Below, piece by piece: positions 1-64,000 of a stretch of DNA of 64,000 bases. Positions within the stretch are counted from its first letter, which is position 1, and each line of letters opens with the position of its first letter. This DNA is from Patescibacteria group bacterium (GTDB taxonomy: Bacteria; Patescibacteriota; Patescibacteriia; Patescibacteriales; JBAZCA01). The DNA lies in contig JBAZUF010000004.1 of assembly GCA_041661505.1 (NCBI GenBank), forward strand, positions 4,861 through 68,860. The letters run 5' to 3'. The position numbers and the translations under genes were made by a program. A model generated the notes under the pieces. The model did no database searches. It was not told where the DNA came from and saw only the letters and a program-made list of their open reading frames with translations.

Positions 1-323
1 GAAAAGCTCTTTTACAAGGAATATCACAAAATACCGCGCAAAAAACAAATAGTGCGCCGCGAAAGGGAAATGACAGGCTGTCTTGCTATGGCAAATGATC
101 ATTCTTCTTTTGCGGTACACTAACTTCATGGCTGCCGGGCGGCTCAAAAGCCTTGCACATGTCCGGTAATTTAATACTACAAAAGAGAGGGTGGTTAAGC
201 TATGAAGGAAGTTGTTTCCGCGGCGGTAATTTTGGGGAAAAATATTGTTTTTTAACCTTCTGCCCCTGCGGCGGCCCTTAAATCAATTTGGGCCGGGGCA
301 AAAAACTAAATGGAGGACACACC

Positions 324-476
324 ATGAGCGATGGAACCACAACGACGCAGTTGGACACAAACACGAAGGGTGTCGAGATAGAAACACCCGACGGAACCGT
401 TATCTGGAGGGGGGTAGGATTGCCCCCTAGCCTAATGTATCCCTTACCACAGGTATTTGTGTCCTACGCGCCGTAA
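324..476 (+). CDS. small hypothetical protein, 50 aa (MSDGTTTTQLDTNTKG...)
   Basis: Internal ATG of ORF 288..476 with GGAGGA 7 nt upstream. A hairpin follows at 501-518. No family recognised. Confidence 0.35.
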   Translation: MSDGTTTTQLDTNTKGVEIETPDGTVIWRGVGLPPSLMYPLPQVFVSYAP

Positions 477-500
477 AGTCCCTCCTTGGGTCCTAAAGGA

Positions 501-524
501 ACGGCAGCGCTCTGCCGTATTTCT
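501..524 (+). terminator. hairpin acggcag/ctgccgt with a weak T tract
   Basis: 7-bp perfect stem read by eye, followed by atttct. It is nested inside a second stem, gggtcct(488-494)/aggaccc(533-539). Confidence 0.4.
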
Positions 525-657
525 ATCCTGTAAGGACCCTGCCGCGTAAACCGAGAGGCTTCGAGAGTTTTCCTGGACAGCGAAATGTGCGCGCTATCCG
601 GTTGAAAATTCTCGAACCTCTCTTCCTTCCTTTTTAATTGGTGAAAAGAGCGTTTAT

Positions 658-686
658 TTGACAGCTTTTTTCGGAAAATGTATAGT
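658..686 (+). promoter_or_regulatory. sigma70-like promoter TTGACA-17-TATAGT
   Basis: Exact -35 hexamer at 658-663, a 17-nt spacer, and TATAGT at 681-686. The ATG of the next gene is at 713. Confidence 0.55.
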
Positions 687-712
687 TAGAGAATAAGAAA
701 AAATATTTATAT

Positions 713-1141
713 ATGGAGGGAAATTTAAACCAGGACAATCTAAATAATGAAAAAGAACCGACCATGAAAGATCTTATGGCGGCGATCGACGGTGTGAGGG
801 ATGATTTGACCGGAAAGATTGACGGTGTGAGGGATGATTTGACCGGAAAGATTGACGGTGTGAGGGATGATTTGAAGGGAGAGATAAACGGCGTTCGGGA
901 TGAGTTGGGAAAGAAAATTGACAGCGCCAATGAAGCGGTCAATGAATTAGTCGAGGTTGTTAACGCTTACGCGACCGATGTTGATAAAAAATTTGAAAAT
1001 ATAGACTCGCGGCTCAAAGGATTAAGCCAGGGTCAGGAAAATCTTGAATTAAAAATGATGAATGTCGCCTATCAACTCGACGTAAATGATCTGCAAAAAC
1101 GGGTAACTAAATTAGAAGATAAGATCGGAATTGAGCGTTAA
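713..1141 (+). CDS. coiled-coil protein with an 11-aa tandem repeat (DGVRDDLTGKI x4); paralog of 38747..39169
   Basis: 142-aa ORF. Its N-terminus (EKEPTMKDLMAAIDGV) and a later block (VNAYATDVDKKFENIDSRL) align with the 38747 protein. Confidence 0.7.
   Translation: MEGNLNQDNLNNEKEPTMKDLMAAIDGVRDDLTGKIDGVRDDLTGKIDGVRDDLKGEINGVRDELGKKIDSANEAVNELVEVVNAYATDVDKKFENIDSRLKGLSQGQENLELKMMNVAYQLDVNDLQKRVTKLEDKIGIER
788..919 (+). repeat. 33-bp in-frame tandem repeat, 4 units (2 identical, 2 diverged)
   Basis: gacggtgtgagggatgatttgaccggaaagatt occurs at 788-820 and again at 821-853, followed by two progressively diverged units. Confidence 0.9.
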
Positions 1142-1145
1142 AAGT

Positions 1146-1217
1146 ATGAAGATAAAATCGCTAAAACTTAATTTGCTATTGTTATTGCCTTTAAAACGGG
1201 CGGCGATTTTGTGTTGA
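1146..1217 (+). CDS. leucine-rich leader peptide MKIKSLKLNLLLLLPLKRAAILC
   Basis: 23 codons, 9 of them Leu including 5 consecutive. It lies directly upstream of leuA and overlaps one arm of alternative hairpins. Confidence 0.7.
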   Translation: MKIKSLKLNLLLLLPLKRAAILC

Positions 1218-1272
1218 CATAAAATGTTAGACGGAAAGATACGCAAAGCCGCCCGAAAAGGTGGACTTTTTT
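1197..1272 (+). promoter_or_regulatory. leu attenuator: antiterminator 1197-1204:1248-1255 versus terminator 1245-1272
   Basis: CGGGCGGC is the perfect complement of GCCGCCCG. The latter overlaps the hairpin aaagccgcc/ggtgg(a)cttt, which runs into T6. Confidence 0.6.
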
Positions 1273-1338
1273 ATATTTTATAGGTAAATTAAATACACAG
1301 CCTGCCGTGAATATAAACGGGCCGGGCCAGCAAAAAAT

Positions 1339-2946
1339 ATGGCTAAAGAAAAATACATCCAATTAAACGACGTCTGCCTTCGGGAATCGGCGCAGGTTTC
1401 CGGCGGCGCTATGAGCCCCAAGGATCAGCTTACTTATGTAAGATACCTTTTGGAAGGCGGAATCGACCGGATCGAAATCGGCTTTCCGGGCAGTTCTCCA
1501 GTGCAGTTAGAAAATTCAAAAAGGATCGTCGGTTTCGTAGACAAGAACGCGAAGGTTAAGCGGCCGCTTTTAGGCGGACTCGCGCGGGCGAAAAAAGAAG
1601 ACATTGACGCGATCCGCGAAGCCGGATGCGATTTATGCCATATCTATATTCCTTCTTCGGACGAATTCGTCAAAGCTATGTTTGCCGCGGAAAAATACGG
1701 AGATACGGTGGAGGGCAAGCAAAAGTGGACGATTGACCAGGCGGTAAGCATGGTGCGTTATGCGAAGAGTCTGGGATTTAAAAGCGTTGAATACTCGCCG
1801 GAAGACGCGGCCCGCACCAGCCGGGAATTTCTCTATAAGATGGTGGAGGCGGTAATTTCCGCCGGGGCGGACGTAGTTAATATTCCGGATACGACCGGAC
1901 TGCGCATCGGAAGCGAGTTCGGAGATTTAATCGCGGATATTGAAAAAAACGTGCCTAACCGGAAAAAAGCATTAATCTCGGTCCATTGCCATAACGATTC
2001 GGATCACTCAACCCATAACGCGCTAGAGGCGATTAGAAACGGAGCCGATATTGTCGAAGGGACTTTTTTCGGTCTGGGCGAGCGATCGGGGATGACCAAG
2101 TTTGAGGCGGTTTTAATGAATGTAAACACGCGCCAAGATCTGTTTAGCGGTTTTAAAATAGATTTTAAGCCGGAGCTTTGTGTTAAAATCGTAAACTTTA
2201 CCGCTAACGCCCTGGGCATGTCAGTCCCCAGGCATTGGGTTGTGGCCGGCTCGCAAAATTCTATTTGCTCATCCGGCACCCATCAGGCGATTGAAGCCCG
2301 GGCCAAAGAGCGGGGGATGGAAAGCGCTTATTACAGCTGGCATCCGGAAATTTACGGCCATTCTAAAGTTACCACGGTAATCAACCAGTCATCTGGACGG
2401 GAGGGCCTCCGAAAAAGGCTTGAGGAACTGGGCTATATGCTTGGCTCTGAGGAGATGCAGAAAGTTTACGAGCAGTCGATTAAAATCTCCGAAGCTATGG
2501 CCGGAAAGCCTTTAGAAGACCGGGAACTGGCGGCTATCGTGCATGAAACAATTGACGTTATTCCTTTCCCGATAAAAGTAAAAAGATGCCAGGCCATGGG
2601 CGGAAAAGGAACTATCCCGACCGCTACTGTTGTTATTGAGGTAGAGGGTAAAGAAGGAATCGCGGCCGAAATCGGCGTCGGACCTTATGACGCTATCATG
2701 CATTCCGTCGTCCGGGCGGCGGAAAATTTTTATCCTAAATTAAAAGAAGTGAATATTGTTTTGGACGCCTGGAATCCGACTTCGGTAACTTCCGGGTCGG
2801 ACGCTTTAGCCGATGTTTACGCGCGGATACGGATTAATGATGATATAAACCACGCCTTTTCCGGCCGGGCCGTCCATATCGATACCAACCAGGCTTCGGC
2901 CCAGGCTTTTGCCAACTGTTTAAGCTGGTATTTGGCCTCGCTTTAA
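1339..2946 (+). CDS. leuA: 2-isopropylmalate synthase
   Basis: DRE-TIM metallolyase motifs (HCHNDSDHSTHNAL, GLGERSG) plus a C-terminal LeuA-type regulatory domain (GVGPYDAIMHSV). leuCD and leuB follow. Confidence 0.9.
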   Translation: MAKEKYIQLNDVCLRESAQVSGGAMSPKDQLTYVRYLLEGGIDRIEIGFPGSSPVQLENSKRIVGFVDKNAKVKRPLLGGLARAKKEDIDAIREAGCDLCHIYIPSSDEFVKAMFAAEKYGDTVEGKQKWTIDQAVSMVRYAKSLGFKSVEYSPEDAARTSREFLYKMVEAVISAGADVVNIPDTTGLRIGSEFGDLIADIEKNVPNRKKALISVHCHNDSDHSTHNALEAIRNGADIVEGTFFGLGERSGMTKFEAVLMNVNTRQDLFSGFKIDFKPELCVKIVNFTANALGMSVPRHWVVAGSQNSICSSGTHQAIEARAKERGMESAYYSWHPEIYGHSKVTTVINQSSGREGLRKRLEELGYMLGSEEMQKVYEQSIKISEAMAGKPLEDRELAAIVHETIDVIPFPIKVKRCQAMGGKGTIPTATVVIEVEGKEGIAAEIGVGPYDAIMHSVVRAAENFYPKLKEVNIVLDAWNPTSVTSGSDALADVYARIRINDDINHAFSGRAVHIDTNQASAQAFANCLSWYLASL

Positions 2947-2964
2947 TATATCAAGTTTTAAAAT

Positions 2965-4899
2965 ATGCCGAAGACGGCTTTCCAAAAAATAATTGACGCT
3001 CACGTTAAGAAATTTTTTCCTGACCAAAGGATGGTTTTAGATTTGGATTGGGTATGGGGGCATGAAATTACAACGCCGAACGCCATTTTGGATATGAAAT
3101 CCCGGGGGATAAATTCGGTTTTTAACCCTAACCGGATAAAGCTGATGATTGACCATGTCAATCCGCCAAAAGATACGGCGTCGGCGATTCAGTCAAAAAT
3201 TGTCCGGGACTGGGCGCGGGAAATGGATATTGAATTTTTAGAAGTCGGCCGCAACGGCATTTGCCACGCGGTCATTCCGGAAAAGGGCTGGATCCGGCCG
3301 GGACAAATCGGCATCATGGGCGATTCGCATACCTGCACGCACGGGGCTTTTGGCGCGTTTACCGCCGGCGTCGGGACAACCGACCTGGAGAACGCGCTAA
3401 TTACTGGGCTTTGGATTTGCCCGCCGCAAAAAGTAGTTCGCGTAAATTTTAACGGCGAGCTGGCGAAAAATGTTTTTGCCAAAGATTTGATTTTGGTTTT
3501 GATAAAAAAAATCGGGGTCAAAGGCGCGGCTAACGCGGTACTGGAATTCGGCGGAACTGCCGTGAAAAATATGAGCATGGAAGGGCGGATGACAATCGCC
3601 AACATGGCAATTGAAGCCGGTGCTAGCTCGGGCATGATGATGACGGATGAAAAAACCATCGAATACCTTTGGCCGACTTTGAAGGATGAATTTAAAAATA
3701 GAAAAGAAGCTCTGGCTGATCTGTCAAAATGGAATAGTGACGCGGATGCGAAATATGATCAGGTAATTGATATGGATGCCAGTAAACTGGCGCCGGTAAT
3801 AACTGATAATTTTTCCCCGGAAGACGTCCATTCGGTTAAAGAATTGGCTGGCAAAAAAATTGACCAAGTCTATATCGGCTCCTGCACCAACGGAAGGATT
3901 TCCGATTTAAGGATTGCCGCCGGCGTGTTTAAAGCTATGGGAAAACCGGTACATAAAAATATCCGGTGCATCATCGTGCCGGCTACGGCGCATATTTACG
4001 GCCAGGCTTTGCGCGAAGGGTTAATCGAAATATTTTTACAAGCCGGCTGTTTAATAAGCGCTCCGACTTGCGGCGCTTGCCTGGGGATGTCAAATGGAGT
4101 AATCGCGCCGGGCGAAGTATGCGTTTCAACAACCAACCGCAATTTTCCCGGACGGATGGGAAAGGGCGGGATGGTCCATCTGGCTTCGCCAATAACCGCG
4201 GCTTTAGCGGCAGTGGATGGAAAAATTACCGAGCTGGGTATTGAACTTGGAGAAAAAGTTGAAAAATTTGTTTCTTCCATAATTAAAGACGGGACGCCTA
4301 TGTCTTTAACCGGCTGGAAAGAAAAAAAGGCCGGGCCAGTTGATTATAAAGCCATGCTGAAAAACATAGGCAATGGGGAAGAAAAAGATTTTTCCGGGCC
4401 AGCCGGCTATGCGCCGATAAAAAATATTGATACCGACCAAATTATACCGGCGCGATATTTAACCGAAACCGATAAAGCTGAACTGGGAAGGCATTGCCTG
4501 GAAGACGCTCAATTCAGCGCCGAAGAGAGAAAAATAATTTTAGAATCGCAAATTTTAGTAGCCGATGAAAATTTCGGCTGCGGTTCAAGCCGCGAGCACG
4601 CCCCTTGGGCCTTGGAAGCTAACGGCATAAGATGCGTTATTGCTCCGTCTTTCGCCCGGATTTTTTATAACAACATGTTTAATAATGGATTGCTCTGCAT
4701 TGAACTCCAGCCGGAAGAAATAAGTGAATTGATGGAGGTAAAGCCTAATAGCCTGGAAATTGACTGGAAGAATGGCGTTGCCAAAACGGAAAAAGGGAAG
4801 CAATACAAATTCAGCCTGTCTGATTATCAAAAAGAATTAATTAAAAATGGCGGCAGTGCCGGCTATATGCTAAAGCTGGCCGCGGATATTAATATTTAA
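2965..4899 (+). CDS. leuCD: 3-isopropylmalate dehydratase, fused large and small subunits
   Basis: 644 aa. The N-terminal aconitase-type LeuC part has GDSHTCTHGAFG and GSCTNGRISD. The C-terminal LeuD swivel part has IDTDQIIPARYL and GCGSSREHAPWAL. Confidence 0.9.
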   Translation: MPKTAFQKIIDAHVKKFFPDQRMVLDLDWVWGHEITTPNAILDMKSRGINSVFNPNRIKLMIDHVNPPKDTASAIQSKIVRDWAREMDIEFLEVGRNGICHAVIPEKGWIRPGQIGIMGDSHTCTHGAFGAFTAGVGTTDLENALITGLWICPPQKVVRVNFNGELAKNVFAKDLILVLIKKIGVKGAANAVLEFGGTAVKNMSMEGRMTIANMAIEAGASSGMMMTDEKTIEYLWPTLKDEFKNRKEALADLSKWNSDADAKYDQVIDMDASKLAPVITDNFSPEDVHSVKELAGKKIDQVYIGSCTNGRISDLRIAAGVFKAMGKPVHKNIRCIIVPATAHIYGQALREGLIEIFLQAGCLISAPTCGACLGMSNGVIAPGEVCVSTTNRNFPGRMGKGGMVHLASPITAALAAVDGKITELGIELGEKVEKFVSSIIKDGTPMSLTGWKEKKAGPVDYKAMLKNIGNGEEKDFSGPAGYAPIKNIDTDQIIPARYLTETDKAELGRHCLEDAQFSAEERKIILESQILVADENFGCGSSREHAPWALEANGIRCVIAPSFARIFYNNMFNNGLLCIELQPEEISELMEVKPNSLEIDWKNGVAKTEKGKQYKFSLSDYQKELIKNGGSAGYMLKLAADINI

Positions 4900-4900
4900 T

Positions 4901-6058
4901 ATGGCTAAAAAAATAATCGCATTAGTCGAAGGCGACGGGGCTGGCCCGGAAATGATGCATGAAGCCTGCCGGATAGCGGTTGCCGCCGCCAAAATGGACG
5001 GGATAGAAATTGAATTCGAAAAAACCCCGATGGGCTGGAATGCTTATCATGAACATGGCGATACCTTGCCCGAAGAATCCTTTGAAAAAGCGGTTCGCAT
5101 CGGAACTATTTTTTTCGGCGGCGTCGGCGATCCGAAGTTTGATAAAACCATAGGAATGGAAAAACCGGAAATGAGGCCGGAAGCCCGGGCGCTTTTGGCT
5201 TTAAGGAAAGAAATGGGTCTGTTTTTAAATTTTCGGCCGATTATTTATTATAAATCGCTTGAAGCGCTCGCTAACGTAAAACCGGAAACTATTCCCGAAG
5301 AAGGAGTAAAACAAATCTGGATCCGTTATTTATTGGAAGACAGCTATTTTGGCAATGCCGATTTAATGGACGAGGTGCCGGAAAAGGTGCGGCAGAAAAT
5401 CGGGCTAAAGATGAAAAAAGATGTTTGCCTGGAGGATGAGATAGTCTGCGACCTGGCTTATTATAAAAAATCCACGCTGGAAAAATATATCCGCGCCTGC
5501 TTTGCCTCTGCCCGCGAAATGAAACTGCCCTTAATTTCGATAGACAAGGCCAATGTCATGGCCCGCTATGATTTTTGGCGGAAAATCGCGACGAAAATCG
5601 GCGCCGAAGAATTCCCGGACGTGGAGCTTATCCATCAACTGGTCGACTCGGCCAATTCCATGCTTTTTACGCCGGCCAAATTGCATGGAGTTATCGCCTG
5701 CGGGAACGAGCATGGCGATATCTTATCGGACGGCGCGGCCGCGGCTTTGGGCAGTATGGGGCTCATGTGTTCTTCGGCAGTTAATCCTGATACGGGCCAG
5801 GCAATGTTCGAGTCCGGGGCCGGAACCGCTCCGACTTTAGCCGGCCAGGATAAGGCAAATCCTTTAGGCCGGATTTTAACCGGAGCGTTGATGCTTCGGC
5901 ACATTGGAGCAAAAAAAGGCGCAACTGCCATCGAAGAAGCTGTTAACCGCGCATTGTCAGAAGGCTGGCGCACCGGCGATTTGTTTACAAAAAAAGATGA
6001 CCCGGCCAAACTTTTAGGTACGCAAGCGATGGGGAAAAAAGTTTTGTCATATTTATAG
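4901..6058 (+). CDS. leuB: 3-isopropylmalate dehydrogenase
   Basis: Isocitrate/isopropylmalate dehydrogenase family (GDGAGPEMM, NEHGDILSDGAAA). Operon context supports the call. Confidence 0.9.
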   Translation: MAKKIIALVEGDGAGPEMMHEACRIAVAAAKMDGIEIEFEKTPMGWNAYHEHGDTLPEESFEKAVRIGTIFFGGVGDPKFDKTIGMEKPEMRPEARALLALRKEMGLFLNFRPIIYYKSLEALANVKPETIPEEGVKQIWIRYLLEDSYFGNADLMDEVPEKVRQKIGLKMKKDVCLEDEIVCDLAYYKKSTLEKYIRACFASAREMKLPLISIDKANVMARYDFWRKIATKIGAEEFPDVELIHQLVDSANSMLFTPAKLHGVIACGNEHGDILSDGAAAALGSMGLMCSSAVNPDTGQAMFESGAGTAPTLAGQDKANPLGRILTGALMLRHIGAKKGATAIEEAVNRALSEGWRTGDLFTKKDDPAKLLGTQAMGKKVLSYL

Positions 6059-6102
6059 ATCGTAACGCCTGGCGGAAGATGTCCTTTTTAGCCGGCAAGG
6101 CC

Positions 6103-6131
6103 TTGACAGCGGTAAAGGAATAAAATATAAT
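6103..6131 (+). promoter_or_regulatory. consensus promoter TTGACA-17-TATAAT
   Basis: Both hexamers are perfect with a 17-nt spacer. The predicted start is about 6138 and the mini-ORF ATG is at 6140. Confidence 0.7.
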
Positions 6132-6139
6132 ATTTATAT

Positions 6140-6238
6140 ATGCTTAACCTGGCAAGAAAAATCGTATTGATTGTCGTAGAGGTAGTAGTCATGGTAATGA
6201 CTCCTTTTCGCGTTTGCCGGGTTAGAGTAAGAGCATAA
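6140..6238 (+). CDS. Val/Ile/Leu-rich leader peptide MLNLARKIVLIVVEVVVMVMTPFRVCRVRVRA
   Basis: 32 codons with 10 Val, 2 Ile and 3 Leu, including the run IVLIVVEVVVMV. The mRNA is nearly leaderless, and the 3' part of the ORF forms an antiterminator arm. Confidence 0.7.
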   Translation: MLNLARKIVLIVVEVVVMVMTPFRVCRVRVRA

Positions 6239-6287
6239 AAAGAAAAAAAGCTAAGATGAACCCCCGGCAAACAAGCCGGGTTTTTTT
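6212..6287 (+). terminator. attenuator: antiterminator 6212-6221:6263-6272; terminator cccggc-aaacaa-gccggg plus T7
   Basis: gtttgccggg is the exact reverse complement of cccggcaaac. The terminator stem is 6263-6268/6275-6280, followed by ttttttt at 6281-6287. Confidence 0.7.
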
Positions 6288-6670
6288 GTAAGATGTTCTT
6301 TTGTAGACGGGTGGGCTAATTATGATAACGCGCCTGAAATGGCAAGCGAGCTAATCGTTTTTCGCTTCGGGCGCGTTAAGTAATTGTTTCCTTCGCGGCA
6401 GTCCTGGCGTGCGGCAAGCGACAAAATCGCTTCCAGCAGACGGCGACAGAATCGCCTCTCAATTTTAGCACATAGGGCAAAAACCCGAACAGGCATTTTC
6501 CTGCCAGGCTCTTTCCCGCAAGGCTTTTTTACAAGAGCTAACGCACCCGTAACAATATGGTGTTTCCAAAAGTTTGGAAGCATCCGGGGGGTCTATAGAT
6601 TGCAGATTGATTTATAGATCCCCCTCCTTCCTTTTTCATAATTTAATTAAATATTTAGCCAATTTTAGTC

Positions 6671-6699
6671 TTGACATATGGGCCAAAAAGCACTACTAT
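6671..6699 (+). promoter_or_regulatory. promoter TTGACA-17-TACTAT
   Basis: Perfect -35 hexamer, 17-nt spacer, and a 4/6 match at -10. The predicted start coincides with the ATG at 6706. Confidence 0.5.
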
Positions 6700-6705
6700 T
6701 ATCAT

Positions 6706-6759
6706 ATGATAACCAGACCGCAAAATATTTTATTGGTAAACTTGATTCTACCCACCTAG
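6706..6759 (+). CDS. second branched-chain leader peptide MITRPQNILLVNLILPT
   Basis: 17 codons, 8 of them Ile/Leu/Val. The spacing from the promoter implies a leaderless mRNA. It lies 110 nt upstream of the first ilv-cluster gene. Confidence 0.45.
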   Translation: MITRPQNILLVNLILPT

Positions 6760-6795
6760 ATGGCGGTTTTCCAGCATGGATAAAAGATAAAAACT

Positions 6796-6819
6796 GCCAC
6801 ACTAAAAGGTGGCTTTTTT
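6796..6819 (+). terminator. weak hairpin gccac/gtggc followed by T6
   Basis: 5-bp stem, 8-nt loop, and tttttt at 6814-6819. The upstream cccacc (6751-6756, the end of the mini-ORF) can pair with ggtgg (6808-6812). Confidence 0.4.
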
Positions 6820-6869
6820 AATATAGCGGGCCGTTTAAAAAGCCCGGGGAGAGAAAAAAACATAAAGAT

Positions 6870-8720
6870 ATGACCATCCAAAACGGGACAGTAAAATTTT
6901 ATAAGTTAAAATGCGTTCGATGCGGCGCTGTTTGGGATGAAAAAGAGACTTCGTCCGCCTGCTTAAAATGCGGCGACGCGCTGGAAGCCCACTACGACTG
7001 GGAGTTTATCAAATGCCGTTTAAACCAGTTCAATCTGAAATATACGCCGATTTCCGCCACCAAATATTTGAATTTTTACCCAATTTTGGATTTAAAAAAA
7101 TTAGTTACTTTAAATGAAGGCGGGACTCCCCTTCGAAAATCAAAAAAAATCGCCAAACGGCTGGGACTGGAAAACCTTTATTTTAAGGATGAAACTTCCA
7201 ACCCGACCGGCGGTTTTAAAGACCGGGGGACTATGGTGGAAATAACTAAGGCGCTTGAGATGGGAGCCAAAGCGGTGGTTGTGGCTTCCACCGGAAATAT
7301 GGCCGCTTCGGTTTCGGCTTATGCCAGTCAGGCGGGTATTCCGGCTTACATCGTCGTCCCCGAAGGAACGCCGATTGGAAAACTCTCCCAAACTTTGGCT
7401 TATGGCGCCCGGGTCATCCAAGTCCGCGCCACTTATTCGGAATGCGCGAAACTGGCCGAAGAAATAGCGAAAAAATACGGATTTTATTTGGCCGGTGATT
7501 ATGTTTTTCGGGGCGAGGGGCAGAAATCGCAAGGCTATGAAATTGTCGAACAATTATCCTGGCGCGCGCCGGACTATCTAATCGCGCCGATCGGCTGCGG
7601 GACCAATATCGCGGCGATTTATAAAGGCATAAAAGAATTTCACGATCTGGGCTTTATCGATAAATTGCCGAGAGTCATCGGCGTCCAGCCCGAAGGCGCC
7701 AATACCGTAGTCGACGCCTATAACCGCCGGTCAACGAAAATAAATCCAATTGCCAAGCCCAAAACAATCGCTTCGGCCGTCGCCGTCGGCTACCCTTTAG
7801 ACGGTTTAAAAGTTCTGCGCGATATTAAAGAATCAAAAGGCATGGCGATTAGCGTGAATGACGAAGAGATCTTAAACGCGGAAAAAGAACTGGCTTACGA
7901 GGAATCGATTTTTGTCGAACCGTCGGCCGCGCTTTCGCTGGCCGCCTTGAAAAAAATGTGTTCGAAAAAAATCGTCGGGAAAAATGAAACAGTGGTCTGC
8001 GTTTTGACCGGAAACGGGCTAAAAGATCCGGTAACCATGCTGAAAATTCTCCCATCGCCTCCGTCAATCGAGCCGAAACTCTCGGAAGTCGACCATTATT
8101 TGAAAATGAAATTATATAACATCCAGGCCACGGTCGAAAAAGATAAAGCGGAAATCCTCTTTAGCAAAGCGCCCGGTTTAGCCCAAATAAAAAAAACGGT
8201 GCAAAAGAAGTTCGGCCTGGACTTAACTAAAATTTATCTGGACGCTATCCACGCTGAAGTGAAAGAATTTTTTAATAAAGAAGAAAAAATGAGAAAATCG
8301 GATTTGCAGCACATCATTGAAGCTAATTTAAAAACCGATCCCAAGGCGGTAAAAATAATCAAAGTCGAAGATTTTAAAGTGAGCACTTCAAAAGCCGCTA
8401 AGGCCGAAGCCCAGGTTTGCGTAAAAATCGCCGAGAAACGCATCTGCCGGGTGAATTCTTTCGGCGTGGGGCCGGTGGACGCGATTATGAGAGCGATCCG
8501 CGAAGTCATTAAAAAAGAAAAACTGCCCAATTACTGGCTCATTAATTTTGACGTGAAAATCGACAGCAAAGGAACCGACGCGACGGTGGAAGTTACTATG
8601 GAATTAAAAGACGAAGCCGATAACAAAGTTATCTCAACCGCCGCTTCGCCGGACATTATTGTCGCTTCGATTGAAGCGTTTGAACGGGGATATAATATTC
8701 TCTATAATAAGAAAAAATAA
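6870..8720 (+). CDS. thrC: threonine synthase fused to a C-terminal LeuA-type (LeuA_dimer-like) regulatory domain
   Basis: N-terminal Zn ribbon (CVRCG...CLKCG). The PLP-lysine motif NPTGGFKDRG and ASTGNMAAS are typical of ThrC. The C-terminal ~200 aa (FGVGPVDAIMRAIREV...ASPDIIVASIEAFERGYNIL) resemble the regulatory domains of the LeuA and CimA proteins in this window. Confidence 0.8.
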   Translation: MTIQNGTVKFYKLKCVRCGAVWDEKETSSACLKCGDALEAHYDWEFIKCRLNQFNLKYTPISATKYLNFYPILDLKKLVTLNEGGTPLRKSKKIAKRLGLENLYFKDETSNPTGGFKDRGTMVEITKALEMGAKAVVVASTGNMAASVSAYASQAGIPAYIVVPEGTPIGKLSQTLAYGARVIQVRATYSECAKLAEEIAKKYGFYLAGDYVFRGEGQKSQGYEIVEQLSWRAPDYLIAPIGCGTNIAAIYKGIKEFHDLGFIDKLPRVIGVQPEGANTVVDAYNRRSTKINPIAKPKTIASAVAVGYPLDGLKVLRDIKESKGMAISVNDEEILNAEKELAYEESIFVEPSAALSLAALKKMCSKKIVGKNETVVCVLTGNGLKDPVTMLKILPSPPSIEPKLSEVDHYLKMKLYNIQATVEKDKAEILFSKAPGLAQIKKTVQKKFGLDLTKIYLDAIHAEVKEFFNKEEKMRKSDLQHIIEANLKTDPKAVKIIKVEDFKVSTSKAAKAEAQVCVKIAEKRICRVNSFGVGPVDAIMRAIREVIKKEKLPNYWLINFDVKIDSKGTDATVEVTMELKDEADNKVISTAASPDIIVASIEAFERGYNILYNKKK

Positions 8721-8721
8721 T

Positions 8722-9624
8722 ATGGAGACCACAAAATACATCTGGCAAAACGGAAAATTGGTAAATTGGGAAGACGCTAAAATCCATGTCTTAAGCCACT
8801 CGCTCCATTACGGCTCGGGGGTTTTTGAAGGCATCCGGGTTTATGAGACGAAAAAGGGCCCGGCGATTTTTCGCCTCCCAGAGCACGTGGACCGGTTTTT
8901 TTACTCGGCTAACGCGATGAAAATGAAAATGCCCTGGACTAAGGATGAGTTTAAGGCCGCCATAATTGAAACCGTGAAAAAAAACGATTTGAAATCGGGC
9001 TATATCCGGCCCCTGGCTTTTTACGGCTACGGCGAGCTTAGGATCAGCCCGCTAAAATGCCCGGTCGAAGCGATTATCGCCGCCTGGCCCTGGGGAAAAT
9101 ATTTATCGGCCGACCCGATTAAGGTAAAAGTTCCGGACTACATAAGAATTCATCCTAAGTCATCAATAGCAGACGCGAAAATTTGCGGCCATTATGTCAA
9201 TTCAATCCTTTCCTTTTTAGAGGTGGAAGCGGCCGGCTACCACGAAGCGCTTTTACTCGACTTTGAAGGAAACATCGCCGAAGGTCCGGGAGAAAATTTT
9301 TTTCTTGTGTCCGGCGGAAAATTGGCGACCCCAAAACTGGGAAATATTTTAGCGGGAATTACCCGGCAGTCGATTATTGAGCTTGCGGGCGATTTGGGAT
9401 ACGCGGTGGAAGAAAAAACAATTACGCTTGACGCCGCGATAGCGGCGGATGAATGCTTTTTTACCGGAACGGCGGCTGAAGTAACGCCGATCGGATCTAT
9501 TAATGATTGCCTGATTGCCGGCGGAGCCTTTGGCCCGATTACCCGGCGTTTTAACGACGAGTTTATGAAAATCGTTTCCGGGGAAAATGAAAAATACGAA
9601 AAATGGTTAACATACGCGAATTAA
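8722..9624 (+). CDS. ilvE: branched-chain amino acid aminotransferase
   Basis: Class IV aminotransferase (LHYGSGVFEGIRVYE, FTGTAAEVTPI). The start was chosen at METTKYIW, 1 nt after the thrC stop. Confidence 0.9.
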   Translation: METTKYIWQNGKLVNWEDAKIHVLSHSLHYGSGVFEGIRVYETKKGPAIFRLPEHVDRFFYSANAMKMKMPWTKDEFKAAIIETVKKNDLKSGYIRPLAFYGYGELRISPLKCPVEAIIAAWPWGKYLSADPIKVKVPDYIRIHPKSSIADAKICGHYVNSILSFLEVEAAGYHEALLLDFEGNIAEGPGENFFLVSGGKLATPKLGNILAGITRQSIIELAGDLGYAVEEKTITLDAAIAADECFFTGTAAEVTPIGSINDCLIAGGAFGPITRRFNDEFMKIVSGENEKYEKWLTYAN

Positions 9625-9641
9625 TTTTGAAACTGCCTCTT

Positions 9642-11261
9642 ATGAAACTGCCATCAGAAAAATTAAAAAAGGGAATTGCCACTATGCCGCACCGGGCGCT
9701 CTTGCGGGCTGACGGCTTGCGCGGCGCGGATTTTAAAAAGCCTTTTATCGGCGTGGCTGATTCTTATAACGATATTATTCCCGGGCACATTCATCTGCGC
9801 GAGCTGTCAGAAGAGGTGAAGCGGGGAATCCGCGATGCCGGCGGCGTGCCGTTTGAGTGGGGCGTACCGGGGGTTTGCGACGGCATTGCCATGCACGTCG
9901 AAATGCGCCTGTCACTGCCTAGCCGGGAGCATATCGCCGACAATATAGAAATCATGGTGCTGTCTCATAGCCTGGACGGCTGGGTTGGCGTAACTAACTG
10001 CGACAAAATCACGCCCGGAATGCTAATGGCGGCCGGGAGGCTTAATCTTCCGGCGGCAATTTTAACCGGCGGGCCGATGAAGGCGGGAATCGTGAATGGA
10101 AAAAAAATGGACGTGATTTCCGATTTTGAGGCGGTAGGGCAAATTGAAGCCGGAAAATTATCCAAAAAAGAGGCTTTGAAAATTGAATGCGAATCCTGCC
10201 CGGGCGCCGGGAGCTGCGCCGGGCTTTTTACCGCTAATTCTATGGCGGCCATGACCGAAGTTTTAGGCATGTCAGTAACGGGCTCTGCCACAACGCTCGC
10301 CCTGGATCCGAAAAAAAAGAAACAAGCTTATGAAACCGGCCGGCGCATTGTGGAACTGGTAAAAAGGAACATTAAACCAAAAGATATAATGACCAAAAAC
10401 GCGTTTTTAAACGCAATAAGAGTGGACATGGCTATCGGCGGCTCGACCAATACGGCCCTGCATTTGCCGGCCATTGCCAAAGAATGCGGAATTAAGCTGG
10501 AGCTCGGGCTATTTGACCAGGCCTCCCGGCAAACTCCCAATATTTGCCATATTCGGCCGGCCGGGCCTTATGTTATGGAAGAACTGGATCAGGCCGGAGG
10601 CATCCCGGCGGTGTTAAATCGCCTGAAAAAATACTTAAAGCCAGCCATAACTATTAATAAAAAGAATATTTTAAAAATTGCCGAAGAAGGAAGGGTGCGG
10701 AATGAAAAAGTAATAAGGCCGCTTTCGGACCCGTTCTATAAAGAAGGCGGCATCGCGGTTTTAAAAGGGAATTTAGCGCGGACTTCGGTAGTAAAACAGA
10801 CCGCGGTCGAACCGGAGATGCTGAAAATTACCGGGCCGGCCAAAGTTTTTTCCGGCGAGCAGGCAATTTTAAAAGCCGTGGCCCGGAAAAAAATTAAAGA
10901 CGGCGACATTATCGTAATTAATTTTATGGGTCCGGCCGGCGCGCCGGGCATGCCGGAAATGCTTACGCCCACGGCCGCCATATCCGGCGCCGGATTAAAG
11001 TGCGCGCTGATTACCGACGGCCGTTTTTCCGGCGGAACTCGGGGGGCGGCTATCGGCCATATTGAACCCGAAGCTTTTCATGGCGGAGTAATCGGCATTA
11101 TAAAAGACGGCGACCTGATTGAGATTGATATTCCCAAAAGAAAATTAAATGTGGCGCTAAGCCGCGCGGAAATTAAAAAGAGGAAGAAGAATTTAAAAAT
11201 TCCTAAAAGAAAAATGACCAAGATGCTGGAAAAATACCGAAAGGATAACAAAAAAGCCTGA
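9642..11261 (+). CDS. ilvD: dihydroxy-acid dehydratase
   Basis: IlvD/Edd family (CDKITPGMLMAA, CPGAGSCAGLFTANSM, ITDGRFSGGT). The start at MKLPSEKL avoids overlap with ilvE; 9603 is an alternative. Confidence 0.9.
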   Translation: MKLPSEKLKKGIATMPHRALLRADGLRGADFKKPFIGVADSYNDIIPGHIHLRELSEEVKRGIRDAGGVPFEWGVPGVCDGIAMHVEMRLSLPSREHIADNIEIMVLSHSLDGWVGVTNCDKITPGMLMAAGRLNLPAAILTGGPMKAGIVNGKKMDVISDFEAVGQIEAGKLSKKEALKIECESCPGAGSCAGLFTANSMAAMTEVLGMSVTGSATTLALDPKKKKQAYETGRRIVELVKRNIKPKDIMTKNAFLNAIRVDMAIGGSTNTALHLPAIAKECGIKLELGLFDQASRQTPNICHIRPAGPYVMEELDQAGGIPAVLNRLKKYLKPAITINKKNILKIAEEGRVRNEKVIRPLSDPFYKEGGIAVLKGNLARTSVVKQTAVEPEMLKITGPAKVFSGEQAILKAVARKKIKDGDIIVINFMGPAGAPGMPEMLTPTAAISGAGLKCALITDGRFSGGTRGAAIGHIEPEAFHGGVIGIIKDGDLIEIDIPKRKLNVALSRAEIKKRKKNLKIPKRKMTKMLEKYRKDNKKA

Positions 11262-11297
11262 ATTATTTTTGATTATATTCTACCATGTTAAATTTAT

Positions 11298-13007
11298 ATG
11301 ATCGGAGCTGACGTATTAATAAAATCATTACTGGAAGAGGGAGTCGAGGTAATCTTCGGCTATCCGGGAGGGGTAACCATACCTTTGCATGACCGGCTGG
11401 CTTTTTATCCGAAAATAAGGCACATCCTTCCAAGAAACGAGCAGGGCGCGGCTATGGCGGCTGATGCTTATTTCCGCGTTACCGGCAAGCCGGGAGTCTG
11501 CCTTTCGACCTCCGGACCGGGCGCGACCAATTTAATTTCCGGCATCGCCAACGCTTATATGGACTCAATCGGCGTGGTGGCCATCACCTGCCAAGTTTCC
11601 ACCAAAATTTACGGCACGGACGCTTTTCAGGAAATAAAAATGACCGAGCTTACTAAAGCTATTACCAAGAAGAATTATTTTGTTAAAGACGTAAAAGACC
11701 TGCCGAAAATAATTAAAGAAGCTTTTTACCTCGCCCGCTCGGGGCGCCCCCGGCCGGTGCATATTGATTTGCCGGTGGACGTTATTAAAGCCGAAGTGAA
11801 GGAATTTTCTTATCCCCGGGACAAGGACGCGGAAGCTTTATCCGGACGGGATTATAAAGTAAGCCGGGAAACGGAAAAAGAAATTGAAAAGGCAGTTAAA
11901 TTAATCCATGAAGCGAAAAAGCCGATTGTTATCGGCGGCCATGGTATAATTTTGTCGGGCGGATCAGAAGAGTTTAAAGAATTTATAGAAGCCAATGAAC
12001 TGCCGTTTGTTACGACGCTTTTGGGAATAAGCGTTTTGCCGGATAAGCATCCTTTAAATTTCGGCATGGCCGGAATGCATGGCATGGCTTACGCCAATTT
12101 GGCGGTGCATAGCGCTGATCTTATTATCGCCCTGGGAACCAGGTTTTCCGACCGGATTACCGGGAATCTTGAGCATTACGCCAAGCGGGCTAAAGTAATC
12201 CACTTGGATATTGACGCGAGAGAAATCGGAAAAAATGTTAAGGTGGACGTTCCGCTTATAGGCGACGCCAAAAGCATATTAAGGCTAATGAACAAAAAAT
12301 TGGCCGGATATAAAAGAGAGCGCAAAAGCCGGCGCTGGGTCGATCAAATCTGCACCTTAGAAGAAAGGACCAGCCTTGATAAAATTAAAACTGAAGCCAA
12401 GCTGAAAAGAACCGGGCATATTTTTGCCTTTGAAGTGATTGAAGAAATTTCTAAACAAGCGGCCAAAAATGCAGTCGTCGTTTCGGATGTCGGGCAAAAC
12501 CAGATGTGGACGGCGCATTACTTTGACTATACTTATCCCGGCCAATTTTTGTCTTCCGGCGGCTTGGGCTGTATGGGCTACAGCCTGCCGGCGGCGGTAG
12601 GCGCGCAAACCGGCAAGCCCGGCGCCCAGGTTTGGTCAATTATGGGCGACGGGGGACTGCAGATGAATATTCAGGAGCTGGGGACGATAATGGAACAAAA
12701 ATTGCCGATAAAGATTATTGTTTTAAATAACGGGTTTTTGGGCATGGTGCGCCAATGGCAGGAATTGTTTTTTAAGAAAAATTATATGTCTACGCCGCTT
12801 TGCAATCCCGATTTTATCGAAGTCGCGAAAGCTTACGGCATCGAAGCATATAGGATTACCAAACTTGATCAGGTGGCGCCGATGATAAAGCGGGCGGCGG
12901 CGGGAAAAGAGTCGATTTTTCTTGAGTTTGCTATCGAGCCGGAGGCTAATGTTTTTCCCATGGTGCCGCCGGGGCAAGCTTTAAGAGATACGTTAATTTG
13001 TAAATAA
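11298..13007 (+). CDS. ilvB: acetolactate synthase large subunit
   Basis: ThDP enzyme (GYPGGVTIPLHD, GLGCMGYSLPAAVGA, GDGGLQMNIQEL). Confidence 0.9.
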   Translation: MIGADVLIKSLLEEGVEVIFGYPGGVTIPLHDRLAFYPKIRHILPRNEQGAAMAADAYFRVTGKPGVCLSTSGPGATNLISGIANAYMDSIGVVAITCQVSTKIYGTDAFQEIKMTELTKAITKKNYFVKDVKDLPKIIKEAFYLARSGRPRPVHIDLPVDVIKAEVKEFSYPRDKDAEALSGRDYKVSRETEKEIEKAVKLIHEAKKPIVIGGHGIILSGGSEEFKEFIEANELPFVTTLLGISVLPDKHPLNFGMAGMHGMAYANLAVHSADLIIALGTRFSDRITGNLEHYAKRAKVIHLDIDAREIGKNVKVDVPLIGDAKSILRLMNKKLAGYKRERKSRRWVDQICTLEERTSLDKIKTEAKLKRTGHIFAFEVIEEISKQAAKNAVVVSDVGQNQMWTAHYFDYTYPGQFLSSGGLGCMGYSLPAAVGAQTGKPGAQVWSIMGDGGLQMNIQELGTIMEQKLPIKIIVLNNGFLGMVRQWQELFFKKNYMSTPLCNPDFIEVAKAYGIEAYRITKLDQVAPMIKRAAAGKESIFLEFAIEPEANVFPMVPPGQALRDTLICK

Positions 13008-13107
13008 TTATTAATTTAAGTTATTGTTTTTAATTTTTCATTTTGCGAGCATTTAAAAAATTAATTACAATTAATAAACATTAAAATATTCTAATAAAAA
13101 AAATACT

Positions 13108-14157
13108 ATGGCAAAAATTGATTTTGGAGGAGTAGTAGAAGAGGTGACGACCAGGGAAGAATTTCCTTTGGAAAAGGCGCGGGAAGTGCTGGCTAATGAA
13201 GTGGTGGCCGTTATCGGCTACGGCGTCCAGGGGCCGGGGCAGGCTTTAAATTTGAAAGACAACGGCATTAAAGTAATTGTCGGACAAAGAAAGCCCGGCG
13301 CTTCCTGGGACAAGGCTTTAGCGGATGGTTTTAAACCGGGAGAAGATTTGTTTGAAATTGAAGAAGCCTTGGAAAAGGGAACGATTATTTGCTATCTTCT
13401 TTCCGACGCCGGGCAAATCACTCTTTGGCCGACTGTTAAAAAACATTTGACCAAAGGCAAGGCCCTTTATTTTTCCCACGGCTTTGGAATAACCTACAAA
13501 GACCAAACCAACATCATTCCGCCGGCTGACGTGGATGTTATTTTAGTCGCCCCAAAAGGCTCGGGGACTTCGCTCCGCCGCTTGTTTGTCGCCGGCAAAG
13601 GGCTTAACTCAAGCTACGCGATTTTCCAGGACGCTACCGGCCGGGCGGCCGATCGGGTTAGGGCTTTGGGCATTGCCGTAGGATCGGGATTTTTATTTCC
13701 CACTACGTTTGAAAAAGAAGTCTATAGCGACTTAACCGGGGAGCGCGGAGTTTTAATGGGCGCTTTGGCCGGCATTATGGAAGCCCAGTACAACCTGTTG
13801 CGGAAGATGGGGCACTCGCCGTCCGAAGCCTTTAATGAAACGGTTGAAGAAGCGACCCAGAGCCTAATCCCTTTAGTGGCGGAAAACGGGATGGATTGGA
13901 TGTATGCTAATTGCTCTACGACTGCCCAGCGCGGAGCCCTGGACTGGCGCCACGAATTTCGAAAGGCGGTGGAACCGGTTTTTGAAAAATTATACGGCCG
14001 GGTAAAAAACGGCGAGGAGTGCCAGGTGGTTTTAAAAGCCAATAGCGATCCGGATTATCGGGCAAAATTAAATAAAGAGCTGGAAGATATGCGCAATTCG
14101 GAATTATGGCAGGCCGGAGCGGCGGTTCGCGCCTTGCGCCCGGAGAGGCAAAAGTAA
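13108..14157 (+). CDS. ilvC: ketol-acid reductoisomerase
   Basis: Class I KARI (VIGYGVQGPGQALNLKDNG, SHGFGI, ERGVLMG). Confidence 0.95.
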   Translation: MAKIDFGGVVEEVTTREEFPLEKAREVLANEVVAVIGYGVQGPGQALNLKDNGIKVIVGQRKPGASWDKALADGFKPGEDLFEIEEALEKGTIICYLLSDAGQITLWPTVKKHLTKGKALYFSHGFGITYKDQTNIIPPADVDVILVAPKGSGTSLRRLFVAGKGLNSSYAIFQDATGRAADRVRALGIAVGSGFLFPTTFEKEVYSDLTGERGVLMGALAGIMEAQYNLLRKMGHSPSEAFNETVEEATQSLIPLVAENGMDWMYANCSTTAQRGALDWRHEFRKAVEPVFEKLYGRVKNGEECQVVLKANSDPDYRAKLNKELEDMRNSELWQAGAAVRALRPERQK

Positions 14158-14236
14158 TTTTTGGCCGGCCTTTAGCGAAAGCGGCAGGCGAGCTTTTTTG
14201 AAGCCTATTTTGTTTTTATAAAATAAATATATTGCT

Positions 14237-14611
14237 ATGAAACAAGTAATCAGTTCCGGCAACGCGCCAAAAGCCGTTGGGCCGTATTCGCAAGGGATAA
14301 AATCCGGAGAATTTTTATTTCTTTCGGGGCAAATTCCTCTAAGGCCGGACGGAAGCCTTGTGGAAGGCGATATCGAAGCGCAGGCCGCGCAAGTTTTAGA
14401 GAACATAAAAGCTCTTTTGTCCGAGGCCGGAATGGGCTTTCAAAACGTGGTAAAGTCCACCATGTTCTTAGCCGACCTGGCCGATTTCCAGAAAGCTAAC
14501 GAAGTTTACGCCAAGTATTTTACCGAGCCTTATCCGGCCCGGGTTACAATTCAAGTTGCCGGGATTCCTAAAGGCGCAAGGATTGAAATTGAAGTAACGG
14601 CCAAGGCCTAG
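14237..14611 (+). CDS. ridA: RidA/YjgF family enamine/imine deaminase
   Basis: APKAVGPYSQGIKSGEFLFLSGQIPL and a C-terminal RIEIEV motif. Confidence 0.85.
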   Translation: MKQVISSGNAPKAVGPYSQGIKSGEFLFLSGQIPLRPDGSLVEGDIEAQAAQVLENIKALLSEAGMGFQNVVKSTMFLADLADFQKANEVYAKYFTEPYPARVTIQVAGIPKGARIEIEVTAKA

Positions 14612-14652
14612 CCCGCCCAAAACCCGATTTTTGCGGAATAACCAAGCAATTT

Positions 14653-14678
14653 AGAGCCATCCTAAAAGGGGTGGCTCT
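14653..14678. terminator. hairpin agagcca/tggctct between the convergent genes ridA and trpA
   Basis: 7-bp stem with a 12-nt loop, flanked by AT-rich sequence. The T tracts are weak. Confidence 0.35.
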
Positions 14679-14698
14679 TATATTACTTATATTAAAGT

Positions 14699-15505
14699 TT
14701 ATTTTTTTATTTTCGTTTCGGCTATTAAAGCCCCTAAAAATTTTTCTACCGCCTTTAGCCCTTGGCCCGCGCGGGCCTCGGTGTAGGCGTTTAGGCAGGC
14801 GCTTCCGATTACCGCCAATTCAGCTTTTCCTTTCAAGGACTGGAGGTGTTCTTTTTTTGATATGCCAAAACCCACGGCGATCGGAATATGGATATAGCGT
14901 TTTATTTCTTTTAGATGCTTATTTAAAGAGCGGTCCAGACTGGATTTCACGCCGGTTGTCCCTTTGCGTCCGACATAATATAAAAATCCGCCGGCTACTT
15001 TGGCGTTTTTTTTCGCTCGCTCGGCCGTAGAAGCCGGGGAAAGAAGGCGGATAGGAATAAGATTGTTGTTCTTCGCGTGGCGGATATAGTGTTCTTCGGC
15101 TTCCTCTTCCAAGGGAATATCGGGAAAAATAAGGCCGCTGGCTCCGGCCGCTTCGGCGTCGCGGCAGAATTTTTCTACTCCGTAATTTAAGACTACGTTA
15201 AAATATCCCATAAACAGTAAAGGGATTTCTACCTGGCGCGAAAGCTCTTTCATGGCGCGAAAAGAGTCGCGAACCCGGGTGCCGTTATCAAGGGATTTCT
15301 TATTGGCTTTCATGATTGTCGGCCCGTCCGCCATCGGATCGGAAAAGGGAATTTGCAATTCGACAAAATCAACGCCTAAGCGGGCCATAAGCTTAACTAA
15401 ATTCAAGCTTTCTTTTATAGTCGGATAGCCGATTACTATGTGAGTCATCAAGCCGAGGCGATTTTCTTTTTTTATTTTTTCAAGCTGTAAATTGATCTTA
15501 TTCAT
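14699..15505 (-). CDS. trpA: tryptophan synthase alpha chain
   Basis: TrpA family (ELQIPFSDPMADGPTI). Last gene of the trp operon. Confidence 0.9.
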   Translation of the reverse strand: MNKINLQLEKIKKENRLGLMTHIVIGYPTIKESLNLVKLMARLGVDFVELQIPFSDPMADGPTIMKANKKSLDNGTRVRDSFRAMKELSRQVEIPLLFMGYFNVVLNYGVEKFCRDAEAAGASGLIFPDIPLEEEAEEHYIRHAKNNNLIPIRLLSPASTAERAKKNAKVAGGFLYYVGRKGTTGVKSSLDRSLNKHLKEIKRYIHIPIAVGFGISKKEHLQSLKGKAELAVIGSACLNAYTEARAGQGLKAVEKFLGALIAETKIKK

Positions 15506-15551
15506 ATAATAATGGATGCCGGAATTCTCTTTCGTGGAATTCCCGCCCGCC

Positions 15552-16799
15552 TTATATTTTACTTTTTAAATAGTCTTTCCAGCCCTGGTCGCCTAAAGCT
15601 TCCGCCACGATAAAAATATCTTTGTCTCCCCGGCCGGAAAGGTTAATGACGATGGTTTTATTTTTCTTTAGCTTAGGCGCGAGCTTGATGGCATGGGCGA
15701 CGGCATGGGAAGACTCCAAAGCCGGAATTATTCCTTCGGTTGAAGCCAGCAATTTAAAAGCGGCTAGCACTTCTTTATCAGTAACATATTTATATTCCAC
15801 CCGGTTTTCCTCAAACAGCTTTCCGTGCTCCGGCCCGATTCCGGAATAATCGAGGCCGGCTGAAATGCTGTGGGTATTCTGGATTTGGCCGTCGGCATCC
15901 TGGATAAAATAGGATTTATAACCTTCAACCACCCCGACTTTTTGGTTTTTTTGGAGCCGGGTGGCGTGGTCGCCCGTTTTTTTTATTCCTCTTCCGCCGG
16001 CTTCAACGCCGATTAATTTTACGCTTTTATCGTCAAGAAAAGGGTTGAAAATCCCGATGGCGTTCGAGCCGCCGCCGACGCAGGCGACAATGTAATCCGG
16101 TTTTTTTATTTTATAGATCTCTTTTAATTGCTTTTTTACTTCGAGCCCGACGATGGTTTGGAAGTCCCGGACGATTGACGGGTAGGGATGGGGGCCGAGA
16201 GCCGAACCCAGGAGGTAATAAGTGTCGTCAACGTTGGTTATCCAATCTTGCAGGGTGGCGGTTACCGCGTCCTTTAGCCTTTGGGTGCCGTGCAAAACCG
16301 GGACGACTTCGGCGCCTAATTGTTCCATCCAAAAGACGTTGGGGCGCTGGCGCTGGTAATCGACTTTGCCCATGTAAACCGTGCATTTAAAGCCGAATTT
16401 AGCGGCCACGGTCGCGGTGGCAAGGCCGTGCTGGCCCGCTCCGGTTTCGGCAATAAGCCTTTTTTTGCCCATCCTCTTAGCAAGGAGCGCCTGGCCTAAG
16501 GAGTGGTTCATCTTATGGGCGCCGGTTAAATTTTGGCCTTCATTCTTAATAAAGATTTTGGCTCCGCCCAGGCGGCGGGTTAAATTTTCGGCAAAATAAA
16601 GCGGCGTCGGACGGCCGCCGTAGTTTTCGTAAAGGCTCATGAGGTCTTTTAAGAATCCCGGATCCCGCTTTGCTTTTTCGTAAGCGATTTCTAATTCTTC
16701 CAGGGCCGGGATAAGCATTTCCGGCACATACCTTCCGCCGAGCTTTCCGAAGTGCCCGCCCCGATCGGCGTCATACTTAGTTTTTATAAAGATGTTCAT
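15552..16799 (-). CDS. trpB: tryptophan synthase beta chain
   Basis: PLP enzyme (NLTGAHKMNH, ETGAGQHG, GGGSNAIG). Confidence 0.95.
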   Translation of the reverse strand: MNIFIKTKYDADRGGHFGKLGGRYVPEMLIPALEELEIAYEKAKRDPGFLKDLMSLYENYGGRPTPLYFAENLTRRLGGAKIFIKNEGQNLTGAHKMNHSLGQALLAKRMGKKRLIAETGAGQHGLATATVAAKFGFKCTVYMGKVDYQRQRPNVFWMEQLGAEVVPVLHGTQRLKDAVTATLQDWITNVDDTYYLLGSALGPHPYPSIVRDFQTIVGLEVKKQLKEIYKIKKPDYIVACVGGGSNAIGIFNPFLDDKSVKLIGVEAGGRGIKKTGDHATRLQKNQKVGVVEGYKSYFIQDADGQIQNTHSISAGLDYSGIGPEHGKLFEENRVEYKYVTDKEVLAAFKLLASTEGIIPALESSHAVAHAIKLAPKLKKNKTIVINLSGRGDKDIFIVAEALGDQGWKDYLKSKI

Positions 16800-16805
16800 A
16801 TTTTT

Positions 16806-17471
16806 TTATTCCGCGATTATATTTTTCATAAGCAGTTTCATTTTATCATTACTTTTTTTTCCGGGATAGTCTTCAACTCCCTGCGATACATCGATTATTT
16901 CCGGTTTGAGTTTATTAATATATGAATCTATATTCAAAGGGCTTATGCCGCCGGCCAGGATTAAAGGCCAGCCCAGTTTTCTTAGCCGGGTGAAAATTTT
17001 GTAATTTTCGAATTTTATCTTTTTTCCCCCGGCTTTATCTTCCGCGCTGGAAGCGTCCAGAAGAAATTTATCAATTTTTCCCAGGTATTTTTCAAGCTCC
17101 GTTTTTTTATCTTTTTCGTTTTCCTCCCCTTTTATTTTAAATGATTTCCAGACTTCGATATTTTTTTTAAACCGGCTGCAAAATTCCGGCGCCTCATCGC
17201 CGTGGAATTGCAAAACATCAACCAATCCGCTTGACGCTAATTTAAGCAGTTTTGACTCTTCCATGTTAACGGTAACGGCAACGATCTTTGGAAAATTTTT
17301 TGACACTGATTTAAGAGTTTTTATTTCTTCTGCCAGTTTCAGAAACTTGCCAATCGAAACAGATCTTGGGCTTTTGGGAAAATCAACAATAAAACCAAGA
17401 TAGCCGGCGCCCCGCGCTATGGCGTTCTTCGCGTCTTCCAAATTAGTAATTCCGCAAAATTTTACTTTCAT
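16806..17471 (-). CDS. trpF: phosphoribosylanthranilate isomerase
   Basis: MKVKFCGITNLEDA N-terminus; position between trpC and trpB. Confidence 0.85.
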   Translation of the reverse strand: MKVKFCGITNLEDAKNAIARGAGYLGFIVDFPKSPRSVSIGKFLKLAEEIKTLKSVSKNFPKIVAVTVNMEESKLLKLASSGLVDVLQFHGDEAPEFCSRFKKNIEVWKSFKIKGEENEKDKKTELEKYLGKIDKFLLDASSAEDKAGGKKIKFENYKIFTRLRKLGWPLILAGGISPLNIDSYINKLKPEIIDVSQGVEDYPGKKSNDKMKLLMKNIIAE

Positions 17472-18328
17472 ATATTTTCGGCGGCGCCATCATCAAAGGC
17501 CATTAACTCGTCAATTGCTTCGCCGATATTCCCGGCTTTCATTAAGGATGTGCCGACTAAAATCGCGTTCGCGCCGGCCGCTTTCATTTTTACGGCGTCC
17601 AGCCGGCAATTAATTCCCGACTCCGCCACCTTTATTATATCATCAGGGATTAAAGAGGAAAGCCGCGGAAAATTATTTATGTCAATTTTCATGCTTTTTA
17701 AGTCCCGGTTATTGATGCCGATGATGCTTGAGCCGGGTTTTTTTATACTGGACATAAGCCGCGCTATGCTTTGGCATTCTTTCTCATCGTGCGCTTCGAC
17801 CAAAACATCAAGATCCAGCCGGCCAGCCAAAGAATATAATTCTTTTAGCTGCTCTTCCTCTAGAATCGCGGCGATCAGAAGAACGGCGTCGGCGCCGAAA
17901 GCCTTGGATTCATATAGCTGGTAAGGATCAAAAATAAAGTCTTTGGAGAGGACCGGTAAACCGGCAGCCCCTTTTACCAAAGGAAGAAAGCCGAGACTGC
18001 CGTTAAAAAATTTTTCTTCGGTTATAACCGATATAGCGCTGGCTCCATGGTCTTCGAAAATCTGGGCGATTTCCAAAGGATTGAATCCTTCCCGGAAGGC
18101 CTTTTGGCCGGCAGAAGGGGAAAAATTTTTAATTTCCGCGATTAATGAAAGCCCTTCTTTCTTTAAGGTTCCGGCAAAATCCCTTTTCTCATAATTATTG
18201 CCCTCCTTATCGGCTTTGATTTTTTCTTGCAATCCGTCCAAACTGGTTTTTTTCATCCTTTCACTAATTTCCAGGATTTTGTTTTCGCAAATTTTATCAA
18301 GAATAGTATTGGTTTTTTTGTATTGCAT
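17468..18328 (-). CDS. trpC: indole-3-glycerol phosphate synthase
   Basis: IAEIKNFSPSAG and INNRDLKS motifs. Overlaps trpF by 4 nt. Confidence 0.9.
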   Translation of the reverse strand: MQYKKTNTILDKICENKILEISERMKKTSLDGLQEKIKADKEGNNYEKRDFAGTLKKEGLSLIAEIKNFSPSAGQKAFREGFNPLEIAQIFEDHGASAISVITEEKFFNGSLGFLPLVKGAAGLPVLSKDFIFDPYQLYESKAFGADAVLLIAAILEEEQLKELYSLAGRLDLDVLVEAHDEKECQSIARLMSSIKKPGSSIIGINNRDLKSMKIDINNFPRLSSLIPDDIIKVAESGINCRLDAVKMKAAGANAILVGTSLMKAGNIGEAIDELMAFDDGAAENI

Positions 18329-18378
18329 AAAGATATCTGGATAATTTAATGCGGCCTGGCCGCTCCGGCCAGGCAGGC

Positions 18379-19392
18379 CTATACTTTGTTTGAAATCTCA
18401 ATAAAGTCTTTAAGCTTGCTAAGAGCTTTTCCCGATTCAATCATATCTTTCGCCAATTTTATCCCTTCTTCCATTTTTCCGGCTTTCCCAAAAGCGAGCA
18501 TGCCCGCGGCCGAATTTAGAAGTACGGCGTTTAACTGGGCTTCGGTTGCCTTGCCATTTAAGACGTTTAAGAATATTTTGGCGTTTTGATCCGCGCCGCC
18601 GCCTTTTATTTCCTCTATATTATACAGCTTTAAGCCAAAATCGCGAGGATTTATTTCGCATCGCGCGGCCCGGCCATTTTCATAAGTATAAAGCTCTGTA
18701 TCGCCTCCGATGCTCACTTCGTCTAAACCTTCTTTTCCGTGAACTAGAATTACTTTTTTAGCGCCGGTCTGTATCAAAGTTTTGGCGATTATTCCGGCTT
18801 TGGACGCGTCCGCCAATCCAATCAGCTGATGGGTGGCTTGGGCGGGATTCAGCATTGGGCCTAAAATATTAAAGTATGTTTTTTTCCCGTATTCGGCCCG
18901 CGCGTCTTTAACATGCCTCAAGGCTGGATGGAAATTCGGCGCGAACATGAATACGATGCCGGCTTCTTTTAAGCATTCTTTCGCCTGGTCCGGATCAAGA
19001 TTTATTTTCACGCCCAGTTTTTCCAATACGTCGGCCGAACCGCATTCGCTTGAAGCGGCCCGGTTGCCGTGCTTAGCCACCGGAATTCCCGCGGCCGCGC
19101 AAACTATCGCGGAAACCGTGGAAATGTTAAAAGTACTGAACCCGTCTCCGCCGGTTCCGCAGTTATCCAGCGTATCGAAATCTATTTTTACCCTGGCCAT
19201 TTTTTTCCGCGTCGCTTCGACAATTCCCGCGAGCTCCTCTTCGGTCATTTCTTTTTCCTCGAAAGATTTGAAAATTCCAATAATTTCATCTTTAGCCAAT
19301 TGTCCTTCTATGATGTTCATCTGCATTTCGCATGCTTGTTCACGGGTGAGATTTTTTTTGCCTTTCAGCAGTTTTAAAATTTCATTTATCAT
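18379..19392 (-). CDS. trpD: anthranilate phosphoribosyltransferase
   Basis: DNCGTGGDGFSTFNIST and KHGNRAASS motifs. Confidence 0.9.
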   Translation of the reverse strand: MINEILKLLKGKKNLTREQACEMQMNIIEGQLAKDEIIGIFKSFEEKEMTEEELAGIVEATRKKMARVKIDFDTLDNCGTGGDGFSTFNISTVSAIVCAAAGIPVAKHGNRAASSECGSADVLEKLGVKINLDPDQAKECLKEAGIVFMFAPNFHPALRHVKDARAEYGKKTYFNILGPMLNPAQATHQLIGLADASKAGIIAKTLIQTGAKKVILVHGKEGLDEVSIGGDTELYTYENGRAARCEINPRDFGLKLYNIEEIKGGGADQNAKIFLNVLNGKATEAQLNAVLLNSAAGMLAFGKAGKMEEGIKLAKDMIESGKALSKLKDFIEISNKV

Positions 19393-19397
19393 AAAAA

Positions 19398-20012
19398 TTA
19401 TTTATCTCCTAAAATAAAATTTTTAAGCAGTATTTTTCCGCCTTCAGTGGCGAAAGATTCCGGGTGGAATTGGATTCCGCAGATTGGATATTTTTTGTGC
19501 TTTAGCCCCATAATTTCGCCGGTATCGGCGGCGCGGGCGGTTATTGCAAGGCATGAGGGAAGGGATTTAGCATCGGCTACAAGAGAATGGTAGCGCATGA
19601 CTTCAAGGTTTTGGGGCAGGCCGCGGAACAACCCTTTAGAGTCATGCATTATCCGGCTTACTTTTCCGTGCATCGGCCGCTTGGCTCTTATGACTTTTCC
19701 CCCGCAGTAATGGGCGATGCCTTGCATGCCCAGGCAAACGCCTAAAACCGGAATGGTTTTTCCCAGCCGGGTTATAACCTCGGCGCACACCCCGAAATAA
19801 GCCGGTTCGGACGGATCGCCGGGGCCGGGGGAAATTACTATTTTATCAAAGCCGCTTTTTTCAATCTGTCCGGCGGTAATTTCGCTGTTCCTTTTTACTA
19901 TAAGCTCAAAGGGCCGGTTTTCGGCTTCTAAAATTTCGCCGATATACTGGTAAAGGTTGTAAGTAAAGGAATCGTAATTGTCGATTATCAGGATTTTCAT
20001 AGAATTATTCAA
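19398..20012 (-). CDS. trpG: anthranilate synthase component II (glutamine amidotransferase)
   Basis: Class I GATase (GVCLGMQ, QFHPES). Overlaps trpE by 8 nt. Confidence 0.9.
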   Translation of the reverse strand: MNNSMKILIIDNYDSFTYNLYQYIGEILEAENRPFELIVKRNSEITAGQIEKSGFDKIVISPGPGDPSEPAYFGVCAEVITRLGKTIPVLGVCLGMQGIAHYCGGKVIRAKRPMHGKVSRIMHDSKGLFRGLPQNLEVMRYHSLVADAKSLPSCLAITARAADTGEIMGLKHKKYPICGIQFHPESFATEGGKILLKNFILGDK

Positions 20013-21417
20013 ATTCTTTTAGAACTTTCTTCATCGCGAAAAGCTTACTTTTAATTTCGGCGTATTCTTTTCCCGGTTTTGAGTCATAAACAATCCCGCC
20101 GCCGGTCTGGGCGTAGCCCTTATTTTTGTAAATGAATAATGACCTGATGGGAATGGCAAAAGTACATTCGCCGGAAAAGCCGAAATGCCCGACCGCGCCG
20201 CCGTAAGGGCCGCGCGCCTCATTTTCCTCGCGCTCGATTATTTTCATCGCTTCGATTTTTGGCGCGCCAGTCAAGGTTCCGGCCGGGAAATTGGCGGCCA
20301 GGGCGGAAAAGGCGTCTTCGCCTTCCCGGATGATGCCGGCCACTTCTGAAGAAATATGCTGGACGTGGCTGAATTTTTTTACATCCATGGCGTTTTTCAC
20401 TTTGACGGAACCGAACCGGGCGACCCGGCCGATGTCGTTTCTGTGCAAGTCGATTAGCATTGAATGTTCGGCGATTTCTTTCGGATCGGATAAAAGTCGG
20501 CGGGTAAGTTTTAAATCTTCGGCCCGGCTGGTCCCGCGAGCGGCCGTCCCGGCCAAGGGAAAAGTTTCCATTTCCCCCTCTCTTAACCTGAATAAAAGCT
20601 CGGGCGATGCGCCGATTATTTTTTCCGGACCGAATTTGAGGTAAAACATGTGGGGCGAAGGATTGACCTTCCGCAGACTTTCATAAATTAAAATATCATC
20701 TCCCCTTATTTCAAATTCGCTTTTAAACCCGGCCACGCACTGGAAGATTTTTCCCTCGGTTATGTCTTTTTTTATCCTTTTTACCATCGCCTCATGCTCT
20801 TTTTTGGTTTTTGTGTCCCGGATGAATTTTACCTTAAGTTTTTTCGGGCCGGAATTTTTTACCGCTGCGCCGCCGCCCTTTTTGCCGAAGGCCATTTTTT
20901 TTATCAAGGGCGCGCGGTTTTGGCCGTAGTGAAAGTAAAAAGATTCGCCCGTCATTTTATCGTAAACCAATCCGTCGGTGTAAACCCCGAATTTAAACTG
21001 GCTAAAATTTTTATGCGGCGCTAGATTAATAGCCGGCTCAAAATAATTCATGCCTTCGTAGGCGATATAGCCGATAAGGCCTCCGGCGTATTGGCGGGAA
21101 ATTACGTTATTGGGAACAATTTTCCTTAAGGCGTAATACGGATTTTCGACCCGGAATTTTTTAGTTTCAATCTTGCCGTTTTTGGCGCGGCAGTTTGTAA
21201 GGCTTAATTCATTTCCGGCGGCGGCCAAAATTGCTTCCGGGCCGAACCCGATTACGTGATAGCGCGAGCGGCCGCCCTCTTCGCCCAAGGATTCGAGAAT
21301 GAAGCAGTCTTCGAAATTTTCTTCAATTTTTTTGAATAGCTCAAAAAAATCAGCGTCCTCGGCGAATTTTATATAGCTCGGTTTTTTATTCTTAAGTTTT
21401 ATTTTCGGCAGCGTCAT
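20005..21417 (-). CDS. trpE: anthranilate synthase component I
   Basis: Chorismate-binding enzyme (FPAGTLTGAPK, GPYGGAVG). First gene after the T-box leader. Confidence 0.9.
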   Translation of the reverse strand: MTLPKIKLKNKKPSYIKFAEDADFFELFKKIEENFEDCFILESLGEEGGRSRYHVIGFGPEAILAAAGNELSLTNCRAKNGKIETKKFRVENPYYALRKIVPNNVISRQYAGGLIGYIAYEGMNYFEPAINLAPHKNFSQFKFGVYTDGLVYDKMTGESFYFHYGQNRAPLIKKMAFGKKGGGAAVKNSGPKKLKVKFIRDTKTKKEHEAMVKRIKKDITEGKIFQCVAGFKSEFEIRGDDILIYESLRKVNPSPHMFYLKFGPEKIIGASPELLFRLREGEMETFPLAGTAARGTSRAEDLKLTRRLLSDPKEIAEHSMLIDLHRNDIGRVARFGSVKVKNAMDVKKFSHVQHISSEVAGIIREGEDAFSALAANFPAGTLTGAPKIEAMKIIEREENEARGPYGGAVGHFGFSGECTFAIPIRSLFIYKNKGYAQTGGGIVYDSKPGKEYAEIKSKLFAMKKVLKEFE

Positions 21418-21502
21418 AAGATTAATTTGTTTTTTCTCGTTCGCATGCGGCGGGTAATTCAGGAAAAGATGTTGCCAGCTTTTTTATCCGGCCGCTGGAA
21501 TT

Positions 21503-21781
21503 AAAAAACCTCCCATCCTTTTATCTAAATAAAATATTTTAGATAAAAGGACGAGAGGTTATCCCGCGGTGCCACCCTTTTTTCCTCCGCCCGAGGCGGA
21601 GAACGCTTACTGACTCGTAAATTGAAATCAGTTATCCTCTGGTTACGGAGGAAGCCGGGCCCTCACTAGCGCAAGAGCCGCCTTTCCCGTCCTGTATTGC
21701 GCAAGACGGGGTAAACTAGACCCAGTCCCTTGGCAGAACCAAGGGATCCAGTTTTAGGCTTTATAGTTGTTAAATTGCTTA
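21503..21781 (-). promoter_or_regulatory. T-box leader (tRNA-sensing riboswitch) of the trp operon, with a terminator
   Basis: The minus strand reads AAAAAAGGGUGGCACCGCGGGAUAACCUCUCGUCC, with the T-box core at 21563-21577. It is preceded by a Stem-III-like hairpin CUCCGCC-UCG-GGCGGAG. A long terminator hairpin at 21509-21558 ends in U6. Confidence 0.85.
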
Positions 21782-21787
21782 ATATTA

Positions 21788-21816
21788 TTTATAGCACAGA
21801 GCTAAACTGCTGTCAA
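21788..21816 (-). promoter_or_regulatory. promoter TTGACA-17-TATAAA for the trp leader
   Basis: On the minus strand the -35 hexamer is at 21816..21811, the spacer is 17 nt, and the -10 hexamer is at 21793..21788. Confidence 0.6.
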
Positions 21817-21868
21817 ATGCCCGAAAGTTATGGTTATTTTCTGGGGGTTTTTTCAATAAACGCCCGGT

Positions 21869-21898
21869 TTGACAGAAAAAGCAGTAGCATGATAATAT
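21869..21898 (+). promoter_or_regulatory. promoter TTGACA-18-TAATAT
   Basis: Perfect -35 hexamer at 21869-21874. The mini-ORF ATG at 21908 is 9 nt after the -10 hexamer. Confidence 0.45.
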
Positions 21899-21907
21899 CT
21901 ATTATAG

Positions 21908-21964
21908 ATGCAAACCGGTCTCAATAATGAAGCCGGTTTTATTGCGCTCTTTATTAAAAAGTAA
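21908..21964 (+). CDS. near-leaderless mini-ORF MQTGLNNEAGFIALFIKK (speculative)
   Basis: It has the same promoter-to-ATG geometry as the other leader ORFs and contains the hairpin aaaccgg/ccggttt (21912-21939). It shows no obvious amino-acid bias. Confidence 0.25.
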   Translation: MQTGLNNEAGFIALFIKK

Positions 21965-22402
21965 TAATTGGCGGAGCCCGTATTAGGTGCCTGGAGTCTT
22001 AAATTCCAACCGGCAGAGATAAGTCTGCCTAGAATTGAGAAAGTTATGAACCTTTTTGTAATTTCGACACAGCCTGGGATGGCCAGTGAAATACACACCA
22101 CTCTGCAAAAGGATTTTCCCGATGGAGTGGTTGTGATGGGTCAGGATCGGCTGACCCTGGATACTAGTTTAAAACCTGACAGGCAAGTCGAGCTGTCAAT
22201 CAGAAGCGGAATAAGAAGCATGAAAGGCGTGGTGGCAATATGCCAAGTTCCGCGGCGTCCGCCTGTGAGATTCCGCAATCCTTTTCGCGTTCAATGCGGA
22301 AGCAATTGCGGAGAATGCGAGAGAGATCTCTGCTAAATAGCATGCACGTCGGGCGAGGGAAGCAAAGCACGCGCTTTCCCCGCCCGCCCAGAACTTTCCG
22401 CT
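21965..22402. other. GC-richer, densely hairpinned segment: unclassified ncRNA candidate or a 96-aa Cys-tailed ORF (22046..22336 +)
   Basis: Many perfect local stems: ggcaga/tctgcc, ccactc/gagtgg, gggtcag/ctgaccc, tgacag/ctgtca, tccgcaat/attgcgga, and a 14-bp stem at 22349-22384. Strand and class are unresolved. Confidence 0.35.
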
Positions 22403-22436
22403 AAAAAAACCGCCCGACTTTGATGGGGCGATTTTT
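22403..22436 (-). terminator. terminator after aroC (usable on both strands)
   Basis: Stem cgccc/gggcg (22411-22415/22426-22430). The minus strand has a U7 tract (22409..22403) and the plus strand has atttttgtttt. Confidence 0.55.
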
Positions 22437-22490
22437 GTTTTAATGCAAGTTCGGCGCTTTATGCATATTAGGATGGGCCTGGCAGAAGAA

Positions 22491-23564
22491 TTATTTATAG
22501 GCTTTATAGCGCAGGTAATGGTCAAGGATTACCAAGGCGGCCATAGCCTCGACGATGGGAACCGCCCGGGGAACGATGCAGGGGTCGTGCCGGCCGGCGG
22601 CCTTTAAAGTGATGGATTTATTTTGGCGGTTGAGCGTTTCTTGGGCTTTGGCTATTGTTGAAGTCGGCTTAAAGGCCACCCGGAAATAAATATTTTCGCC
22701 GTTTGATATTCCGCCCAAGGTTCCGCCGGAGAAATTGGTGCGGGTTTTGACTTGGCCTTTTTCCGCGTAAAACGAGTCGTTGTGTTCGCTCCCGCGCATT
22801 TCCACGGCGCAAAAGCCTGACCCGATTTCAAAACCTTTGGCGGCATTGATCCCGAGCATAGCCTTGGCCAGATCGGCCGGCAATTTATCAAATACCGGAC
22901 TGCCTAAGCCGACCGGGGCATTCTTAATTACCGCCGATACGCTTCCGCCGATTGAGTCGCCTTCCGCTTTAACGGCTTCGATAAGGGCAATCATTTTTTT
23001 CGCCGCTGTTTCATCCGGGCATCTTACCGGATTGGCTTCGATTTTTTTTAAGCTTACTTTGGAATAATCAACTTCGGATTTTACGCTTCCTACCTGATCG
23101 ACAAAGCCTATAATTTCAACGCAAAATTTTTCCTTTAAATATTTTTTGGCGATGGCTCCGGCCGCCACCTGGGCTAATGTCGTCCTGGCCGACGCCCGGC
23201 CGCCGCCGCGCCATTCGCGGTTTCCGTATTTGGCCGAATAAGTAAAATCCGCGTGCCCCGGGCGGTAAACTTCTTTTAAGTTTTCGTAGTCTTCCGAACG
23301 GGCATCGCTATTCTTAACCAGTAAAAGAATCGGAGCGCCGGTGGTCTTGCCGCCGGTAACGCCCGATAAAATTTGGATTTTATCTTCTTCTTTCCTTTGG
23401 GTGGTAATTTTACTTTGCCCGGGCTTTCTCCGGTCAAGCTCTTTTTGGATGTAAGCTTCAGTTATTTCCAATCCGGCCGGACAGCCGTCAATTATGGCGC
23501 CTACGCCTGCTCCGTGCGATTCGCCGAAAGTAGTAATAGTAAATAATTTTCCAAAAGTATTCAT
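22491..23564 (-). CDS. aroC: chorismate synthase
   Basis: [18 protein letters not shown] and [13 protein letters not shown] motifs. Confidence 0.95.
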
Positions 23565-23591
23565 AGTTTTTCTCGATTGGATATTAATATG

Positions 23592-24263
23592 TTATTTAAT
23601 GATGCCCATTTTCCGGTAAACATTTTTCAATTCTTTAACCGTAAGCTGGCCCGGCGCGGTAGTTTTTCCGATAGAAGCGAAAGTGAGGAATCCGCCCCAA
23701 AGCGGCGATAAGAGCCGTGTAATTTTTCCTTTTTCGCCCATGCCCAAAACTATCATTTCTTGATTTTTCTTCCGGCTGGCTAGCAGTTCAAAAAGTTTTT
23801 GATTGTCTTTTTCATTATTAACCATGGTAACAATTTTCATTATATTAGCTTTGCTAACTCCCATCTTTTTCACAACATCCTTAAGCTTCGGCAAGGCCGG
23901 GGTTTTTTTAAAGTCGTGGTAGGAGCAGATTATCTTGGAACCATTCGGCCCGCCCGGAATTTTAATTTTTGAAATGGCCGGCAATTCTATGTCAACGAAA
24001 TCAAAACCGGATTTTAAAGCTGTGTTTAATATGGCGAGCCTTTCTTTTTCCGCGCCCGGAAATTTACCGCCTTCGCTTTTTTTCCGGCAGGTAAAAATGG
24101 AACTTTTTTTAACCGCTCTTTTGATGGCGGAGATATGTTCCGGCTTTAAATTTTTAATGTAATCCGCCCTTAACTCAACCCAATCAGCCTGCTTTTGGGC
24201 AATCCGCAGATTAGACAAGAACTCTTTTAAATTTTTTTCCGCAACCACCGCGCAAATTCTCAT
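23592..24263 (-). CDS. aroD: 3-dehydroquinate dehydratase, type I
   Basis: Size, operon position and a type I-like layout (VELRADY...). Confidence 0.75.
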   Translation of the reverse strand: MRICAVVAEKNLKEFLSNLRIAQKQADWVELRADYIKNLKPEHISAIKRAVKKSSIFTCRKKSEGGKFPGAEKERLAILNTALKSGFDFVDIELPAISKIKIPGGPNGSKIICSYHDFKKTPALPKLKDVVKKMGVSKANIMKIVTMVNNEKDNQKLFELLASRKKNQEMIVLGMGEKGKITRLLSPLWGGFLTFASIGKTTAPGQLTVKELKNVYRKMGIIK

Positions 24264-24282
24264 ATTAATCTTGCCGATATTA

Positions 24283-25596
24283 TTATTTTAAATTTTTAGA
24301 CAATACTTTTCTCATGGCTCGAACCGGCGCTTTTTTCCCGGTGTAATATTCAAACTGGGCCGCGCCCTGGTATAAAAGCATTTCCAGCCCAGGAATAATT
24401 TTCGCTCCTTTCTTTTTCGCGTCTTTTAATAATCTGGTTATAGGAGGCGAATAAACCGCGTCAAAAACAATTTGTCCTTTATGTAAAAACTCGGCCGGGA
24501 CCGGCGTTTTGTTAATCCGCGGCTTCATTCCGACCGGTGTCGCGTTAATAATAATGTCAAAATTATTAACCCGGTGAATTTCCGAAAAATCACAATAACT
24601 CGCCTTGAATTCTTTGGCAAGTTTTCCGGCCCTTTCCGCGTCCCGCCCGAATACGGTTAGCTTCGCCCCTTTTCTTGTTACGCCGTAAGCGATAGCCCGG
24701 GAAGCGCCGCCGGAACCCAGCAAAGCTACTTTTTTATTTTTCAGCCGGGTCATTTTTTCCAAAGGAATCACCGCTCCCTGCCAATCAGTATTATAGCCCG
24801 TCAACCGGCCTTTGTCATTCACTACCGTATTCACCGCTTTGATTTTTTTTGCTACCGGGTCGATTTTATCAAGGAATTTCATTACGGCTTCCTTGTGCGG
24901 CATGGTGCAGGTTAAGCCGCGGATGCCGGATATTCTAACCGCTTTTACCGCGTTTTTTACTTCGGGTTTTTTTATCCGGGCGGATAAAAAAATAAACCGA
25001 TTGTCGATTTTAAGCGCCCGGTAGGCGGCGTTATGCATGGCGGGCGAAAGAGAATGGGCGATCGGGTCGCCGATTATCAGGCAGACTTTTTTCAAATCTT
25101 TTTCCAGGACGGCTATAATTTTCTCGCTAATCGCGTTAAGATCGGGGTTTTTTATACAGTCAATAACTTCATCCGCGTACAATGAATATAGCGGGCTTCG
25201 CAATTTAAAAAGTTTTCTGGCCGATTCCCGGTCCTTAAATAGCGGACGGGTTTTGTCGTTTTTCAGCCTTTTTTCGATATTTTTAAACCCATCTTTTAAA
25301 TAGATGATTTTTCCGTTCTTTTTCAGATTGCGGATATTTTTTTCATTCATAACAATGCCTCCGCCCGTGGAAATTATTTTTTTATCAATATCCGACAATT
25401 CCTTTGCCACCCGGGCTTCCAGCGGCCGGAAAGTTTTTTCCCCGCCTTTCTCAAAAATTTCATTGATGTTTTCTCTCCGGCTTTTTTTAACAATCAAATC
25501 ATCCATTTCAACCGCCTGAAATCCCAGCCTTTTAGCCAGGATTTTTGACAGGCTGGTTTTTCCCGAACCCATAAAACCGATTAAGACGATGTTCAT
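24283..25596 (-). CDS. aroKE: bifunctional shikimate kinase / shikimate 5-dehydrogenase
   Basis: The N-terminus has the P-loop GFMGSGKT of shikimate kinase. The C-terminal ~270 aa match AroE (IIGDPIAHSLSPAMHNAA, NTDWQG, LGSGGASRA). Confidence 0.85.
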   Translation of the reverse strand: MNIVLIGFMGSGKTSLSKILAKRLGFQAVEMDDLIVKKSRRENINEIFEKGGEKTFRPLEARVAKELSDIDKKIISTGGGIVMNEKNIRNLKKNGKIIYLKDGFKNIEKRLKNDKTRPLFKDRESARKLFKLRSPLYSLYADEVIDCIKNPDLNAISEKIIAVLEKDLKKVCLIIGDPIAHSLSPAMHNAAYRALKIDNRFIFLSARIKKPEVKNAVKAVRISGIRGLTCTMPHKEAVMKFLDKIDPVAKKIKAVNTVVNDKGRLTGYNTDWQGAVIPLEKMTRLKNKKVALLGSGGASRAIAYGVTRKGAKLTVFGRDAERAGKLAKEFKASYCDFSEIHRVNNFDIIINATPVGMKPRINKTPVPAEFLHKGQIVFDAVYSPPITRLLKDAKKKGAKIIPGLEMLLYQGAAQFEYYTGKKAPVRAMRKVLSKNLK

Positions 25597-25622
25597 ATAA
25601 TAAGGTTAAGCACTTTACTCTA

Positions 25623-26909
25623 TCAGGCTAATTTAATTCCCGCGCTTTTAATTATATTCCAGAATTCAGGGAATGATTTTGACACGACTTCGGGATTTTT
25701 AATAACCATGCCCGGGATTTTCGCGCCGGCTATGGCAAAGGACATTGCCATGCGGTGATCGTTGTAGGTGCTGATTTTCGCGCCGCGAGGATTTCCGCCC
25801 TGGATGGTTATCGAATCATGGCTGATAGCGGAGCGGATGCCCATTTTTTTGAGTTCGGTTTTTAACGCGCTTAACCGATCGGTTTCTTTGTGGCGCAGGG
25901 TGGACAAGCCGGTAATTTTAGTAGATCCTTTTGAAAAAGCCGCTACAACCGCTAGCGTCTGGGCCGTATCAGGCATATCTTCCATGTTAACCTTAATTCC
26001 TTTTAGAGTTGCCGGCCCCTTAACTTCAATCCAGTTTTCTTTTTTATTTTTTATGACTTTGGCGCCCATGCGTTTTAGTAAATCGGGAAATTTAGCGTCG
26101 CCCTGCGATGAGTTAGGCGGAATATTTTTTACTTTGATTCGGCTGCCGGTAATGGAAGCCAATGCCCAGAAATAACTGGCACCCGACGCGTCGCCCTCAA
26201 TCCGGTATTGGCCGGGACTATAGCGCGCGACCGGGCTTACCGAGTATCTTTTATAGTTATTATTTTTTACAAAAACTCCATGCTCTTTCAGGCTCTCCAG
26301 AGTCATGTCGATAAAAGATTTGGAGACCTGTTTGCCTAAAACTTTTATATTTAATCCCCGTTTTAATGCCGGCGCGATTAAGAGAAGGGAAGTGAAAAAC
26401 TGGCTGGATACTTTGCCGGGCATTTTTACCTCTCCTCCGGTGATTTTACCCCCGATAATTTTTATGGGCGGACAATTTTTTTCTGCCAGGTATTTTATTT
26501 CCGCTCCAAGCGACCCCAAAGCTTTTACTAAATCGCCGATCGGCCGCTTTCTCATGCGGCGAGAACCGTCTAATGTTATTTCTCCGGGTGTGAGGACGGA
26601 AAGGGCGGCAAGGAACCGGAAAGTAGTTCCGGCTGGACCGACATTAATGCGGCCGTTAAATGGTTTAAAGCGGCCGCCATTTCCTACAATTTTAGTTTTG
26701 TCCCCAACTTTAGTTATCCGGATTCCTAGTTTTTTTAAGGCGTTAATCATCACCCGGGTGTCGTCTGAAAGGGAAACGCCCCGTAAAATCGTCCGGCCGT
26801 CCGTAAGCGCGGCCATAACCAAAGCCCGGTTAGAAAAACTTTTGGAACCGGGCATTATAATTGATTTATTGATTAATTTTTTCAAGGGTTGGATTTTGTA
26901 TGGCCGCAT
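25623..26909 (-). CDS. aroA: 3-phosphoshikimate 1-carboxyvinyltransferase (EPSP synthase)
   Basis: PGSKSFSNRALVMAAL and LRHKETDRL motifs. Confidence 0.95.
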   Translation of the reverse strand: MRPYKIQPLKKLINKSIIMPGSKSFSNRALVMAALTDGRTILRGVSLSDDTRVMINALKKLGIRITKVGDKTKIVGNGGRFKPFNGRINVGPAGTTFRFLAALSVLTPGEITLDGSRRMRKRPIGDLVKALGSLGAEIKYLAEKNCPPIKIIGGKITGGEVKMPGKVSSQFFTSLLLIAPALKRGLNIKVLGKQVSKSFIDMTLESLKEHGVFVKNNNYKRYSVSPVARYSPGQYRIEGDASGASYFWALASITGSRIKVKNIPPNSSQGDAKFPDLLKRMGAKVIKNKKENWIEVKGPATLKGIKVNMEDMPDTAQTLAVVAAFSKGSTKITGLSTLRHKETDRLSALKTELKKMGIRSAISHDSITIQGGNPRGAKISTYNDHRMAMSFAIAGAKIPGMVIKNPEVVSKSFPEFWNIIKSAGIKLA

Positions 26910-26981
26910 TTTACAATGTAATAGCTGTATTATAATGGCCTGCAGTGAAGTATTGCTGTACCCGCGCCATGCTTATTGAGA

Positions 26982-28070
26982 TTAACTTATGTAGCCTTTT
27001 TTTACCAATAGTTCGGCGTTTAAAATTCCTCCTCCGGCGGCGCCGCGAACCGTGTTATGGCTTATAGCGGCGAATTTATAATCAAAAATTTTGCATTTTC
27101 GGAGGCGTCCGATGGTTACGGCCATGCCTTTCTCCGCGTCCCGGTCTTTTCTCGGCTGGGGCCGGTTGTCTTCCCGGCGGTAGATGATTGGCCGCAAAGG
27201 CGCGAAAGGGAGTTCTAATTCCTGCGGAAGGGCTCTGAATTTTTGCCAGATTTTTATTATTTCTTCACGCTTGGGCTTCTTGCCGTTAAACTTAAAACTG
27301 ACGCAGGCCAGATGTCCGTCCGCTACCGGCACTCGGTTGCAATGGGCGGAAATTTTCAAAAAGTTGGTATTGGCGAATTTTCCTTTTTTAATGGAGCCTA
27401 ATATTTTCAAAGGCTCTTCTTCGGTTTTATCTTCCTCGCCCGCTATAAAGGGAACGACATTGCCGATCATGTCTAGTGACGGGACGCCCGGATAACCGGC
27501 GCCGGAAACAGCCTGCAGGGTGGCAATAAAGATTTTTTCTATGCGGTAGCCCGCCTGAATTATTGCGAAAATCGGAGTAATATAGCTTTGCAAACTGCAA
27601 TTGGGCTTGGTAACGATAAACCCTTTTTTCCAGCCCCGGTTTATTTTCTGGACCGGAATTATTTCAAGATGCCGGTGATTTATTTCCGGGATGAGCATCG
27701 GAACGTCTTCGGTCCAGCGGTTGGCCGAGGCGTTCGATACGACCGGAATTCCGGCGGCCGCGTATTTCTCCTCCATTTTTTTAATAAGATTTTTATCCGG
27801 CAGTTCAAAGGCCGAGAAAACAAAATCACAGCGCTTTTTTGCCGCCTTGATATTGGCAACATCCGCGACAATCAAGGATTTTACGTTTTCAGGGATCGGG
27901 ACAGGCATTTGCCAGCGGCCTGCCACCGATCTTTCATAGCTAACGCCGGCGGAATTAGCCGAAGCCGCGACGTGAGTTACCGTAAACCAGGGGTGGTTGC
28001 GAAGCAGTTTTATGTAATTTTGGCCTACCATGCCGGTAGCCCCGAGAATCCCGACTTTGAATTTTTTCAT
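26982..28070 (-). CDS. asd: aspartate-semialdehyde dehydrogenase
   Basis: GILGATGMVGQ, NCSLQ active-site region, SGAGYPG. The start was chosen at MKKFKVGILG, an internal Met of the ORF that ends at 28115. Confidence 0.85.
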   Translation of the reverse strand: MKKFKVGILGATGMVGQNYIKLLRNHPWFTVTHVAASANSAGVSYERSVAGRWQMPVPIPENVKSLIVADVANIKAAKKRCDFVFSAFELPDKNLIKKMEEKYAAAGIPVVSNASANRWTEDVPMLIPEINHRHLEIIPVQKINRGWKKGFIVTKPNCSLQSYITPIFAIIQAGYRIEKIFIATLQAVSGAGYPGVPSLDMIGNVVPFIAGEEDKTEEEPLKILGSIKKGKFANTNFLKISAHCNRVPVADGHLACVSFKFNGKKPKREEIIKIWQKFRALPQELELPFAPLRPIIYRREDNRPQPRKDRDAEKGMAVTIGRLRKCKIFDYKFAAISHNTVRGAAGGGILNAELLVKKGYIS

Positions 28071-28139
28071 AAACGAAATAACCGAGCCCCGCCAGCTCGC
28101 TGGCAGGACAGGCAAAGGGCATAAAAATGCCTTAATATT

Positions 28140-29531
28140 TTATTTTATGAATTCTTTGTGCAGGGCCCGGACCATTTTTTCCATTTCTTCGGTTTTTACG
28201 ACCGCTTCCAGCCGGACGCAATTTTTGTAAGGAAAAGCGCCGAGCTCGGTATAGGGGCAAAGACGGATCAGGATGTCATTAAAACGGTTTACGTCTTTCC
28301 AATCAAGATTGCCGATTAAGATCACCATGTTAACCGGCGATACTTCCAGTTTTTTTACTTGCTTTTTTAGCTCGGCAATCATCTCTTCAAAGCCGTTGCC
28401 GTTATTTTCCGCCACTAAAATGAGCTTGTCCCGGGTGTTTCTGGTTATGTCCAAATTTACTTTATGGCTGGTCAAAATCCGCGTTACATTGGCCAGGTAG
28501 CCGTAATTATTCATCCGGTCATCGGTAATAATTAAGAGGGATAAGTTTTTTTTGAAGCTGACGATTTTCGCGCCCTTAACGCTTTTAATATAGGGCCCGA
28601 CTTGGGTTTTTTTAGCCGGGTCGATAATCGCCGCCACCTCGGCCGGAGTCTTAAACATTTTTACGTATTGGATGGCCTTGTCATGGATAACCTTGCCGGA
28701 TTCGGCCGCTTCAGCATAGCTTATGAATGGAACGGTTATCGCGTCTTTGGCGATTTTTGGATCAGCGGATAAAACTCCCTCCACGTCTTTCCATAAAATA
28801 ATTTTTTCCGCTTTTAAGGCCGCCCCGAGGAAGCAGGCGGTCGTATCGGTTCCGCCCCGGCCTAAAGTAGTTGTATTGCCCTCCAAAGTTTCTCCGCAAA
28901 ATCCAGGGATAACCGGAATTTCTTTGATTTTCAAAATTGTTTTTCGGGCGGATTTGGCCGAAAGATCATAATTGATGTTGGCATTTTTAAAACAATCGTC
29001 GGTGATGATGGGGATTTCTTCGGCAAACACCGCCCGGGCGGAAAACCCCCGCGACTTAAGATAATAGGAAAAGCAGACGCTCGCCAGCTTTTCGCCATAA
29101 GCCGTAATTTTATCGTCAAAAATTGGCAAGAATCCGAAGCGGAGAAGGGTGACGAGATCATTTTCGAGCTCACCGAAAACCCGATCCAGGGGCGCTTTGG
29201 CGTTTTTTCTCCAGTCCCGGGAAACGCAAACTTCTTCCAAAAGCTTCATGTGCTTTTCGTTCAAGCTATTGACGAAAGGTTTTATCAGGCTGTCGATATA
29301 TTTTTCGCTCGCTCCGCCCAGTCTTTGATTCCTTCTTATTTTTTCTTTGATATGCCCAAGAAATAAAATAATCTCGTCAGTTACTCCTTTTAGCGCTGAA
29401 ACCACTACAATCGGCCGGTAGCCGGCTTTTAGCTGTTCGGAAATCCTTTTTTCGGTATAGGGGATAAGTTTTTTTATCATTATCCCTCCGCCGAATTTAT
29501 TGACGATGATTTTAGTCCCGGATTTTGGCAT
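28140..29531 (-). CDS. aspartate kinase
   Basis: Amino-acid kinase fold (IVNKFGGG, TLGRGGTDTTA) with a C-terminal ACT-like region. Confidence 0.85.
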   Translation of the reverse strand: MPKSGTKIIVNKFGGGIMIKKLIPYTEKRISEQLKAGYRPIVVVSALKGVTDEIILFLGHIKEKIRRNQRLGGASEKYIDSLIKPFVNSLNEKHMKLLEEVCVSRDWRKNAKAPLDRVFGELENDLVTLLRFGFLPIFDDKITAYGEKLASVCFSYYLKSRGFSARAVFAEEIPIITDDCFKNANINYDLSAKSARKTILKIKEIPVIPGFCGETLEGNTTTLGRGGTDTTACFLGAALKAEKIILWKDVEGVLSADPKIAKDAITVPFISYAEAAESGKVIHDKAIQYVKMFKTPAEVAAIIDPAKKTQVGPYIKSVKGAKIVSFKKNLSLLIITDDRMNNYGYLANVTRILTSHKVNLDITRNTRDKLILVAENNGNGFEEMIAELKKQVKKLEVSPVNMVILIGNLDWKDVNRFNDILIRLCPYTELGAFPYKNCVRLEAVVKTEEMEKMVRALHKEFIK

Positions 29532-29571
29532 AATTTATTTTTCCAAAAATTATTATTGGCGCGATTTAATC

Positions 29572-30582
29572 TTATTTTTCGGTTATGGTTTCTTTGATTT
29601 TTTGGCCAAAGTGGCGGCCCATCTCTTCTTCCTGGATAAAAGCCAAAACCCGGTCGCCCGGCTTTAGCTTGGTTACGGAAACAGGACTGCCGTCATTTTT
29701 TGTAAGGCGGATAGTCTCGGCATTTTGCATAACTAAAGAAAGCTCCCGGCCGCCCGCAATACCGCGGACAATGAGCATCGGCCGCCGCTCGATTTTCACC
29801 CGGCCGACAATCACTTCCTCGGTATTGCCTTTTTGGTCAACTACCAAAGCCTTGAGGCCGCTTTTTAATTCTCCCAAATACTTGGTCTTATCGCCGGGCA
29901 TCCGGATATAGGCATGGGTGCCGCCGGCGTTAACCCGAAAGGGGCGGGGGTCGCAATAAGGAGTCTCCACATTTTCATTATATACTAAAAACATAGCTTT
30001 GGAAGAGTCCCCCACTAGCATGCCCTGGCCGGGGGATAAGGTGGAAGCAGTATCAACTACTACCCGGTCGCCCAGGCCCAGCTGTTCAATGCTTATGATT
30101 TCCGCCTCGCAAAGCTCTAGTTTTTCATTTTGGATTTCTTTTATCAGTTTGGCTGTTTTTTTTATTTCATTTAAATCGCCGGTTTCCAAAAGAATTCCGT
30201 CAGAACCGATTTCCAAAGTTAGAAAAGCCAGTTTAGCCTCATTATAATTTCTGACGTGCTGGATTAAATTGGAAGTTTTGGAAATTAAATTTTCCAGAGG
30301 GATGATAGTCCAGTCAAAATTTCTTATGATGACCGGAATCTTTCCCTTATAGGCCACCACCCGGTTTTCGCATTCCTTGTTCTCTATCTTCACTTCATCG
30401 GCATTTTCTCCGATGATGAAATCAGCCGGAGCTTTGGTAGAAATAATTTTTGCCCGGGAAAGTTCCCTGGTTTTTTCTATATCTTTTTCCGCGACATAAA
30501 TCGCTTCAAATCCCGACTCGATCGCGGCGGTAATTAATTTTTTATCCCAGTTTGGCGGCTGGTACCAGAATTTTTTTTGCAT
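29572..30582 (-). CDS. 3-dehydroquinate synthase II (archaeal type, MJ1249-like)
   Basis: The N-terminus KKFWYQPPNWDKKLITAAIESGFEAIYV and overall length match my recollection of the archaeal DHQS-II family. It is adjacent to ADH synthase. Confidence 0.8.
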   Translation of the reverse strand: MQKKFWYQPPNWDKKLITAAIESGFEAIYVAEKDIEKTRELSRAKIISTKAPADFIIGENADEVKIENKECENRVVAYKGKIPVIIRNFDWTIIPLENLISKTSNLIQHVRNYNEAKLAFLTLEIGSDGILLETGDLNEIKKTAKLIKEIQNEKLELCEAEIISIEQLGLGDRVVVDTASTLSPGQGMLVGDSSKAMFLVYNENVETPYCDPRPFRVNAGGTHAYIRMPGDKTKYLGELKSGLKALVVDQKGNTEEVIVGRVKIERRPMLIVRGIAGGRELSLVMQNAETIRLTKNDGSPVSVTKLKPGDRVLAFIQEEEMGRHFGQKIKETITEK

Positions 30583-30631
30583 ATGCGAGGCGCCATTAAT
30601 TATGGCTTAATAAGGCAATCATGGAGCCTGG

Positions 30632-31420
30632 TTATCTTTTTAAGTTTACCTCAATTTTAGAAGCATTGTAAACCGCGTCTTTAATTTTTTCAAGCATGCC
30701 CGAAACGTCCTCGGACTGGAAGACATTTCTTCCGACCGAGACTCCGGCCGCGCCGACCCGGACGCAATCCCGGATTGAGGAAAGCATTATTTCTTCCGAA
30801 CCCTTGGCTCCGCCGGCGATTACTACCGGAATCGGACAGCCTTCGACCACCTCGCGAAAACTTTCCGCGTCGCCGGTAAAAGGGACTTTGACGATGTCGG
30901 CGCCAAGCTCGGCCGCTACCCGGGCGGCATGCTTAACCCGGGCGGTATCCCGGTAATGGACAATCTTTCCGTCAATCATGGTCCGCGGATACATCATGGC
31001 GAGTAAAGGCAGGCCTTCTTCCTGGCATTCTCTTGCCACGGTTCCCAAATCTTTTAACATTTCCCCTTCGTGCTCGTTTCCTAAATTAAGATGGATGGAA
31101 ACGCCCTGGGCGCCCAGTTCTTTAACTTCGCGGGCGGTAGCAATTAAAACTTTTCGAAGCGAGCCGGAAAGGCCGGTGGAAGCCGAAATATGAATAAAGA
31201 CCGGCAAATCGCCGATAACATCCTTGTATAATTTATAAATCCCTTTGTGGATAACAATGGCATCGGCTCCGCCGGCCTTAACCTTTTTGATTATTTCATC
31301 CATCTTGATGAGGCCGGGAATAGGCCCGTCGGTAACGCCATGATCCATCGGAACAATAACTGTCCGCTTGGAAATGGGGTTGATAATTTTTGACAATAGC
31401 TCACGCTTGGTGTTAGTCAT
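30632..31420 (-). CDS. 2-amino-3,7-dideoxy-D-threo-hept-6-ulosonate (ADH) synthase, MJ0400-like class I aldolase
   Basis: RTVIVPMDHGVTDGPIPGL, LLAMMYPR, AELGADIVKVPFTGD and GAAGVSVGRNVFQ closely parallel the archaeal enzyme as I remember it. Confidence 0.8.
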   Translation of the reverse strand: MTNTKRELLSKIINPISKRTVIVPMDHGVTDGPIPGLIKMDEIIKKVKAGGADAIVIHKGIYKLYKDVIGDLPVFIHISASTGLSGSLRKVLIATAREVKELGAQGVSIHLNLGNEHEGEMLKDLGTVARECQEEGLPLLAMMYPRTMIDGKIVHYRDTARVKHAARVAAELGADIVKVPFTGDAESFREVVEGCPIPVVIAGGAKGSEEIMLSSIRDCVRVGAAGVSVGRNVFQSEDVSGMLEKIKDAVYNASKIEVNLKR

Positions 31421-31469
31421 AGTATTGGCTGAAAGGGATTTACGCGTTTCGCGCGAGACCCCTAAATTT

Positions 31470-31553
31470 AAAAAAACCGGCTGTCTTTCAAGGCCGGGTT
31501 ATATTCTTAAGTAATTTATTAGTCTTTAATTTATTCTGCAAAAAGCCGGCCTT
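31470..31553 (-). promoter_or_regulatory. aromatic-operon attenuator: antiterminator 31553..31546:31497..31490 versus terminator 31497..31477 plus U7
   Basis: On the minus strand AAGGCCGG, inside the leader ORF, is the perfect complement of CCGGCCUU. The latter overlaps the terminator stem CCGGC/GCCGG, which is followed by UUUUUUU (31476..31470). Confidence 0.7.
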
Positions 31554-31609
31554 TTAATAAGGTTAAAATAGAAATAAAAGTAGCTAAACCAGATTTGGCC
31601 GAATTTCAT
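31526..31609 (-). CDS. aromatic leader peptide MKFGQIWFSYFYFYFNLIKRPAFCRIN
   Basis: 27 codons, 10 of them aromatic, with the contiguous run W-F-S-Y-F-Y-F-Y-F. It lies between the promoter and the first gene of the aromatic operon. Confidence 0.8.
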   Translation of the reverse strand: MKFGQIWFSYFYFYFNLIKRPAFCRIN

Positions 31610-31638
31610 AAAATATTGGTGATTTTTGTATATCCTAA

Positions 31639-31667
31639 ATAATACACATTTTCAAAAGACGTGTCAA
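31639..31667 (-). promoter_or_regulatory. promoter TTGACA-17-TATTAT
   Basis: On the minus strand the -35 hexamer is at 31667..31662 and the -10 hexamer at 31644..31639. Confidence 0.6.
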
Positions 31668-31698
31668 GAGCAGTAAAAATTGGTTAAAATTCGCTAAT

Positions 31699-31736
31699 AA
31701 AAAACACCTCCTGACTTTGACGAGCCAGGAGGGTGG
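31699..31736 (-). terminator. terminator after argB
   Basis: The minus strand reads CACCCUCCUG-loop-CAGGAGGUG followed by U6 (31704..31699). Confidence 0.7.
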
Positions 31737-31768
31737 AGAAATCCGGGGCACCATCTCTCCGGAGTCAG

Positions 31769-32672
31769 TTAATTGGTGATTAGCCGTCGGACCACCTCGG
31801 TTCCGATTCCCTCTTTGGTAAAGAACTCTAAAAGGACGGAATGAGGCAAGCGGCCGTCAATCAAATGCACCCTTGCCGACGCCGGAGTTTATCGCCTCCA
31901 CGGCACTCTCGATTTTTGGGCGCATGCCTCCGGTGATTACGCCTTCCTGGATTAAGCCTTCCACCTCGTCAGTCCACAGGGTGCTTATTACCGAATCTTC
32001 ATCATTTTCATCTCCAGGAACGCGCAGAAGGCCAGGAACGTCGGAGATAAATACGAGCTTCGCGGCCTTAAGGGTTTTTGCTACAAAGAACGCCACTTCA
32101 TCGGCATTCATGTTGCAGAACTGGCCACACTCGAAATATCCGAGAGGGGTGATTATAGGGATAATATTCAGTCCCAGCATCTGTTCAATTTGATTAATAT
32201 CCGCGCGTATCGGCTCGCCCACCAATCCTAAGTCTGCGGGCATTCCCGATTCGTCAAGCATTTTTTTCTTTACTGCCGTAAAAGTATCCTCACCGTACAA
32301 CTGCCAGGCTCGGCCGCCGCGTTCGTAGATTTTGCTGACCAATCTGCGATTAATCTTTTTCAGCACTTCCTGCACTACGTCCAGAGTGGGCTGGTCAGTG
32401 TAACGCAGACCGTTTACTTTCCTGGTTACTATCCCTCTCTCTTCCGAAAGCTTGTTGATTTCCGGTCCGCCCCCGTGTACGAGAATGGGTTTTATACCCA
32501 GTATCTGCAAGACTGCAAGATCTGAAAGCAGGTCGTCCTCATGTTCAGGATCTTCAATTACACTGCCGCCTGACTTGAATACCATAATTTGGTTTTTAAA
32601 AGCCTTGGCATAGGAAAGCGTTCCCAGCACTACTTGAATTTTTTCCAACCCTTCTTTAATGCGCGCGTTCAT
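31769..32672 (-). pseudogene. argB: acetylglutamate kinase with a 1-nt frameshift near the C-terminus
   Basis: The ORF 31857..32672 stops at ...SGVGKGAFD*. Skipping nt 31871 restores the canonical tail [26 protein letters not shown]..., which ends at 31769. Confidence 0.75.
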
Positions 32673-32894
32673 GATTTTCTCCCTTTTCTTGTTTTTTAGG
32701 ATTTAGGATTAGTTAAGTGTATTTTAGCCGCAGAAGGAAAGAGATTGGGCGCGAATCGGGCAAACTCCTTTCTGCTGCGGCAAATCACAAAAGATTATTA
32801 AAGAGCAGTAATGTTTAAAGCCAACAGTAATTTATATAACAAAAAATACGTATTGCAAAGGTTTTACGGCATTTGCCCGTAAAAACCGCGGGGG

Positions 32895-32923
32895 TTGAAA
32901 ATTTGGGAAAATAAAGGTAAGAT
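32895..32923 (+). promoter_or_regulatory. promoter TTGAAA-17-TAAGAT
   Basis: Hexamers read by eye upstream of pheA. Confidence 0.4.
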
Positions 32924-32970
32924 TGGATTAGCCTGGCTTCTTGCAGGCGAGTTAAATATAACTTATTTAT

Positions 32971-33552
32971 ATGAGCGCCAAAATAATTATCGGGGTTTCA
33001 GGAAACAAGGGAAGTTTTACCGAAGAGGCCGCCAAGCACTACTGCACCGAAGAAAAGATTCAAAATTATGAGCTTGCCTATCTCACTTCCGTAGAAAATG
33101 TTTTGCGCGATCTGGGTAAAGGAAAAATCGATAAAGGCGTTTTTCCGATCGAAAACTCGACCGGAGGAGTTGTTATTGAGGCGGTGGAAGCTATGGCCCG
33201 CTATATATTTGCCATCGAAAAAATGTTCGAAATTGAGATAAAGATGAATCTGCTTATGAAAAAAGGAATAAAGCCGGAAGATATAAAATCAATTACTTCG
33301 CACCAGCAGGCGCTGCGTCAATGCCGGATGTATTTAAAAAGAAAATATCCCAAAGCCGAACTCTGCGAATATCCGGATACGGCGACGGCCGCCAAGGATT
33401 TAGCCGACGGAGTATTGCCGGAAACTACCGCCGTAATCGCCCCGAAAATCTGCGCCGAATTGTATGATTTAGAATTGGCCGAAGAGGGCATCCAGGATTT
33501 AAAATTTAATTTTACGTCTTTTATCGTAGCCGCGAACGAGCATGCCTATTAA
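32971..33552 (+). CDS. pheA: prephenate dehydratase, catalytic domain only (no ACT domain)
   Basis: GNKGSFTEEAA, FPIENSTGGVV and NFTSFIV correspond to PDT motifs. At 193 aa it ends where the ACT domain would begin. Confidence 0.8.
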   Translation: MSAKIIIGVSGNKGSFTEEAAKHYCTEEKIQNYELAYLTSVENVLRDLGKGKIDKGVFPIENSTGGVVIEAVEAMARYIFAIEKMFEIEIKMNLLMKKGIKPEDIKSITSHQQALRQCRMYLKRKYPKAELCEYPDTATAAKDLADGVLPETTAVIAPKICAELYDLELAEEGIQDLKFNFTSFIVAANEHAY

Positions 33553-34570
33553 AAAAACAGTTTCCATAATCGGGTTCGGACGCTTCGGCCAGTTAACCGC
33601 AAGCGTCTTTTCGAAACGGGCGGAAGTTTTAATATATGAAAGCCGCGTTAAAAATGACCATAAACTCAAAGCGAAAAAAATCGGGGCAAAAATCGTAAAT
33701 TTAAAATTAGCGGCGAGCGCGGATTTGATAATTTTAGCAGTTCCTATTTCTGCGGCCGAAAAAGTGATTAAACAAATCGCTCCGTATGTCCGCCCCGGAT
33801 CTTTAATTGTCGACACCTGTTCAGTAAAAGCATACCCTTGCGGCTGGCTAAAAAAATATTTGCCGAAAAGCGTAGAAATCATGGGTACCCATCCGCAATT
33901 CGGCCCGGTTACGACCAAGTTTAATTTTGAAAAACAATCCTATAAGTTAAAAGGCCTGCAAATCGTTTTATGTCCGATAAGAATCGGCGGCGCGCGCCTT
34001 GGGGCGGTGAAAAATTTTTTAACCGGCTTGGAACTGAAAGTTATCATAACCACCCCGGAAGACCATGACCGCCAAAACGCTTATACTCTCGGCCTCGTCC
34101 ATTTTGTCGGGCGGGCTTTGCTCGGCGCCGGCGCCCGCGAACAGGAAATATATACTCCCGGCTATACGGACTTGCTTTCCATCCTGCCGCATACCACTTC
34201 CGATAACTGGCAATTGTTTTACGACATGCACAATTATAATCCATACGCCGAATCAGTGCGCCTTAAATTTATGGGAGCCTGCGAATCAATGGACGAGCGG
34301 ATTAGAAAAGCTAATGTAAAAGACGAACTGGGTTTCCGGCGGGAGGCGATTAATAAAATCGACTGCCGGGTTTTTAAATTATTAAAAGACCGTTTCCGGC
34401 AAGTTAGGGCGATAGGAAAAATTAAGGGTAAAAAAGGCTTGCCAATCCAGGACAAAAAAAGGGAAGAAGATATAATAAAAGATAAAGTGAAAAAATTCAA
34501 GATGGACAAGAATTTTGTTGAAGGGATTTACCATTCAATATTTAAAGAAGCTTACCGGAAACAGAAATAA
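33542..34570 (+). CDS. tyrA: prephenate dehydrogenase with a C-terminal AroQ-type chorismate mutase
   Basis: Rossmann motif IIGFGRFGQ and GTHPQFGP. The C-terminal ~85 aa (REAINKIDCRVFKLLKDRF...DKKREEDII) look like a type II chorismate mutase. Confidence 0.8.
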   Translation: MPIKKTVSIIGFGRFGQLTASVFSKRAEVLIYESRVKNDHKLKAKKIGAKIVNLKLAASADLIILAVPISAAEKVIKQIAPYVRPGSLIVDTCSVKAYPCGWLKKYLPKSVEIMGTHPQFGPVTTKFNFEKQSYKLKGLQIVLCPIRIGGARLGAVKNFLTGLELKVIITTPEDHDRQNAYTLGLVHFVGRALLGAGAREQEIYTPGYTDLLSILPHTTSDNWQLFYDMHNYNPYAESVRLKFMGACESMDERIRKANVKDELGFRREAINKIDCRVFKLLKDRFRQVRAIGKIKGKKGLPIQDKKREEDIIKDKVKKFKMDKNFVEGIYHSIFKEAYRKQK

Positions 34571-34581
34571 AATTTTGATTT

Positions 34582-35304
34582 ATGAAAGAAAAACCATCGG
34601 CCTATGACGACGCCGAGATAATTTCCGTCTCTGACCAGAATTTAGAAATACATAATCGGGCTTTTCTAGACTTAAACCTCAAGGAAATTATCCCGCCTAA
34701 TGCCGTCGTCGTAAATATGGGAAGCGGAGTGGAAAAGCTCTTCGAAAAAGAATTATTGAAAGAGCGGCCGGACATTAACTTCGTTTCGGTAGATTTCTCT
34801 TTGGGGCTGGAAGACTATACGAAAGGCGAAGCAGAGAAAGAATCTAAAAATAATCAGTGGACGGTTATATCTCCTACCAGTCCCCACGACAAAACCGCGA
34901 TATACGCGAAGAAGCCTTTGGGCCAGGAATTCTTAGATGATATCGAGGAAGAAAAGCTAAGCGAGCTTACCGAGAGCGAAAAAAGGAGGCACTGGAAAAA
35001 AAGATACCAGTCGTTAAAAGAGGTTCCTGGTTCAGTCGCCATGAAAGCGCCAAAATTGGCATTGGCCGACAATTCCGCGGATACAGTTGTTGATTTCATG
35101 GGCGCCTATCAATACCTTAAAGACGACCAGGCGAGAAAAGAATATTTGGAAGAAATCCGCCGGATATTAAAGCCAGGCGGCGCGTTATATATTTACGCGG
35201 ACAGCCTCTTTCCGGAGACTCTTGCCGCCCAGATCGAGGGATTGCAAGTTGACGAAGAAAGGGTCAGGAGCGGTAAGCGGGTGTTAAAAATATCAAAAGC
35301 TTAG
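34582..35304 (+). CDS. putative class I SAM-dependent methyltransferase
   Basis: VVNMGSGVEK (motif I-like) and ILKPGGALYIY. Substrate unknown. Confidence 0.5.
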   Translation: MKEKPSAYDDAEIISVSDQNLEIHNRAFLDLNLKEIIPPNAVVVNMGSGVEKLFEKELLKERPDINFVSVDFSLGLEDYTKGEAEKESKNNQWTVISPTSPHDKTAIYAKKPLGQEFLDDIEEEKLSELTESEKRRHWKKRYQSLKEVPGSVAMKAPKLALADNSADTVVDFMGAYQYLKDDQARKEYLEEIRRILKPGGALYIYADSLFPETLAAQIEGLQVDEERVRSGKRVLKISKA

Positions 35305-35355
35305 CCAATCGAGGCGTGAAAGAAATCCCGGTTAAGATTATTATCCGCGCATTTA

Positions 35356-35384
35356 TTGACAAGTTCTAGCCTATCCGGTAATAT
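35356..35384 (+). promoter_or_regulatory. promoter TTGACA-17-TAATAT
   Basis: Perfect -35 hexamer. The ATG at 35391 is exactly 7 nt after the -10 hexamer, giving leaderless geometry. Confidence 0.6.
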
Positions 35385-35390
35385 ATAAAC

Positions 35391-35477
35391 ATGAGAAAAT
35401 TTACCGTTTCCACAATTACCATGAAGATGACCGGCATTATTATGACCGGGAATTTAATGTGGACGGTAAAGCTATAA
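35391..35477 (+). CDS. Thr/Met/Ile-rich leader peptide MRKFTVSTITMKMTGIIMTGNLMWTVKL
   Basis: 28 codons with 6 Thr, 4 internal Met and 3 Ile. The 3' end of the ORF is one arm of an antiterminator. Confidence 0.6.
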   Translation: MRKFTVSTITMKMTGIIMTGNLMWTVKL

Positions 35478-35531
35478 AGTCAAGTTAGCGAATTGAAATA
35501 AGCAGCCGTCCACACCCGGACGGCATTTTTA
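35460..35531 (+). terminator. attenuator: tggacgg(35460-35466):ccgtcca(35506-35512) versus terminator gccgtcc/ggacggc plus aTTTTT
   Basis: Terminator stem 35505-35511/35518-35524 with T tract 35525-35530. The alternative 7-bp pairing uses the W-T-V codons of the leader ORF. Confidence 0.65.
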
Positions 35532-35655
35532 ATATTTTTTCCGGCTGATTGCTGCTTTAAATATTTCGCAGGCATTATTTTATTTTTCAGCTATTATTTA
35601 TTGGAAAACAGAGTTATGTCTTACTGCGAAAAATATCAGACACAAGGAGGTTAGC

Positions 35656-35844
35656 ATGGAAGAGAATGACGGAATTGTTTGTTTTTGCCGCGTATGCGGT
35701 AAAAAAATGGTAGTTGAGTCAAGGGGCGGCAATCTTGACGCCGCCGCCCTAAAAAACATGCTTTCCTGCTCCGATGCTTGTCGCGAGCGGGAACGCGAGC
35801 AATTAATCTCCGCCCCCAAGAGCATTGTTTTTCAGGGGATATAA
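35656..35844 (+). CDS. small Zn-ribbon-like protein, 62 aa
   Basis: AAGGAGG lies 5 nt upstream of the ATG. Contains CFCRVCG...CSDAC. Confidence 0.5.
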   Translation: MEENDGIVCFCRVCGKKMVVESRGGNLDAAALKNMLSCSDACREREREQLISAPKSIVFQGI

Positions 35845-35855
35845 AAGGAGATATT

Positions 35856-36032
35856 ATGTTCCTTCAAAAGTCCTCCGTTCCGCGGGAGAAAAAAAAGGTA
35901 ACCGTTCTAAACTGCGGAATTTGCGGAAAGGAAGTCAAGCTGGTGGTCGCGAGAGACTATCCAGAAGACCTGATCCGCAAAATGGCGTCCCCGGTTTGCA
36001 AGGAATGCAAAATAGAACTGGGGATAGGATAG
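35856..36032 (+). CDS. small Zn-ribbon-like protein, 58 aa
   Basis: AAGGAG upstream. Contains CGICG...CKEC (two CxxC pairs). Confidence 0.5.
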   Translation: MFLQKSSVPREKKKVTVLNCGICGKEVKLVVARDYPEDLIRKMASPVCKECKIELGIG

Positions 36033-36167
36033 GGGAGAAAGACAAAGAAGTTTGTCTTTCTCCCCTCCTCAATTTAATTTTTATCTTTAAAGATAAGGCT
36101 TGGGTTGAGGAGGATTCTAAATACTAAAGTAGTCAGTGATCTTTTTATAAACGAGGGGGAGAAAAAA

Positions 36168-36542
36168 ATGAGGCTTATGTGGCGGGCAGTAATAGGCAGG
36201 TGTTCGACTCCGGATTGCGGGCTGGATTATGAGCTAGTACCCACGAGCTGGAAAGAAAGAGGGAAAGCAAAGAGAGGGGAATTGCCTTGCCCTGACTGTA
36301 AGTGTTACGAAGCAGTCGTTCTGGCCATTGGTAATTGTATTTCCCAAGGCGGTAGGGCAATAACTAAGGCCGGGGAGATTGTATCAACAACTCTATTGGT
36401 GCCGTGCAAGAATTGTTTAAGAGACTTTCTTTACACGGCCTCCAGCGAGGAAGATGCATTAAGAGCTAAACACGGGGCTGAAATTTGTGTCTTATGCCAG
36501 CAATTAGAAAGGGGAAAAAATGGCAAAACCTGCATGGGGTGA
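36168..36542 (+). CDS. Cys-rich hypothetical protein, 124 aa
   Basis: GAGGGGGAG upstream. Contains several CxxC-type pairs (CSTPDC, CPDCKC, CKNC, CVLC). Confidence 0.5.
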   Translation: MRLMWRAVIGRCSTPDCGLDYELVPTSWKERGKAKRGELPCPDCKCYEAVVLAIGNCISQGGRAITKAGEIVSTTLLVPCKNCLRDFLYTASSEEDALRAKHGAEICVLCQQLERGKNGKTCMG

Positions 36543-36885
36543 TCTCTATCTGAAGCCAGGTGAGGAATATCCAATCGGTCCTCAACCCGGTGATCTCCTG
36601 ATAAACCAAGGACCTGTAATTAAAGGTGTTTGTTCGAAATGCCGCCGTTGGTTTGAGGAGTCGGTGGAAAATTTCGAGATCGTGATGAAGACGAGGAGAT
36701 GCTTTACCTGCCGCGGCAGCGACTGGGGGAGTATTACTTCCCGGCTCATTTTGCACCAAGAGGTGTTGTCTGATGGTTATGTATCAGAAACACCACTTGA
36801 AGATCTTTGGGCGCTGGAGAAACCCCCAACCTCCGTACCGGCAGGAGTTAAAGATTTGGCCGATATCGGGTTCTGGCAAGATTAA
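36520..36885 (+). CDS. hypothetical protein with a CxxC...CxxC motif, 121 aa
   Basis: AAAGGGG upstream. Overlaps the previous ORF by 23 nt. Contains CSKC...CFTC. Confidence 0.5.
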   Translation: MAKPAWGDLYLKPGEEYPIGPQPGDLLINQGPVIKGVCSKCRRWFEESVENFEIVMKTRRCFTCRGSDWGSITSRLILHQEVLSDGYVSETPLEDLWALEKPPTSVPAGVKDLADIGFWQD

Positions 36886-37038
36886 AACAGTCAGGATTAG
36901 GGGGCATCCGACCTATCCGATCGGAGGAGATCAAGGACTGTCTTAAAGAGGCCCTTAAAAAGGGTCAAGGCGCAACACTAAGCGCGTCAGAAGGGGGAGA
37001 AAAAAATTTCTCCCCCTGCTCCACTTCAAAAAAATCAT

Positions 37039-37066
37039 TTGACATAAAATATAAAGCGCATAAATT
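37039..37066 (+). promoter_or_regulatory. promoter TTGACA-16-TAAATT upstream of cimA
   Basis: Perfect -35 hexamer. The implied 5' UTR is very short and has no SD. Confidence 0.45.
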
Positions 37067-37081
37067 AATTAACTTTTTAAT

Positions 37082-38656
37082 ATGCCAAAAGGAGTAAAGA
37101 TTTACGATACAACCTTGCGCGACGGGACCCAGGCGGAGAATTTCAGCCTGACGGTTTCCGATAAAATAAAGATCGCCTTAAAGCTTGATGATTTAGGCCT
37201 GCATTATATTGAAGGCGGCTGGCCGGGTTCTAACCCTAAGGACGCGGCTTTTTTTAATGAAATAAAAAAGCACGAATTGAAAAACGCGGTTATTGTTGCT
37301 TTTGGCTCGACTCATCATCCGGCGGTTTTAGCCGAAGATGACTTGAACCTGAAAGCCTTGGCCGATTCCGGCGCGAAAGCCGTAACAATTTTTGGCAAAG
37401 CCTGGACCGTGCAGGTAAAAGAAGCTTTGAATATCCCGCTGGAAAAAAATTTGGAAATAATTTTAGAAAGCTTAAGAATTTTGAGGCCGCGGGTTAAAGA
37501 GCTTTTTTTTGACGCCGAGCATTTTTTTGACGGTTATAAGGCGGATTCGGAATATGCTTTGGCGGTTTTATCTAGGGCCTTAGAAGGCGGGGCTGATTGT
37601 TTGGTGTTATGCGATACTAACGGCGGAAGCATGCCAAGCGATATCCGGCAAATTATCACTAAAGTCAAAGAAAGGTTTCCTGCGGCGGAATTAGGCATCC
37701 ATGCCCATAACGATTCCGAGCTGGCGGTAGCCAACACCATGACGGCGGTTAAGCTCGGAGCAGTCCAGGTTCAGGGAACGATTAACGGGATTGGCGAACG
37801 CTGCGGAAACGCGAATTTATGCTCAATAATTCCCAATCTGATTTTAAAAAAGGGTGTTATGTGCCTGCCGAAAGAAAATTTAAAAAAATTATCGGCCGCG
37901 AGCCGCTTTGTCAGCGAATTGGCGAATTTAAATCCTAACCGCTATCAGCCGTATGTCGGACAAAGCGCTTTTGCCCATAAGGGCGGAGTGCACATTAACG
38001 CCGCCTTGAAAAATCCGATGACTTATGAGCATATTGATCCGGCTTTGGTCGGGAACATCCGGCGCATTTTAGTTTCCGATCTTTCCGGCCGCTCGGCTAT
38101 AGCGAAAAAATTGGAAGACTTTGGCATTAATTTATCCAAGACTGATCCGGCGGCCTTGAAAATTTTAAATGAAGTAAAGGAATTGGAAAACCACGGCTAT
38201 CAGTTTGAAGCGGCCGAAGCCAGTTTTGAGCTTTTGGCCAGCCGCCTGCTTGGGAAAAACAAAAATTATTTCCAGTTGGTTGATTACCGGGTGACTGACT
38301 GCAAGGCCGGAGAAGGGGAGGCGCCGTCCATCGAGGCAACAGTAAGGATTAAAGTAAAAGATCGCGAAGAGCATAGCACGGCCAAAGGCGTCGGCCCGGT
38401 TGATGCCCTAAACAATGCTTTAAGAAAGTCTTTGGAAAAAATTTATCCCCAGCTAAACGGCATGAAGCTTACGGATTATAAGGTCCGGGTATTGCCGACG
38501 AATGACGGTACGGCGGCCCGGGTAAGGGTATTAATTGAATCCTGCGACGATAAAGACTACTGGGGCACGGTCGGGGTATCAGTTGATATATTAGAGGCAA
38601 GCTGGATGGCTTTAGTCGATAGTTTTAATTACAAATTGTATAAAGAAGAAAAATAA
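37082..38656 (+). CDS. cimA: (R)-citramalate synthase
   Basis: IYDTTLRDGTQAE, the YIEGGWPGSNPKD signature of the CimA branch, HAHNDSELAVANT, and a C-terminal regulatory domain GVGPVDALNNAL...VDILEASWMAL. Confidence 0.8.
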   Translation: MPKGVKIYDTTLRDGTQAENFSLTVSDKIKIALKLDDLGLHYIEGGWPGSNPKDAAFFNEIKKHELKNAVIVAFGSTHHPAVLAEDDLNLKALADSGAKAVTIFGKAWTVQVKEALNIPLEKNLEIILESLRILRPRVKELFFDAEHFFDGYKADSEYALAVLSRALEGGADCLVLCDTNGGSMPSDIRQIITKVKERFPAAELGIHAHNDSELAVANTMTAVKLGAVQVQGTINGIGERCGNANLCSIIPNLILKKGVMCLPKENLKKLSAASRFVSELANLNPNRYQPYVGQSAFAHKGGVHINAALKNPMTYEHIDPALVGNIRRILVSDLSGRSAIAKKLEDFGINLSKTDPAALKILNEVKELENHGYQFEAAEASFELLASRLLGKNKNYFQLVDYRVTDCKAGEGEAPSIEATVRIKVKDREEHSTAKGVGPVDALNNALRKSLEKIYPQLNGMKLTDYKVRVLPTNDGTAARVRVLIESCDDKDYWGTVGVSVDILEASWMALVDSFNYKLYKEEK

Positions 38657-38692
38657 GAATTTTTTAATATTTTATGCTTCAGGCTGGAAAAT

Positions 38693-38721
38693 TTGACACG
38701 GATTTTAGGATAAGCTATGTT
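38693..38721 (+). promoter_or_regulatory. promoter TTGACA-17-TATGTT
   Basis: Read by eye upstream of 38747. Confidence 0.45.
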
Positions 38722-38746
38722 TAAATAAGAAGAATAATTTATTATT

Positions 38747-39169
38747 ATGGCTGATAATAATATAATCAACGACCAAAATAAGCCGGCTGATAAAGAACCG
38801 ACTCTTTATGATGTTTTAGACGCCATAAATGTTTTTGCGACAAAAACTGATGAGCGGCTTGAGAATATAGAATCAACCATGGTGACTAAAGATTTTTTGG
38901 AAAAACGGTTGACTCCGATAGAATTAACCATGGTAACTAAAGATTTCTTGGAAAAACGGTTAGCGCCCATTGAGGCCAATATGGTAACCCGGGATTATCT
39001 TGATGATAAGCTTGGCGATTTAAAAGGCGATTTGATTGTAACCATGAGAAAAGAAGACGCCAAATTAAGAATTTTGATAGAGATTCTTCGAGGGAAAAGC
39101 GTTATATCCGAAGACGAAGAAAAACGGATTTTATCCATGGAACCGTTTCCTAAGCTATATGTTAGCTAA
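38747..39169 (+). CDS. coiled-coil protein with a 17-aa tandem repeat (TMVTKDFLEKRLxPIEx); paralog of 713..1141
   Basis: 140-aa ORF. Shares the N-terminal KEPTxxDxxxAI and ATxxDxxxENIxS blocks with the 713 protein. Confidence 0.7.
   Translation: MADNNIINDQNKPADKEPTLYDVLDAINVFATKTDERLENIESTMVTKDFLEKRLTPIELTMVTKDFLEKRLAPIEANMVTRDYLDDKLGDLKGDLIVTMRKEDAKLRILIEILRGKSVISEDEEKRILSMEPFPKLYVS
38876..39028 (+). repeat. 51-bp in-frame tandem repeat, 3 units (the third diverged)
   Basis: accatggtgactaaagat... at 38876 and accatggtaactaaagat... at 38927. Confidence 0.85.
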
Positions 39170-39190
39170 GGTTAAAGTAAATATTTTATA

Positions 39191-39219
39191 TTGACATTTG
39201 GTAGGCTCTTCGCTACAAT
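39191..39219 (+). promoter_or_regulatory. promoter TTGACA-17-TACAAT
   Basis: Perfect -35 hexamer and a 5/6 match at -10. The mini-ORF ATG at 39229 is 9 nt after the -10 hexamer. Confidence 0.6.
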
Positions 39220-39228
39220 GGAATCAAT

Positions 39229-39309
39229 ATGAATTTAAACCAAGTCAAAATTGGATCCCCCATTTCCGGCGGTTGTGGCGGTAGTGGCTCATGCATTGAG
39301 CAATTTTGA
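39229..39309 (+). CDS. Gly/Ser/Cys-rich leader peptide MNLNQVKIGSPISGGCGGSGSCIEQF
   Basis: 26 codons with 6 Gly, 4 Ser and 2 Cys in the block SGGCGGSGSC. The stop codon lies inside an antiterminator arm. Confidence 0.55.
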   Translation: MNLNQVKIGSPISGGCGGSGSCIEQF

Positions 39310-39398
39310 GGATGGTTTAAAAAGAAGAACATGCATAGGTTAGCAACAAAGCTAAAATAAGACACAAGCCATCCTCAAAGGGATGGCTTTAGCGTTTT
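39307..39398 (+). terminator. attenuator: tgaggatgg(39307-39315):ccatcctca(39369-39377) versus terminator agccatcc/ggatggct plus a T-rich tail
   Basis: The 9-bp and 8-bp perfect stems share nt 39369-39374. The tail ttagcgtttt is at 39389-39398. Confidence 0.6.
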
Positions 39399-39448
39399 AG
39401 GGGTATAATGCAGTGAACGCTCTTTTTGAAAATTTGGGAGGAATAGCC

Positions 39449-39856
39449 ATGAATCAATTTGATTTTACGGAAGTCGTTGCCGAGGGCGCGGAAAGCGGGA
39501 ATCAAAACGGTCTAATCCGCGGACTCTGCATAAGAGGAGAACATCGCGGAGAGATCATGTGTTTCAGCTTTCCTCAGCCTGTGCAGGGCAAGTTTTTTTG
39601 GACCGTAGAACGAAGTGGCGAGAAGATTTTGTCCTCGGAAAAATGGGAGATTATCCGGAAGGGAGGTGATGAAATGAAAGACTGTTGTCGTGAGACGACG
39701 GACAGTGCGGGTAAAAATAAACATGTTGCTTGCCTGCACTGCGGGGAGAGATGGGAAAAATTCGGCGATAAATGGCGTAAAGAGATACCCCCGGCAAATT
39801 TTAAGCTGGAGGGTGAAATTTACGTCTACGAAGACCACCCCGCCGTACCATCCTGA
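39449..39856 (+). CDS. Cys-rich hypothetical protein, 135 aa
   Basis: GGGAGG lies 8 nt upstream of the ATG. Contains DCC...CLHCG. Sits between the attenuator and cysK. Confidence 0.5.
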   Translation: MNQFDFTEVVAEGAESGNQNGLIRGLCIRGEHRGEIMCFSFPQPVQGKFFWTVERSGEKILSSEKWEIIRKGGDEMKDCCRETTDSAGKNKHVACLHCGERWEKFGDKWRKEIPPANFKLEGEIYVYEDHPAVPS

Positions 39857-39954
39857 TCCGCGTACCGGAGGTGTTTTCTAGAAGGACAAGCTTTGCCTTC
39901 AGGGAACGCCTCCGGTTCCTAATTCCTTATTTAGAATCAGATTTATATACCAGA

Positions 39955-40848
39955 ATGCTTTACAATAATATCCTAGACACAATCGGCAATACGCCGATGG
40001 TAAAAATTAATAATTTGTTCAATAAAGAAGGCGTTAATATTTACGCTAAAATTGAAGGCGTTAATCCGGGCGGAAGCATTAAAGACCGGATTGCCCTAAA
40101 AATGATCGAGCAGGGAGAAAAGGAAGGGAAGTTAAAAAAAGGAAAAACGATTATTGAGGCGACTTCGGGAAATACCGGAATCGCCCTGGCCATGATTGGA
40201 AGTTTAAAAGGCTACGCGGTGGAAATTGTAATGAGTTCGGCTGTTTCGCCGGAACGGGTAAAAATGATAAAGGCTTTTGGCGCTAGTATAATTTTAACCG
40301 GCTCGAACAAAGGGACGGACGGGGCTATAATGAAAGTAAAGGAAATGGTAGCCGGCTGCCCGGAAAAATATTTTAATCCGAACCAATTCTCGAATGAATA
40401 TAATAAAATCGCCCATTATGAGACAACCGGTAAAGAAATTTGGAAAGATATGGGCGGTAAAATCGACTATTTTGCCGCCGCTATCGGTACTTCGGGAACA
40501 CTGATGGGAGTCGGCGCTTATTTAAAAAAAATGAATCCGAATATCAAGGTGGTTTCGGCCGAACCTGTTTTAGGGCATTATATCCAGGGATTAAAGAATA
40601 TGCAGGAGGCGATTGTTCCCGAAATTTATAATCGCGAAAAGCTGGATGATGTTATAATGATTAATACAGAGAAAGCATTTGAAATTTCAAGGGAAATCGT
40701 AAAAAAAGAAGGGATATTTGTCGGCATGTCTTCGGGAGCGGCTATGCTCGCGGCGCTGGAAATCGCCAAAAAAATTGATAAAGGGAATATTGTTACGATT
40801 TTTCCGGACCGGGGAGAAAAATATTTAAGCACAAAGTTGTTTGAGTAA
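39955..40848 (+). CDS. cysK: cysteine synthase (O-acetylserine sulfhydrylase)
   Basis: IGNTPMVKINN, NPGGSIKDRIA (PLP lysine) and TSGNTGIALA. The start was chosen at MLYNNILD. Confidence 0.9.
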   Translation: MLYNNILDTIGNTPMVKINNLFNKEGVNIYAKIEGVNPGGSIKDRIALKMIEQGEKEGKLKKGKTIIEATSGNTGIALAMIGSLKGYAVEIVMSSAVSPERVKMIKAFGASIILTGSNKGTDGAIMKVKEMVAGCPEKYFNPNQFSNEYNKIAHYETTGKEIWKDMGGKIDYFAAAIGTSGTLMGVGAYLKKMNPNIKVVSAEPVLGHYIQGLKNMQEAIVPEIYNREKLDDVIMINTEKAFEISREIVKKEGIFVGMSSGAAMLAALEIAKKIDKGNIVTIFPDRGEKYLSTKLFE

Positions 40849-40958
40849 TTTTATATTTTCGATCTTTCAAAAGTCCAGTGGATAGGAAAGCGGAAAGTAG
40901 AAAAATTTTAGTTTTCGGTTTCCTGTTCAATGTATTTCCAACGAAAGGAGGTTAGAGG

Positions 40959-41132
40959 ATGTCCCAAAAAAACGAAAGGAGCGTTATTATCGGAACTTGT
41001 TCTATATGCGGATTCCCGATAATTGAAGGCGACAAGCCTGACAAACACTCAAACCCGACTACTTGCCGAATAAATATTCTTTCGGAGCGTCGACGGGATG
41101 TTGAGAAATTGTCATGCAAGGGGCAGAAATAA
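40959..41132 (+). CDS. small Zn-ribbon-like protein, 57 aa
   Basis: AAAGGAGG upstream. Contains CSICG...C...C. Too short to appear in the ORF track. Confidence 0.45.
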   Translation: MSQKNERSVIIGTCSICGFPIIEGDKPDKHSNPTTCRINILSERRRDVEKLSCKGQK

Positions 41133-41177
41133 AAAAATTTCAAACAGGACGGCATAGGAAGCCGCCGAGGAGGGAGT

Positions 41178-41318
41178 ATGTCAATCGCCGGGTACAGGGT
41201 GATTAAGGAGGGCCAGCCTAAGGGAGAGGTAGACAATACCCCTAAAGAGGGAACCTCCCTGGAGGACGTGGACGCGAAAGAGCCCTCTGATGACGACAAC
41301 AATGAGGACTGGAGCTAA
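41178..41318 (+). CDS. small acidic protein, 46 aa
   Basis: GAGGAGGGA upstream. C-terminal tail EPSDDDNNEDWS. Confidence 0.35.
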   Translation: MSIAGYRVIKEGQPKGEVDNTPKEGTSLEDVDAKEPSDDDNNEDWS

Positions 41319-41337
41319 CCGCAGTTAGTTCTCGCAA

Positions 41338-41390
41338 CCCGAGAGACGCTATTCTGGCAAACTCAATTCTGCCATGGAGCGTCTCTCGGG
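41338..41390. repeat. 13-bp perfect inverted repeat cccgagagacgct/agcgtctctcggg
   Basis: Strong hairpin with a 27-nt loop and no T tract. It lies between the small ORFs and the serA promoter region. Confidence 0.7.
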
Positions 41391-41460
41391 CTCCAATTTC
41401 CGCCAATCATCTTCCATGTATCAACTTTGATAATATAATTTACAAATTTAAAGATAACAT

Positions 41461-42414
41461 ATGGCGGCCAAAGTATTGCTTTTGGAAGGGATTAAAGAGG
41501 AAGCAAAATCTTATTTTGAGGAAAGGGGTTATAAGGTGGAGCTCGTAAAAGGCACTTTAGCGAAAGAGGAATTAAAAGAGAAAATTAAAGATGTTGAAGT
41601 GCTCGGCATCCGCTCAAAAACCGAAATTGACGAGGAAGTGCTTGCCGCGGCCAAGAATCTAAAAGTGATCGGCGGCTACGTCATCGGCTTAAATAAAGTT
41701 AACCTTCCGGCCTGCACTAATGCCGGAGTAACGGTTTTTAACGCTCCCCATTCTTCAACCCGAAGCGTAGCCGAATTGGCAATTGGCCTCATAATCTCGC
41801 TTTTTAGAAAATTAGGCGACCGGAATCGGGAAATGCACGCCGGCGAATGGAAAAAAAGCGCCAAAGGATCTTTTGAAGTCCGGGGCAAGACTCTTGGGAT
41901 TGTCGGCTACGGCAATATCGGCGTCCAGGTTTCGGTTTTGGCCGAAGCTTTCGGGATGAAAGTTGTTTTTTTTGATCCCTATGACAAACTGCCGATGGGG
42001 AACGCGGAAAAGATGGGGACGCTGGAAGAGCTTTTAGGCGCCGCCGACATTGTAGCTTTGCACGCCCCATCGCCAAATCTAATGAACAAGGAAAAAATCG
42101 GCTTAATGAAAAAGGGAAGCTATTTAATTAATTTAAGCCGGGGGAATGTGGTTGACTTAACTGTTTTAGCTCTATATTTAAAATCCGGGCATCTGGCCGG
42201 AGCGGCGATTGACGTTTACACAAGCGAGCCGAAAACTAACGATGAAAAATTCGTTTGCGAACTGCAGGACCTGCCAAACGTTATTTTAACTCCGCATATC
42301 GGCGCTTCAACCGAAGAGGCGCAGATGGATATCGCGCTATCGACTAGCGAAAAGGTTTATAGGTTTTTAACTGAAGGCCGGACAATCGGATCGGTTAATC
42401 CGCCAAAAGCTTAG
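41461..42414 (+). CDS. serA: D-3-phosphoglycerate dehydrogenase (short form, no ACT domain)
   Basis: 2-hydroxyacid dehydrogenase family (GIVGYGNIGVQV, LSRGNVVD, TPHIGAST). It precedes serC and serB. Confidence 0.8.
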   Translation: MAAKVLLLEGIKEEAKSYFEERGYKVELVKGTLAKEELKEKIKDVEVLGIRSKTEIDEEVLAAAKNLKVIGGYVIGLNKVNLPACTNAGVTVFNAPHSSTRSVAELAIGLIISLFRKLGDRNREMHAGEWKKSAKGSFEVRGKTLGIVGYGNIGVQVSVLAEAFGMKVVFFDPYDKLPMGNAEKMGTLEELLGAADIVALHAPSPNLMNKEKIGLMKKGSYLINLSRGNVVDLTVLALYLKSGHLAGAAIDVYTSEPKTNDEKFVCELQDLPNVILTPHIGASTEEAQMDIALSTSEKVYRFLTEGRTIGSVNPPKA

Positions 42415-42458
42415 CCTGTTTTACCGCCTTAAGGCTTGTTAATTTATAAAAATAAAAT

Positions 42459-43544
42459 ATGTATTTGACTTTTAACGTCGGACCATCGGCCATCTCGGAA
42501 GAAGTAAAAAAGGACGTCTGCGAAGCCGCCGACAATAATCTTCTTTCCCTTTCCCACCGCCACAAAGATTTTCTAGCGATTTTTCGCTCGGCCCGCGAAA
42601 ACTTGTATGAATTTTTAGATATTCCAAGAAACTATTCGATATATTTCGTCTCTTCGGCTACCGAATGCATGGAAATACTCGGCCGGAATCTAGTCGACAA
42701 AAAAAGCCAGCATTTTATTTTTGGATCTTTTTCCAAGCGCTTCGCCAGCACTTTGAAAAAAATCGGCAAGGAGACTGTCGTTCGGGAAGTGGAGCCTGGA
42801 AACGGTTTTAACTATGCTATTGAAGAGATAACGGATAAAGAAGTTGAACTGGCGGCCCTTACTTATACCGAAACTCCGGCCGGCGTAAGCCTGGCTGAAG
42901 GCGAGCTCAAAACTTTCAGAAATAAATACCCGGATATTTTAATCGCCGTTGATATAGTATCGGCGGCCGGGGCGCATAAAATTAATTTTAGCCTGGCCGA
43001 CGCCTGGTTTTTTTCGGTGCAAAAAGGATTTGGGCTGCCGGCCGGTTTGGGCGTTTTAATTATCAATGAAAAAGCTAAAGCCAAAGCGCTAAAGATGGAC
43101 GCTGAAGGAAAAGACGTAGGCGCGGTCCATTCGATTGCCAATTTGGAAAAATACGGCGTAAAAGATCAGACTTTTGAAACGCCTAATGTTCTTGGATTGT
43201 ATTTGTTGTCAAAACAAGCCGGACGGTTTAAGGACAAGGGAATGAATGAAATTGAGAAAGAAACCCGCCAAAAGGCCGAATACCTGTATAGCTGGGCCCG
43301 GGAAAAGGGGATGGAAGTTTTAGCCCGGGAAGAAAAATACAAGGCTTTGACGGTTTTATGCATAAAACTTCCGGCCGGGGTTAGCGCGGAGGATTTCCAT
43401 AGAAAATTAAACGCCCAAGGGATAATTTCCGGCAAAGGCTATAAGGAGATGAAGGAAACTCATTTCCGCTTAGCTAATTTTCCGACCCACACCTTAGAGG
43501 ATTTTAAGCGGCTTACCAAGGCGATTGACGATATGAAAGAATAA
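42459..43544 (+). CDS. serC: phosphoserine aminotransferase
   Basis: Class V aminotransferase with an FNVGPSAIS N-terminus. Gene context supports the call. Confidence 0.8.
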   Translation: MYLTFNVGPSAISEEVKKDVCEAADNNLLSLSHRHKDFLAIFRSARENLYEFLDIPRNYSIYFVSSATECMEILGRNLVDKKSQHFIFGSFSKRFASTLKKIGKETVVREVEPGNGFNYAIEEITDKEVELAALTYTETPAGVSLAEGELKTFRNKYPDILIAVDIVSAAGAHKINFSLADAWFFSVQKGFGLPAGLGVLIINEKAKAKALKMDAEGKDVGAVHSIANLEKYGVKDQTFETPNVLGLYLLSKQAGRFKDKGMNEIEKETRQKAEYLYSWAREKGMEVLAREEKYKALTVLCIKLPAGVSAEDFHRKLNAQGIISGKGYKEMKETHFRLANFPTHTLEDFKRLTKAIDDMKE

Positions 43545-43595
43545 ATATTTTTTCCGCCTTCCGGGCATTAATCAATTATGTAAGCCATTTCTATC

Positions 43596-44264
43596 ATGAA
43601 AGAAAAATTTTTGATTATCGATTTTGACAGCACTTTAGTCCAGATCGAATGCCTGGATGAATTGTTTTTTTTAACCCTGAAAGGGAATCCGGACAAGGTA
43701 AAAATTATGGGGGATTTTTCCGAAATTACCCGCCTTGGGATGGAAGGGAAGCTTTCTTTCGGGGAGTCGCTTGAAAAAAGGATGGCTCTGGTAAAGGCGG
43801 GAAAAAAAGAACTGGACGAATTCATAAAACTTTTGCACGGGCATATAACCGAGTCGTTTTGGAAAAACCGCGGATATTTAAAAGAGCATGCCAAAAATAT
43901 TTATGTTTTTTCCGGCGGTTTTAAGGATTACGTAATTCCCATAGTTATTAAACTGGGGCTTTTGCCCGAGAACGTTTGCGCCAATAACTACATCTTTGAC
44001 AAGGAGGGAAATATAATCGGTTTTGACAAGGAGAATTTTTTGGCCCAGACCGGCGGCAAATGGAAGCAGCTCAAAGCCTTGAACCTGTCCGGAGAAAAAA
44101 TCGTTATCGGCGACGGCTGGACCGATTATGAAATCAAAGAAGCCGGGGCGGCGGATAAGTTCATCGCTTTTACTGAAAACGCGGCGCGGAAATCGGTAAT
44201 CGAAAAAGCGGATTTTACCGCTGAAAATTTTGATAAAGTCATTGAAATTTTGGAAAAGAACTGA
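43596..44264 (+). CDS. serB: phosphoserine phosphatase (HAD family)
   Basis: DFDSTL (DxDxT), GDGWTD, and gene context. Confidence 0.75.
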   Translation: MKEKFLIIDFDSTLVQIECLDELFFLTLKGNPDKVKIMGDFSEITRLGMEGKLSFGESLEKRMALVKAGKKELDEFIKLLHGHITESFWKNRGYLKEHAKNIYVFSGGFKDYVIPIVIKLGLLPENVCANNYIFDKEGNIIGFDKENFLAQTGGKWKQLKALNLSGEKIVIGDGWTDYEIKEAGAADKFIAFTENAARKSVIEKADFTAENFDKVIEILEKN

Positions 44265-44582
44265 TATAAAAACCGGCTGGCCATAAAGGCGTTCCTTAAT
44301 TGAAATATTAATAAAGGCGTGCTAAAGTAAAAATACCCCGCAGTTTGCGGGGCAATAAAGCTTCACCAGCCGGCATAAATTTTGGATCAAATTGTATAAT
44401 TTTGGCTAGCCGTTTTCCCGCCTCGTTCGCGAGTCGGGATAGGCTCAAAGGATTAAATCGCCTTTAGGATTGTTAAGCGGTGAATCGGCATTTTGTCCTG
44501 TTTACTGCGAGATGAATTCTTAGGCCCTCTGTCCCGTTTCGGGATAGCATCCATTAGAATAAGGCCAAAATTTAACCGGCCT

Positions 44583-44740
44583 GGCCCTGTCGCCAAATGC
44601 CATTTCTACTGCAATTTGAAAATTTTGGCTGCAAAGTCCAAAAAGCTCCTCCGCTTACTATTGTAAACATCGTCGCTTTTTGAACTTTTCGCTTCAAAAT
44701 TTTCAAATTTCGCTACGAAAGCGTATTTGGCGACAGGACC
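44583..44740. repeat. about 158-nt long imperfect inverted repeat (hairpin) just upstream of tRNA-Pro
   Basis: The arms are ggccctgtcgccaaat...tttgaaaatttt...caaaaagc and their reverse complement, with internal mismatch bubbles and a 28-nt apical loop. Confidence 0.7.
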
Positions 44741-44765
44741 ATTGGTGGAGCTTTAGTGTTTTAAA

Positions 44766-44836
44766 CGGGCTGTCGTATAGTGGCAGTACGCGTGCATGGG
44801 GTGCATGTAGCCGCGGTTCGATTCCGCGCAGCCCGA
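44766..44836 (+). tRNA. tRNA-Pro (anticodon GGG)
   Basis: Hand-folded cloverleaf: acceptor cgggctg/cagcccg, G18G19, anticodon loop aUGGGGu, T loop ttcgatt. CCA is not encoded. Confidence 0.85.
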
Positions 44837-44861
44837 CTGGCTATTTAGTTAAATAAAATTT

Positions 44862-45173
44862 ATGACTTCAGAAAAAAAACATTTTACTTTGGAAGACGCC
44901 AAAAGGGTGGGCGGAAAAATCGGGGCCGATTTTGATAAGCTTGATCCGGAACAATTCCGGGCCGGCATGGACGTCGAGCTGGAACATGGATCAAGAGATG
45001 CCCAAACCAACGTTACCAACGACGACGAAATTATTACCGGAAAAATCGCTTTGGCGCACATGAAGGAATTTCCGGATTATTACGAGCGGCTGGAAAAGAT
45101 GGAAAAGGAAGCGGAAGAATTTTGGGACAAAAAAGAAAGCGGCGGCTGTAGTTGTTGCTGCGGGCGCCATTAA
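44862..45173 (+). CDS. conserved hypothetical protein with a C-terminal CSCCC tail
   Basis: 103-aa ORF with a DVELEHG motif. Family not confidently named. Confidence 0.5.
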   Translation: MTSEKKHFTLEDAKRVGGKIGADFDKLDPEQFRAGMDVELEHGSRDAQTNVTNDDEIITGKIALAHMKEFPDYYERLEKMEKEAEEFWDKKESGGCSCCCGRH

Positions 45174-45216
45174 TCCGCCAGTTAAATCAGCTTTTGTCCG
45201 GCTGATCGGAAGCGAA

Positions 45217-45244
45217 TTGACAAGCAAGAAAAAACATGTATAAT
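45217..45244 (+). promoter_or_regulatory. promoter TTGACA-16-TATAAT
   Basis: Both hexamers are perfect, upstream of rplU. Confidence 0.6.
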
Positions 45245-45297
45245 ATAGGAACTAGCGCTTGCTTATTGCAGGGCTGTTTTAATTTCAATATTTTTTT

Positions 45298-45612
45298 ATG
45301 ACAATCGCAGTAATAAAAACCGGCGGAAAACAGTATAAAGTAAAGCCGGGCCAGATTATAAAGATTGAAAAACTGGCCGGTGAAAAGGACTCAAAAGTTG
45401 ATTTTGAAACCCTGATGGTCGCTTCCGAAGACGGGGCAACCCTAAACCTCGGCGGACCTTCGTTAGGCGCGAAAGTAGCCGGAAAAATTTTAGAGAACGG
45501 GAAATCAAAAAAAATAACGGTGGTAAAGTATAAAAATAAGATCCGGTATCTGCGGACCAAAGGCCATCGCCAGCAGTTTACTAAAGTTGAGATTACCAAT
45601 ATTGCCGCCTAA
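45298..45612 (+). CDS. rplU: 50S ribosomal protein L21
   Basis: MTIAVIKTGGKQYKVKPGQ and GHRQQFTKVEI. Confidence 0.95.
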   Translation: MTIAVIKTGGKQYKVKPGQIIKIEKLAGEKDSKVDFETLMVASEDGATLNLGGPSLGAKVAGKILENGKSKKITVVKYKNKIRYLRTKGHRQQFTKVEITNIAA

Positions 45613-45632
45613 TAACTTGAACTCAAAAAAAG

Positions 45633-45657
45633 ACCCGCCCAGTGAGGCGGGTTTTTT
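45633..45657 (+). terminator. rho-independent terminator acccgcc/ggcgggt plus T6
   Basis: 7-bp GC-rich stem with a 6-nt loop, running into tttttt. Confidence 0.85.
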
Positions 45658-45718
45658 GACGCAATTTGTTGACGTAATTTGGGCAGTCTTTAAGCCTGTC
45701 CCCGGATTTCCGTAATTA

Positions 45719-46321
45719 CTACATCTCGCTTCGGTATTTTAAGGAATTCGACAAAGTGAGCTCATCGGCGTATTCGATATCGGCGCCCATAGGCAGGCCC
45801 CGGGCCAGGCGCGTTACTTTGATGCCGGGAAAAGCGGACTTAATGAGCTTGGTCAGATACATAGCGGTCGTTTCGCCGTCCAAGTTCGGGTTTAAGCCCA
45901 AGATCACTTCTTTGATTTTTTTCCCGCGCAGTTTTTCAATCAGCGCCTTGATGTGCAAATCTTCCGGCCGGATCCCTTCAATAGCATTTAGTTCGCCGTT
46001 TAGGATATGGTAATAGCCGTTATAATTCCGGGTGGAGTCGATGGCCGCCATGTCGCGGTTGTCGGCCACGACGCATAAAAGCGATGAATCGCGGCGAGGG
46101 TCGGAGCAAACCGGGCAGGAATTTTTTTCCACCAAAGCCAGGCAGTTTTTACAGATGGAAATTTCTGATTTTAAAAGCGCCAGGGCTTTGCCGAAGTCGC
46201 GCAATTCTTCCGGGGATTTTTTCAATAAATAAAAAACATACCGTTCCGCGGTCTTCGGCCCGACGGACGGCAATGTTGAAAAAAGCTTGATCAGGTTTTC
46301 GATGCTTTTTGGATATTTCAT
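45719..46321 (-). CDS. recR: recombination protein RecR
   Basis: LPSVGPKTAERY HhH motif, C4 zinc finger CKNC...CPVC, and a Toprim domain. Confidence 0.95.
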   Translation of the reverse strand: MKYPKSIENLIKLFSTLPSVGPKTAERYVFYLLKKSPEELRDFGKALALLKSEISICKNCLALVEKNSCPVCSDPRRDSSLLCVVADNRDMAAIDSTRNYNGYYHILNGELNAIEGIRPEDLHIKALIEKLRGKKIKEVILGLNPNLDGETTAMYLTKLIKSAFPGIKVTRLARGLPMGADIEYADELTLSNSLKYRSEM

Positions 46322-46359
46322 CGGCTTTGGCTGGATGGGTTTATTTTTGGCGCCTGGCT

Positions 46360-46632
46360 TTAGAATCCCGGCAGTCCGCCCATCTCCTGCATTTTTTTAG
46401 CCATGATCTTTTGGGTTTTTTTAATCGTATCGTTTATCAGGTCTTTTAATATCCCTTCCTGGCTTTCTTTGGCGATGCCGTCGTTAATGCTGACGGATTG
46501 GACTTCCAAATTGCCGTTCATAACGATTTTTATTCCGCCCTTCTCCGATTCAATCGTTTCCTGGGACAGGACGTTTTGGATGGATTTGGCCTGGCTTCTT
46601 AAGTCTTTGATTTGTCTTAGTTTGTTGAACAT
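46360..46632 (-). CDS. ybaB: nucleoid-associated protein YbaB/EbfC
   Basis: 90 aa with family-typical length and sequence. Adjacent to recR. Confidence 0.85.
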   Translation of the reverse strand: MFNKLRQIKDLRSQAKSIQNVLSQETIESEKGGIKIVMNGNLEVQSVSINDGIAKESQEGILKDLINDTIKKTQKIMAKKMQEMGGLPGF

Positions 46633-46658
46633 GGTGCTTATATATTAGTAATGATAAA

Positions 46659-48050
46659 TTAAAACTGGGGAACTCCGGTGTTAACTTTTGCGTCTAAATT
46701 TTTAAAGCTGGTAGTTTGCTCGTCAAAATACATGTCAACGCGTCCGGTCGGGCCGTTTCTATGCTTGGCGATATGGAGTTCGGCCCGGTAGCGGTCGTCG
46801 TCGTTTAAATCTTCCATTCGGTAATTCCGGTCGGCGGCTTTGCGGTAGATAAACATTACGATATCGGCGTCCTGCTCAATCGAGCCGGATTCGCGAAGGT
46901 GCGACAATTTAGGGATGGCCGGCTTTGACTGTTCGACGACGCGCGACAGCTGGGAAAGGGCGATCACCGGTATGTTCAATTCGCGGGCAATGCCTTTCAA
47001 GCCCCGGGTAATTTCTGAAATTTCCTGGACGCGGTTGTCGCCGTATTTTCCCCGGCCCTCCATCAGCTGCAAGTAATCAATTATTAGAAGATCCAGTCCT
47101 TTTTCAATCTGCAGGCGCCGGGCCTTGGTTCTTATTTCCATGATTGAACAGCTGGGGGAATCGTCTATGAAAATCGGCGCTTCGGATAATTGGCCCATAG
47201 CGTCGCCAATCCGCATAAAATCGTTGTCTTCTTCCTTGTCCGATAATTTTCCGGTTCGCATTTTCCAGAGGCTGACGCCGGCTTGGGCGCAAAGCATCCG
47301 GTCGACTAACTGCTCTTTAGACATTTCCAGAGAAAACAAGCCGACTGACGCTTTCACTTTTACCGCCGTCTGGCGGGCGATATCAAGCGCCAAGGATGTT
47401 TTTCCGACCGAAGGCCGGGCGGCGATGATTATCAAATCGGACTTTTGCAGGCCGGCCATCATTTCATCCAGCTCATAGTAGCCGGTCGCGAGTCCTCGCA
47501 ATTTTCCCGACTGCTTATGCAATTCGTCAATCCGGTCAAAAGCTTCGGTCAAAAGGGAATCGATGGGGATAAAAATATTTTTTACGAATTTTTGGGAAAC
47601 CGAGAAAATTTTCTGCTCGGCTTCGTCCAGGAGTTTTTCTAAATCCTCCTCTTCATTATAGCCCATCTCGCCGATTTGGGCGGCGGTTTCGATTAAGCGC
47701 CGGAGCGTAGCTTTGCGATGGACGATTTGGGCGTAATGGACGATGTGCGATGAGGTGGCGACAATAGTCGACAAGTGGGCAAGATAAGTCCGGCCGCCGA
47801 TTTGCGCCAGCGCGCCTTTTTCTTCCAGGCGGTTGGTTAAGCTTAAGATATCAATCGGTTCGCGCCGGCTAAACAATTCTTTCATCGAGCTGTAGATCAG
47901 TTCGTGGCTTTCCTTATAGAAATCCTTATCAAAGACGATGTCGGCCACCTTAATAATCGCGTCTTTATCAATCAAAAGACAGCCTAAAAGCGATTCTTCG
48001 GCTTCCAAATTTTGCGGTGGCATTTTTTCGGCGACTTGGGGCACGGTCAT
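46659..48050 (-). CDS. dnaB: replicative DNA helicase DnaB
   Basis: PPQNLEAEESLLG, Walker A ARPSVGKT, and IIDYLQLM. Confidence 0.95.
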   Translation of the reverse strand: MTVPQVAEKMPPQNLEAEESLLGCLLIDKDAIIKVADIVFDKDFYKESHELIYSSMKELFSRREPIDILSLTNRLEEKGALAQIGGRTYLAHLSTIVATSSHIVHYAQIVHRKATLRRLIETAAQIGEMGYNEEEDLEKLLDEAEQKIFSVSQKFVKNIFIPIDSLLTEAFDRIDELHKQSGKLRGLATGYYELDEMMAGLQKSDLIIIAARPSVGKTSLALDIARQTAVKVKASVGLFSLEMSKEQLVDRMLCAQAGVSLWKMRTGKLSDKEEDNDFMRIGDAMGQLSEAPIFIDDSPSCSIMEIRTKARRLQIEKGLDLLIIDYLQLMEGRGKYGDNRVQEISEITRGLKGIARELNIPVIALSQLSRVVEQSKPAIPKLSHLRESGSIEQDADIVMFIYRKAADRNYRMEDLNDDDRYRAELHIAKHRNGPTGRVDMYFDEQTTSFKNLDAKVNTGVPQF

Positions 48051-48227
48051 AAGCTGGGGATTAATGAATTTTTAAAGCGTGATTGATAAGTTCATACTAC
48101 ACTGTTTCTTCGGCTTTGAAAAGCTCAAGTTTTCCACGAGTTTTTCACTAGTTATGCACAGGGAAAGGGCGGGCTAAAAGAGCCGAATTTTAAAGCTAGA
48201 CCGAACAATTGGCTGTGGAGGCGCGTA

Positions 48228-48256
48228 TTGCAAAATTTGCGGCAATTTGTTATTAT
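48228..48256 (+). promoter_or_regulatory. promoter TTGCAA-17-TATTAT for the tRNA pair
   Basis: Read by eye, about 85 nt upstream of tRNA-Lys. Confidence 0.5.
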
Positions 48257-48340
48257 ACTAAATAATCTCTGCGCTAAGCAGAATTGTTTTTAGTTTTGCG
48301 CCGTTAGCCATAAGTTGGCAGACGGTTAGCAATGCAACAT

Positions 48341-48413
48341 GCGCCGTTAGCTCAGTTGGTAGAGCAACTGCCTTTTAAGCAGAAGGTCACTGGTTCGAGT
48401 CCTGTACGGCGTA
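48341..48413 (+). tRNA. tRNA-Lys (anticodon UUU)
   Basis: Hand-folded cloverleaf with anticodon loop cuUUUaa. It has a G1-U72 pair and one T-stem mismatch. Confidence 0.8.
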
Positions 48414-48437
48414 CAATTATCTATTTTCTATCAATTT

Positions 48438-48512
48438 GCCGAAATAGCTCAATGGTAGAGCAACCGCCTTGTAAGCGGTAGGTTGTCGGTTCGAGTCCGA
48501 CTTTCGGCTCCA
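48438..48512 (+). tRNA. tRNA-Thr (anticodon UGU), CCA encoded
   Basis: Hand-folded cloverleaf: acceptor gccgaaa/tttcggc, anticodon loop cuUGUaa, T arm gtcgg-ttcgagt-ccgac. Confidence 0.9.
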
Positions 48513-48648
48513 AAAAATAAGTCTGTACTTTTACAACATTCCCATGCTCTTGGCTATGTCAGGCTGGTTAATCAGTCTGTCGAAATAAATTTGCGTTCCG
48601 TGGTTGGCCGGATCCAGAGCTATTCACTTCTTGACCTAGGAGGAAGCC

Positions 48649-49050
48649 ATGTCCGTTGATTGGAGATTGCTGGGTATGTTGGCTCTTTTGTTTGCCGGTG
48701 TCGTTATATTTCTTTTCTTCATCCGCCGGTACCGCATAATCGCGAAGGAAAATAAGAGGCGTGAGAAAGCGTGGGCGGATGATCACGAAATCCGTGCGAT
48801 TGACTGGGACGCCAAAGGAATTTTGGTCATAACCTTGGCTAGCGGAAAGACCGTCCCGGTCAGCTACTTTCAGAGCTGGGCCCCGCTGGACTACGGAAAA
48901 AGGTGCCTCGACAAAGAGAAGTATGTAAGTTTGGAAGTGGCTGAAGGCGGCGCTTCGAGGCGGGTACGCTATAGCATATCTAAAAGCGCTATGTATAGCC
49001 TGGAAAAGTCCCTTCCAATGAAAGAGTTTGGTTCTCGCGCGAAAACTTGA
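48649..49050 (+). CDS. hypothetical membrane-anchored protein
   Basis: AGGAGG upstream and one N-terminal hydrophobic helix. Lies immediately after the tRNA pair. Confidence 0.5.
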   Translation: MSVDWRLLGMLALLFAGVVIFLFFIRRYRIIAKENKRREKAWADDHEIRAIDWDAKGILVITLASGKTVPVSYFQSWAPLDYGKRCLDKEKYVSLEVAEGGASRRVRYSISKSAMYSLEKSLPMKEFGSRAKT

Positions 49051-49123
49051 CTCTGAAAAGGCTTGATCAGCTAATTATTAAGATCAAGAGTGCGGGCGAT
49101 TTAAATGCTCTTTGACAACACAG

Positions 49124-49152
49124 GGGCCGGCAGTACAATGCGGCCCTTTTTT
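49124..49152 (+). terminator. terminator gggccg/cggccc plus T6
   Basis: 6-bp GC stem, 11-nt loop, and tttttt at 49147-49152. Confidence 0.75.
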
Positions 49153-49199
49153 CTGGAGTTTTTTAAAATGTAAATTAATTTGGTTTGTCTGCGCGAAAC

Positions 49200-50555
49200 A
49201 TGGCAAAAAAATTTAAAATCTACACCCTCGGCTGTAAAGTTAACCAGTATGATTCTGGCGTCCTGGCCGGAAAATTAAAGGCGGCGGGCTTTCTATTGGT
49301 AAAAAATAACGCGAGCCTAGCAATCGTAAATACCTGTGCGGTTACGCAAACGGCGATACGGAAGGGCAGAAAGATGGTTGTTAAAGCCAGGAAAGAGAAC
49401 CCTAAGGCGCGGATTATTATTACCGGCTGCTGGCCAAAAGTTTATAAGGAGGCGGGTTATGGAAACGAGAAAAGCGTGGTAGTCGTAAGAAACGAAAAAG
49501 AACTGGAGAAAATAAGCGGATTTAGCGGCAGAGATATGGGAAGCAGAAACAAGGCGGATGGCGGTGGCCCGGTTAAGGATGACGAAGTAATGCCGTGCAC
49601 GAAGGTTATAAGCGCTAACGATCGGGCGAGATACTCGATTAAAATTCAGGACGGCTGCGAGCAATTTTGCTCCTATTGCATAATTCCTTATGCCCGGGGA
49701 AAAATGAAAAGCCGGTTAATGGATGAAGTTCTAGAGGAAATTAAAACAGCAGTGGAGAAGGGCTATCGTGAAGTGGTATTATGCGGAATCCATCTCGGGC
49801 TTTATGGAAAAGATTTTAAAAATAAAAAATTGGGAACAGGAGGCAGGACGAGAAACGTGAATCTGGCGGGATTACTGAAAAAGGCGGCAGAGATAAAAAA
49901 CTTGGGTAGAGTGAGGCTAAGTTCAATTGAGATTACGGAAGTGAGCGATGAGCTTATAAAGCTAATGGCCGATTACACCAGGCAGGCTGACGCGAAAAAG
50001 AGCGGGGCAAAAATTTGCCGGCATTTGCACATACCTTTGCAATCCGGCTCGGATAAAATTTTAAAGTTAATGAACCGGCCTTATGCCGCGGCTTATTTCA
50101 GGAAGCGAGCGAGAGCCATAAGGAAAAAATTACCGGATATAGCGCTGACAACGGATGTGATTACCGGCTTTCCGGGAGAAACCGAAAAAGATTTTAAAGA
50201 GACATATAATTTTATTCGGGAGATGAAATTCAGCCGATTGCATGTTTTTCCTTTTTCGGCCCACGAAAAAACCCCGGCCGCGAGACTGCCTTTCCGCGTG
50301 CCTGAAGAAATAAAAAGCGAGCGGGCCGCCAAATTAAAATCTCTGGGCGAAAAAATGGCTCTGGATTATAAAAATAAGTTTAGGGGGCGAAGCCTTTTTG
50401 TCGTTATTGAAAATAAGCGGAAAGGGGAGTGGCTCTTAGGAAAAACTGAATACTATTTTGACGTTGTATTCACGGAGAAAAATATACCGGACGCGGTGAA
50501 AATTGACTCTAAGAGGCTTGCCGGAAAAATCGCAAAGGTTAAGTATTGGAAATAA
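49200..50555 (+). CDS. radical-SAM methylthiotransferase, MiaB/MtaB family
   Basis: N-terminal KIYTLGCKVNQYDS, radical-SAM CEQFCSYC, and a C-terminal TRAM-like region. Subfamily assignment is uncertain. Confidence 0.8.
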   Translation: MAKKFKIYTLGCKVNQYDSGVLAGKLKAAGFLLVKNNASLAIVNTCAVTQTAIRKGRKMVVKARKENPKARIIITGCWPKVYKEAGYGNEKSVVVVRNEKELEKISGFSGRDMGSRNKADGGGPVKDDEVMPCTKVISANDRARYSIKIQDGCEQFCSYCIIPYARGKMKSRLMDEVLEEIKTAVEKGYREVVLCGIHLGLYGKDFKNKKLGTGGRTRNVNLAGLLKKAAEIKNLGRVRLSSIEITEVSDELIKLMADYTRQADAKKSGAKICRHLHIPLQSGSDKILKLMNRPYAAAYFRKRARAIRKKLPDIALTTDVITGFPGETEKDFKETYNFIREMKFSRLHVFPFSAHEKTPAARLPFRVPEEIKSERAAKLKSLGEKMALDYKNKFRGRSLFVVIENKRKGEWLLGKTEYYFDVVFTEKNIPDAVKIDSKRLAGKIAKVKYWK

Positions 50556-50612
50556 AAATGGGCTTATGGTAAAATATAGCTACATAAGCGATTTTAGGAT
50601 ACCTAGCCAGAT

Positions 50613-51518
50613 ATGCCCAATTTTGGACGCCAAATTAGCCATTTTTTGAAATACAATAATGCCGCTATCGTTATTATCGCGGTGATTTTACTTTTTGGCG
50701 GAGCGGTTTTCGCTAGCGAGCCCGGAAGAGACGCTGTTGGAAAGAAACAGACGGCAATCCAGGGCGTCGACAATAAGCTTTTGCTTGCTGCCGATCTGGA
50801 CAAGCATAAGTTTGATTTTAAAATCGAAAAAATCGAGGGCGACGAAAAATATTACTACGTTAATTTTACTTTTCTGGATATCGCGGTCGTAAACAGCGCC
50901 TGGCAATACCAGATGCGGGAAGGGGCGATAAAAGTCTCCAAAAATATTCCTGAAGATCTTGGAAATTATTTAAGCGGGGAATTGAAAGATATCCAGGAAA
51001 AAAGGCTAAAGGAATTAAAAGAAGCTAAAGATGAGGCGATAAAAAAAGGAGAGGAAAAGCGGATCCAGGTAACCGAATATACCGGCTTAATCGGGAAGAC
51101 TTTGAACCTGGCCGGCAATATCTTGCCAAATTACGAACCGGTAAAAAAAGTAGAATTACCGACTCCGGCCACTGACCCGGCGTTGACAGCGCAAATTGAA
51201 CGAAATATAGACGGCGGTTCCGGTTCTGATAATTTAACGCAAGTATATTTAAATTACGTAGCCGAGCATAACGGCGGCCAGGCAAATCCTCCGGCGGAAA
51301 GCGGCAATACTTCCGGGCCGGCTGATTCGGTAAATCCTCCGGCCGCTGGCGATAATGCCGGAAGCGACGGCGCTAATGCTGGGGGCGGTTCGAGCGGATC
51401 AGCGGGAATCGGCGCGGATACTCCCGGCGCGGGCGCGGGCGGTAATACCGGCGGCAGTACCGATTCCCAGACGCAAGAAGTCCAGGTAATTAATTTGCCG
51501 CAGAATAATACAGAGTAA
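50613..51518 (+). CDS. hypothetical membrane-anchored protein with a low-complexity G/A/N/S-rich C-terminus
   Basis: 301-aa ORF with an N-terminal TM helix. Confidence 0.5.
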   Translation: MPNFGRQISHFLKYNNAAIVIIAVILLFGGAVFASEPGRDAVGKKQTAIQGVDNKLLLAADLDKHKFDFKIEKIEGDEKYYYVNFTFLDIAVVNSAWQYQMREGAIKVSKNIPEDLGNYLSGELKDIQEKRLKELKEAKDEAIKKGEEKRIQVTEYTGLIGKTLNLAGNILPNYEPVKKVELPTPATDPALTAQIERNIDGGSGSDNLTQVYLNYVAEHNGGQANPPAESGNTSGPADSVNPPAAGDNAGSDGANAGGGSSGSAGIGADTPGAGAGGNTGGSTDSQTQEVQVINLPQNNTE

Positions 51519-51520
51519 AT

Positions 51521-52099
51521 ATGCCAGACAATTTTTCACAAACCGTCGATTTAAGGGAAGAGGCGGAAAGGAAGAAAAAAAATTCCAAGCCCAAGGAGTC
51601 TGATTTTGAAAAAGTTTACGGGCGGGAAGGGGAGGCAAGAAAAAAAGAACTGCAAAAGATTTCCGTTCCCCGGGCGCCAAAGGAAGCCAATCCGGCTTTT
51701 AGATATATTTTGATTGTTTTTGCCGTAATCCTGGTTGGAGCCGGAATATGGTTTTTATTTTTCCGCGGTTCAAATACGGCCTCAAAGCCTGAAGCAAATT
51801 TACCGAAGGGGAGCAACTGGAACGCGGTAAAGCTGGTGGACGGCGAAATTTTCTACGGCCAAATAAAAGATACCAAATCCGATCCGGTAGTAATCGAAAA
51901 CGTATATTATAACTACGAGCAAGCCCAGGACGTTAAAAAGGAAGTGGATGAAACCGCCAACCTGAAGCTGGTTAAGCGCGGAAAAGAAACCCACGGCCCG
52001 ACCGGCAGCCTAAACGTCGTCCGTTCGCAGATTATTTATATGGAGCCTTTGGCTGAAGATTCGAAAGTCTTGCAGGCGATTTTGGAATACGAGAAGTAG
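51521..52099 (+). CDS. hypothetical membrane-anchored protein
   Basis: 192-aa ORF with a Lys-rich N-terminus followed by a TM helix. Starts 2 nt after the previous gene. Confidence 0.5.
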   Translation: MPDNFSQTVDLREEAERKKKNSKPKESDFEKVYGREGEARKKELQKISVPRAPKEANPAFRYILIVFAVILVGAGIWFLFFRGSNTASKPEANLPKGSNWNAVKLVDGEIFYGQIKDTKSDPVVIENVYYNYEQAQDVKKEVDETANLKLVKRGKETHGPTGSLNVVRSQIIYMEPLAEDSKVLQAILEYEK

Positions 52100-52154
52100 G
52101 ATTTGTCTCGCCTCGTAATGGTAAGGATTATGGGGGATATCCCTCATTTTTAAT

Positions 52155-52502
52155 ATGAAGACGATAAAAATTAAAGGAAAAGTTGTTAAGGGGAAAGGCA
52201 AAGGGAAGGCCTTTGGCTTCCCGACCGCTAATATCGCCCTGCCGGAACTGGAAGAAAAAATAGGGAGCGGCGTCTATTATGGCCGGGTGGCAATCGGTTC
52301 GAAGGAATATAAGGCGGCGATATTTATACCGAAAGCGAAAGACCTGCTGGAAGCCAATATTTTCGATTTTGACGGCGATATCTATGGCTCCGAGATTGAG
52401 GTAATTTTGGGTAAAAAACTAAGGGAAGCCATAGATTTTAATAGCGAGAAAGATTTAATCGACCAGGTAAAAAAAGACCTTGGGGCGATAAAAATGGATT
52501 AA
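52155..52502 (+). CDS. riboflavin kinase (stand-alone RibF C-terminal domain)
   Basis: GKVVKGKGKGKAFGFPTANI and ANIFDFDGDIYG. Confidence 0.8.
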   Translation: MKTIKIKGKVVKGKGKGKAFGFPTANIALPELEEKIGSGVYYGRVAIGSKEYKAAIFIPKAKDLLEANIFDFDGDIYGSEIEVILGKKLREAIDFNSEKDLIDQVKKDLGAIKMD

Positions 52503-52539
52503 TTTAAGCTTAATGCTTCAGGCTTAATATAGGACGTCT

Positions 52540-53853
52540 ATGACTTATAAAATACACACTTTAGCCAACGGACTAAGGGTAATTACTTCGCCGGTCAAAG
52601 GGACCCAGACGGCGACGGTTTTAATTATGGTCGCTACCGGCTCGAAATTCGAAAACCGGGAAAATAGCGGAATTTCCCATTTTCTTGAGCACATGTTTTT
52701 CAAAGGGACGAAAAAGCGGCCGCGGGCTATTGATATTGCCAATGCCTTTGATTCGCTCGGGAGCGAAAATAACGCTTTTACCACTAAAGAATATACCGGC
52801 TATTGGGTTAAGGTGAATATCCAAAAATTGGACGCGGCGGTAGAAATATTAAGCGACCTGATCAAGAATTCAAAATACGAAGCCCAGGAAATTGAAAGGG
52901 AAAAAGGCGTGATTATCGAAGAGCTTAACATGTACGTTGACAATCCGATCATGCATATTGACGATGTCTTTGAAGAGGGATTGTACGGCGACACGCCGGC
53001 CGGCTGGCAAATTATCGGGACTAAAAAAACCATTGCCGGGCTTAGGCGGGAAGATTTTTTGAAATATGTTTCCTCGCAGTACGGCGCGGAAAACATGATC
53101 GTCAGCGTAGCGGGAAATATTAATGAGAAGGAAATTATTAAACTCGCGGAAAAGCATTTTTCCGGAATCGGCAAAGCCCGACCTGAAGATAAAGCGGCAG
53201 TGGTTGAGGCGCAGGCCGCTCCGCAGGCAAAAATCAGTTTTAAAAAAACCGACCAGGCGCATCTTATGCTCGGCGTCCGCGCTTTTCCGTACGGTGAAAG
53301 AAACGAATTCGCCCTGCGGGTGCTCGCGATAATTTTGGGCGGATCAATGGGATCGCGGCTTTTTACCGAGTTAAGGGAAAAGCGCGGGCTGGCTTACTAC
53401 GTCCGGGCCCAGAGCGAATTTTATACTGACAGCGGATATTTCGCGGCAAGCGCCGGAGTCCAGGTGGAAAAAATTGAAGAGTCAATTGAGATAATTTTGC
53501 GGGAGTTCAAAAAACTGGCGCGCGAGCTGGTCGGCCCCGTAGAATTAAAAAGGATAAAGGACCTGATCCGGGGGCGGATGTCTTTGCAATTCGAATCCTC
53601 GGACAGTATCGCGAGCTGGTACGGCCGGCAGGCGATTATGGCTTTAGAAAAAGCCAAGCTGGAAAAAACCGCGCCGGACTTAAAAAAGGAAATCCTGATT
53701 CCCGAAGACTTCTTTAAAAAAATCGACCAGGTCAGCCCGAAAGATATCCGCGAACTGGCCGGAAGAATTTTTGATAATTCAAGGCTAAATTTAGCCATAA
53801 TCGGGCCTTATAAAACGCAAGAAAAAATGTTCGCGAAGCTACTTAGATTTTAG
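52540..53853 (+). CDS. M16 family zinc peptidase
   Basis: Inverted zinc motif HFLEH within GISHFLEHMFFKGT. Confidence 0.85.
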   Translation: MTYKIHTLANGLRVITSPVKGTQTATVLIMVATGSKFENRENSGISHFLEHMFFKGTKKRPRAIDIANAFDSLGSENNAFTTKEYTGYWVKVNIQKLDAAVEILSDLIKNSKYEAQEIEREKGVIIEELNMYVDNPIMHIDDVFEEGLYGDTPAGWQIIGTKKTIAGLRREDFLKYVSSQYGAENMIVSVAGNINEKEIIKLAEKHFSGIGKARPEDKAAVVEAQAAPQAKISFKKTDQAHLMLGVRAFPYGERNEFALRVLAIILGGSMGSRLFTELREKRGLAYYVRAQSEFYTDSGYFAASAGVQVEKIEESIEIILREFKKLARELVGPVELKRIKDLIRGRMSLQFESSDSIASWYGRQAIMALEKAKLEKTAPDLKKEILIPEDFFKKIDQVSPKDIRELAGRIFDNSRLNLAIIGPYKTQEKMFAKLLRF

Positions 53854-53872
53854 GATTTGCGCAGTCGTCTTG

Positions 53873-55042
53873 TTACCGATTTCCTTTTGCTCTATTATGA
53901 GTCTTGCATAACATCTGACAATTTTTGGCCGACGTCGCTCCACCCTTACTCCACGCCGCTACATGATCGGCATCCATTTCAGCAAAACTCCAAATCTTAT
54001 TCTTACCGGCATCATGTCCAAGAGCGCAATGCTGGCAGTTTGATTCGCCTTTTTTCTCTGCCTTGGCGGTTTGCGCAGTATAAACCGCCTTTTTGGTCGC
54101 ATCGTCAAAAACTCTAACGTCAAGCAATTTCGCGTCAACAGAGCCTCCTAAAATATATTCAAAAATTCCTTTGCGGTTTTTTATATACGGGTCGCCATAA
54201 AGTTCACGTACTTCTTCCGAAACCTTTTTCGGATTGTATGATTTTTTATGGTATGCCTCATACAGCCGTCCCCACTCCAGTCCGCGCATCTCGCTTTCCA
54301 CATCAATAAATACGCCGGAAACCCAATCAATCACACTGCAAAAATACCTTTTCAGCTCGGTAATATTTTTATCAAAACGATGACTGCTCATATAGTCTCC
54401 GATATTGCCTTTGCTTACCCAATCCAGCGCGCGTTCCAAAAAATCCTGCCTGTTAGCGCTGCCCGATACATACGCGCTCCATTTTTGGATATTTGAGTTT
54501 TGGCTGTTGCTAAACTCCTCTTTGCCTAGTGTTACAAATGGTCCAGAATACACCGCGTTAAGCAGTTCCTGATTATTTAATGGCACTCCCGCGATATTGA
54601 TCGTTCTAAACCATTCTTTTATCTCGCTTTCGGTGCCTTCGCATTCATAAATGAGCAGTCTAGTTTCCCAAATTTTGGCTTTCTTGTCTTTTGCCATGCC
54701 GCTAAAATACTGCTCCATGCCGTTTTCGTCTTTGATAGCGAATTTGTCAGTTACAAAACGCCCAACGCTGGTGATGCGCTGCTGCCCGTCCAAAACTTCC
54801 AGGTTGTTTAGAGAAACTTTATTAAAATAAATCAGGCCGATTGGGTAGCTTTTAAGCAGAGATTCAATAACGGCAACCTCTCTTTTGCCGCCGTCGGAGG
54901 CATAGATATAGTTGCGCTGATACTCCGGCTGAATAGTAAGCTTGCCGGACAAACCAAATAACCCTTTGCCCTCAAGTTCGTTATAGACAAATCCGTTGCA
55001 AATATCTTTGACGGTAATGTTGGTTTTTAAAGTTGTTTTCAT
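53873..55042 (-). CDS. DUF262 (ParB-like NTPase/nuclease) plus HNH endonuclease, GmrSD/type IV restriction-like
   Basis: IQPEYQRNY and LDGQQRITS in the N-terminal domain. C-terminal HNH motif CQHC...[12 protein letters not shown]...[14 protein letters not shown]. Confidence 0.75.
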
Positions 55043-55069
55043 AATATTGAAATTTTTATTAACTCTTTA

Positions 55070-55273
55070 TCACAAAACCCCCATTTTTTGTTCTAATCTC
55101 ACATCCTCGTCTTGTTGCTCAAGCCACAGATCGTAATCTGACTTCTTTTCACCCTTTTTCTCAGCAAGGATGTCAAGAGCCGGTTGACCTGTTTCAGCAT
55201 CCACGAACTTTGTGCCTGTAGTTTTTTCAAAGAATTTTATAAATGCTTCAGCATCAATAATTGGTTTTTGCAT
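55070..55273 (-). CDS. small hypothetical protein, 67 aa
   Basis: ORF within the minus-strand island. No family recognised. Confidence 0.35.
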   Translation of the reverse strand: MQKPIIDAEAFIKFFEKTTGTKFVDAETGQPALDILAEKKGEKKSDYDLWLEQQDEDVRLEQKMGVL

Positions 55274-55286
55274 AGGGGTTTTTATA

Positions 55287-56243
55287 CTATTTTTTGCTTT
55301 CCAGCCTTTTTTGATTATATTTTTCCAATTCTTTTCTTACCTTTTTTTCCATTTCCAAATGTGAAACATTGCCGGAACTTTGCAATATTTTTTTATCGTT
55401 CAAAACCAAGAAACTATCCAGTTTGCCAATCCAATCTTTCATATACATCAATCTTTGTTCCACGCTTTGAAGCTCGGCAAAAGACAAAAATTGTTCCACC
55501 AACAAATTTAACCTTTTTAGTTCCAATTCCTCTAAATAATTTTTAGCGATTTGCGCTTGCTCTCTATTAATGATTTTTCCTTTCCAGTTGGTAAGCCCCA
55601 GATTTTCTTTTTTATTATCAATCCGGCTGCTGACAATTTCCGCCGCCGTAAGTCCGGTAATGGCATAATGGAATTTATTTTGCACAGTGGCATAAAATAA
55701 TTTCGCGTAATTAGTTTTGGGATTATAATCGGCGCTGGTAGCAAAAACGTCCCGGACTTTTTGATAAAAATTTGCCTCGGAAGTCCTGATCCTCCTGATC
55801 CGTTCTTCCCACTCTTCAAAATAGGTTTTCTTCACCCGGCCTTCCGCCAAGCGTTCATCATCCATCACAAAACCTTTGACTATGTATTCTTTCAATTTTT
55901 GAGTAGCCCATATACGAAATTGGGTGCCGCGCAAAGAATTTATTCGATATCCTACGGAAATTATGGCATCAAGGTTATAATGTTTTGTGACATAATTCTT
56001 GCCATCAGAAGCAGTTACCGAGTATTCCTCGGTAACTGAATTTTCTCTTAGTTCAGCCTCTTTAAAGACATTTTTTAGGTGTAAACTGATGTTATCTGTT
56101 GAACAATCAAAAAGCTCCGCCATCTGCTTTTGCGAAAGCCAAACTGTCTCATTTCTCATCACCACCTCGACTTTCGTTTCGCCGTCTTCGGCGTTATAGA
56201 TAATGATCTGGTTATTTTTATCTTGATCGCTCATAGGCCGCAT
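55287..56243 (-). CDS. RhuM-family protein
   Basis: ETVWLSQKQMAELFDCSTDNISLHLKNVF and GYRINSLRGTQFRIWAT are typical of RhuM-like proteins seen next to R-M systems. Confidence 0.7.
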   Translation of the reverse strand: MRPMSDQDKNNQIIIYNAEDGETKVEVVMRNETVWLSQKQMAELFDCSTDNISLHLKNVFKEAELRENSVTEEYSVTASDGKNYVTKHYNLDAIISVGYRINSLRGTQFRIWATQKLKEYIVKGFVMDDERLAEGRVKKTYFEEWEERIRRIRTSEANFYQKVRDVFATSADYNPKTNYAKLFYATVQNKFHYAITGLTAAEIVSSRIDNKKENLGLTNWKGKIINREQAQIAKNYLEELELKRLNLLVEQFLSFAELQSVEQRLMYMKDWIGKLDSFLVLNDKKILQSSGNVSHLEMEKKVRKELEKYNQKRLESKK

Positions 56244-56845
56244 TACTTAACATCAGGCAAATCTCTTAGTTTTGTCCCTTTGTATTTAAAATAATCTGCG
56301 CCGGCATAAGCTCCGCTTGCGTTTAATTCTTTTCGTTGCTCATAAAGCTTATAGGCAAGCGGCGACAATTTCCAGACCTGGCCTTCATATTCTACTTCGC
56401 GCTCACCAACAACTTTTGCCGATATATTTTCATCGTCTTTAAAAACAACTATTTCTCCATTTTTTATTCCTTTTCTGTAAAAAGTGAACAGCCTGCTCTC
56501 TTCTCTTACTTTTGACACCTCGTCAAACTCTTTTTCTTGGTCAACATTTTCAGGATAAATAATTTTACCCTTAAAAGAAAGCAATAATTGTCGGATCAAT
56601 TCCTGGTCAAGCGCGAATAATTCACTCTCGCCGACCCGGTGCTTATTAAAAATATCATGCAGTAGCGACTCTTTATCAGCGTAATCCTCAAGCTCCATCG
56701 CAAAAAATCTTTTTAATCCGGCGACATTATAATAACCGTTGGCTTCAAGATTCCGCATCCGTTCCTGATAATTAGCAGTGCCGGTTTTTCCGATTTTTAT
56801 TAAACCGGAAACCGCGGTTGTCATTATGTAAATTGCTCCTTTCAT
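56243..56845 (-). CDS. GIY-YIG / T5orf172-type nuclease-like protein
   Basis: N-terminal GAIYIMTT...GLIKIGKT and ESELFAL resemble the T5orf172 domain. Confidence 0.6.
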   Translation of the reverse strand: MKGAIYIMTTAVSGLIKIGKTGTANYQERMRNLEANGYYNVAGLKRFFAMELEDYADKESLLHDIFNKHRVGESELFALDQELIRQLLLSFKGKIIYPENVDQEKEFDEVSKVREESRLFTFYRKGIKNGEIVVFKDDENISAKVVGEREVEYEGQVWKLSPLAYKLYEQRKELNASGAYAGADYFKYKGTKLRDLPDVK

Positions 56846-56863
56846 GTTGTTTATTTTAAAATA

Positions 56864-57676
56864 CTATTTATCAAGTATCTGTTTAATTAAGTTAGTAGTC
56901 GTAGTCCAAAATAATTTTGCATCACCAATTACTATACTTTCGCCCATTCTCAATTCCTTTTCTGGATGTATATAATTTCTATAGTCTCTAATAAGGCGGC
57001 TAAAATCTGCTGAAGGCTTTGTAATAACTTTTATCTCACTCAAAACATCAATATAATCCTTAAGCATCCATTCTCCTAGCTGTTTTGGCCTATTCGTTTT
57101 ATAGTCTTTAGGGGTTGACTTTTGTTTAAAAAGAACAGATTTATCATCAAACTTATTAATTTTTGCTATCAACACTGATTCTATCAAGCCACCCATCATG
57201 ACAGTTGATGCGAGAGGAGCCTCGCATTTTAAACAATTTTCTATCTCTGCCCATCTTTTCTGTATTATACTAATCATCGCTTTATCAGAAATTAAAATTG
57301 AAAAATCAGGCATAACACTTGAATCATTATAAACAATTTCGCCAGATATAATTTTTTTAATGATTATTGACCTCAGTTTAATCAAATCATTTTTTAATTT
57401 GTTGATAATATTTTTATAAATAGCTCTCTTTGTCCTCTTATCCGAAAAATCTAATAGTCTACAATAAGAATCATGAATTTTAGAGATATCAGTAGAATCG
57501 TTAAAAAAAATAGAAAGTTTGGGCTGATAAAATTTAATCCAAGAATAAGAAGTAGCCTTGATTAAATCTTTTTCATCAATAGAATTGACTTGATCGATTT
57601 TCTTCTTATTTAAAATCTTTTTCAGACTTTCTAATTCAATAATAGCTTTATCTATAAATGAAATATTTTCGTGCAT
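56864..57676 (-). CDS. hypothetical protein with a C-terminal HEPN-like Rx4-6H motif
   Basis: The C-terminus reads LIRDYRNYIHPEKE. The gene is very AT-rich. No family confidently assigned. Confidence 0.45.
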   Translation of the reverse strand: MHENISFIDKAIIELESLKKILNKKKIDQVNSIDEKDLIKATSYSWIKFYQPKLSIFFNDSTDISKIHDSYCRLLDFSDKRTKRAIYKNIINKLKNDLIKLRSIIIKKIISGEIVYNDSSVMPDFSILISDKAMISIIQKRWAEIENCLKCEAPLASTVMMGGLIESVLIAKINKFDDKSVLFKQKSTPKDYKTNRPKQLGEWMLKDYIDVLSEIKVITKPSADFSRLIRDYRNYIHPEKELRMGESIVIGDAKLFWTTTTNLIKQILDK

Positions 57677-57677
57677 A

Positions 57678-58274
57678 TTACTTTTTACTTTTTTTCTTGG
57701 TCACTTTTTTTTCTATACGGTTTCTCTTTTTCTTTTTAACTACTCTTCCGTCATTATTGTCAGGTAAAACCATTGCCACTAAATTTTCTCCAACCGTATT
57801 TAATTTATATTTTCCAGAATCAACCCTATCAAGATAACCTGATTTATTATAAACGTTGTTCAATGTTGCCGCAGGCTTCTGAAATCGGCTCCTATCAGAC
57901 AAACGAGCAGCTTCATTTAAATCTTCACTAATAATAAACTCTTTTTTTTGGTCTTCTGGGGCTTCAAATTTAAAATAATAAGCCACCACTGCCACAAATT
58001 GAGCGTCACTGCTTGGATTTTTTTCATTAACAAATCTTTTAATATCAACTCCTCTGCTTTTGGTGATAGATTGATCGGGCTGAATTTGACTAGTAGTTTC
58101 AGATACACCAAGAGAATAACCTACATCTTTAATACTTGGAGCATTTTTCATGCCCATTCTTTCACAAGCCCATTTAATGATTCTCATTCTTTCTTCATCG
58201 TTAAATTTTTCTAAAGACTCAACTAAGATTTTTACTGCGTCGAGGTCTTCAAATGATTTTTTTTGCTCAGACAT
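57678..58274 (-). CDS. hypothetical protein with a Lys-rich C-terminal tail
   Basis: 198-aa ORF whose stop lies 1 nt from the next gene's start. It may contain a winged-helix-like segment, which is a guess. Confidence 0.4.
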   Translation of the reverse strand: MSEQKKSFEDLDAVKILVESLEKFNDEERMRIIKWACERMGMKNAPSIKDVGYSLGVSETTSQIQPDQSITKSRGVDIKRFVNEKNPSSDAQFVAVVAYYFKFEAPEDQKKEFIISEDLNEAARLSDRSRFQKPAATLNNVYNKSGYLDRVDSGKYKLNTVGENLVAMVLPDNNDGRVVKKKKRNRIEKKVTKKKSKK

Positions 58275-58299
58275 ACATTTTTTAAATTAAATTATAAAC

Positions 58300-59442
58300 T
58301 TATTTCCCAACTTTCTTATGCCCAATAAAAATTCTCTTGTACGCCCTTTCGCTATTTATCAACGGCTGCGATACTTTGCTTTTTTCGTCCCATAATCCAT
58401 TTGAAAAACCTCTACCTTCACTTTCAGTGGCTCCTAAAATCTCAAACTGCTCCGGATTGTATTTATCTAAGAAACTGATCGGCACGCCCATTACGCCGTC
58501 ATAATCGCTAGGGATGGCATCGGTGAAGGGAACTTCTATGGCGTTGTAATTATCATATTTATCATACGCCTTTTTGCCTTTAATTTCTTTGTGCCTGCTG
58601 TATTTTAAATTTTCTTCCATGGTCATGAGCGGCAAAGCTCTGTGGCGGCGCCCGTGGTCAAGGCGGGTAAACCAGCAGGAATTCCCGAGTCTTGTATAGT
58701 TGCCAACATACCCTAGCCTAGCCGCTTTTAGCCTATCACTCTCCGCAATCTCAAAACCATTCGGCACGGCAAAGACCATATCACTCCCGTTGCCAGTCGC
58801 GCCAAGCCACATCTTGTTTTCCTTAATTTTTGGAAAAACTTCCTTATACGTTATAGCGTTCATGTTGCCGATAATCACGAACTTTTTATTGTACTCAAAA
58901 AGCTGTTTGACGTATTCGCGGAAAAGGCTGAACGGGGGATTGGTTACTACAATGTCGGATTGTTTTAGTAATTCTACGCACTCGGGACTTCTGAAATCGC
59001 CATCTTCATTAAGCGGAGTCCATTCGTTATGCTTATTTGCCTTTAACTGCTTGGCAACATCCTTTAGGTTGAATTCGCCATCGCCGTCTAAGTCATGCAC
59101 TTCATTGATAATAAATTTGTTGGCGGTTATCTTGGGGCGGCCTTTTGATTTTGGGAGAGATTTATTATCGCCAAACAACTCTAGTTGCGTGTTGGCTACG
59201 GGCGAGGGCTTGTAGCTGGTAGTGATAAGCTGTTTTAATCCGAGTTTATTGAAATTGAGCACGAAATAGCGAAAAAAATTGCTCTCATACGGATCGTCGC
59301 AATTGCAATACACCGCCTTGCCGCGGAATGCATTGGGGTTAAATTCCAGATACGCTTCAATTTCTTTCTGAATATCGCCGTACTGGGTATAAAACTCGTC
59401 ATTTTTTGCCCTTTTTGCGTTCGTAAGATTGCTGTTTGCCAT
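58300..59442 (-). CDS. N6-adenine DNA methyltransferase, EcoRI-methylase family
   Basis: N-terminal KNDEFYTQYGDI, YCNCDDP, and catalytic VVTNPPFSLF (NPPF). Confidence 0.8.
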   Translation of the reverse strand: MANSNLTNAKRAKNDEFYTQYGDIQKEIEAYLEFNPNAFRGKAVYCNCDDPYESNFFRYFVLNFNKLGLKQLITTSYKPSPVANTQLELFGDNKSLPKSKGRPKITANKFIINEVHDLDGDGEFNLKDVAKQLKANKHNEWTPLNEDGDFRSPECVELLKQSDIVVTNPPFSLFREYVKQLFEYNKKFVIIGNMNAITYKEVFPKIKENKMWLGATGNGSDMVFAVPNGFEIAESDRLKAARLGYVGNYTRLGNSCWFTRLDHGRRHRALPLMTMEENLKYSRHKEIKGKKAYDKYDNYNAIEVPFTDAIPSDYDGVMGVPISFLDKYNPEQFEILGATESEGRGFSNGLWDEKSKVSQPLINSERAYKRIFIGHKKVGK

Positions 59443-59575
59443 ATTGACTATACCCCTAAAATTAAATAAAATACGAGTATTAAGGCTTGGTTATATTATA
59501 GACCTGATTGGCTAAAGCTGGCAAATTTGGCGGACGAATGAAAGATGGATTGGCGGATTTTAAACTGGGAAAAAC

Positions 59576-62500
59576 ATGAACGCTTCGTTAACAAAACTAA
59601 ACCCCGAACAGCTAAGAGCGGCAACCCATACCGAGGGGCCGCTTTTAATTGTGGCTGGCGCCGGAACCGGAAAAACAACCGTGCTTGTTAACCGGCTGGC
59701 TTTTTTAATTGAAAAGGGCCTCGCTAAGCAGGAAGAAATTTTACTTATCACTTTTACCCGCAAAGGGGCCGAAGAGATTGACGAACGGGCCGATAAACTT
59801 TTGCCTTACGGGTATGTTGACCGCTGGATTTCCACCTTTCATGATTTCTGCGCCCGGATTTTGCGCGAGCACGCTTTGGATATCGGTTTGCCGGGCGACT
59901 TTAAAGTTATAACGCAGACCGAAGCCTGGGTCATCGTAAAAAAACATTTGGACGAATTTAACCTGGATTATTACCGGCCTTTAGGCAATCCGACCAAATT
60001 CATCCACGAACTTTTAAAGCATTTTTCCCGCTTAAAAGACGAAGATATCGGGCCGAGCGAGTATCTTGAATACGCGAGCGGATTGGAGCAGGACTCTGAC
60101 GCCATGATGTCGGGCGGGAAAGGCAGTAAGGTAAAATCTAAGGTGAAGGGCGCCAGGGCCGCAAAGGCGGAGAAAGCGCTAGGCAAAGCGCTAACTGAAA
60201 CCGCGGACAACGATATGGACGGCATGGAAGCCTCGCGGATTATAGAGCTGGCCAATGCATATCACGCCTATAATAAACTACTACTGGACAATAGTTATCT
60301 GGATTTCGGCGATTTAATTTGCTATACGCTTAAACTGTTTCGCGAGCGGCCGAACATCCTAAAAATCTATCAGGAAAAATTTAAATACATCATGGTGGAC
60401 GAATTCCAGGATACTAACTGGGCCCAATACGAAATGATTAAAATTTTGGTTGGCGAAAAGAAAAACTTGGTTGTTGTTGGTGACGACGATCAGGCAATCT
60501 ATAAATTCCGCGGTGCGTCCTTATCCAATATCATGCAGTTTAAGGATGATTTTCCCAAGGCTAAAGAAGTGATTCTAAACCTGAATTACCGCTCGGGCCA
60601 GGCCATACTAGACAAGGCTTACGAATTTATCAAGCATAACGACCCAAACCGGCTGGAAGTAAAATTAAAAATAGGGAAGGACCTAAGAGCCCAGAAAAAG
60701 GAACCGGGCAATGTGGAGCACCTCTATTTCATGAATGACGAGGACGAAACCCGGGCGGTTATAGAAAAAATCCTTAGCTTAAAGCGCGAAGACAAAGAAG
60801 CGAGTTGGGCCGATTTCGCGATTTTAACCCGGGCAAACGACACAGCCAATAAATTTATTGCCGAGCTAAAAAGAAATGACATACCGGGAGATTTTCTTTC
60901 GCAAAAAGGGCTTTACTTTAAGCCGGCGATTTTGGACATCGTTTCCTATTTTCGCCTCTTGGACAATTATCATGAATCTTCGGCCTTATTCCGGGTTTTA
61001 AATATCCCGGCCTTCCGTTTAAGCCACGCTGACATTATAGCGGTTAATTTTTTTGTCCGGGCCAAGGGCTGGTCTATGTACGAGGGCATCGCCAATATCG
61101 CCGCTGTTCCTAAAGTCAGCCCGGAAGGAGTAGCGAATGCCGCCAAACTAACAGCCATGATCGCAAGGCATTCGGTCCTTGCCCGCCGGGAAAAGCCTTC
61201 GCGGATATTTTTACAATTCATTAACGAGTCCGGCCTGATCCGCGATTATGATTTTGACCGCGACAAAGAAATTTTTAACCAGATCAGCCAGTTTTACAAA
61301 CGGATAATTTTTTACGAAGACAATGACCCGGATTTAAGGTTAAGGGATTTTATGGAACTCCTAAACCTGGAAATGGAGTCGGGCGAGTCTGGATCCTTAA
61401 ACGCTCAAGCCGACGACGCCGATACGGTAAAGGTTATGACCGTCCACGCCGCCAAGGGAAAGGAATATAAGTTCGTTTTTATTGTCAATGTCGCTGACAA
61501 AAAATTCCCGACTATCGGCCGGGGTGAAAAAATACCGGTGCCGGACGCTTTAGTCCGGGAAAAATTGCCGGAAACCGGGGACGAGCATTTAGAAGAAGAG
61601 CGCCGGCTTTTTTACGTTGCGATGACTCGGGCTAAGGAAAAACTCTTTTTTACGAGCGCTGAAGATTACGGCGGAGTAAGAAAGAAAAAGATTTCCCGGT
61701 TTTTATTTGAAGCCGGAGTGGCAAAGGAAGGGGCTAAGCCTATGTATGCCGAAATTCAGGTAAAGGGCGCTAAGAGTCCGGGCGATATGTTTTTACCCGA
61801 AAAAGAAAAAGCGCCAGCCTGCCAGGACAAATATTATCTGCCTTCAAAATTTTCTTTCTCCCAGGTAGAGACTTACAATAACTGCCCCTTGCAGTATAAA
61901 TTTAATTACATCTTAAAAATCCCGACCCCGGGCAAAGCGGTTTTTGTTTACGGCCGGGTTATGCATAGCGTTTTAAGGGATTTTCTCTCGCCGTTAATGG
62001 AAGCCGGCGGCATCCAGCCGGGGTTATTCGGCGCCGCGAAAGGGAAAGGCGGGAAAGCCGCTTATCCGGACTTTAAAAAACTTTTAGACATATTCGCCGC
62101 CCGCTGGGAGGACGATGGTTATGATGATCAAAAGCAAAGGGAAGGCTATAAGAAAAAAGCTCGGAAGTCGCTTGAGATTTTTTACGCTGACTTAGAAGAA
62201 AACGGCTGGCCCGAACCCCTATACTTAGAAAAAAACTTTGCCATGCGGCTCGGAGAGTTTATGTTCCGCGGGGCGATTGACCGGGTAGACCGGCTTTCGG
62301 ACGGGACGGCTATGATCATCGACTATAAAACCGGTCAGCCAAAAGACAAGTTAGCCTTTGAAGAGAAACGCCAGCTCATATTATACCAGCTGGCTTTAGA
62401 AGACTTATTTAAAATTAAAGTTTCCAAGCTCGCTTACTATTACCTGGACAGCGGGAAGAAAATCGCATTTAGCGCTACAGAAAAAGACGTTGAGAAATTT

Positions 62501-62626
62501 GAGGAACAGGCTTTGGCTTCAATAGAGCGGATCCGGAGCTGTGATTTTACGCCGACTCCTGGATTTGTCTGCGACTGGTGCGACTTTAACGGGATTTGCG
62601 AGTTCAGGAAAATCAATAACCGGTAG
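59576..62626 (+). CDS. UvrD/PcrA-type helicase with a C-terminal Cas4/AddB-like PD-(D/E)xK nuclease
   Basis: Walker A AGAGTGKT and DEFQDTN. The C-terminus has CPLQYKF plus DYKTGQ plus CDWCDFNGIC (a 4-Cys cluster). Confidence 0.85.
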   Translation: MNASLTKLNPEQLRAATHTEGPLLIVAGAGTGKTTVLVNRLAFLIEKGLAKQEEILLITFTRKGAEEIDERADKLLPYGYVDRWISTFHDFCARILREHALDIGLPGDFKVITQTEAWVIVKKHLDEFNLDYYRPLGNPTKFIHELLKHFSRLKDEDIGPSEYLEYASGLEQDSDAMMSGGKGSKVKSKVKGARAAKAEKALGKALTETADNDMDGMEASRIIELANAYHAYNKLLLDNSYLDFGDLICYTLKLFRERPNILKIYQEKFKYIMVDEFQDTNWAQYEMIKILVGEKKNLVVVGDDDQAIYKFRGASLSNIMQFKDDFPKAKEVILNLNYRSGQAILDKAYEFIKHNDPNRLEVKLKIGKDLRAQKKEPGNVEHLYFMNDEDETRAVIEKILSLKREDKEASWADFAILTRANDTANKFIAELKRNDIPGDFLSQKGLYFKPAILDIVSYFRLLDNYHESSALFRVLNIPAFRLSHADIIAVNFFVRAKGWSMYEGIANIAAVPKVSPEGVANAAKLTAMIARHSVLARREKPSRIFLQFINESGLIRDYDFDRDKEIFNQISQFYKRIIFYEDNDPDLRLRDFMELLNLEMESGESGSLNAQADDADTVKVMTVHAAKGKEYKFVFIVNVADKKFPTIGRGEKIPVPDALVREKLPETGDEHLEEERRLFYVAMTRAKEKLFFTSAEDYGGVRKKKISRFLFEAGVAKEGAKPMYAEIQVKGAKSPGDMFLPEKEKAPACQDKYYLPSKFSFSQVETYNNCPLQYKFNYILKIPTPGKAVFVYGRVMHSVLRDFLSPLMEAGGIQPGLFGAAKGKGGKAAYPDFKKLLDIFAARWEDDGYDDQKQREGYKKKARKSLEIFYADLEENGWPEPLYLEKNFAMRLGEFMFRGAIDRVDRLSDGTAMIIDYKTGQPKDKLAFEEKRQLILYQLALEDLFKIKVSKLAYYYLDSGKKIAFSATEKDVEKFEEQALASIERIRSCDFTPTPGFVCDWCDFNGICEFRKINNR

Positions 62627-62699
62627 AGTGTTGAAATGCAAGGGAAAAACTGATAGCATATAATTATCAATTATTGAATACGAACCAACCACCGAAAAC

Positions 62700-63110
62700 A
62701 TGGGCTTAAAATCGTATCTATTTGTCATGACTCTCGCTACGGCCGTATGCTGGGCGGTTTTTTCGTATATAACCTGGACCGTCAATCCGGAAGTAACCAA
62801 CGGGGTGGGCTTTTTCCTTTTTTATTTGTCTTTATTTTTATCCATCGTTGGAACAACGGCCATCTTCGGTTTTGTAATCCGGTTTATTGCTTTTCGGCGC
62901 GACTTTGCCCTGCGCGCGGTAATTGAAGCTTTCCGGCAGTCGTTTTTATTCGCCGGGCTGGCTATCGTAGTATTGATACTGCTTTCCAAAGATATGTTTA
63001 ACTGGGTAAACCTCGCCTTTTTGGTAATCGGCTTAAGCGTCTTGGAATTTTTTCTAGTGAGTTATAATAAACATGACATAAGCGCCGTAAAAGAATATGG
63101 TGAACAGTAA
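62700..63110 (+). CDS. hypothetical integral membrane protein
   Basis: 136-aa ORF with about 4 hydrophobic segments. Confidence 0.5.
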   Translation: MGLKSYLFVMTLATAVCWAVFSYITWTVNPEVTNGVGFFLFYLSLFLSIVGTTAIFGFVIRFIAFRRDFALRAVIEAFRQSFLFAGLAIVVLILLSKDMFNWVNLAFLVIGLSVLEFFLVSYNKHDISAVKEYGEQ

Positions 63111-63160
63111 AGCGGATAATGAAATTTTTATGTTTATCCAAAAGAAAGATGAATTCTAAT

Positions 63161-64000
63161 ATGAAAAAAGAACTGGAAAATTTAAAAAAAGAAATTTCGG
63201 AACAACTGGCCAAAGTTAAAAATCTGGATGCTTTTCGCGATTTAGAAATAAAATATCTTGGCCGCAAAGGCGAACTGGCCAAAGTTATGAAAGCGGTGGC
63301 GCAACTGGCGGACGCGGAAAAAAAGGAAATGGGCCGGCTCGCTAATGAATTGAAAAACGAAGTCTCGGGAAAGTTCCGGGAGATTAAAGAAGCGCTTGAA
63401 CAAACCGGTAAAATTGAGAGCCAGATTGACGCAACTCTTCCCGGCGAAAAAATTATCTCCGGCCACCTACATCCGATAACTATCGTCCAGGAAGATTTAG
63501 AGGATTTTTTCCGCAGTCTGAATTTCAGGATTTTGGAAGGCCCGGAATTGGAGAGCGACTTTTTTAATTTTGAAGCTTTGAATATTCCCCCCCATCATCC
63601 GGCCCGCGACATGCAGGACACTTTTTACGTTGACGTAAAAAACAGCCAGGGAGAAAACGACCTGGTTTTACGGACGCATACTTCACCAGTCCAGGTGCGG
63701 TCCATGCTTAATTATGGGGCGCCGCTGCGCTGTATAATTCCGGGAAGATGCTTTCGTTCGGAAGCGACTGATGTCCGGCACGAGCACACTTTCTACCAGC
63801 TGGAAGGCTTGGTAATTGATAAAGGCATAAACATCCGGCATTTAAAGGGAGTTTTGGAAGCCATGGCCAAGCACCTTTACGGCCCGGAAACCGAAGTGCG
63901 CCTGCGGCCTAAATTTTATCCTTTCGTCGAGCCGGGTTTTAACGGGGAAGTAACTTGCTTTATCTGCCGCGGCCAGGGTTGCCGGCTATGTAAGCAAACC
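63161..64000 (+). CDS. pheS: phenylalanine--tRNA ligase alpha subunit (3' end beyond the window)
   Basis: Hand translation from ATG 63161 gives MKKELENLKKEI...HPARDMQDTFY...LRTHTSPVQVR. The frame is open to the window end. It is absent from the ORF track because it has no stop. Confidence 0.9.
   Translation, partial: MKKELENLKKEISEQLAKVKNLDAFRDLEIKYLGRKGELAKVMKAVAQLADAEKKEMGRLANELKNEVSGKFREIKEALEQTGKIESQIDATLPGEKIISGHLHPITIVQEDLEDFFRSLNFRILEGPELESDFFNFEALNIPPHHPARDMQDTFYVDVKNSQGENDLVLRTHTSPVQVRSMLNYGAPLRCIIPGRCFRSEATDVRHEHTFYQLEGLVIDKGINIRHLKGVLEAMAKHLYGPETEVRLRPKFYPFVEPGFNGEVTCFICRGQGCRLCKQT

Follow-up and report, generated by a model that had tools for sequence, protein, structure and literature searches.

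Six predicted transcription attenuators, four with putatively leaderless leader peptides, in an amino-acid synthesis cluster of an uncultured Patescibacterium

The leader peptides of Proteobacteria (trpL, leuL, ilvL/ivbL, thrL, pheL, and hisL) are short ORFs rich in end-product codons, on which the position of the ribosome sets whether an antiterminator or a mutually exclusive intrinsic terminator folds before the first structural gene. Leaderless versions have been published: 14 leaderless leader peptides are predicted in Deinococcus deserti (PMC4007540), and Corynebacterium diphtheriae ilvB is preceded by another (PMC5784534), the transcription start coinciding with the leader AUG. In mycobacteria, polycysteine leaderless sORFs form a “Cys ribulon” in which translation is controlled by unmasking a ribosome-binding site (10.1101/834739).

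We analyzed a 64,000-nucleotide stretch (the window) of contig JBAZUF010000004.1, from an uncultured bacterium whose MAG is labeled Patescibacteria (CPR), and find a 44-kb amino-acid synthesis cluster with six mini-ORF units before its leu, ilv (two in tandem), aromatic, thr/ile, and cys/ser operons (Table 1). Every mini-ORF is enriched in the amino acids of its own pathway, as originally predicted (leuA/CD/B, the ilv genes, an ADH-pathway aro operon, citramalate synthase, and cysK-serACB; 6/6 units). The pathway match extends to relative L029, where a threonine synthase of 452 aa, the usual length for a stand-alone enzyme, and a kinase-like ORF lie behind the thr leader. A terminator hairpin comes next in each unit, and its 5' arm has an alternative pairing partner at the mini-ORF 3' end. 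The proposed common architecture is borne out: all its coordinates are correct, and each of the six units has counterparts in metagenomic contigs of relatives (61-83% protein identity). A tract of 5-7 U follows the hairpin in five of the six units, and the first enzyme gene begins 60-130 nt beyond it (480 nt for cysK). Hairpin and U-tract terminators also end ordinary genes in the window, e.g., after aroC and argB.

Table 1. Features of the six mini-ORF units and of the trp leader (window positions; T7 and the like, number of T residues)
Unit	Feature	Position	Strand	Remarks
leu	promoter-like site TTGACA-17-TATAGT	658..686	+	before 142-aa ORF 713-1141; sole candidate promoter for the unit
leu	leader ORF MKIKSLKLNLLLLLPLKRAAILC	1146..1217	+	NLLLLLPL[KR]R conserved in L022, L024
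leu	antiterminator 5' strand CGGGCGGC	1197..1204	+	pairs with 1248-1255
leu	terminator CCGCCC-GAAAA-GGTGG + T tract	1249..1272	+	upstream of leuA / leuCD / leuB (1339-6058)
ilv1	promoter TTGACA-17-TATAAT	6103..6131	+	12/12 consensus
ilv1	leaderless (predicted) leader ORF MLNLARKIVLIVVEVVVMVMTPFRVCRVRVRA	6140..6238	+	orthologue in L023 at 4577
ilv1	antiterminator strand	6212-6221	+	within leader ORF
ilv1	terminator CCCGGC-AAACAA-GCCGGG + T7	6263..6287	+	
	conserved non-coding structured element	6289..6644	+	between ilv1 terminator and ilv2 promoter; ends in long hairpin 6586-6624
ilv2	promoter TTGACA-17-TACTAT	6671..6699	+	
ilv2	leaderless (predicted) leader ORF MITRPQNILLVNLILPT	6706..6759	+	9-11 orthologues with Ile/Val runs
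ilv2	antiterminator 5' strand TGGCGGTTTT	6761..6770	+	pairs with 6790-6799 (one G-U)
ilv2	terminator GCCAC-ACTAAAAG-GTGGC + T6	6796..6819	+	upstream of thrC-like / ilvE / ilvD / ilvB / ilvC / ridA (6870-14611)
trp	leader	21510..21816	-	promoter-like TTGACA-17-TATAAA 21816-21788; T-box-like RNA 21697-21544; terminator hairpin 21557-21510; before trpEGDCFBA
aro	promoter TTGACA-17-TATTAT	31639..31667	-	
aro	leader ORF MKFGQIWFSYFYFYFNLIKRPAFCRIN	31526..31609	-	no SD
aro	antiterminator strand	31553-31546	-	in leader ORF
aro	terminator CCGGC...GCCGG + T7	31470..31497	-	upstream of ADH synthase ... aroC operon (31420-22491)
thr/ile	promoter TTGACA-17-TAATAT	35356..35384	+	
thr/ile	leaderless (predicted) thr/ile/met leader ORF MRKFTVSTITMKMTGIIMTGNLMWTVKL	35391..35477	+	
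thr/ile	antiterminator strand	35458-35466	+	in leader ORF
thr/ile	terminator GCCGTCC-ACACCC-GGACGGC + T tract	35505..35530	+	upstream of four small SD-led ORFs and citramalate synthase (37082-38656)
cys/ser	promoter TTGACA-17-TACAAT	39191..39219	+	
cys/ser	leaderless (predicted) ser/gly/cys leader ORF MNLNQVKIGSPISGGCGGSGSCIEQF	39229..39309	+	
cys/ser	antiterminator strand	39305-39315	+	spans stop codon
cys/ser	terminator AAGCCATCC(T)-CAAA-(G)GGATGGCTT	39366..39400	+	interrupted U tract; upstream of small ORF, cysK/M, serA, serC, serB (39449-44264)

We consider it highly probable that the six units attenuate transcription in the classical, ribosome-mediated manner of trp, leu, and ilv, on the in-silico basis of their anatomy, pathway match, conservation, synonymous drift of sensor codons, covariation of one antiterminator, and switch-point placement. 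RNA polymerase would start at a strong sigma-70-type promoter, and in four units promoter geometry suggests a transcript 5' end at the AUG or within about 3 nt of it, where a ribosome could load without an SD. Given ample cognate charged tRNAs, the ribosome would reach the mini-ORF end and mask region 2, the potential partner of the terminator 5' arm, allowing the hairpin and U tract to form and transcription to end before the operon; with poorly charged Leu, Ile/Val, Phe/Tyr/Trp, Thr/Ile/Met, or Ser/Gly/Cys tRNAs it would stall in the codon run, region 2 would pair with the terminator 5' arm, and polymerase would enter the biosynthetic genes. The actual termination, read-through, and amino-acid response of the six units we infer. 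This is a known mechanism and a solid new example of it in CPR; we claim no new principle, since Deinococcus, Corynebacterium, and Mycobacterium all have published leaderless leader peptides, beside which the novelty originally given to such wiring was overstated.

Unlike those of the proteobacterial attenuators, the leader ORFs here lack an SD and four are predicted to lie at the transcript 5' end; the units have no sequence or CM similarity to Rfam leader families (no match at E <= 1), and they include a combined Phe/Tyr/Trp leader on the ADH-pathway aro operon and a Ser/Gly/Cys leader. Folding found no region-1 anti-antiterminator in leu and aro, which are therefore predicted to read through when translation is absent altogether. 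The locus resembles those of D. deserti and C. diphtheriae in the position of the start at the leader AUG, before amino-acid biosynthesis (there also tRNA synthetase) genes, and in having several operons built alike, and differs in its host phylum (Patescibacteria/CPR), in start sites that are predicted, and in the packing of its units into one supercluster. As in the mycobacterial ribulon, leaderless sensory sORFs would let the pool of one amino acid control a regulon through the ribosome; here, however, the hairpins are predicted intrinsic terminators, the target genes lack an SD, and several amino-acid families are sensed.

The antiterminator complements of five units are perfect Watson-Crick helices of 8-11 bp, rare in upstream shuffles (n = 1000 each): 10 bp in ilv1 and 11 bp in cys, reached by 0/1000 shuffles in both cases, 9 bp in thr (1/1000), and 8 bp in leu (2/1000) and aro (18/1000). 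The 10-bp ilv2 helix includes one G-U, so the perfect complement of the original prediction stands for the other five. Within the ilv2 family, conserved in 9-11 genomes, 90.5% of cells in the antiterminator alignment are paired, versus 18-52% with the partner slid, and compensatory changes occur at four pairs, with a covariation score reached by 0/500 shuffles. In thr, leu, and cys the helix is not the same in relatives as in the window, yet its strands remain complementary.

The remaining units are conserved in five (aro), three (leu and thr), and two (ilv1 and cys) genomes. Reading frames and stop positions are retained. Substitutions in the sensor codon cores are synonymous only, at 4/8 codons in leu, 3/9 in aro, and 7/9 in cys (11 nt; Ser AGT<->TCG and TCA<->AGC are among the changes), implying selection on the encoded codons rather than on the RNA sequence. 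We further placed a ribosome at each codon and tracked terminator probability by equilibrium and kinetic measures: antiterminator gives way to terminator once the ribosome is 0-2 codons beyond the final biased one, both in the window and in most relatives, with the switch between L14 and P15 (leu), T21 and P22 (ilv1), L15 and P16 (ilv2), N16 and L17 (aro), T19 and G20 (thr), and, on the kinetic measure, I23 and E24 (cys). Among 21 relatives' leaders scanned, 19 have the switch near the codon-run end by one or both measures, a count in which several single-measure calls are degenerate (borderline thresholds or a mis-chosen hairpin); the automated scan gave no terminator call for L025 ilv2 or window aro, and its L039 leu call is unusable. 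Every in-silico test that we ran, the folding and the orthologue comparison suggested at the outset among them, speaks for the original attenuation reading in all six units.

Some features sit less well with attenuation. The window ilv1 unit is followed first by the 355-nt element and then by another promoter rather than directly by a gene, and bias in the window ilv2 peptide is below that of its orthologues, whose helix in the window also needs a G-U. Small unknown proteins are the first ORFs past the thr terminator, and citramalate synthase has its own promoter-like site (37039-37066). Weakest of the six is the cys unit: its leader has two Cys codons only, it is known from two sequences only, its U tract must be corrected to an interrupted one (TAGCGTTTTAG), and at equilibrium the terminator is the favored fold for nearly all ribosome states, which calls for a kinetic, co-transcriptional argument. 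The orthologous hairpin in L029 does carry a U tract.

The near-consensus promoters and gaps reported for the four leaderless candidates are confirmed at every coordinate, with 17-nt spacers (TTGACA-17-TAnnnT), scores of 10-12 of 12, and -10-to-ATG gaps of 8, 6, 6, and 9 nt in ilv1, ilv2, thr, and cys. In relatives the TTGACA is conserved, with a spacer of 16-17 nt and a gap of 6-11 nt, while the spacer sequences diverge. An ATG lies 6-11 nt past the -10 at 5 of about 12 strong promoter-like sites (background 0.076 per site; binomial P = 0.0013), and every candidate begins with ATG and lacks an SD. The predicted leaderless starts agree with this geometry, the start sites themselves being promoter predictions throughout. 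Another arrangement, which we think unlikely, leaves the attenuation logic unchanged and has the leader ORFs on transcripts that start further upstream (read-through from leuB, the methyltransferase-like ORF 34582-35304, ORF 38747-39169, or other promoters), with internal SD-less initiation. Most genes here would initiate that way: an SD is present in 8/52 window genes, and the other 44 need another initiation mode, SD absence being a known trait of part of CPR (PMC9297842). Two leaders clearly have non-leaderless starts. The leu ORF begins 4 nt past the stop of ORF 713-1141 and, as had been stated, has no promoter of its own, the only candidate being that ORF's; its translation probably depends on coupling or reinitiation. 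The aro promoter and ATG coordinates confirm a UTR of about 23 nt. The ilv2 orthologues of L026 and L052 also appear to start at TTG ~30-45 nt past the -10, and the promoters are consensus matches only. Against upstream starts stand the promoter scores, the conservation of element and gap beside divergent spacers, the enrichment of nearby ATGs, and the use of ATG, a requirement of leaderless initiation, in every candidate.

Three further explanations depart from attenuation itself. That the hairpins act post-transcriptionally, the mini-ORF controlling downstream translation or stability, has an experimentally established counterpart in the mycobacterial sORFs and suits the window cys hairpin with its unclean U tract, but we judge it improbable given the U tracts and their distance from the enzyme genes, the tract in the L029 cys hairpin, and downstream enzyme genes that have no SD to sequester. 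Independent small-protein genes with their own terminators, matching pathways by coincidence, would account for the hydrophobic ilv1, ilv2, and leu peptides, for residues conserved beyond the codon run (VCRVRVRA, RPxFC), and for an RNA element rather than a gene directly past window ilv1; yet all six peptides match the adjacent pathway, those of aro, thr, and cys are not membrane-like, the conserved tails overlap region 2 nucleotides, the terminator-competing ilv2 helices covary, and the switch point follows the codon-run end in the window and most relatives, making coincidence very improbable. Least credible is the view that the ORFs go untranslated in leaders acting as switches by RNA alone or by binding a protein or tRNA, in the manner of a T-box, riboswitch, or TRAP: trp in the same cluster has a T-box-like leader, whereas the units lack Rfam matches at E <= 1, conserve frames and stops, and change their cores only synonymously, even by two-step Ser codon switches.

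The T-box originally assigned to the trp operon needs a small correction. Like T-box leaders (RF00230), the trp leader has a T-box sequence (AAAGGGUGGCACCGCG) and an antiterminator/terminator pair; its score of 36.9 bits is below the Rfam gathering score of 93, and in the alignment nearly all of the model's stem I is deleted. T-box features are absent from the six mini-ORF units. A conserved RNA element of ~355 nt lies behind the predicted ilv1 attenuator. Cys-rich mini-proteins led by an SD are encoded behind some of the predicted attenuators.

We find six units in which an ORF of 17–32 codons, on the operon strand, lies 5' of leu, ilv (ilv1 and ilv2, in tandem), aro, thr/ile, or cys/ser genes, with codon-biased cores that read LLLLL, IVLIVVEVVVMVM, WFSYFYFYF, T/I/M, and SGGCGGSGS. 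An intrinsic terminator separates each ORF from the first structural gene, being a hairpin followed by 5–7 T in five units; in the sixth, cys, the T tract is interrupted in the window and present in the orthologue from a relative (L029). The original prediction had the 3' part of every ORF perfectly complementary to the 5' arm of the terminator, and this holds for five units (leu, 8; ilv1, 10; aro, 8; thr, 9; and cys, 11 bp), whose complements are matched in only 0–18 of 1,000 shuffles, but the 10-bp complement of ilv2 includes one G-U pair. The promoter and ATG positions predicted for the four putatively leaderless units (ilv1, ilv2, thr, and cys) are exact. The aro unit has a UTR of ~23 nt, and the leu mini-ORF begins 4 nt past the end of a 142-aa ORF, which encodes a coiled-coil protein and has its own promoter at 658–686. 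As the leu leader of another relative (L024) overlaps the stop codon of its coiled-coil ORF, this arrangement suggests translational coupling of the leu leader to the ORF upstream. The leu and cys leaders each lie just 3' of a gene for a coiled-coil protein, and these two proteins are paralogues that share an N-terminal KEPT..D...AI motif.

Coordinates of leader units, operons, and neighboring features (window positions unless a locus is named; L numbers denote loci or contigs of relatives)
Feature	Position	Strand	Remarks
leu leader	ORF start 1146	+	NLLLLLPL[KR]R in L022, L024
ilv1 leader	-10 end 6131; ATG 6140	+	...VCRVRVRA in L023
ilv2 leader	-10 end 6699; ATG 6706	+	Ile/Val runs in at least nine genomes, e.g., DIVVVVSLII, NIIIIIIIIA, LIIIVIIAIAA, GIIIINIII
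aro leader	promoter 31667-31639; ATG 31609	-	WFSYFYFYF in L029, L030; FYFYF (leaderless) in L025; YFYSFYFW in L039
thr leader	-10 end 35384; ATG 35391	+	MTGIIMTG in L029, L030
cys leader	-10 end 39219; ATG 39229	+	SGGCGGSGS in L029, immediately 5' of cysK
leu attenuators matched by ilv2 covariance model	1184-1271; L022 3742-3808; L024 4942-5020; L039 4890-4974		
leuA, fused leuCD, leuB	1339-6058	+	
Threonine-synthase-like protein fused to LeuA regulatory domain, ilvE, ilvD, ilvB, ilvC, ridA	6870-14611	+	first gene 6870-8720
trp operon	21417-14699	-	trpE annotated; trpG/D/C/F/B/A named from operon order and Pfam on syntenic genes of relatives
aro operon, archaeal type: ADH synthase, DHQ synthase II, aspartate kinase, asd, aroA, aroK/E, aroD, aroC	31420-22491	-	
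argB; pheA and tyrA/chorismate mutase	31857-34570	argB -; others +	
Citramalate synthase	37082-38656	+	
cysK/M, serA, serC, serB	39871-44264	+	
Coiled-coil proteins	713-1141; 38747-39169; L024 4493-4891	+ (window)	
355-nt element	6289-6644; L023 4728-5097	+ (window)	
trp leader	21544-21816	-	T-box model match 21697-21544; terminator 21557-21510
Promoter and 18-codon ORF facing away from trp	21869-21960	+	
96-aa Cys-rich ORF	22046-22336	+	
Small ORFs with Shine-Dalgarno (SD) sequence	35656-35844, 35856-36032, 36168-36542, 36520-36885, 39449-39856, 40959-41132, 41178-41318	+	
Stacked leaders	L025 8950-9893; L039 4210-5560		

Relatives were collected through homologues of the thrC-like fusion protein that opens the ilv operon and through a metagenome scan with tyrA, and all six units were found again in them, five of the six in the same order on a single contig of which L022 and L029 are parts. 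Nucleotide differences between the window and the relatives inside the conserved leader cores are all synonymous: four of eight codons are changed in leu (swaps among TTG, CTA, TTA, and CTC), three of nine in aro, and seven of nine in cys (11 nt), the latter including the serine exchanges AGT<->TCG and TCA<->AGC, each of which requires several substitutions. This restriction to synonymous change argues for translation of the ORFs, and is not the pattern expected of an untranslated RNA element. A generic scan for biased short ORFs followed by a terminator was too noisy on its own, with several matches in coding regions, and served only for picking up orthologues.

Stacks of such attenuators occur in the relatives, with three tandem ILV leaders before a single ilv operon (L025) and Ile, Leu, and aromatic leaders in series before pheA (L039); the ilv1 and ilv2 pair of the window is a milder case. 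We dropped leuB as a probe for relatives: the 21 loci that it retrieved (L001–L021; leuB 62–76% identical, with fused leuCD alongside) have leuCD-leuB alone in common, the rest of the cluster being absent and synteny to the window lacking, and a strict promoter-based scan of these loci found no leaders. Their labels are inconsistent, with Nitrospiraceae, Saganbacteria/WOR-1, Saccharibacteria, Parcubacteria, and Gammaproteobacteria metagenome-assembled genomes (MAGs) among them, which points to mislabelled bins or to lateral spread of the gene pair.

The alternative RNA structures are conserved as well. In an alignment of nine ilv2 sequences, the antiterminator (columns 15–24 with 50–59) is paired in 90.5% of cells, as against 18–52% when the partner strand is slid, and shows compensatory changes at four pairs, with a covariation score reached by none of 500 shuffles; the terminator stem GCCACC/GGTGGC is essentially invariant and thus holds no covariation information. 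Paired changes are also found between orthologues in the thr helix (GTGGACGG/CCGTCCAC in the window versus GCGGGCGGC/GCCGCCCGC in L029), the leu helix (GGGCGGC/GCCGCCC in the window, GGGTGGC/GCCACC in relatives), and the cys terminator (CCATCC/GGATGG to CCGTCC/GGACGG).

We further folded each unit with a ribosome at every codon, masking the sequence through 12 nt past the A-site codon, and recorded both an equilibrium measure and a co-transcriptional one, namely, whether the 5' arm of the terminator is already paired before its 3' arm exists. Equilibrium folding with pairs allowed across the ribosome gave a confusing picture for ilv1 and cys and was superseded by masking everything 5' of the ribosome front. 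In each of the six units, the switch between antiterminator and terminator lies 0–2 codons beyond the final biased codon. On the equilibrium measure, the terminator probability jumps from ~0 to ~1 at L14|P15 (leu), T21|P22 (ilv1), L15|P16 (ilv2), N16|L17 (aro), and T19|G20 (thr), and the cys switch, at I23/E24, is visible on the co-transcriptional measure alone. In a noisier automated pass, in which several calls by a single measure were degenerate because a threshold was borderline or the wrong hairpin was picked, 19 of 21 leaders of relatives have their switch close to where the codon run ends by at least one of the two measures, for example, at IIIID|NQ, FYFYFG|T, SGGCGGSGS|K, and MTGIIMT|GV; this pass gave no terminator call for the L025 ilv2 and window aro leaders and an unusable call for the L039 leu leader. 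With no ribosome on the leader, the predicted default is termination for thr, cys, ilv1, and ilv2, via a helix between region 1 and region 2 (the segment at the 3' end of the mini-ORF), and read-through for leu and aro.

The promoters of the putatively leaderless units place the ATG 6–9 nt after the -10 in the window and 6–11 nt after it in the relatives, with unrelated spacer sequences, and such a spacing of 6–11 nt occurs at 5 of ~12 distinct perfect TTGACA sites (background of 0.076 per site, P = 0.0013). The four ORFs start with ATG and have no SD, their anti-SD duplexes being no stronger than -3.3 kcal/mol; the apparent starts of two TTG-starting orthologues are not next to a promoter. 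With transcription starts that are themselves predictions from sequence, this geometry is what leaderless initiation would predict. [quoted passage not shown]

The six units follow the same logic as the classical attenuators of Proteobacteria and leave the textbook mechanism unchanged, but they match none of the Rfam leader families: a cmscan of window positions 1–40000 (E <= 1) returned a T-box as its sole match and nothing for Leu_leader, Thr_leader, Trp_leader, His_leader, the Leu/Phe leader, or others, and a scan of 6080–6880 at E <= 10 gave nothing relevant. The original prediction put forward as unusual a supercluster controlled throughout by leaderless leader peptides; such peptides have precedents. 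In Deinococcus deserti, start-site mapping led to the prediction of 14 (PMC4007540); Corynebacterium diphtheriae has a leaderless ilvB leader (PMC5784534); and leaderless polycysteine sORFs of mycobacteria form a regulon-wide translational attenuation system (10.1101/834739). Translational control of the mycobacterial type is not what we find here, as the hairpins are followed by U tracts, the gene starts are distant, and the enzyme genes lack SD sequences. A literature search found no paper on leader peptides or leaderless mRNAs, in the present sense, from CPR/Patescibacteria. Leaderless leader-peptide attenuation would here reach a third, deeply branching group besides Actinobacteria and Deinococcus. 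What is notable is the phylum, the density (44 kb with six units plus a T-box), and a pair of uncommon specificities suggested by the leaders, one for Phe/Tyr/Trp before an ADH-type aro operon and the other for Ser/Gly/Cys before cysK-serACB. Ribosome-based feedback control is thus predicted for the leu, ilv, aro, thr/ile, and cys/ser operons of a CPR-labelled MAG and its relatives, with trp under a T-box-like leader, and annotation gains ~25 previously unannotated sORFs.

The claim that the trp operon uses a T-box instead is plausible but stands only in qualified form. The Rfam model matches with a local E of 1e-6 and, at 36.9 bits, falls short of the gathering score of 93; the 3' half aligns well, including AAAGGGUGGCACCGCG, the antiterminator, and the terminator, but the alignment leaves out nearly all of stem I and no specifier could be made out, making the leader a short T-box and an atypical member of the family at best. 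Facing away from the trp promoter is a strong promoter-like TTGACA-16/18 sequence, followed immediately by an 18-codon ORF, itself containing a hairpin and U tract, and, beyond, by a 96-aa Cys-rich ORF that has no tblastn match in the loci of relatives. The 18-codon ORF shows no amino-acid bias and was not counted as a further unit. An arg leader 5' of argB was likewise rejected, there being no mini-ORF and only a hairpin without a U tract.

CPR/Patescibacteria are generally described as auxotrophic symbionts, and little is known of their gene regulation. A contiguous 44-kb island (bases 1–44,300) for the synthesis of Leu, Ile/Val, Trp, Phe/Tyr, Ser/Cys, and part of Thr/Arg, in a MAG labelled as Patescibacteria, is therefore unusual. 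Relatives of this MAG share the large prototrophy island. The aro operon encodes the ADH synthase and DHQ synthase II route, with aspartate kinase and aspartate-semialdehyde dehydrogenase supplying its precursor; L025, a relative at greater distance, encodes the DAHP synthase route in its place but carries an FYFYF leader all the same. The first gene of the ilv operon encodes a PLP enzyme of the threonine synthase family fused to the allosteric (dimerization) domain of LeuA. It has 6,562 homologues at E <= 1e-20, and among the 120 matches listed nearly all have the two-domain architecture, those with names coming mostly from MAGs labelled as CPR; L029 encodes LeuA_dimer as a separate 138-aa ORF.

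A covariance model built from ilv2 alone weakly matches all leu attenuators (18–28 bits), hinting at a shared origin, and the GCCACC/GGTGG terminator core common to both suggests that units may have arisen when one was duplicated and its codon run then replaced. Directly past the ilv1 terminator lies a conserved, evidently non-coding element of ~355 nt, with indels that are not multiples of three; its second copy, in L023, is immediately 5' of the ilv operon. The putative structure from the two copies comprises a long hairpin with six one-sided G-U-compatible changes, two hairpins of the GCGAC-ARAAT-CGC type, and a covarying terminal hairpin (6586–6624). The element has no match in Rfam, and nhmmer found a copy in L023 only, with two further contigs of relatives yielding leaders and no copy. 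In addition, there are seven small ORFs of 46–135 aa, some past the thr and cys terminators and others in the interval from cysK to serA. All seven have a strong SD (GGAGG or GGGAG), and they are nearly the sole SD-bearing genes of an otherwise SD-less genome; most are Cys-rich, with CxxC pairs.

These three features leave the verdict on the attenuators unchanged and are the likeliest places for something new. We consider it improbable that the attenuators control more than enzymes, so that starvation would release the 355-nt RNA and the SD-led mini-proteins, possibly as trans-acting regulators or specialized translation factors. On this reading the mini-proteins may be zinc-ribbon-like and the module previously undescribed, and the diversity of the attenuators may go back to duplication of a single GCCACC/GGTGG cassette and exchange of its codon run; if the products were such regulators or factors, a starvation response specific to CPR would have the leaderless sensors as its input layer. 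Pfam assigns no family to any of the small ORFs, and a homologue search with a 62-aa Cys-rich one returned its own lineage only. In two relatives (L039 and L055), SD-led small ORFs likewise lie behind leaders.

Follow-up and report, generated by a model that had tools for sequence, protein, structure and literature searches.

A predicted leucine-responsive leader-peptide attenuator upstream of leuA-leuCD-leuB in a Patescibacteria bacterium

The enterobacterial leu leader operates by a ribosome-position logic, in which pairing of RNA segments 2 and 3 competes with pairing of segments 3 and 4 and the outcome is read by an intrinsic terminator; its leader peptide gene, leuL, uses a repeated rare codon, CUA. 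T-box leaders (RF00230) are the usual means of RNA control of the amino-acid operons of Firmicutes, and leader ORFs that are leaderless or nearly so are a feature of actinobacterial leader peptides. The usual description of the CPR/Patescibacteria is of reduced symbionts that have little capacity for amino-acid biosynthesis, and to our knowledge little is known of their gene regulation. Outside the Proteobacteria, a report on the Staphylococcus aureus ilv-leu operon describes a leucine-rich attenuator peptide that acts together with CodY (PMC5794164). The actinobacterial LEU element is described as a pseudoknot in which the Leu codons pair with the Shine-Dalgarno sequence, with no obvious classical terminator (PMC1262725), while the leuA gene of Corynebacterium glutamicum has a leader peptide (PMC3890552). 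According to a summary given in PMC1262725, the attenuator-like leuA and ilvB leaders of Streptomyces coelicolor behaved in a non-classical manner when mutated.

The DNA analysed here (the window) is a stretch of 64,000 nucleotides from the assembly of a Patescibacteria group bacterium (GCA_041661505.1, contig JBAZUF010000004.1). Near its start lie three genes of leucine biosynthesis that would be the targets of the proposed regulation:

1339-2946, plus strand: leuA, putatively regulated
2965-4899, plus strand: fused leuCD, putatively regulated
4901-6058, plus strand: leuB, putatively regulated

Following leuB are a gene for a threonine-synthase-like protein fused to a LeuA allosteric domain and then ilvE, ilvD, ilvB and ilvC; the remainder of the window encodes trpEGDCFBA, the shikimate pathway, asd, aspartokinase, pheA and tyrA. 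The lineage carries complete sets of genes for the branched-chain, tryptophan and shikimate pathways. The closest relatives of the LeuA protein are labelled Patescibacteria group bacterium, including one partial protein that is 100% identical, and the clade to which it belongs comprises about 50 proteins of 48-84% identity, the next relatives being at 38% or less.

The leader and its alternative RNA folds

An earlier note, made from the sequence of this stretch, had described a short Leu-rich ORF before leuA together with a terminator/antiterminator switch. The elements, as they are now delineated, are as follows:

1146-1217, plus strand: leader ORF encoding MKIKSLKLNLLLLLPLKRAAILC, 23 codons of which 9 are Leu, with ATG at 1146 and TGA at 1215-1217
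1173-1187, plus strand: run of five Leu codons, TTG CTA TTG TTA TTG, proposed as sensing codons together with those at 1161-1163 and 1167-1169
1185-1203, plus strand: weak 1:2 hairpin, a candidate anti-antiterminator or pause hairpin, in which the last Leu codon and CCU pair with GGGCGG
1197-1214, plus strand: segment 2, the antiterminator 5' arm, consisting of the core CGGGCGGC (1197-1204) and UUUGUGU (1208-1214), located in the 3'-terminal part of the leader ORF
1241-1255, plus strand: segment 3, the antiterminator 3' arm, overlapping the terminator 5' arm (1245-1253)
1245-1272, plus strand: predicted intrinsic terminator, with the hairpin 1245-1269 (core CCGCC-CGAAAA-GGUGG) and the U-tract 1267-1272

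Direct reading of the sequence bore out the ORF from ATG 1146 to TGA 1215-1217 with its five consecutive Leu codons, located directly 5' of leuA. It likewise bore out the two pairing relationships on which the switch depends, namely that CGGGCGGC (1197-1204) is the exact reverse complement of GCCGCCCG (1248-1255), and that the latter doubles as the 5' arm of the hairpin 1245-1269, which runs into six T residues (1267-1272). The sequence before the ORF contains no Shine-Dalgarno motif.

On folding, the terminator hairpin gave energies of -9.1 to -9.4 kcal/mol, and the site was also listed as terminator-like in a consensus scan. It is a modest structure: the core stem CCGCC/GGUGG (1251-1262) contains one G-U pair, A1265 is bulged, and the lowest three pairs of the stem take up the first three U residues of the T-tract. 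The antiterminator proved to be longer than the earlier note had stated, with pairing of 1197-1204 to 1248-1255 extended by 1208-1214 to 1241-1247 and by an outer helix of 1187-1192 with 1257-1262. Its predicted energy is -23.6 to -28.3 kcal/mol, compared with -9.1 kcal/mol for the terminator, and when positions 1140-1340 were folded, as had been suggested, the minimum-free-energy structure contained the proposed antiterminator and not the terminator. Of 1000 shuffled sequences, just 1 equalled segments 2 and 3 in complementarity. The 1:2 hairpin of the window has six pairs, three of them G-U, and an energy of -4.8 kcal/mol; its counterpart is stronger in the related locus L082, and long, strong 1:2 helices are present in the related loci L096, L088, L097, L087 and L098.

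The window, translated in six frames, contains 6 runs of at least five Leu residues, as against 0.7 in dinucleotide shuffles. A five-Leu run alone is therefore not very rare, and the argument depends on how the features combine and on how other loci compare. The frequency of such runs, together with the hydrophobic, signal-peptide-like character of the leader peptide, would also suit an ordinary explanation, in which 1245-1272 is simply the terminator of the gene upstream of the leader (a coiled-coil gene, described below) and the small ORF is either spurious or encodes an independent hydrophobic micro-peptide.

Occurrence and covariation in related leuA loci

The comparison set consisted of 15 distinct loci encoding the LeuA of this clade at 50-85% identity, assembled by retrieving the DNA around clade members; a search of metagenome contigs with a CPR-specific LeuA sub-alignment returned seven loci, four of which were new. 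Given the range of LeuA identity and the origin of the contigs from different samples, these loci are not assembly duplicates of a single sequence. A Leu-rich mini-ORF followed by a predicted intrinsic terminator lies 5' of leuA in 14 of the 15, the one exception being L090, which has no leader, and in all 14 a hairpin with a U-tract is located 24-36 nt after the leader stop codon. Relatives whose LeuA is 52-85% identical share the ORF, the terminator and the mutually exclusive antiterminator at this position. For control, 74 non-CPR leuA loci from other phyla were obtained from a search of genome contigs with a 51-sequence CPR LeuA alignment, which picked generic LeuA motifs and yielded non-CPR loci only; a Leu-rich mini-ORF precedes leuA in five of them, and some of these may be genuine attenuators.

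The leader peptides, which include MLIKLTVKLFNLLLLLPLRRVAVFS (L082), MKQVTLKNLLLGLLLLLLPQRVACFNVKI (L096), MRQAAQNLLLALLLLSPRRVACFHAF (L088) and MKKVYVKNLLLGLLLLFTSGLVFV (L092), are conserved only in the Leu run and the RNA-pairing segment that follows it, while the flanking peptide is not conserved. Within the run, Leu codons exchange freely between loci (TTG, TTA, CTA, CTT, CTC and CTG; for example, TTG to CTC), which indicates selection on the coding of Leu and not on the nucleotides themselves. The spacing from the Leu run to segment 2, as read from the sequences, is held at 6-10 nt. This pattern, in which only the Leu run and the pairing segment are retained, argues against a spurious ORF or an independent micro-peptide, as does the low background of 5 in 74 at the control loci. 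Moreover, the ORF, terminator and antiterminator recur before leuA at loci that have no coiled-coil gene and possess a promoter of their own; because of this conservation, a chance ORF or a plain terminator of the upstream gene is in effect excluded, and we give this explanation hardly any credence.

In every locus, segment 2, located within the last part of the leader ORF, is complementary to the terminator 5' arm of that same locus, and the two arms change together, as is apparent from the following pairs (segment 2 / segment 3):

CGGGCGGC / GCCGCCCG (window)
CGGGUGGC / GCCACCCG
GGGUGGCUA / UAGCUAUCC
GUGGUUAGU / ACUAGCCAC
GCGGUCUU / AAGACUGC
CGGGUGGU / ACCACCCG

With ten relatives, the energy of the antiterminator duplex was equalled in 0-15 of 1000 shuffles per locus. 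Two-sided changes were found in five of nine antiterminator pairs, a count that rests on a hand-made alignment register, and 88% of the cells were paired compared with 32-50% when the partner was slid out of register. With the raw, uncurated MAFFT alignment, RNAalifold returned the long-range antiterminator helix as the consensus structure. The register of the terminator stem differs between loci. In every locus tested, 2-17 nt separate the end of the segment 2 site from the leader stop codon. Two loci, L100 and L101, have a leader and a terminator and lack a clearly overlapping antiterminator, and in L084 the antiterminator is weaker.

Transcription, ribosome position and the proposed mechanism

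Two further features lie upstream of the leader:

658-686, plus strand: putative sigma-70-type promoter, TTGACA-17-TATAGT, an 11/12 match to consensus and the probable origin of a transcript of the coiled-coil ORF, leader and leuA
713-1141, plus strand: coiled-coil ORF of 142 amino acids, containing three tandem repeats of 33 nt and situated between the promoter and the leader

Protein searches with the product of the 713-1141 ORF returned just weak matches of the coiled-coil type; its stop codon is separated from the leader ATG at 1146 by 4 nt. It is 35% identical to an ORF at the equivalent position in L082, where a promoter (TTGACA-17-TATTAT, at 3370-3398 of that locus) precedes the homologous ORF in the same layout. 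The leader ATG overlaps the stop codon of the upstream ORF in both L082 and L095 (ATGTTTAA), and in these two loci, as in the window, no promoter adjoins the leader and a coiled-coil ORF precedes or overlaps it. A different ORF, of 42 amino acids, occupies the position of the coiled-coil ORF in L084, behind a TTGACA-17-TATAAT promoter. The sole promoter match between the coiled-coil ORF and the leader, a 9/12 match at 1131-1158, was rejected, since its -10 element falls within the leader ORF and could not drive a translatable leader.

The earlier observation that no promoter intervenes between the two ORFs thus holds, the sole strong promoter-like site being that at 658-686, 5' of the coiled-coil gene. 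The suggestion drawn from it, that the coiled-coil gene and the leu leader are co-transcribed, is plausible, because the consensus promoter lies at 658-686, none fits between the ORFs, and the two close relatives L082 and L095 share the layout. With no Shine-Dalgarno sequence of its own, translation of the leader would depend on coupling to the upstream ORF, which would account for its expression, or, in distant relatives, on leaderless initiation. Seven distant CPR relatives have a near-consensus promoter of the form TTGACA, 16-17 nt, TATACT-like, the end of which is 6-12 nt from the leader ATG, and show no Shine-Dalgarno sequence at the leader; from this arrangement, their leader ORFs are probably leaderless or nearly so.

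The effect of ribosome position was modelled by masking all RNA up to 12 nt past the first base of the A-site codon, a footprint model that is thermodynamic and not kinetic. When the A site was placed on a Leu codon of the window at 1161-1185, the probability of the terminator was 0.00-0.01, and it rose to 0.93 with the A site at 1191 or later and was likewise 0.93 with the ribosome at the stop codon. The geometry therefore fits the logic put forward in the earlier note, by which a ribosome at the stop codon permits the terminator and one stalled at Leu codons permits the antiterminator. The stretch of effective stall codons, given there as 1161-1193, requires trimming: codons up to about 1185 behave as supposed, while the Leu codon at 1191 is, by the footprint model, too near segment 2 for sensing. 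Among the 14 loci modelled, 11 flip from a terminator probability of about 0 on stalling in the Leu run to 0.93-0.99 at the stop codon; with L084, the terminator was favoured at most of the modelled stall positions (0.36-0.97). The ribosome-free RNA was predicted to adopt the strong 1:2 helix and the terminator in L096, L088, L097, L087 and L098, a fold that, as modelled, is the classical super-attenuated state. The antiterminator, and hence read-through, was preferred by the modelled ribosome-free RNA of the window, L095, L082, L091 and L092.

Taken as a mechanism, transcription would probably begin at the promoter at 658-686 and cross the coiled-coil ORF into the leader, the 23 codons of which would be translated, probably through coupling or re-initiation 4 nt past the upstream stop codon. 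When charged tRNA-Leu is scarce, the ribosome is proposed to stall in the Leu run with its A site at approximately 1161-1185, leaving segment 2 (1197-1214) free to pair with segment 3 (1241-1255). The resulting antiterminator would sequester the 5' arm of the terminator, and RNA polymerase would read through into leuA. With leucine plentiful, the ribosome would proceed to the stop codon at 1215-1217 and cover segment 2, such that segment 3 would pair with segment 4 (1260-1269) and transcription would end at the U-tract 1267-1272. We infer from sequence that the leader is translated, that termination does take place at 1267-1272 and that the system responds to leucine; the conservation of Leu at the level of codons gives indirect support for translation of the leader and for the response.

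The same leader ORF and structures, real and conserved, could instead serve a different output, such as termination by Rho, an effect on mRNA stability or translational control of leuA, or could sense by some means other than stalling at Leu codons. The leuA and ilvB leaders of S. coelicolor offer a precedent, in that their behaviour under mutation is summarised as non-classical (PMC1262725), and such a reading would suit the weak terminator of the window (about -9 kcal/mol), the preference of its ribosome-free RNA for the antiterminator, and the want of a clear overlapping antiterminator in L100 and L101. Nevertheless, a canonical hairpin and U-tract accompany the leader in 14 of 14 leader-bearing loci, the covarying arm is exactly the terminator 5' arm, the distance of 6-10 nt from Leu run to segment 2 is conserved, and the modelled stall and stop states are opposite in 11 of the 14 loci. 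An output of this other kind is thus considered improbable, and the preferred reading is that the element is a functional Leu-responsive, ribosome-mediated leader-peptide attenuator for leuA-leuCD-leuB, to which we assign a probability of roughly 0.85. What has been observed are the sequence elements of this attenuator, their conservation and covariation, and a geometry that agrees with the model.

Further candidate leaders and comparison with known systems

Three other stretches of the window have the appearance of leader-peptide attenuators, and each flips between the two states in the footprint model, which also favours the attenuator reading of the leu element:

6140-6238: candidate Val/Ile leader
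6706-6759: candidate mixed Ile/Leu/Val leader preceding the ilv genes; L082 has a homologue
31609-31526, minus strand: candidate Phe/Tyr/Trp leader before the aro genes

In addition, a sub-threshold T-box match of 36.9 bits was found 5' of trpE. A scan of the whole window against Rfam at the gathering score returned no leader family, and at E values up to 10 over positions 1-1500 there was neither a riboswitch nor a T-box, the sole leader match being Phe_leader at 18 bits (gathering score 55, E = 6.1).

These results bear on whether the RNA switch might be set by a factor or ligand acting in trans, be it a protein, a tRNA or a metabolite, with the Leu-rich ORF being incidental and the translating ribosome having no part. 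Consistent with that notion, the leader has no Shine-Dalgarno sequence, and part of the conservation of the peptide, the motif P-x-R-R-V-A, is explained by the RNA arm CGGGUGGC. However, a switch responding to a trans-acting ligand or tRNA is unlikely given both the lack of a riboswitch or T-box match in 1-1500 at E up to 10 and the position of the Leu run, which lies outside the paired arms and yet still codes for Leu where synonymous substitutions have changed as many as three bases. Further against it, the ORF always ends 2-17 nt past segment 2, and an equivalent design with other cognate amino acids stands before the ilv and aro genes of the window. We consider control by such a factor very improbable, and the ribosome-mediated attenuator remains the preferred reading.

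More broadly, those CPR members that keep an island of amino-acid biosynthesis genes may regulate this island through a whole suite of classical leader-peptide attenuators, represented in the window by the Leu, Val/Ile, mixed branched-chain and aromatic leaders, together with a divergent trp T-box. By this proposal, the leader ORFs of most relatives would start at the 5' end of the transcript or a few nucleotides from it, and so be leaderless. In the subclade of the window an unrelated coiled-coil gene stands between the promoter and the Leu leader, and ribosomes that terminate on that gene and re-initiate would supply the sensing ribosome. The chances of this wider proposal being correct seem to us about even. 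Were it true, it would provide direct sequence evidence for tight coupling of transcription and translation and for the sensing of amino-acid starvation in CPR bacteria, ribosome-mediated attenuation requiring that transcription and translation be coupled. The lineage appears to regulate its branched-chain, tryptophan and shikimate genes by textbook ribosome-mediated attenuation. No Rfam family was matched by the element, and the 14 aligned loci could seed a new family of the Rfam type and improve the annotation of CPR genomes.

The mechanism itself is already known; what is new is a predicted classic leader-peptide attenuator in a phylum for which full-text literature searches found no report of one, the searches having been directed at leader-peptide attenuation in Patescibacteria/CPR. 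The leaders of the seven distant CPR relatives, implied to be leaderless or nearly so, are in this respect like actinobacterial leader peptides. The element also shares with the actinobacterial leuA leaders an ORF with a run of Leu codons before a stand-alone leuA (PMC1262725, PMC3890552), but, unlike the LEU element as described in PMC1262725, the CPR element combines a canonical terminator with an antiterminator that covaries. Attenuation of branched-chain genes through a Leu-rich peptide outside the Proteobacteria is common to it and to the leaders of the S. aureus ilv-leu operon (PMC5794164) and of Lactococcus leu; it differs from both in phylum and in its unrelated sequence, with no homology in the Rfam scan. 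A regulatory purpose is shared with the T-box (RF00230), from which the leu element differs in that it is proposed to sense through translation and not through the binding of tRNA, there being no T-box signal in 1-1500. With respect to enterobacterial leuL, the host here is a Patescibacteria bacterium, and the element has no match in sequence or structure to the Rfam model (Leu_leader, RF00512). Its five Leu codons are mixed (TTG/CTA/TTA) in place of the repeated CUA, its 1:2 hairpin is very weak, and its leader begins 4 nt after another ORF without a promoter or Shine-Dalgarno sequence of its own. In common with leuL (RF00512), it presents a short ORF with consecutive Leu codons before leuA, alternative 2:3 and 3:4 pairing, a proposed logic set by the position of the ribosome, and an intrinsic terminator.

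Amino-acid biosynthesis genes of the window

Patescibacteria are commonly described as lacking amino-acid biosynthesis pathways. The window (1-64000), from a genome labelled Patescibacteria, constitutes an amino-acid biosynthesis island with the following genes:

Branched-chain and Trp genes: leuA/CD/B, ilvE/D/B/C and trpEGDCFBA
Aromatic genes: the shikimate pathway (its DHQS II of archaeal type, its aldolase of the DeoC family), pheA and tyrA
Other genes: asd, aspartokinase and serA/serC-like genes
37082-38656: a second LeuA-family gene

Further candidate leaders in the island

Further leaders of the design proposed for the Leu attenuator before leuA were predicted from sequence, and a sub-threshold T-box was recovered by a local scan:

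~6104-6132, plus strand: promoter 5' of the Val/Ile mini-ORF, a perfect match to TTGACA-17-TATAAT
6140-6238, plus strand: candidate Val/Ile-rich mini-ORF, MLNLARKIVLIVVEVVVMVMTPFRVCRVRVRA
6263-6287, plus strand: terminator 3' of the Val/Ile mini-ORF, CCCGGC-AAACAA-GCCGGG-T7
6320-6583, minus strand: 87-aa ORF in the gap 3' of the Val/Ile leader
6706-6759 (region 6672-6820), plus strand: candidate mixed Ile/Leu/Val leader, MITRPQNILLVNLILPT
6870-8720, plus strand: 616-aa fusion of a threonine-synthase-type PLP domain with a C-terminal LeuA allosteric/dimerisation domain
21544-21697, minus strand: sub-threshold T-box, scoring 36.9 bits where the gathering score is 93 (E = 1e-6)
31609-31470, minus strand: candidate aromatic leader, MKFGQIWFSYFYFYFNLIKRPAFCRIN

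Each candidate leader was predicted to switch in the footprint model, in which RNA masked by a ribosome is folded thermodynamically. With the Val/Ile mini-ORF, the complement of the terminator 5' arm (GUUUGCCGGG) lies within the reading frame, and P(terminator) rose from 0.01-0.15 with the ribosome stalled to 0.99 once it had reached the stop codon. The ~580 nt 3' of this leader contain no gene on the plus strand. The mixed Ile/Leu/Val leader has a promoter of its own and a terminator (GCCAC-ACUAAAA-GGUGGC-T6), and its modelled P(terminator) flipped from 0.0 to 0.99 between the same two states. A homologue, MTEKLPKILDIVVVVSLIIPT, was found at 8783-8910 of L082, a locus from a relative. Downstream of the window version lie the gene at 6870 and then ilvE-ilvD-ilvB-ilvC. 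The ilv cluster opens with the gene at 6870, which encodes the PLP/LeuA-domain fusion; this fusion is also present in L082 and a second relative's locus (L081). Its PLP domain matches PRK08197 (318 bits against a cut-off of 303), and the protein may be a threonine synthase or dehydratase regulated by branched-chain amino acids.

The aromatic leader is preceded by a promoter (TTGACA-17-TATTAT) and carries a terminator (31497-31477 followed by T7), with AAGGCCGG as its predicted antiterminator arm; modelled P(terminator) rose from 0-0.08, for a ribosome stalled on F/Y/W codons, to 0.98 when the ribosome stood on the stop codon. A minus-strand aro operon encoding a DeoC-type aldolase, DHQS II, aspartokinase, asd, aroA, aroK/E, aroD and aroC lies 3' of it. 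The T-box, upstream of trpE (20005-21417, minus strand), was not detected by the gathering-score scan, and it leaves most of Stem I in the model without a match; its T-box motif is clear (AGGGUGGCACCGCGGG) and is followed by a hairpin and U-tract.

Candidate Leu leaders of relatives and other phyla

In seven loci of relatives (L087, L088, L091, L092, L096, L097 and L098), 6-12 nt separate the end of a near-consensus promoter from the leader ATG, and a Shine-Dalgarno sequence 5' of that ATG is absent, which suggests that these leader ORFs are leaderless or near-leaderless. In most of these genomes the leader-linked leuA stands alone, with no leuBCD nearby. In the window, the slot between promoter and Leu leader holds the coiled-coil ORF (713-1141, plus strand), which contains three 33-nt tandem repeats (~790-890; DDLTGKIDGVR units) and is alignable with its L082 homologue only in a central segment (35% identity over 99 residues).

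At L084, another relative's locus, a different 42-aa ORF fills this slot, and the terminator of the attenuator is favoured in the model. In the 3870-3990 region, ~190 nt of inserted DNA separate the attenuator from leuA; an extended but imperfect inverted repeat (cgtcattctgagg...cctcaggatgacg) lies in this insert together with a second hairpin. Relative to leuA, the orientation of leuB and leuCD is reversed in this genome, and LeuB carries a fused DUF559.

At L088, an Ile-rich mini-ORF (1026-1140; MNLFQSAKIISIIEIIIIDDHFCAL) precedes a second gene of the LeuA family (565 aa as called, possibly a citramalate synthase), which is the immediate 5' neighbour of the leuA under putative Leu-leader control. 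The start assigned to this second gene overlaps the mini-ORF and may be wrong. In L100 and L101, from a Parcubacteria-labelled clade, the leader (MK..QNLLALLLLVEEGFCVG) is accompanied by a terminator, and no clear overlapping antiterminator was found by the model. In L101, a second small ORF (2832-2960; MKHHFVQKLHKWLPLLLSVCFCVE) lies in tandem and has a hairpin and U-tract of its own.

Among the non-CPR leuA loci of the control set, Leu-rich mini-ORFs (e.g., MKKALVNLNGNATLLLLALLGLLPNGRRPSFLGNP) were observed upstream of leuA in L012, L028, L047 and L048, MAGs of Bacteroidota, Kiritimatiellae, Syntrophaceae and Deltaproteobacteria; these may represent more Leu leaders.

Follow-up and report, generated by a model that had tools for sequence, protein, structure and literature searches.

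The segment at positions 6103–6287 of the DNA analyzed here (the window, a stretch of 64 kb) is probably a ribosome-mediated attenuator that reports charged tRNA-Val and, less so, charged tRNA-Ile and tRNA-Leu, and that acts in tandem with a second, proximal attenuator. The window belongs to a metagenome-assembled genome of an uncultured member of the Patescibacteria (candidate phyla radiation, CPR), of the Peribacteria/Peregrinibacteria type. This distal module lies on the same strand as, and directly upstream of, genes for valine and isoleucine biosynthesis. Its sequence features, which at that level cover all the hallmarks of the mechanistic class, and their conservation indicate that it is most likely a real attenuator of the textbook type. 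It adds an instance from an unusual phylum to a mechanism that is already known.

The module is found in the 811-nt intergenic region between a leuB-like and a thrC-like gene, a region made up of the module itself (6103–6287), a conserved spacer (6288–6669) and the second attenuator. Upstream, NCBIfam models identify a leuA-like gene (1339–2946), a fused leuCD (2965–4899) and the leuB-like gene (4901–6058). The leuA gene is itself preceded by a Leu-rich leader and a terminator, with no mapped promoter. The first gene of the downstream operon (6870–8720) encodes a thrC-like PALP (PLP) enzyme that carries a fused LeuA allosteric domain. The features of the region are listed below; L026 is a related locus that also carries the distal module.

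6103–6131 (+): promoter P1, read from the sequence, with a −35 TTGACA at 6103–6108, a 17-nt spacer and a −10 TATAAT at 6126–6131
6138–6140 (+): predicted transcription start, placed by the 8 nt that separate −10 and ATG, giving a 5′ UTR of 0–2 nt
6140–6238 (+): leader ORF of 32 codons plus TAA, encoding MLNLARKIVLIVVEVVVMVMTPFRVCRVRVRA, from an ORF scan and its L026 orthologue
6141–6156 (+): region 1, in codons 1–6, the 5′ arm of the 1:2 anti-antiterminator, from the centroid fold and the RNAalifold consensus with L026
6161–6196 (+): control codons 8–19, from the codon list, reading I V L I V V E V V V M V (7 Val, 2 Ile, 1 Leu)
6179–6206 (+): small hairpin in the control codons, from folding, with the core AGTCAT 6187–6192 / ATGACT 6197–6202
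6212–6221 (+): region 2, GTTTGCCGGG, the 5′ arm of the antiterminator (2:3 helix, exact complement), which also pairs with region 1
6263–6272 (+): region 3, CCCGGCAAAC, the exact reverse complement of GTTTGCCGGG (100%)
6263–6280 (+): intrinsic terminator, CCCGGC-AAACAA-GCCGGG, followed by T7 at 6281–6287
6288–6669 (+): non-coding spacer of ∼380 nt, 67% identical to that of L026
6671–6819 (+): proximal attenuator, comprising P2, a leader ORF and a terminator, from homologues upstream of the same operon
6671–6699 (+): promoter P2, TTGACA-17-TACTAT
6706–6759 (+): proximal leader ORF, encoding MITRPQNILLVNLILPT, Ile/Leu-rich
6796–6813 (+): proximal terminator, GCCAC-loop-GTGGC, followed by T6
6870–14157 (+): downstream operon of thrC-like, ilvE, ilvD, ilvB and ilvC genes, from NCBIfam, with a gene order conserved in relatives

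P1 is the sole 12/12 match to TTGACA-17-TATAAT in the 64-kb window, in which six matches with at most one mismatch were seen against 0.32 expected. Its −10 is separated from the ATG at 6140 by 8 nt (ATTTATAT), and this gap is 8 nt in both distal modules, that of the window and that of L026. More broadly, 15 of the 16 leader ORFs examined in the clade, including those of two other modules in the window, have a gap of 6–11 nt between the −10 and the ATG. By this conserved geometry, the distal leader is predicted to be leaderless or nearly so. A first, sequence-only reading of the stretch had placed the same perfect promoter and the same ATG 8 nt after it, and these coordinates hold. That reading also called the leader essentially leaderless, a description that gains support from the conserved 8-nt geometry but none from the missing Shine-Dalgarno motif. 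The lack of such a motif at ORF 6140 is uninformative by itself because the genome hardly uses them; even a weak motif precedes only 5 of 40 genes.

The encoded peptide contains 10 Val, 2 Ile and 3 Leu, so that 15 of its 32 residues are branched-chain. Among the 275 ATG-initiated ORFs of 20–60 aa in the six frames of the window, ORF 6140 ranks first for the density of Ile, Leu and Val together (10/13) and first for Val density as well (7/13); Val accounts for 6.1% of residues in the proteins of the window's genes. This short ORF upstream of the operon is enriched in codons for the end products of the pathway. An exhaustive search of 1.8 billion representative proteins for homologues of the 32-aa peptide returned only the peptide itself, and exact look-ups led to identical copies of the same contig (L011 and L035). 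The identical contig is present in ENA ERZ27249449 and SRA SRR18595301. Three other candidate features in this stretch were rejected. An alternative start at the internal ATG 6191, preceded by GAGG, has GATG at the equivalent place in L026, in a genome that hardly uses Shine-Dalgarno motifs; a minus-strand ORF (6088–6270) and a minus-strand promoter-like site (6155–6127) have no supporting context.

The leader RNA can form three competing helices. Region 1 pairs with 6212–6229 both in the centroid structure and in the consensus with L026, and this 1:2 helix, including the hairpin that it encloses, has a folding energy of −28.4 kcal/mol. A 1:2 anti-antiterminator is thus present, and it is weaker in L026, where it has two mismatches. 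The 2:3 antiterminator consists of 10 perfect base pairs (−20.8 kcal/mol) and has the CCCGGC segment in common with the terminator. The 3:4 helix, with six G-C pairs, a 6-nt loop and the T7 run (−12.8 kcal/mol), is an intrinsic terminator that lies between the ORF and the structural genes. Compared with shuffled sequences, the folding energy of the 153-nt RNA has a z-score of −3.8. When the footprint of a ribosome stalled in codons 8–19 is masked in silico, the antiterminator is the minimum-energy fold; when the footprint of a ribosome at the stop codon is masked, the terminator forms instead. In these folds the antiterminator and the terminator are mutually exclusive, and the position of the ribosome switches between them. 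The first reading had counted 15 branched-chain residues in the peptide, had identified GTTTGCCGGG (6212–6221) as the exact reverse complement of CCCGGCAAAC (6263–6272), and had recognized the CCCGGC/GCCGGG terminator with its T7 at 6281–6287; each of these points was reproduced. Its interpretation of the segment as an attenuator is likewise supported by the presence of all three competing helices, by the ribosome-masked folds and by the conservation in L026 described below.

Some details of the arrangement count against this reading. In the trp paradigm region 1 lies over or after the control codons, whereas in the distal module it lies upstream of them. A ribosome parked at the stop codon would have a footprint of ∼6221–6248 and would barely cover region 2, so the attenuator model needs kinetic coupling and a 1:2 helix that re-forms behind the ribosome. 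The internal AGTCAT/ATGACT hairpin is a candidate RNA-polymerase pause site that may synchronize ribosome and polymerase. An upstream CCGGCAA (6092–6098), which is complementary to region 2, was considered as an extra anti-antiterminator for transcripts reading through from the leu genes and was rejected, as it is not conserved in L026.

We infer where transcription starts, that the ORF is translated, that the module responds to valine and that P1 transcripts get past the second terminator, and we propose a mechanism that would operate as follows. Polymerase would start at P1, 0–2 nt before the AUG, and a ribosome would load on this 5′-terminal AUG and read the 32 codons. With valine plentiful, the ribosome would move through region 2 in the direction of the stop codon as polymerase makes regions 3 and 4, the 3:4 helix would form, and transcription would end at the T7 run (6281–6287) to yield an RNA of ∼148 nt. 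With charged tRNA-Val scarce, the ribosome would stall in codons 8–19 and leave region 2 free, the 2:3 helix would form, and polymerase would read through. If the leader is not translated, the 1:2 helix would form and termination would occur by default. The read-through RNA would then cross the ∼380-nt spacer and enter the second, Ile/Leu attenuator, which has its own promoter, before reaching the operon. The operon would therefore be preceded by two serial attenuators of complementary specificity.

Conservation provides a further line of evidence. Relatives of the region were fetched via the first gene of the operon, the thrC-like gene. The pair L026/L027 has a thrC-like protein 82% identical to that of the window, the same leuCD-leuB-thrC-like gene order and a distal module; none of 24 further loci with a relative of the first gene, most of them including the upstream region, contains the distal module or the spacer motif. 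The L026 promoter reads TTGACA-17-TACAAT (6/6 at the −35 and 5/6 at the −10) and is followed by 8 nt (ATTAATAT) and an ATG. The 17-nt segment between the hexamers has diverged between L026 and the window while the hexamers have been kept. The L026 leader ORF likewise has 32 codons (MLNLTKKTLLVLVDVVIIMMTIKHVCRVRVRA). Codons 1–4 are identical to those of the window at all 12 nt, 30 of the 32 positions from region 2 through the stop codon are identical, and so are the GTTTGCCGGG and CCCGGCAAAC arms; the terminator is identical save for one extra loop base and retains its T7 run. The internal hairpin is retained too; its 5′ arm lies 3 nt away from its place in the window. In the center of the ORF, 13 of 20 codons change their amino acid (65%), yet the stretch is still rich in Val, Leu, Ile and Met (in L026, 4 Val, 3 Leu and 2 Ile in codons 9–18, and a third Ile at codon 22). 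These central codons conserve composition rather than sequence, which is the signature of a leader peptide.

Overall, the module is 74% identical between L026 and the window, and the spacer is 67% identical over aligned columns, compared with 39–50% at fourfold-type third positions of leuB, the thrC-like gene and ilvE. These values point to a module that is under purifying selection. With two lineages only, and arms that are invariant in both, the comparison tests conservation without covariation. In L026 no attenuator other than the module with its spacer, and no strong promoter other than P1, precedes the thrC-like gene; the L026 leuB gene is followed by separate terminators of its own. As the module and P1 stand alone before the thrC-like gene in L026, transcripts from the distal module must be able to serve the operon.

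In L026 the spacer is ∼420 nt long, aligns in blocks with positions 6288–6640 of the window, and continues without a break to the start codon of the thrC-like gene. No ORF of the spacer is shared between the window and L026; blocks that are conserved change reading frame, and the indel lengths are not divisible by three. A weak promoter-like match (9/12) occurs at homologous positions in the two spacers (6528–6556 in the window, 3856–3885 in L026) and could feed the operon independently of P1. The scan of the window also marked the spacer hairpin at 6586–6624 as terminator-like, and both points weigh against the proposed mechanism. At gathering thresholds, Rfam models matched no T-box, riboswitch or known leader anywhere in the window. 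A search at E values up to 10, covering positions 5900–7000 of the window and 3040–4010 of L026, returned only noise, the best match being Trp_leader in L026 only (16.8 bits against a cutoff of 41 bits).

It is conceivable, though on balance doubtful, that the spacer is a second, hitherto undescribed cis-regulatory RNA that senses a metabolite, a protein or a tRNA, with its final hairpin and pyrimidine tract as the expression platform. Such a composite leader is compatible with the attenuator. It draws on the identity of the spacer, which is non-coding and yet well above the synonymous sites (67% versus 39–50%), and on the structures that it can form: a consensus fold of the window and L026 with five compensatory pairs, a long hairpin at ∼6327–6379, two GCGA-CA(A/G)AA-TCGC hairpins (6418–6430 and 6443–6455) that are absent elsewhere in the fetched loci, and a 17-bp terminal hairpin (6586–6624) that shows compensatory changes and is followed by a CCTCC-rich pyrimidine tract. 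A conserved GGGTGGG (6310–6316) can pair with this CCTCC tail. However, the covariation is anecdotal, coming from two sequences, the spacer has no match in Rfam, and its conservation may reflect DNA-level sites or elements of RNA stability or processing.

The proximal attenuator belongs to a different and much more common type. Modules of the proximal type are found ahead of this operon in L001/L012 (83% identity), L028 (75%), L002–L007, L013–L020, L030, L032, L034 and L036, with more than ten loci at 68–72% identity. This type is mainly Ile-rich and widespread (>15 loci), whereas the distal type is Val-rich and was seen in just two lineages. The distal and the proximal module occur together in the window; L026 carries the distal module alone, and most relatives carry the proximal module alone. 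Because the proximal attenuator is widespread in the clade, the window holds two attenuators in series. The two types share the operon, the general design and the group of organisms, but their sequences are unrelated. In the proximal family the stop codon overlaps a GGTGG antiterminator arm, and the terminator is formed by GCCACC/GGTGGC.

From 6287 to the ATG of the thrC-like gene at 6870 there are 583 nt, which include the second promoter, leader and terminator; the sequence-only reading had estimated about 580 nt with another promoter and leader, and had treated this separation as a reservation about the attenuator. The figure stands, and the reservation is largely resolved: ∼380 nt are conserved spacer, which abuts the thrC-like gene in L026, and the other ∼200 nt are the usual attenuator of the clade.

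In the window, the second terminator (6796–6819) lies between the distal module and the genes, which counts against control of the operon from P1. We consider it unlikely that the module, although intact, is a decoupled relic that no longer controls the ilv operon. On that account no P1 RNA would ever extend beyond 6287 or, at most, the second terminator, the module would serve as a short RNA and as a terminator or insulator of leuA-leuCD-leuB, and regulation would fall to P2 and the proximal attenuator. There is no convincing terminator between the leuB stop codon at 6058 and position 6263, so RNAs of the leu operon probably end at the distal terminator, as a decoupled module would have it, and in most relatives the proximal attenuator with its own promoter suffices. 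Purifying selection on the module and the 380-nt spacer speaks against decoupling, as does the perfect consensus of P1. So does L026, in which module and spacer lead straight into the operon and leuB has separate terminators behind it. The composition of the proximal leaders bears on the same point. The proximal leader of the window (MITRPQNILLVNLILPT) has a single Val codon, whereas the closest single-module relatives, L001 and L028, have kept a VVVV run in theirs (MIKKLPKNLDIVVVVSLIIPT and MTEKLPKILDIVVVVSLIIPT), as if Val sensing in the window had moved to the distal module. The only leader of L026 draws evenly on Val, Leu and Ile. A division of labor between a distal Val leader and a proximal Ile/Leu leader is suggested by very few genomes, and we regard it as suggestive only.

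Folding of the second leader leaves room for either view. Untranslated, the short transcript from P2 folds into the 1:2 helix plus the terminator, a default to termination that would favor decoupling. The equilibrium probability of the proximal terminator hairpin is 0.62 for RNA starting at P2 and 0.08–0.49 for longer RNAs, values that do not capture co-transcriptional folding. Because the genome is almost without Shine-Dalgarno motifs, ribosomes may also initiate internally on the second leader of a long transcript. A more elaborate arrangement, which we consider a long shot, would combine the division of labor, as an OR gate built from two promoters through leaderless translation, with a spacer that is a structured regulatory RNA of Patescibacteria. 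If so, each leader ORF would be read efficiently only with its AUG at the 5′ end of the RNA. Val would control transcripts from P1 at the first terminator, and within these transcripts the second leader would be an internal ORF that is translated poorly, with upstream sequence biasing the fold of that leader away from its terminator, and transcripts from P2 would be gated by Ile/Leu alone.

Far less probable is a role for the ORF product as a functional small hydrophobic protein, such as a type I toxin or a membrane peptide, rather than a sensor. Its 32-aa length, hydrophobic core and Arg-rich tail have the look of such a protein, some pipelines annotate it as a gene, and the C-terminal VCRVRVRA is conserved in L026 with two synonymous changes. 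However, the conserved ends of the ORF coincide exactly with the RNA arms, so that the peptide is not conserved beyond the RNA constraints, and 13 of 20 central residues differ where neighboring proteins are 82% identical. The hydrophobic stretch spans ∼14 residues and is broken by an acidic residue (E/D) that is conserved, the protein search described above found no homologues, and the location, promoter and terminator all fit an attenuator. A chance origin of the features of the module is excluded by the statistics and the conservation.

The attenuator design also recurs elsewhere. A similar module at 39191–39400 precedes a cysK/serA/serC-like cluster in the same window, and another of the same design lies at 35357–35530. 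From its recurrence across the window, the succession of promoter, ATG, short ORF, antiterminator and terminator appears to be the house style of the clade. The usual picture of CPR bacteria is one of minimal metabolism and regulation, and to our knowledge their gene regulation is almost unstudied; the literature that we searched contained no paper describing leader-peptide attenuation in them. Here, a Peribacteria-like lineage keeps a full branched-chain pathway, apparently controlled by translation-coupled attenuation at several operons. In this design, used in a genome with hardly any Shine-Dalgarno motifs, a strong promoter would make the sensor ORF 5′-terminal on the RNA, and testable predictions follow about transcription-translation coupling and leaderless initiation in the group. 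The design also offers a signature for finding regulated operons in uncultured genomes: a promoter, 6–11 nt, an ATG, a short ORF of biased composition, an antiterminator and a terminator.

Classical leaders of this kind are those of the E. coli ilvGMEDA (ilvL) and ilvBN (ivbL) operons. Each has 32 codons, with runs of Val/Ile/Leu codons in ilvL or of Val/Leu codons in ivbL, a non-regulatory C-terminal tail that overlies the RNA arms, mutually exclusive helices and an intrinsic terminator. Both have a normal 5′ UTR with a Shine-Dalgarno motif; each operon has one attenuator, and its first gene lies close by. The distal module resembles them in its 32 codons, in the tail over the arms and in the terminator, and differs in being tandem and predicted leaderless. 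Two sensing modules in series are found in tandem T-boxes and tandem riboswitches, and the Salmonella mgtCBR leader carries two short ORFs as tandem cis-regulators (PMC3641672). The window shares with mgtCBR and with tandem T-boxes the placement of two serial modules, responding to different signals, before one operon. In contrast to mgtCBR, each module here is a full attenuator with its own promoter and a predicted 5′-terminal ORF, and a 380-nt spacer lies between them. The distal module has no sequence in common with the E. coli or Salmonella leaders.

The closest known analogue is the attenuator of the ilvBNC operon of Corynebacterium glutamicum. According to PMC11857589, which cites Morbach et al. 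2000, a 15-codon IlvL (MTIIRLVVVTARRLP) begins a single nucleotide downstream of the transcription start, without a ribosome-binding site; the leader forms three hairpins, and 292 nt separate the transcription start from ilvB (PMC11857589). Similar ilvB leaders have been predicted across Actinobacteria (PMC1262725). The C. glutamicum leader and the distal module have in common a ribosome-dependent mechanism, a run of Val codons, a transcription start at or next to the leader AUG (predicted here), the logic of anti-antiterminator, antiterminator and terminator, and a long untranslated stretch. They show no sequence similarity, have 15 and 32 codons and belong to Actinobacteria and Patescibacteria, respectively, and differ after the terminator, where 380 nt of conserved spacer and then another complete attenuator follow here. 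What goes beyond textbook biology is this tandem arrangement with its conserved spacer, and nothing else.

The Ile-rich leader-peptide attenuator that lies directly before the thrC-like gene belongs to a family that is widespread in this Patescibacteria clade, where it stands 5′ of the thrC-like/ilvE/ilvD/ilvB operon. Its members share a GGTGG antiterminator arm, overlapped by the stop codon of the leader, and a terminator of the form GCCACC-loop-GGTGGC. In most members, the end of the −10 element is separated from the ATG by 6–11 nt. The window is almost devoid of Shine-Dalgarno sequences: among 40 gene starts, just 5 have any GGAG/GAGG/AGGA-like match, and the sequence 5′ of the start codons is A/T-rich instead. 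The features discussed here are as follows (window coordinates unless a relative's locus is named).

1146–1280: Leu-rich leader ORF MKIKSLKLNLLLLLPLKRAAILC with pairing arms and a weak terminator, 5′ of the leuA-like gene at 1339
6288–6669 (3581–4000 in L026): conserved non-coding spacer, in the window between the distal (Val-rich) and proximal (Ile-rich) attenuators
~6327–6379: long hairpin in the spacer
Within 6288–6669: two GCGA-CAGAA-TCGC hairpins
6586–6624: 17-bp terminal hairpin of the spacer, followed on its 3′ side by a CCTCC-rich tract
6671–6819 (also L001 2685–2846, L028 3803–3965 and more than ten further loci): Ile-rich leader-peptide attenuator
6870–8720: ThrC-like PLP enzyme fused to a LeuA allosteric (LeuA_dimer) domain, gene 1 of the ilv operon
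35357–35530: TTGACA-17-TAATAT promoter, 6-nt gap, ATG at 35391
39191–39400: TTGACA-17-TACAAT promoter, 9-nt gap, ATG at 39229

The spacer is 67% identical to its counterpart in L026, a relative's locus, compared with 39–50% at synonymous sites, and neither an ORF nor an Rfam match was found within it. Upstream, leuB and the distal promoter are 340 nt apart in L026 (3055–3395), with three terminator-like hairpins. The same interval in the window is only 44 nt long and has no clear terminator, and the leu operon here therefore probably ends at the terminator of the distal attenuator. No attenuator precedes the thrC-like gene in some relatives: it starts 21 nt after leuB in L033 (2479–2501), and in L037 (2405–2501) it lies 95 nt after a RidA-like gene, without a leader ORF. 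Control of this operon is thus fluid across the clade.

Leader ORFs also occur elsewhere in the window. The Leu-rich leader has a GGGCGGC segment that pairs with GCCGCCC and a weak terminator with T6; no clearly placed promoter was found for it. The module at 35357–35530 encodes MRKFTVSTITMKMTGIIMTGNLMWTVKL, rich in Thr, Met and Ile, and combines an antiterminator (TGTGGACGG paired with CCGTCCACA) with a GCCGTCC-loop-GGACGGC terminator and T5. Small unknown ORFs lie downstream, as does a second HMGL+LeuA_dimer synthase (37082–38656), which resembles citramalate/isopropylmalate synthase. At 39191–39400 the leader is MNLNQVKIGSPISGGCGGSGSCIEQF, rich in Gly, Cys and Ser; base pairing joins GAGGATGG to CCATCCTC, ahead of a T-rich terminator with GGGATGG. 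Farther downstream are an uncharacterised ORF of 147 aa, a cysteine synthase-like PALP gene (39871–40848) and serA-like and serC-like genes.

The ThrC-like fusion gene heads the ilv operon, in the position expected for ilvA. Its product carries a Cys-rich motif at the N-terminal end, and fusions of this kind are common among Peregrinibacteria and Gracilibacteria. Source annotations name it threonine synthase; the enzyme may act as a threonine deaminase or synthase under feedback regulation.
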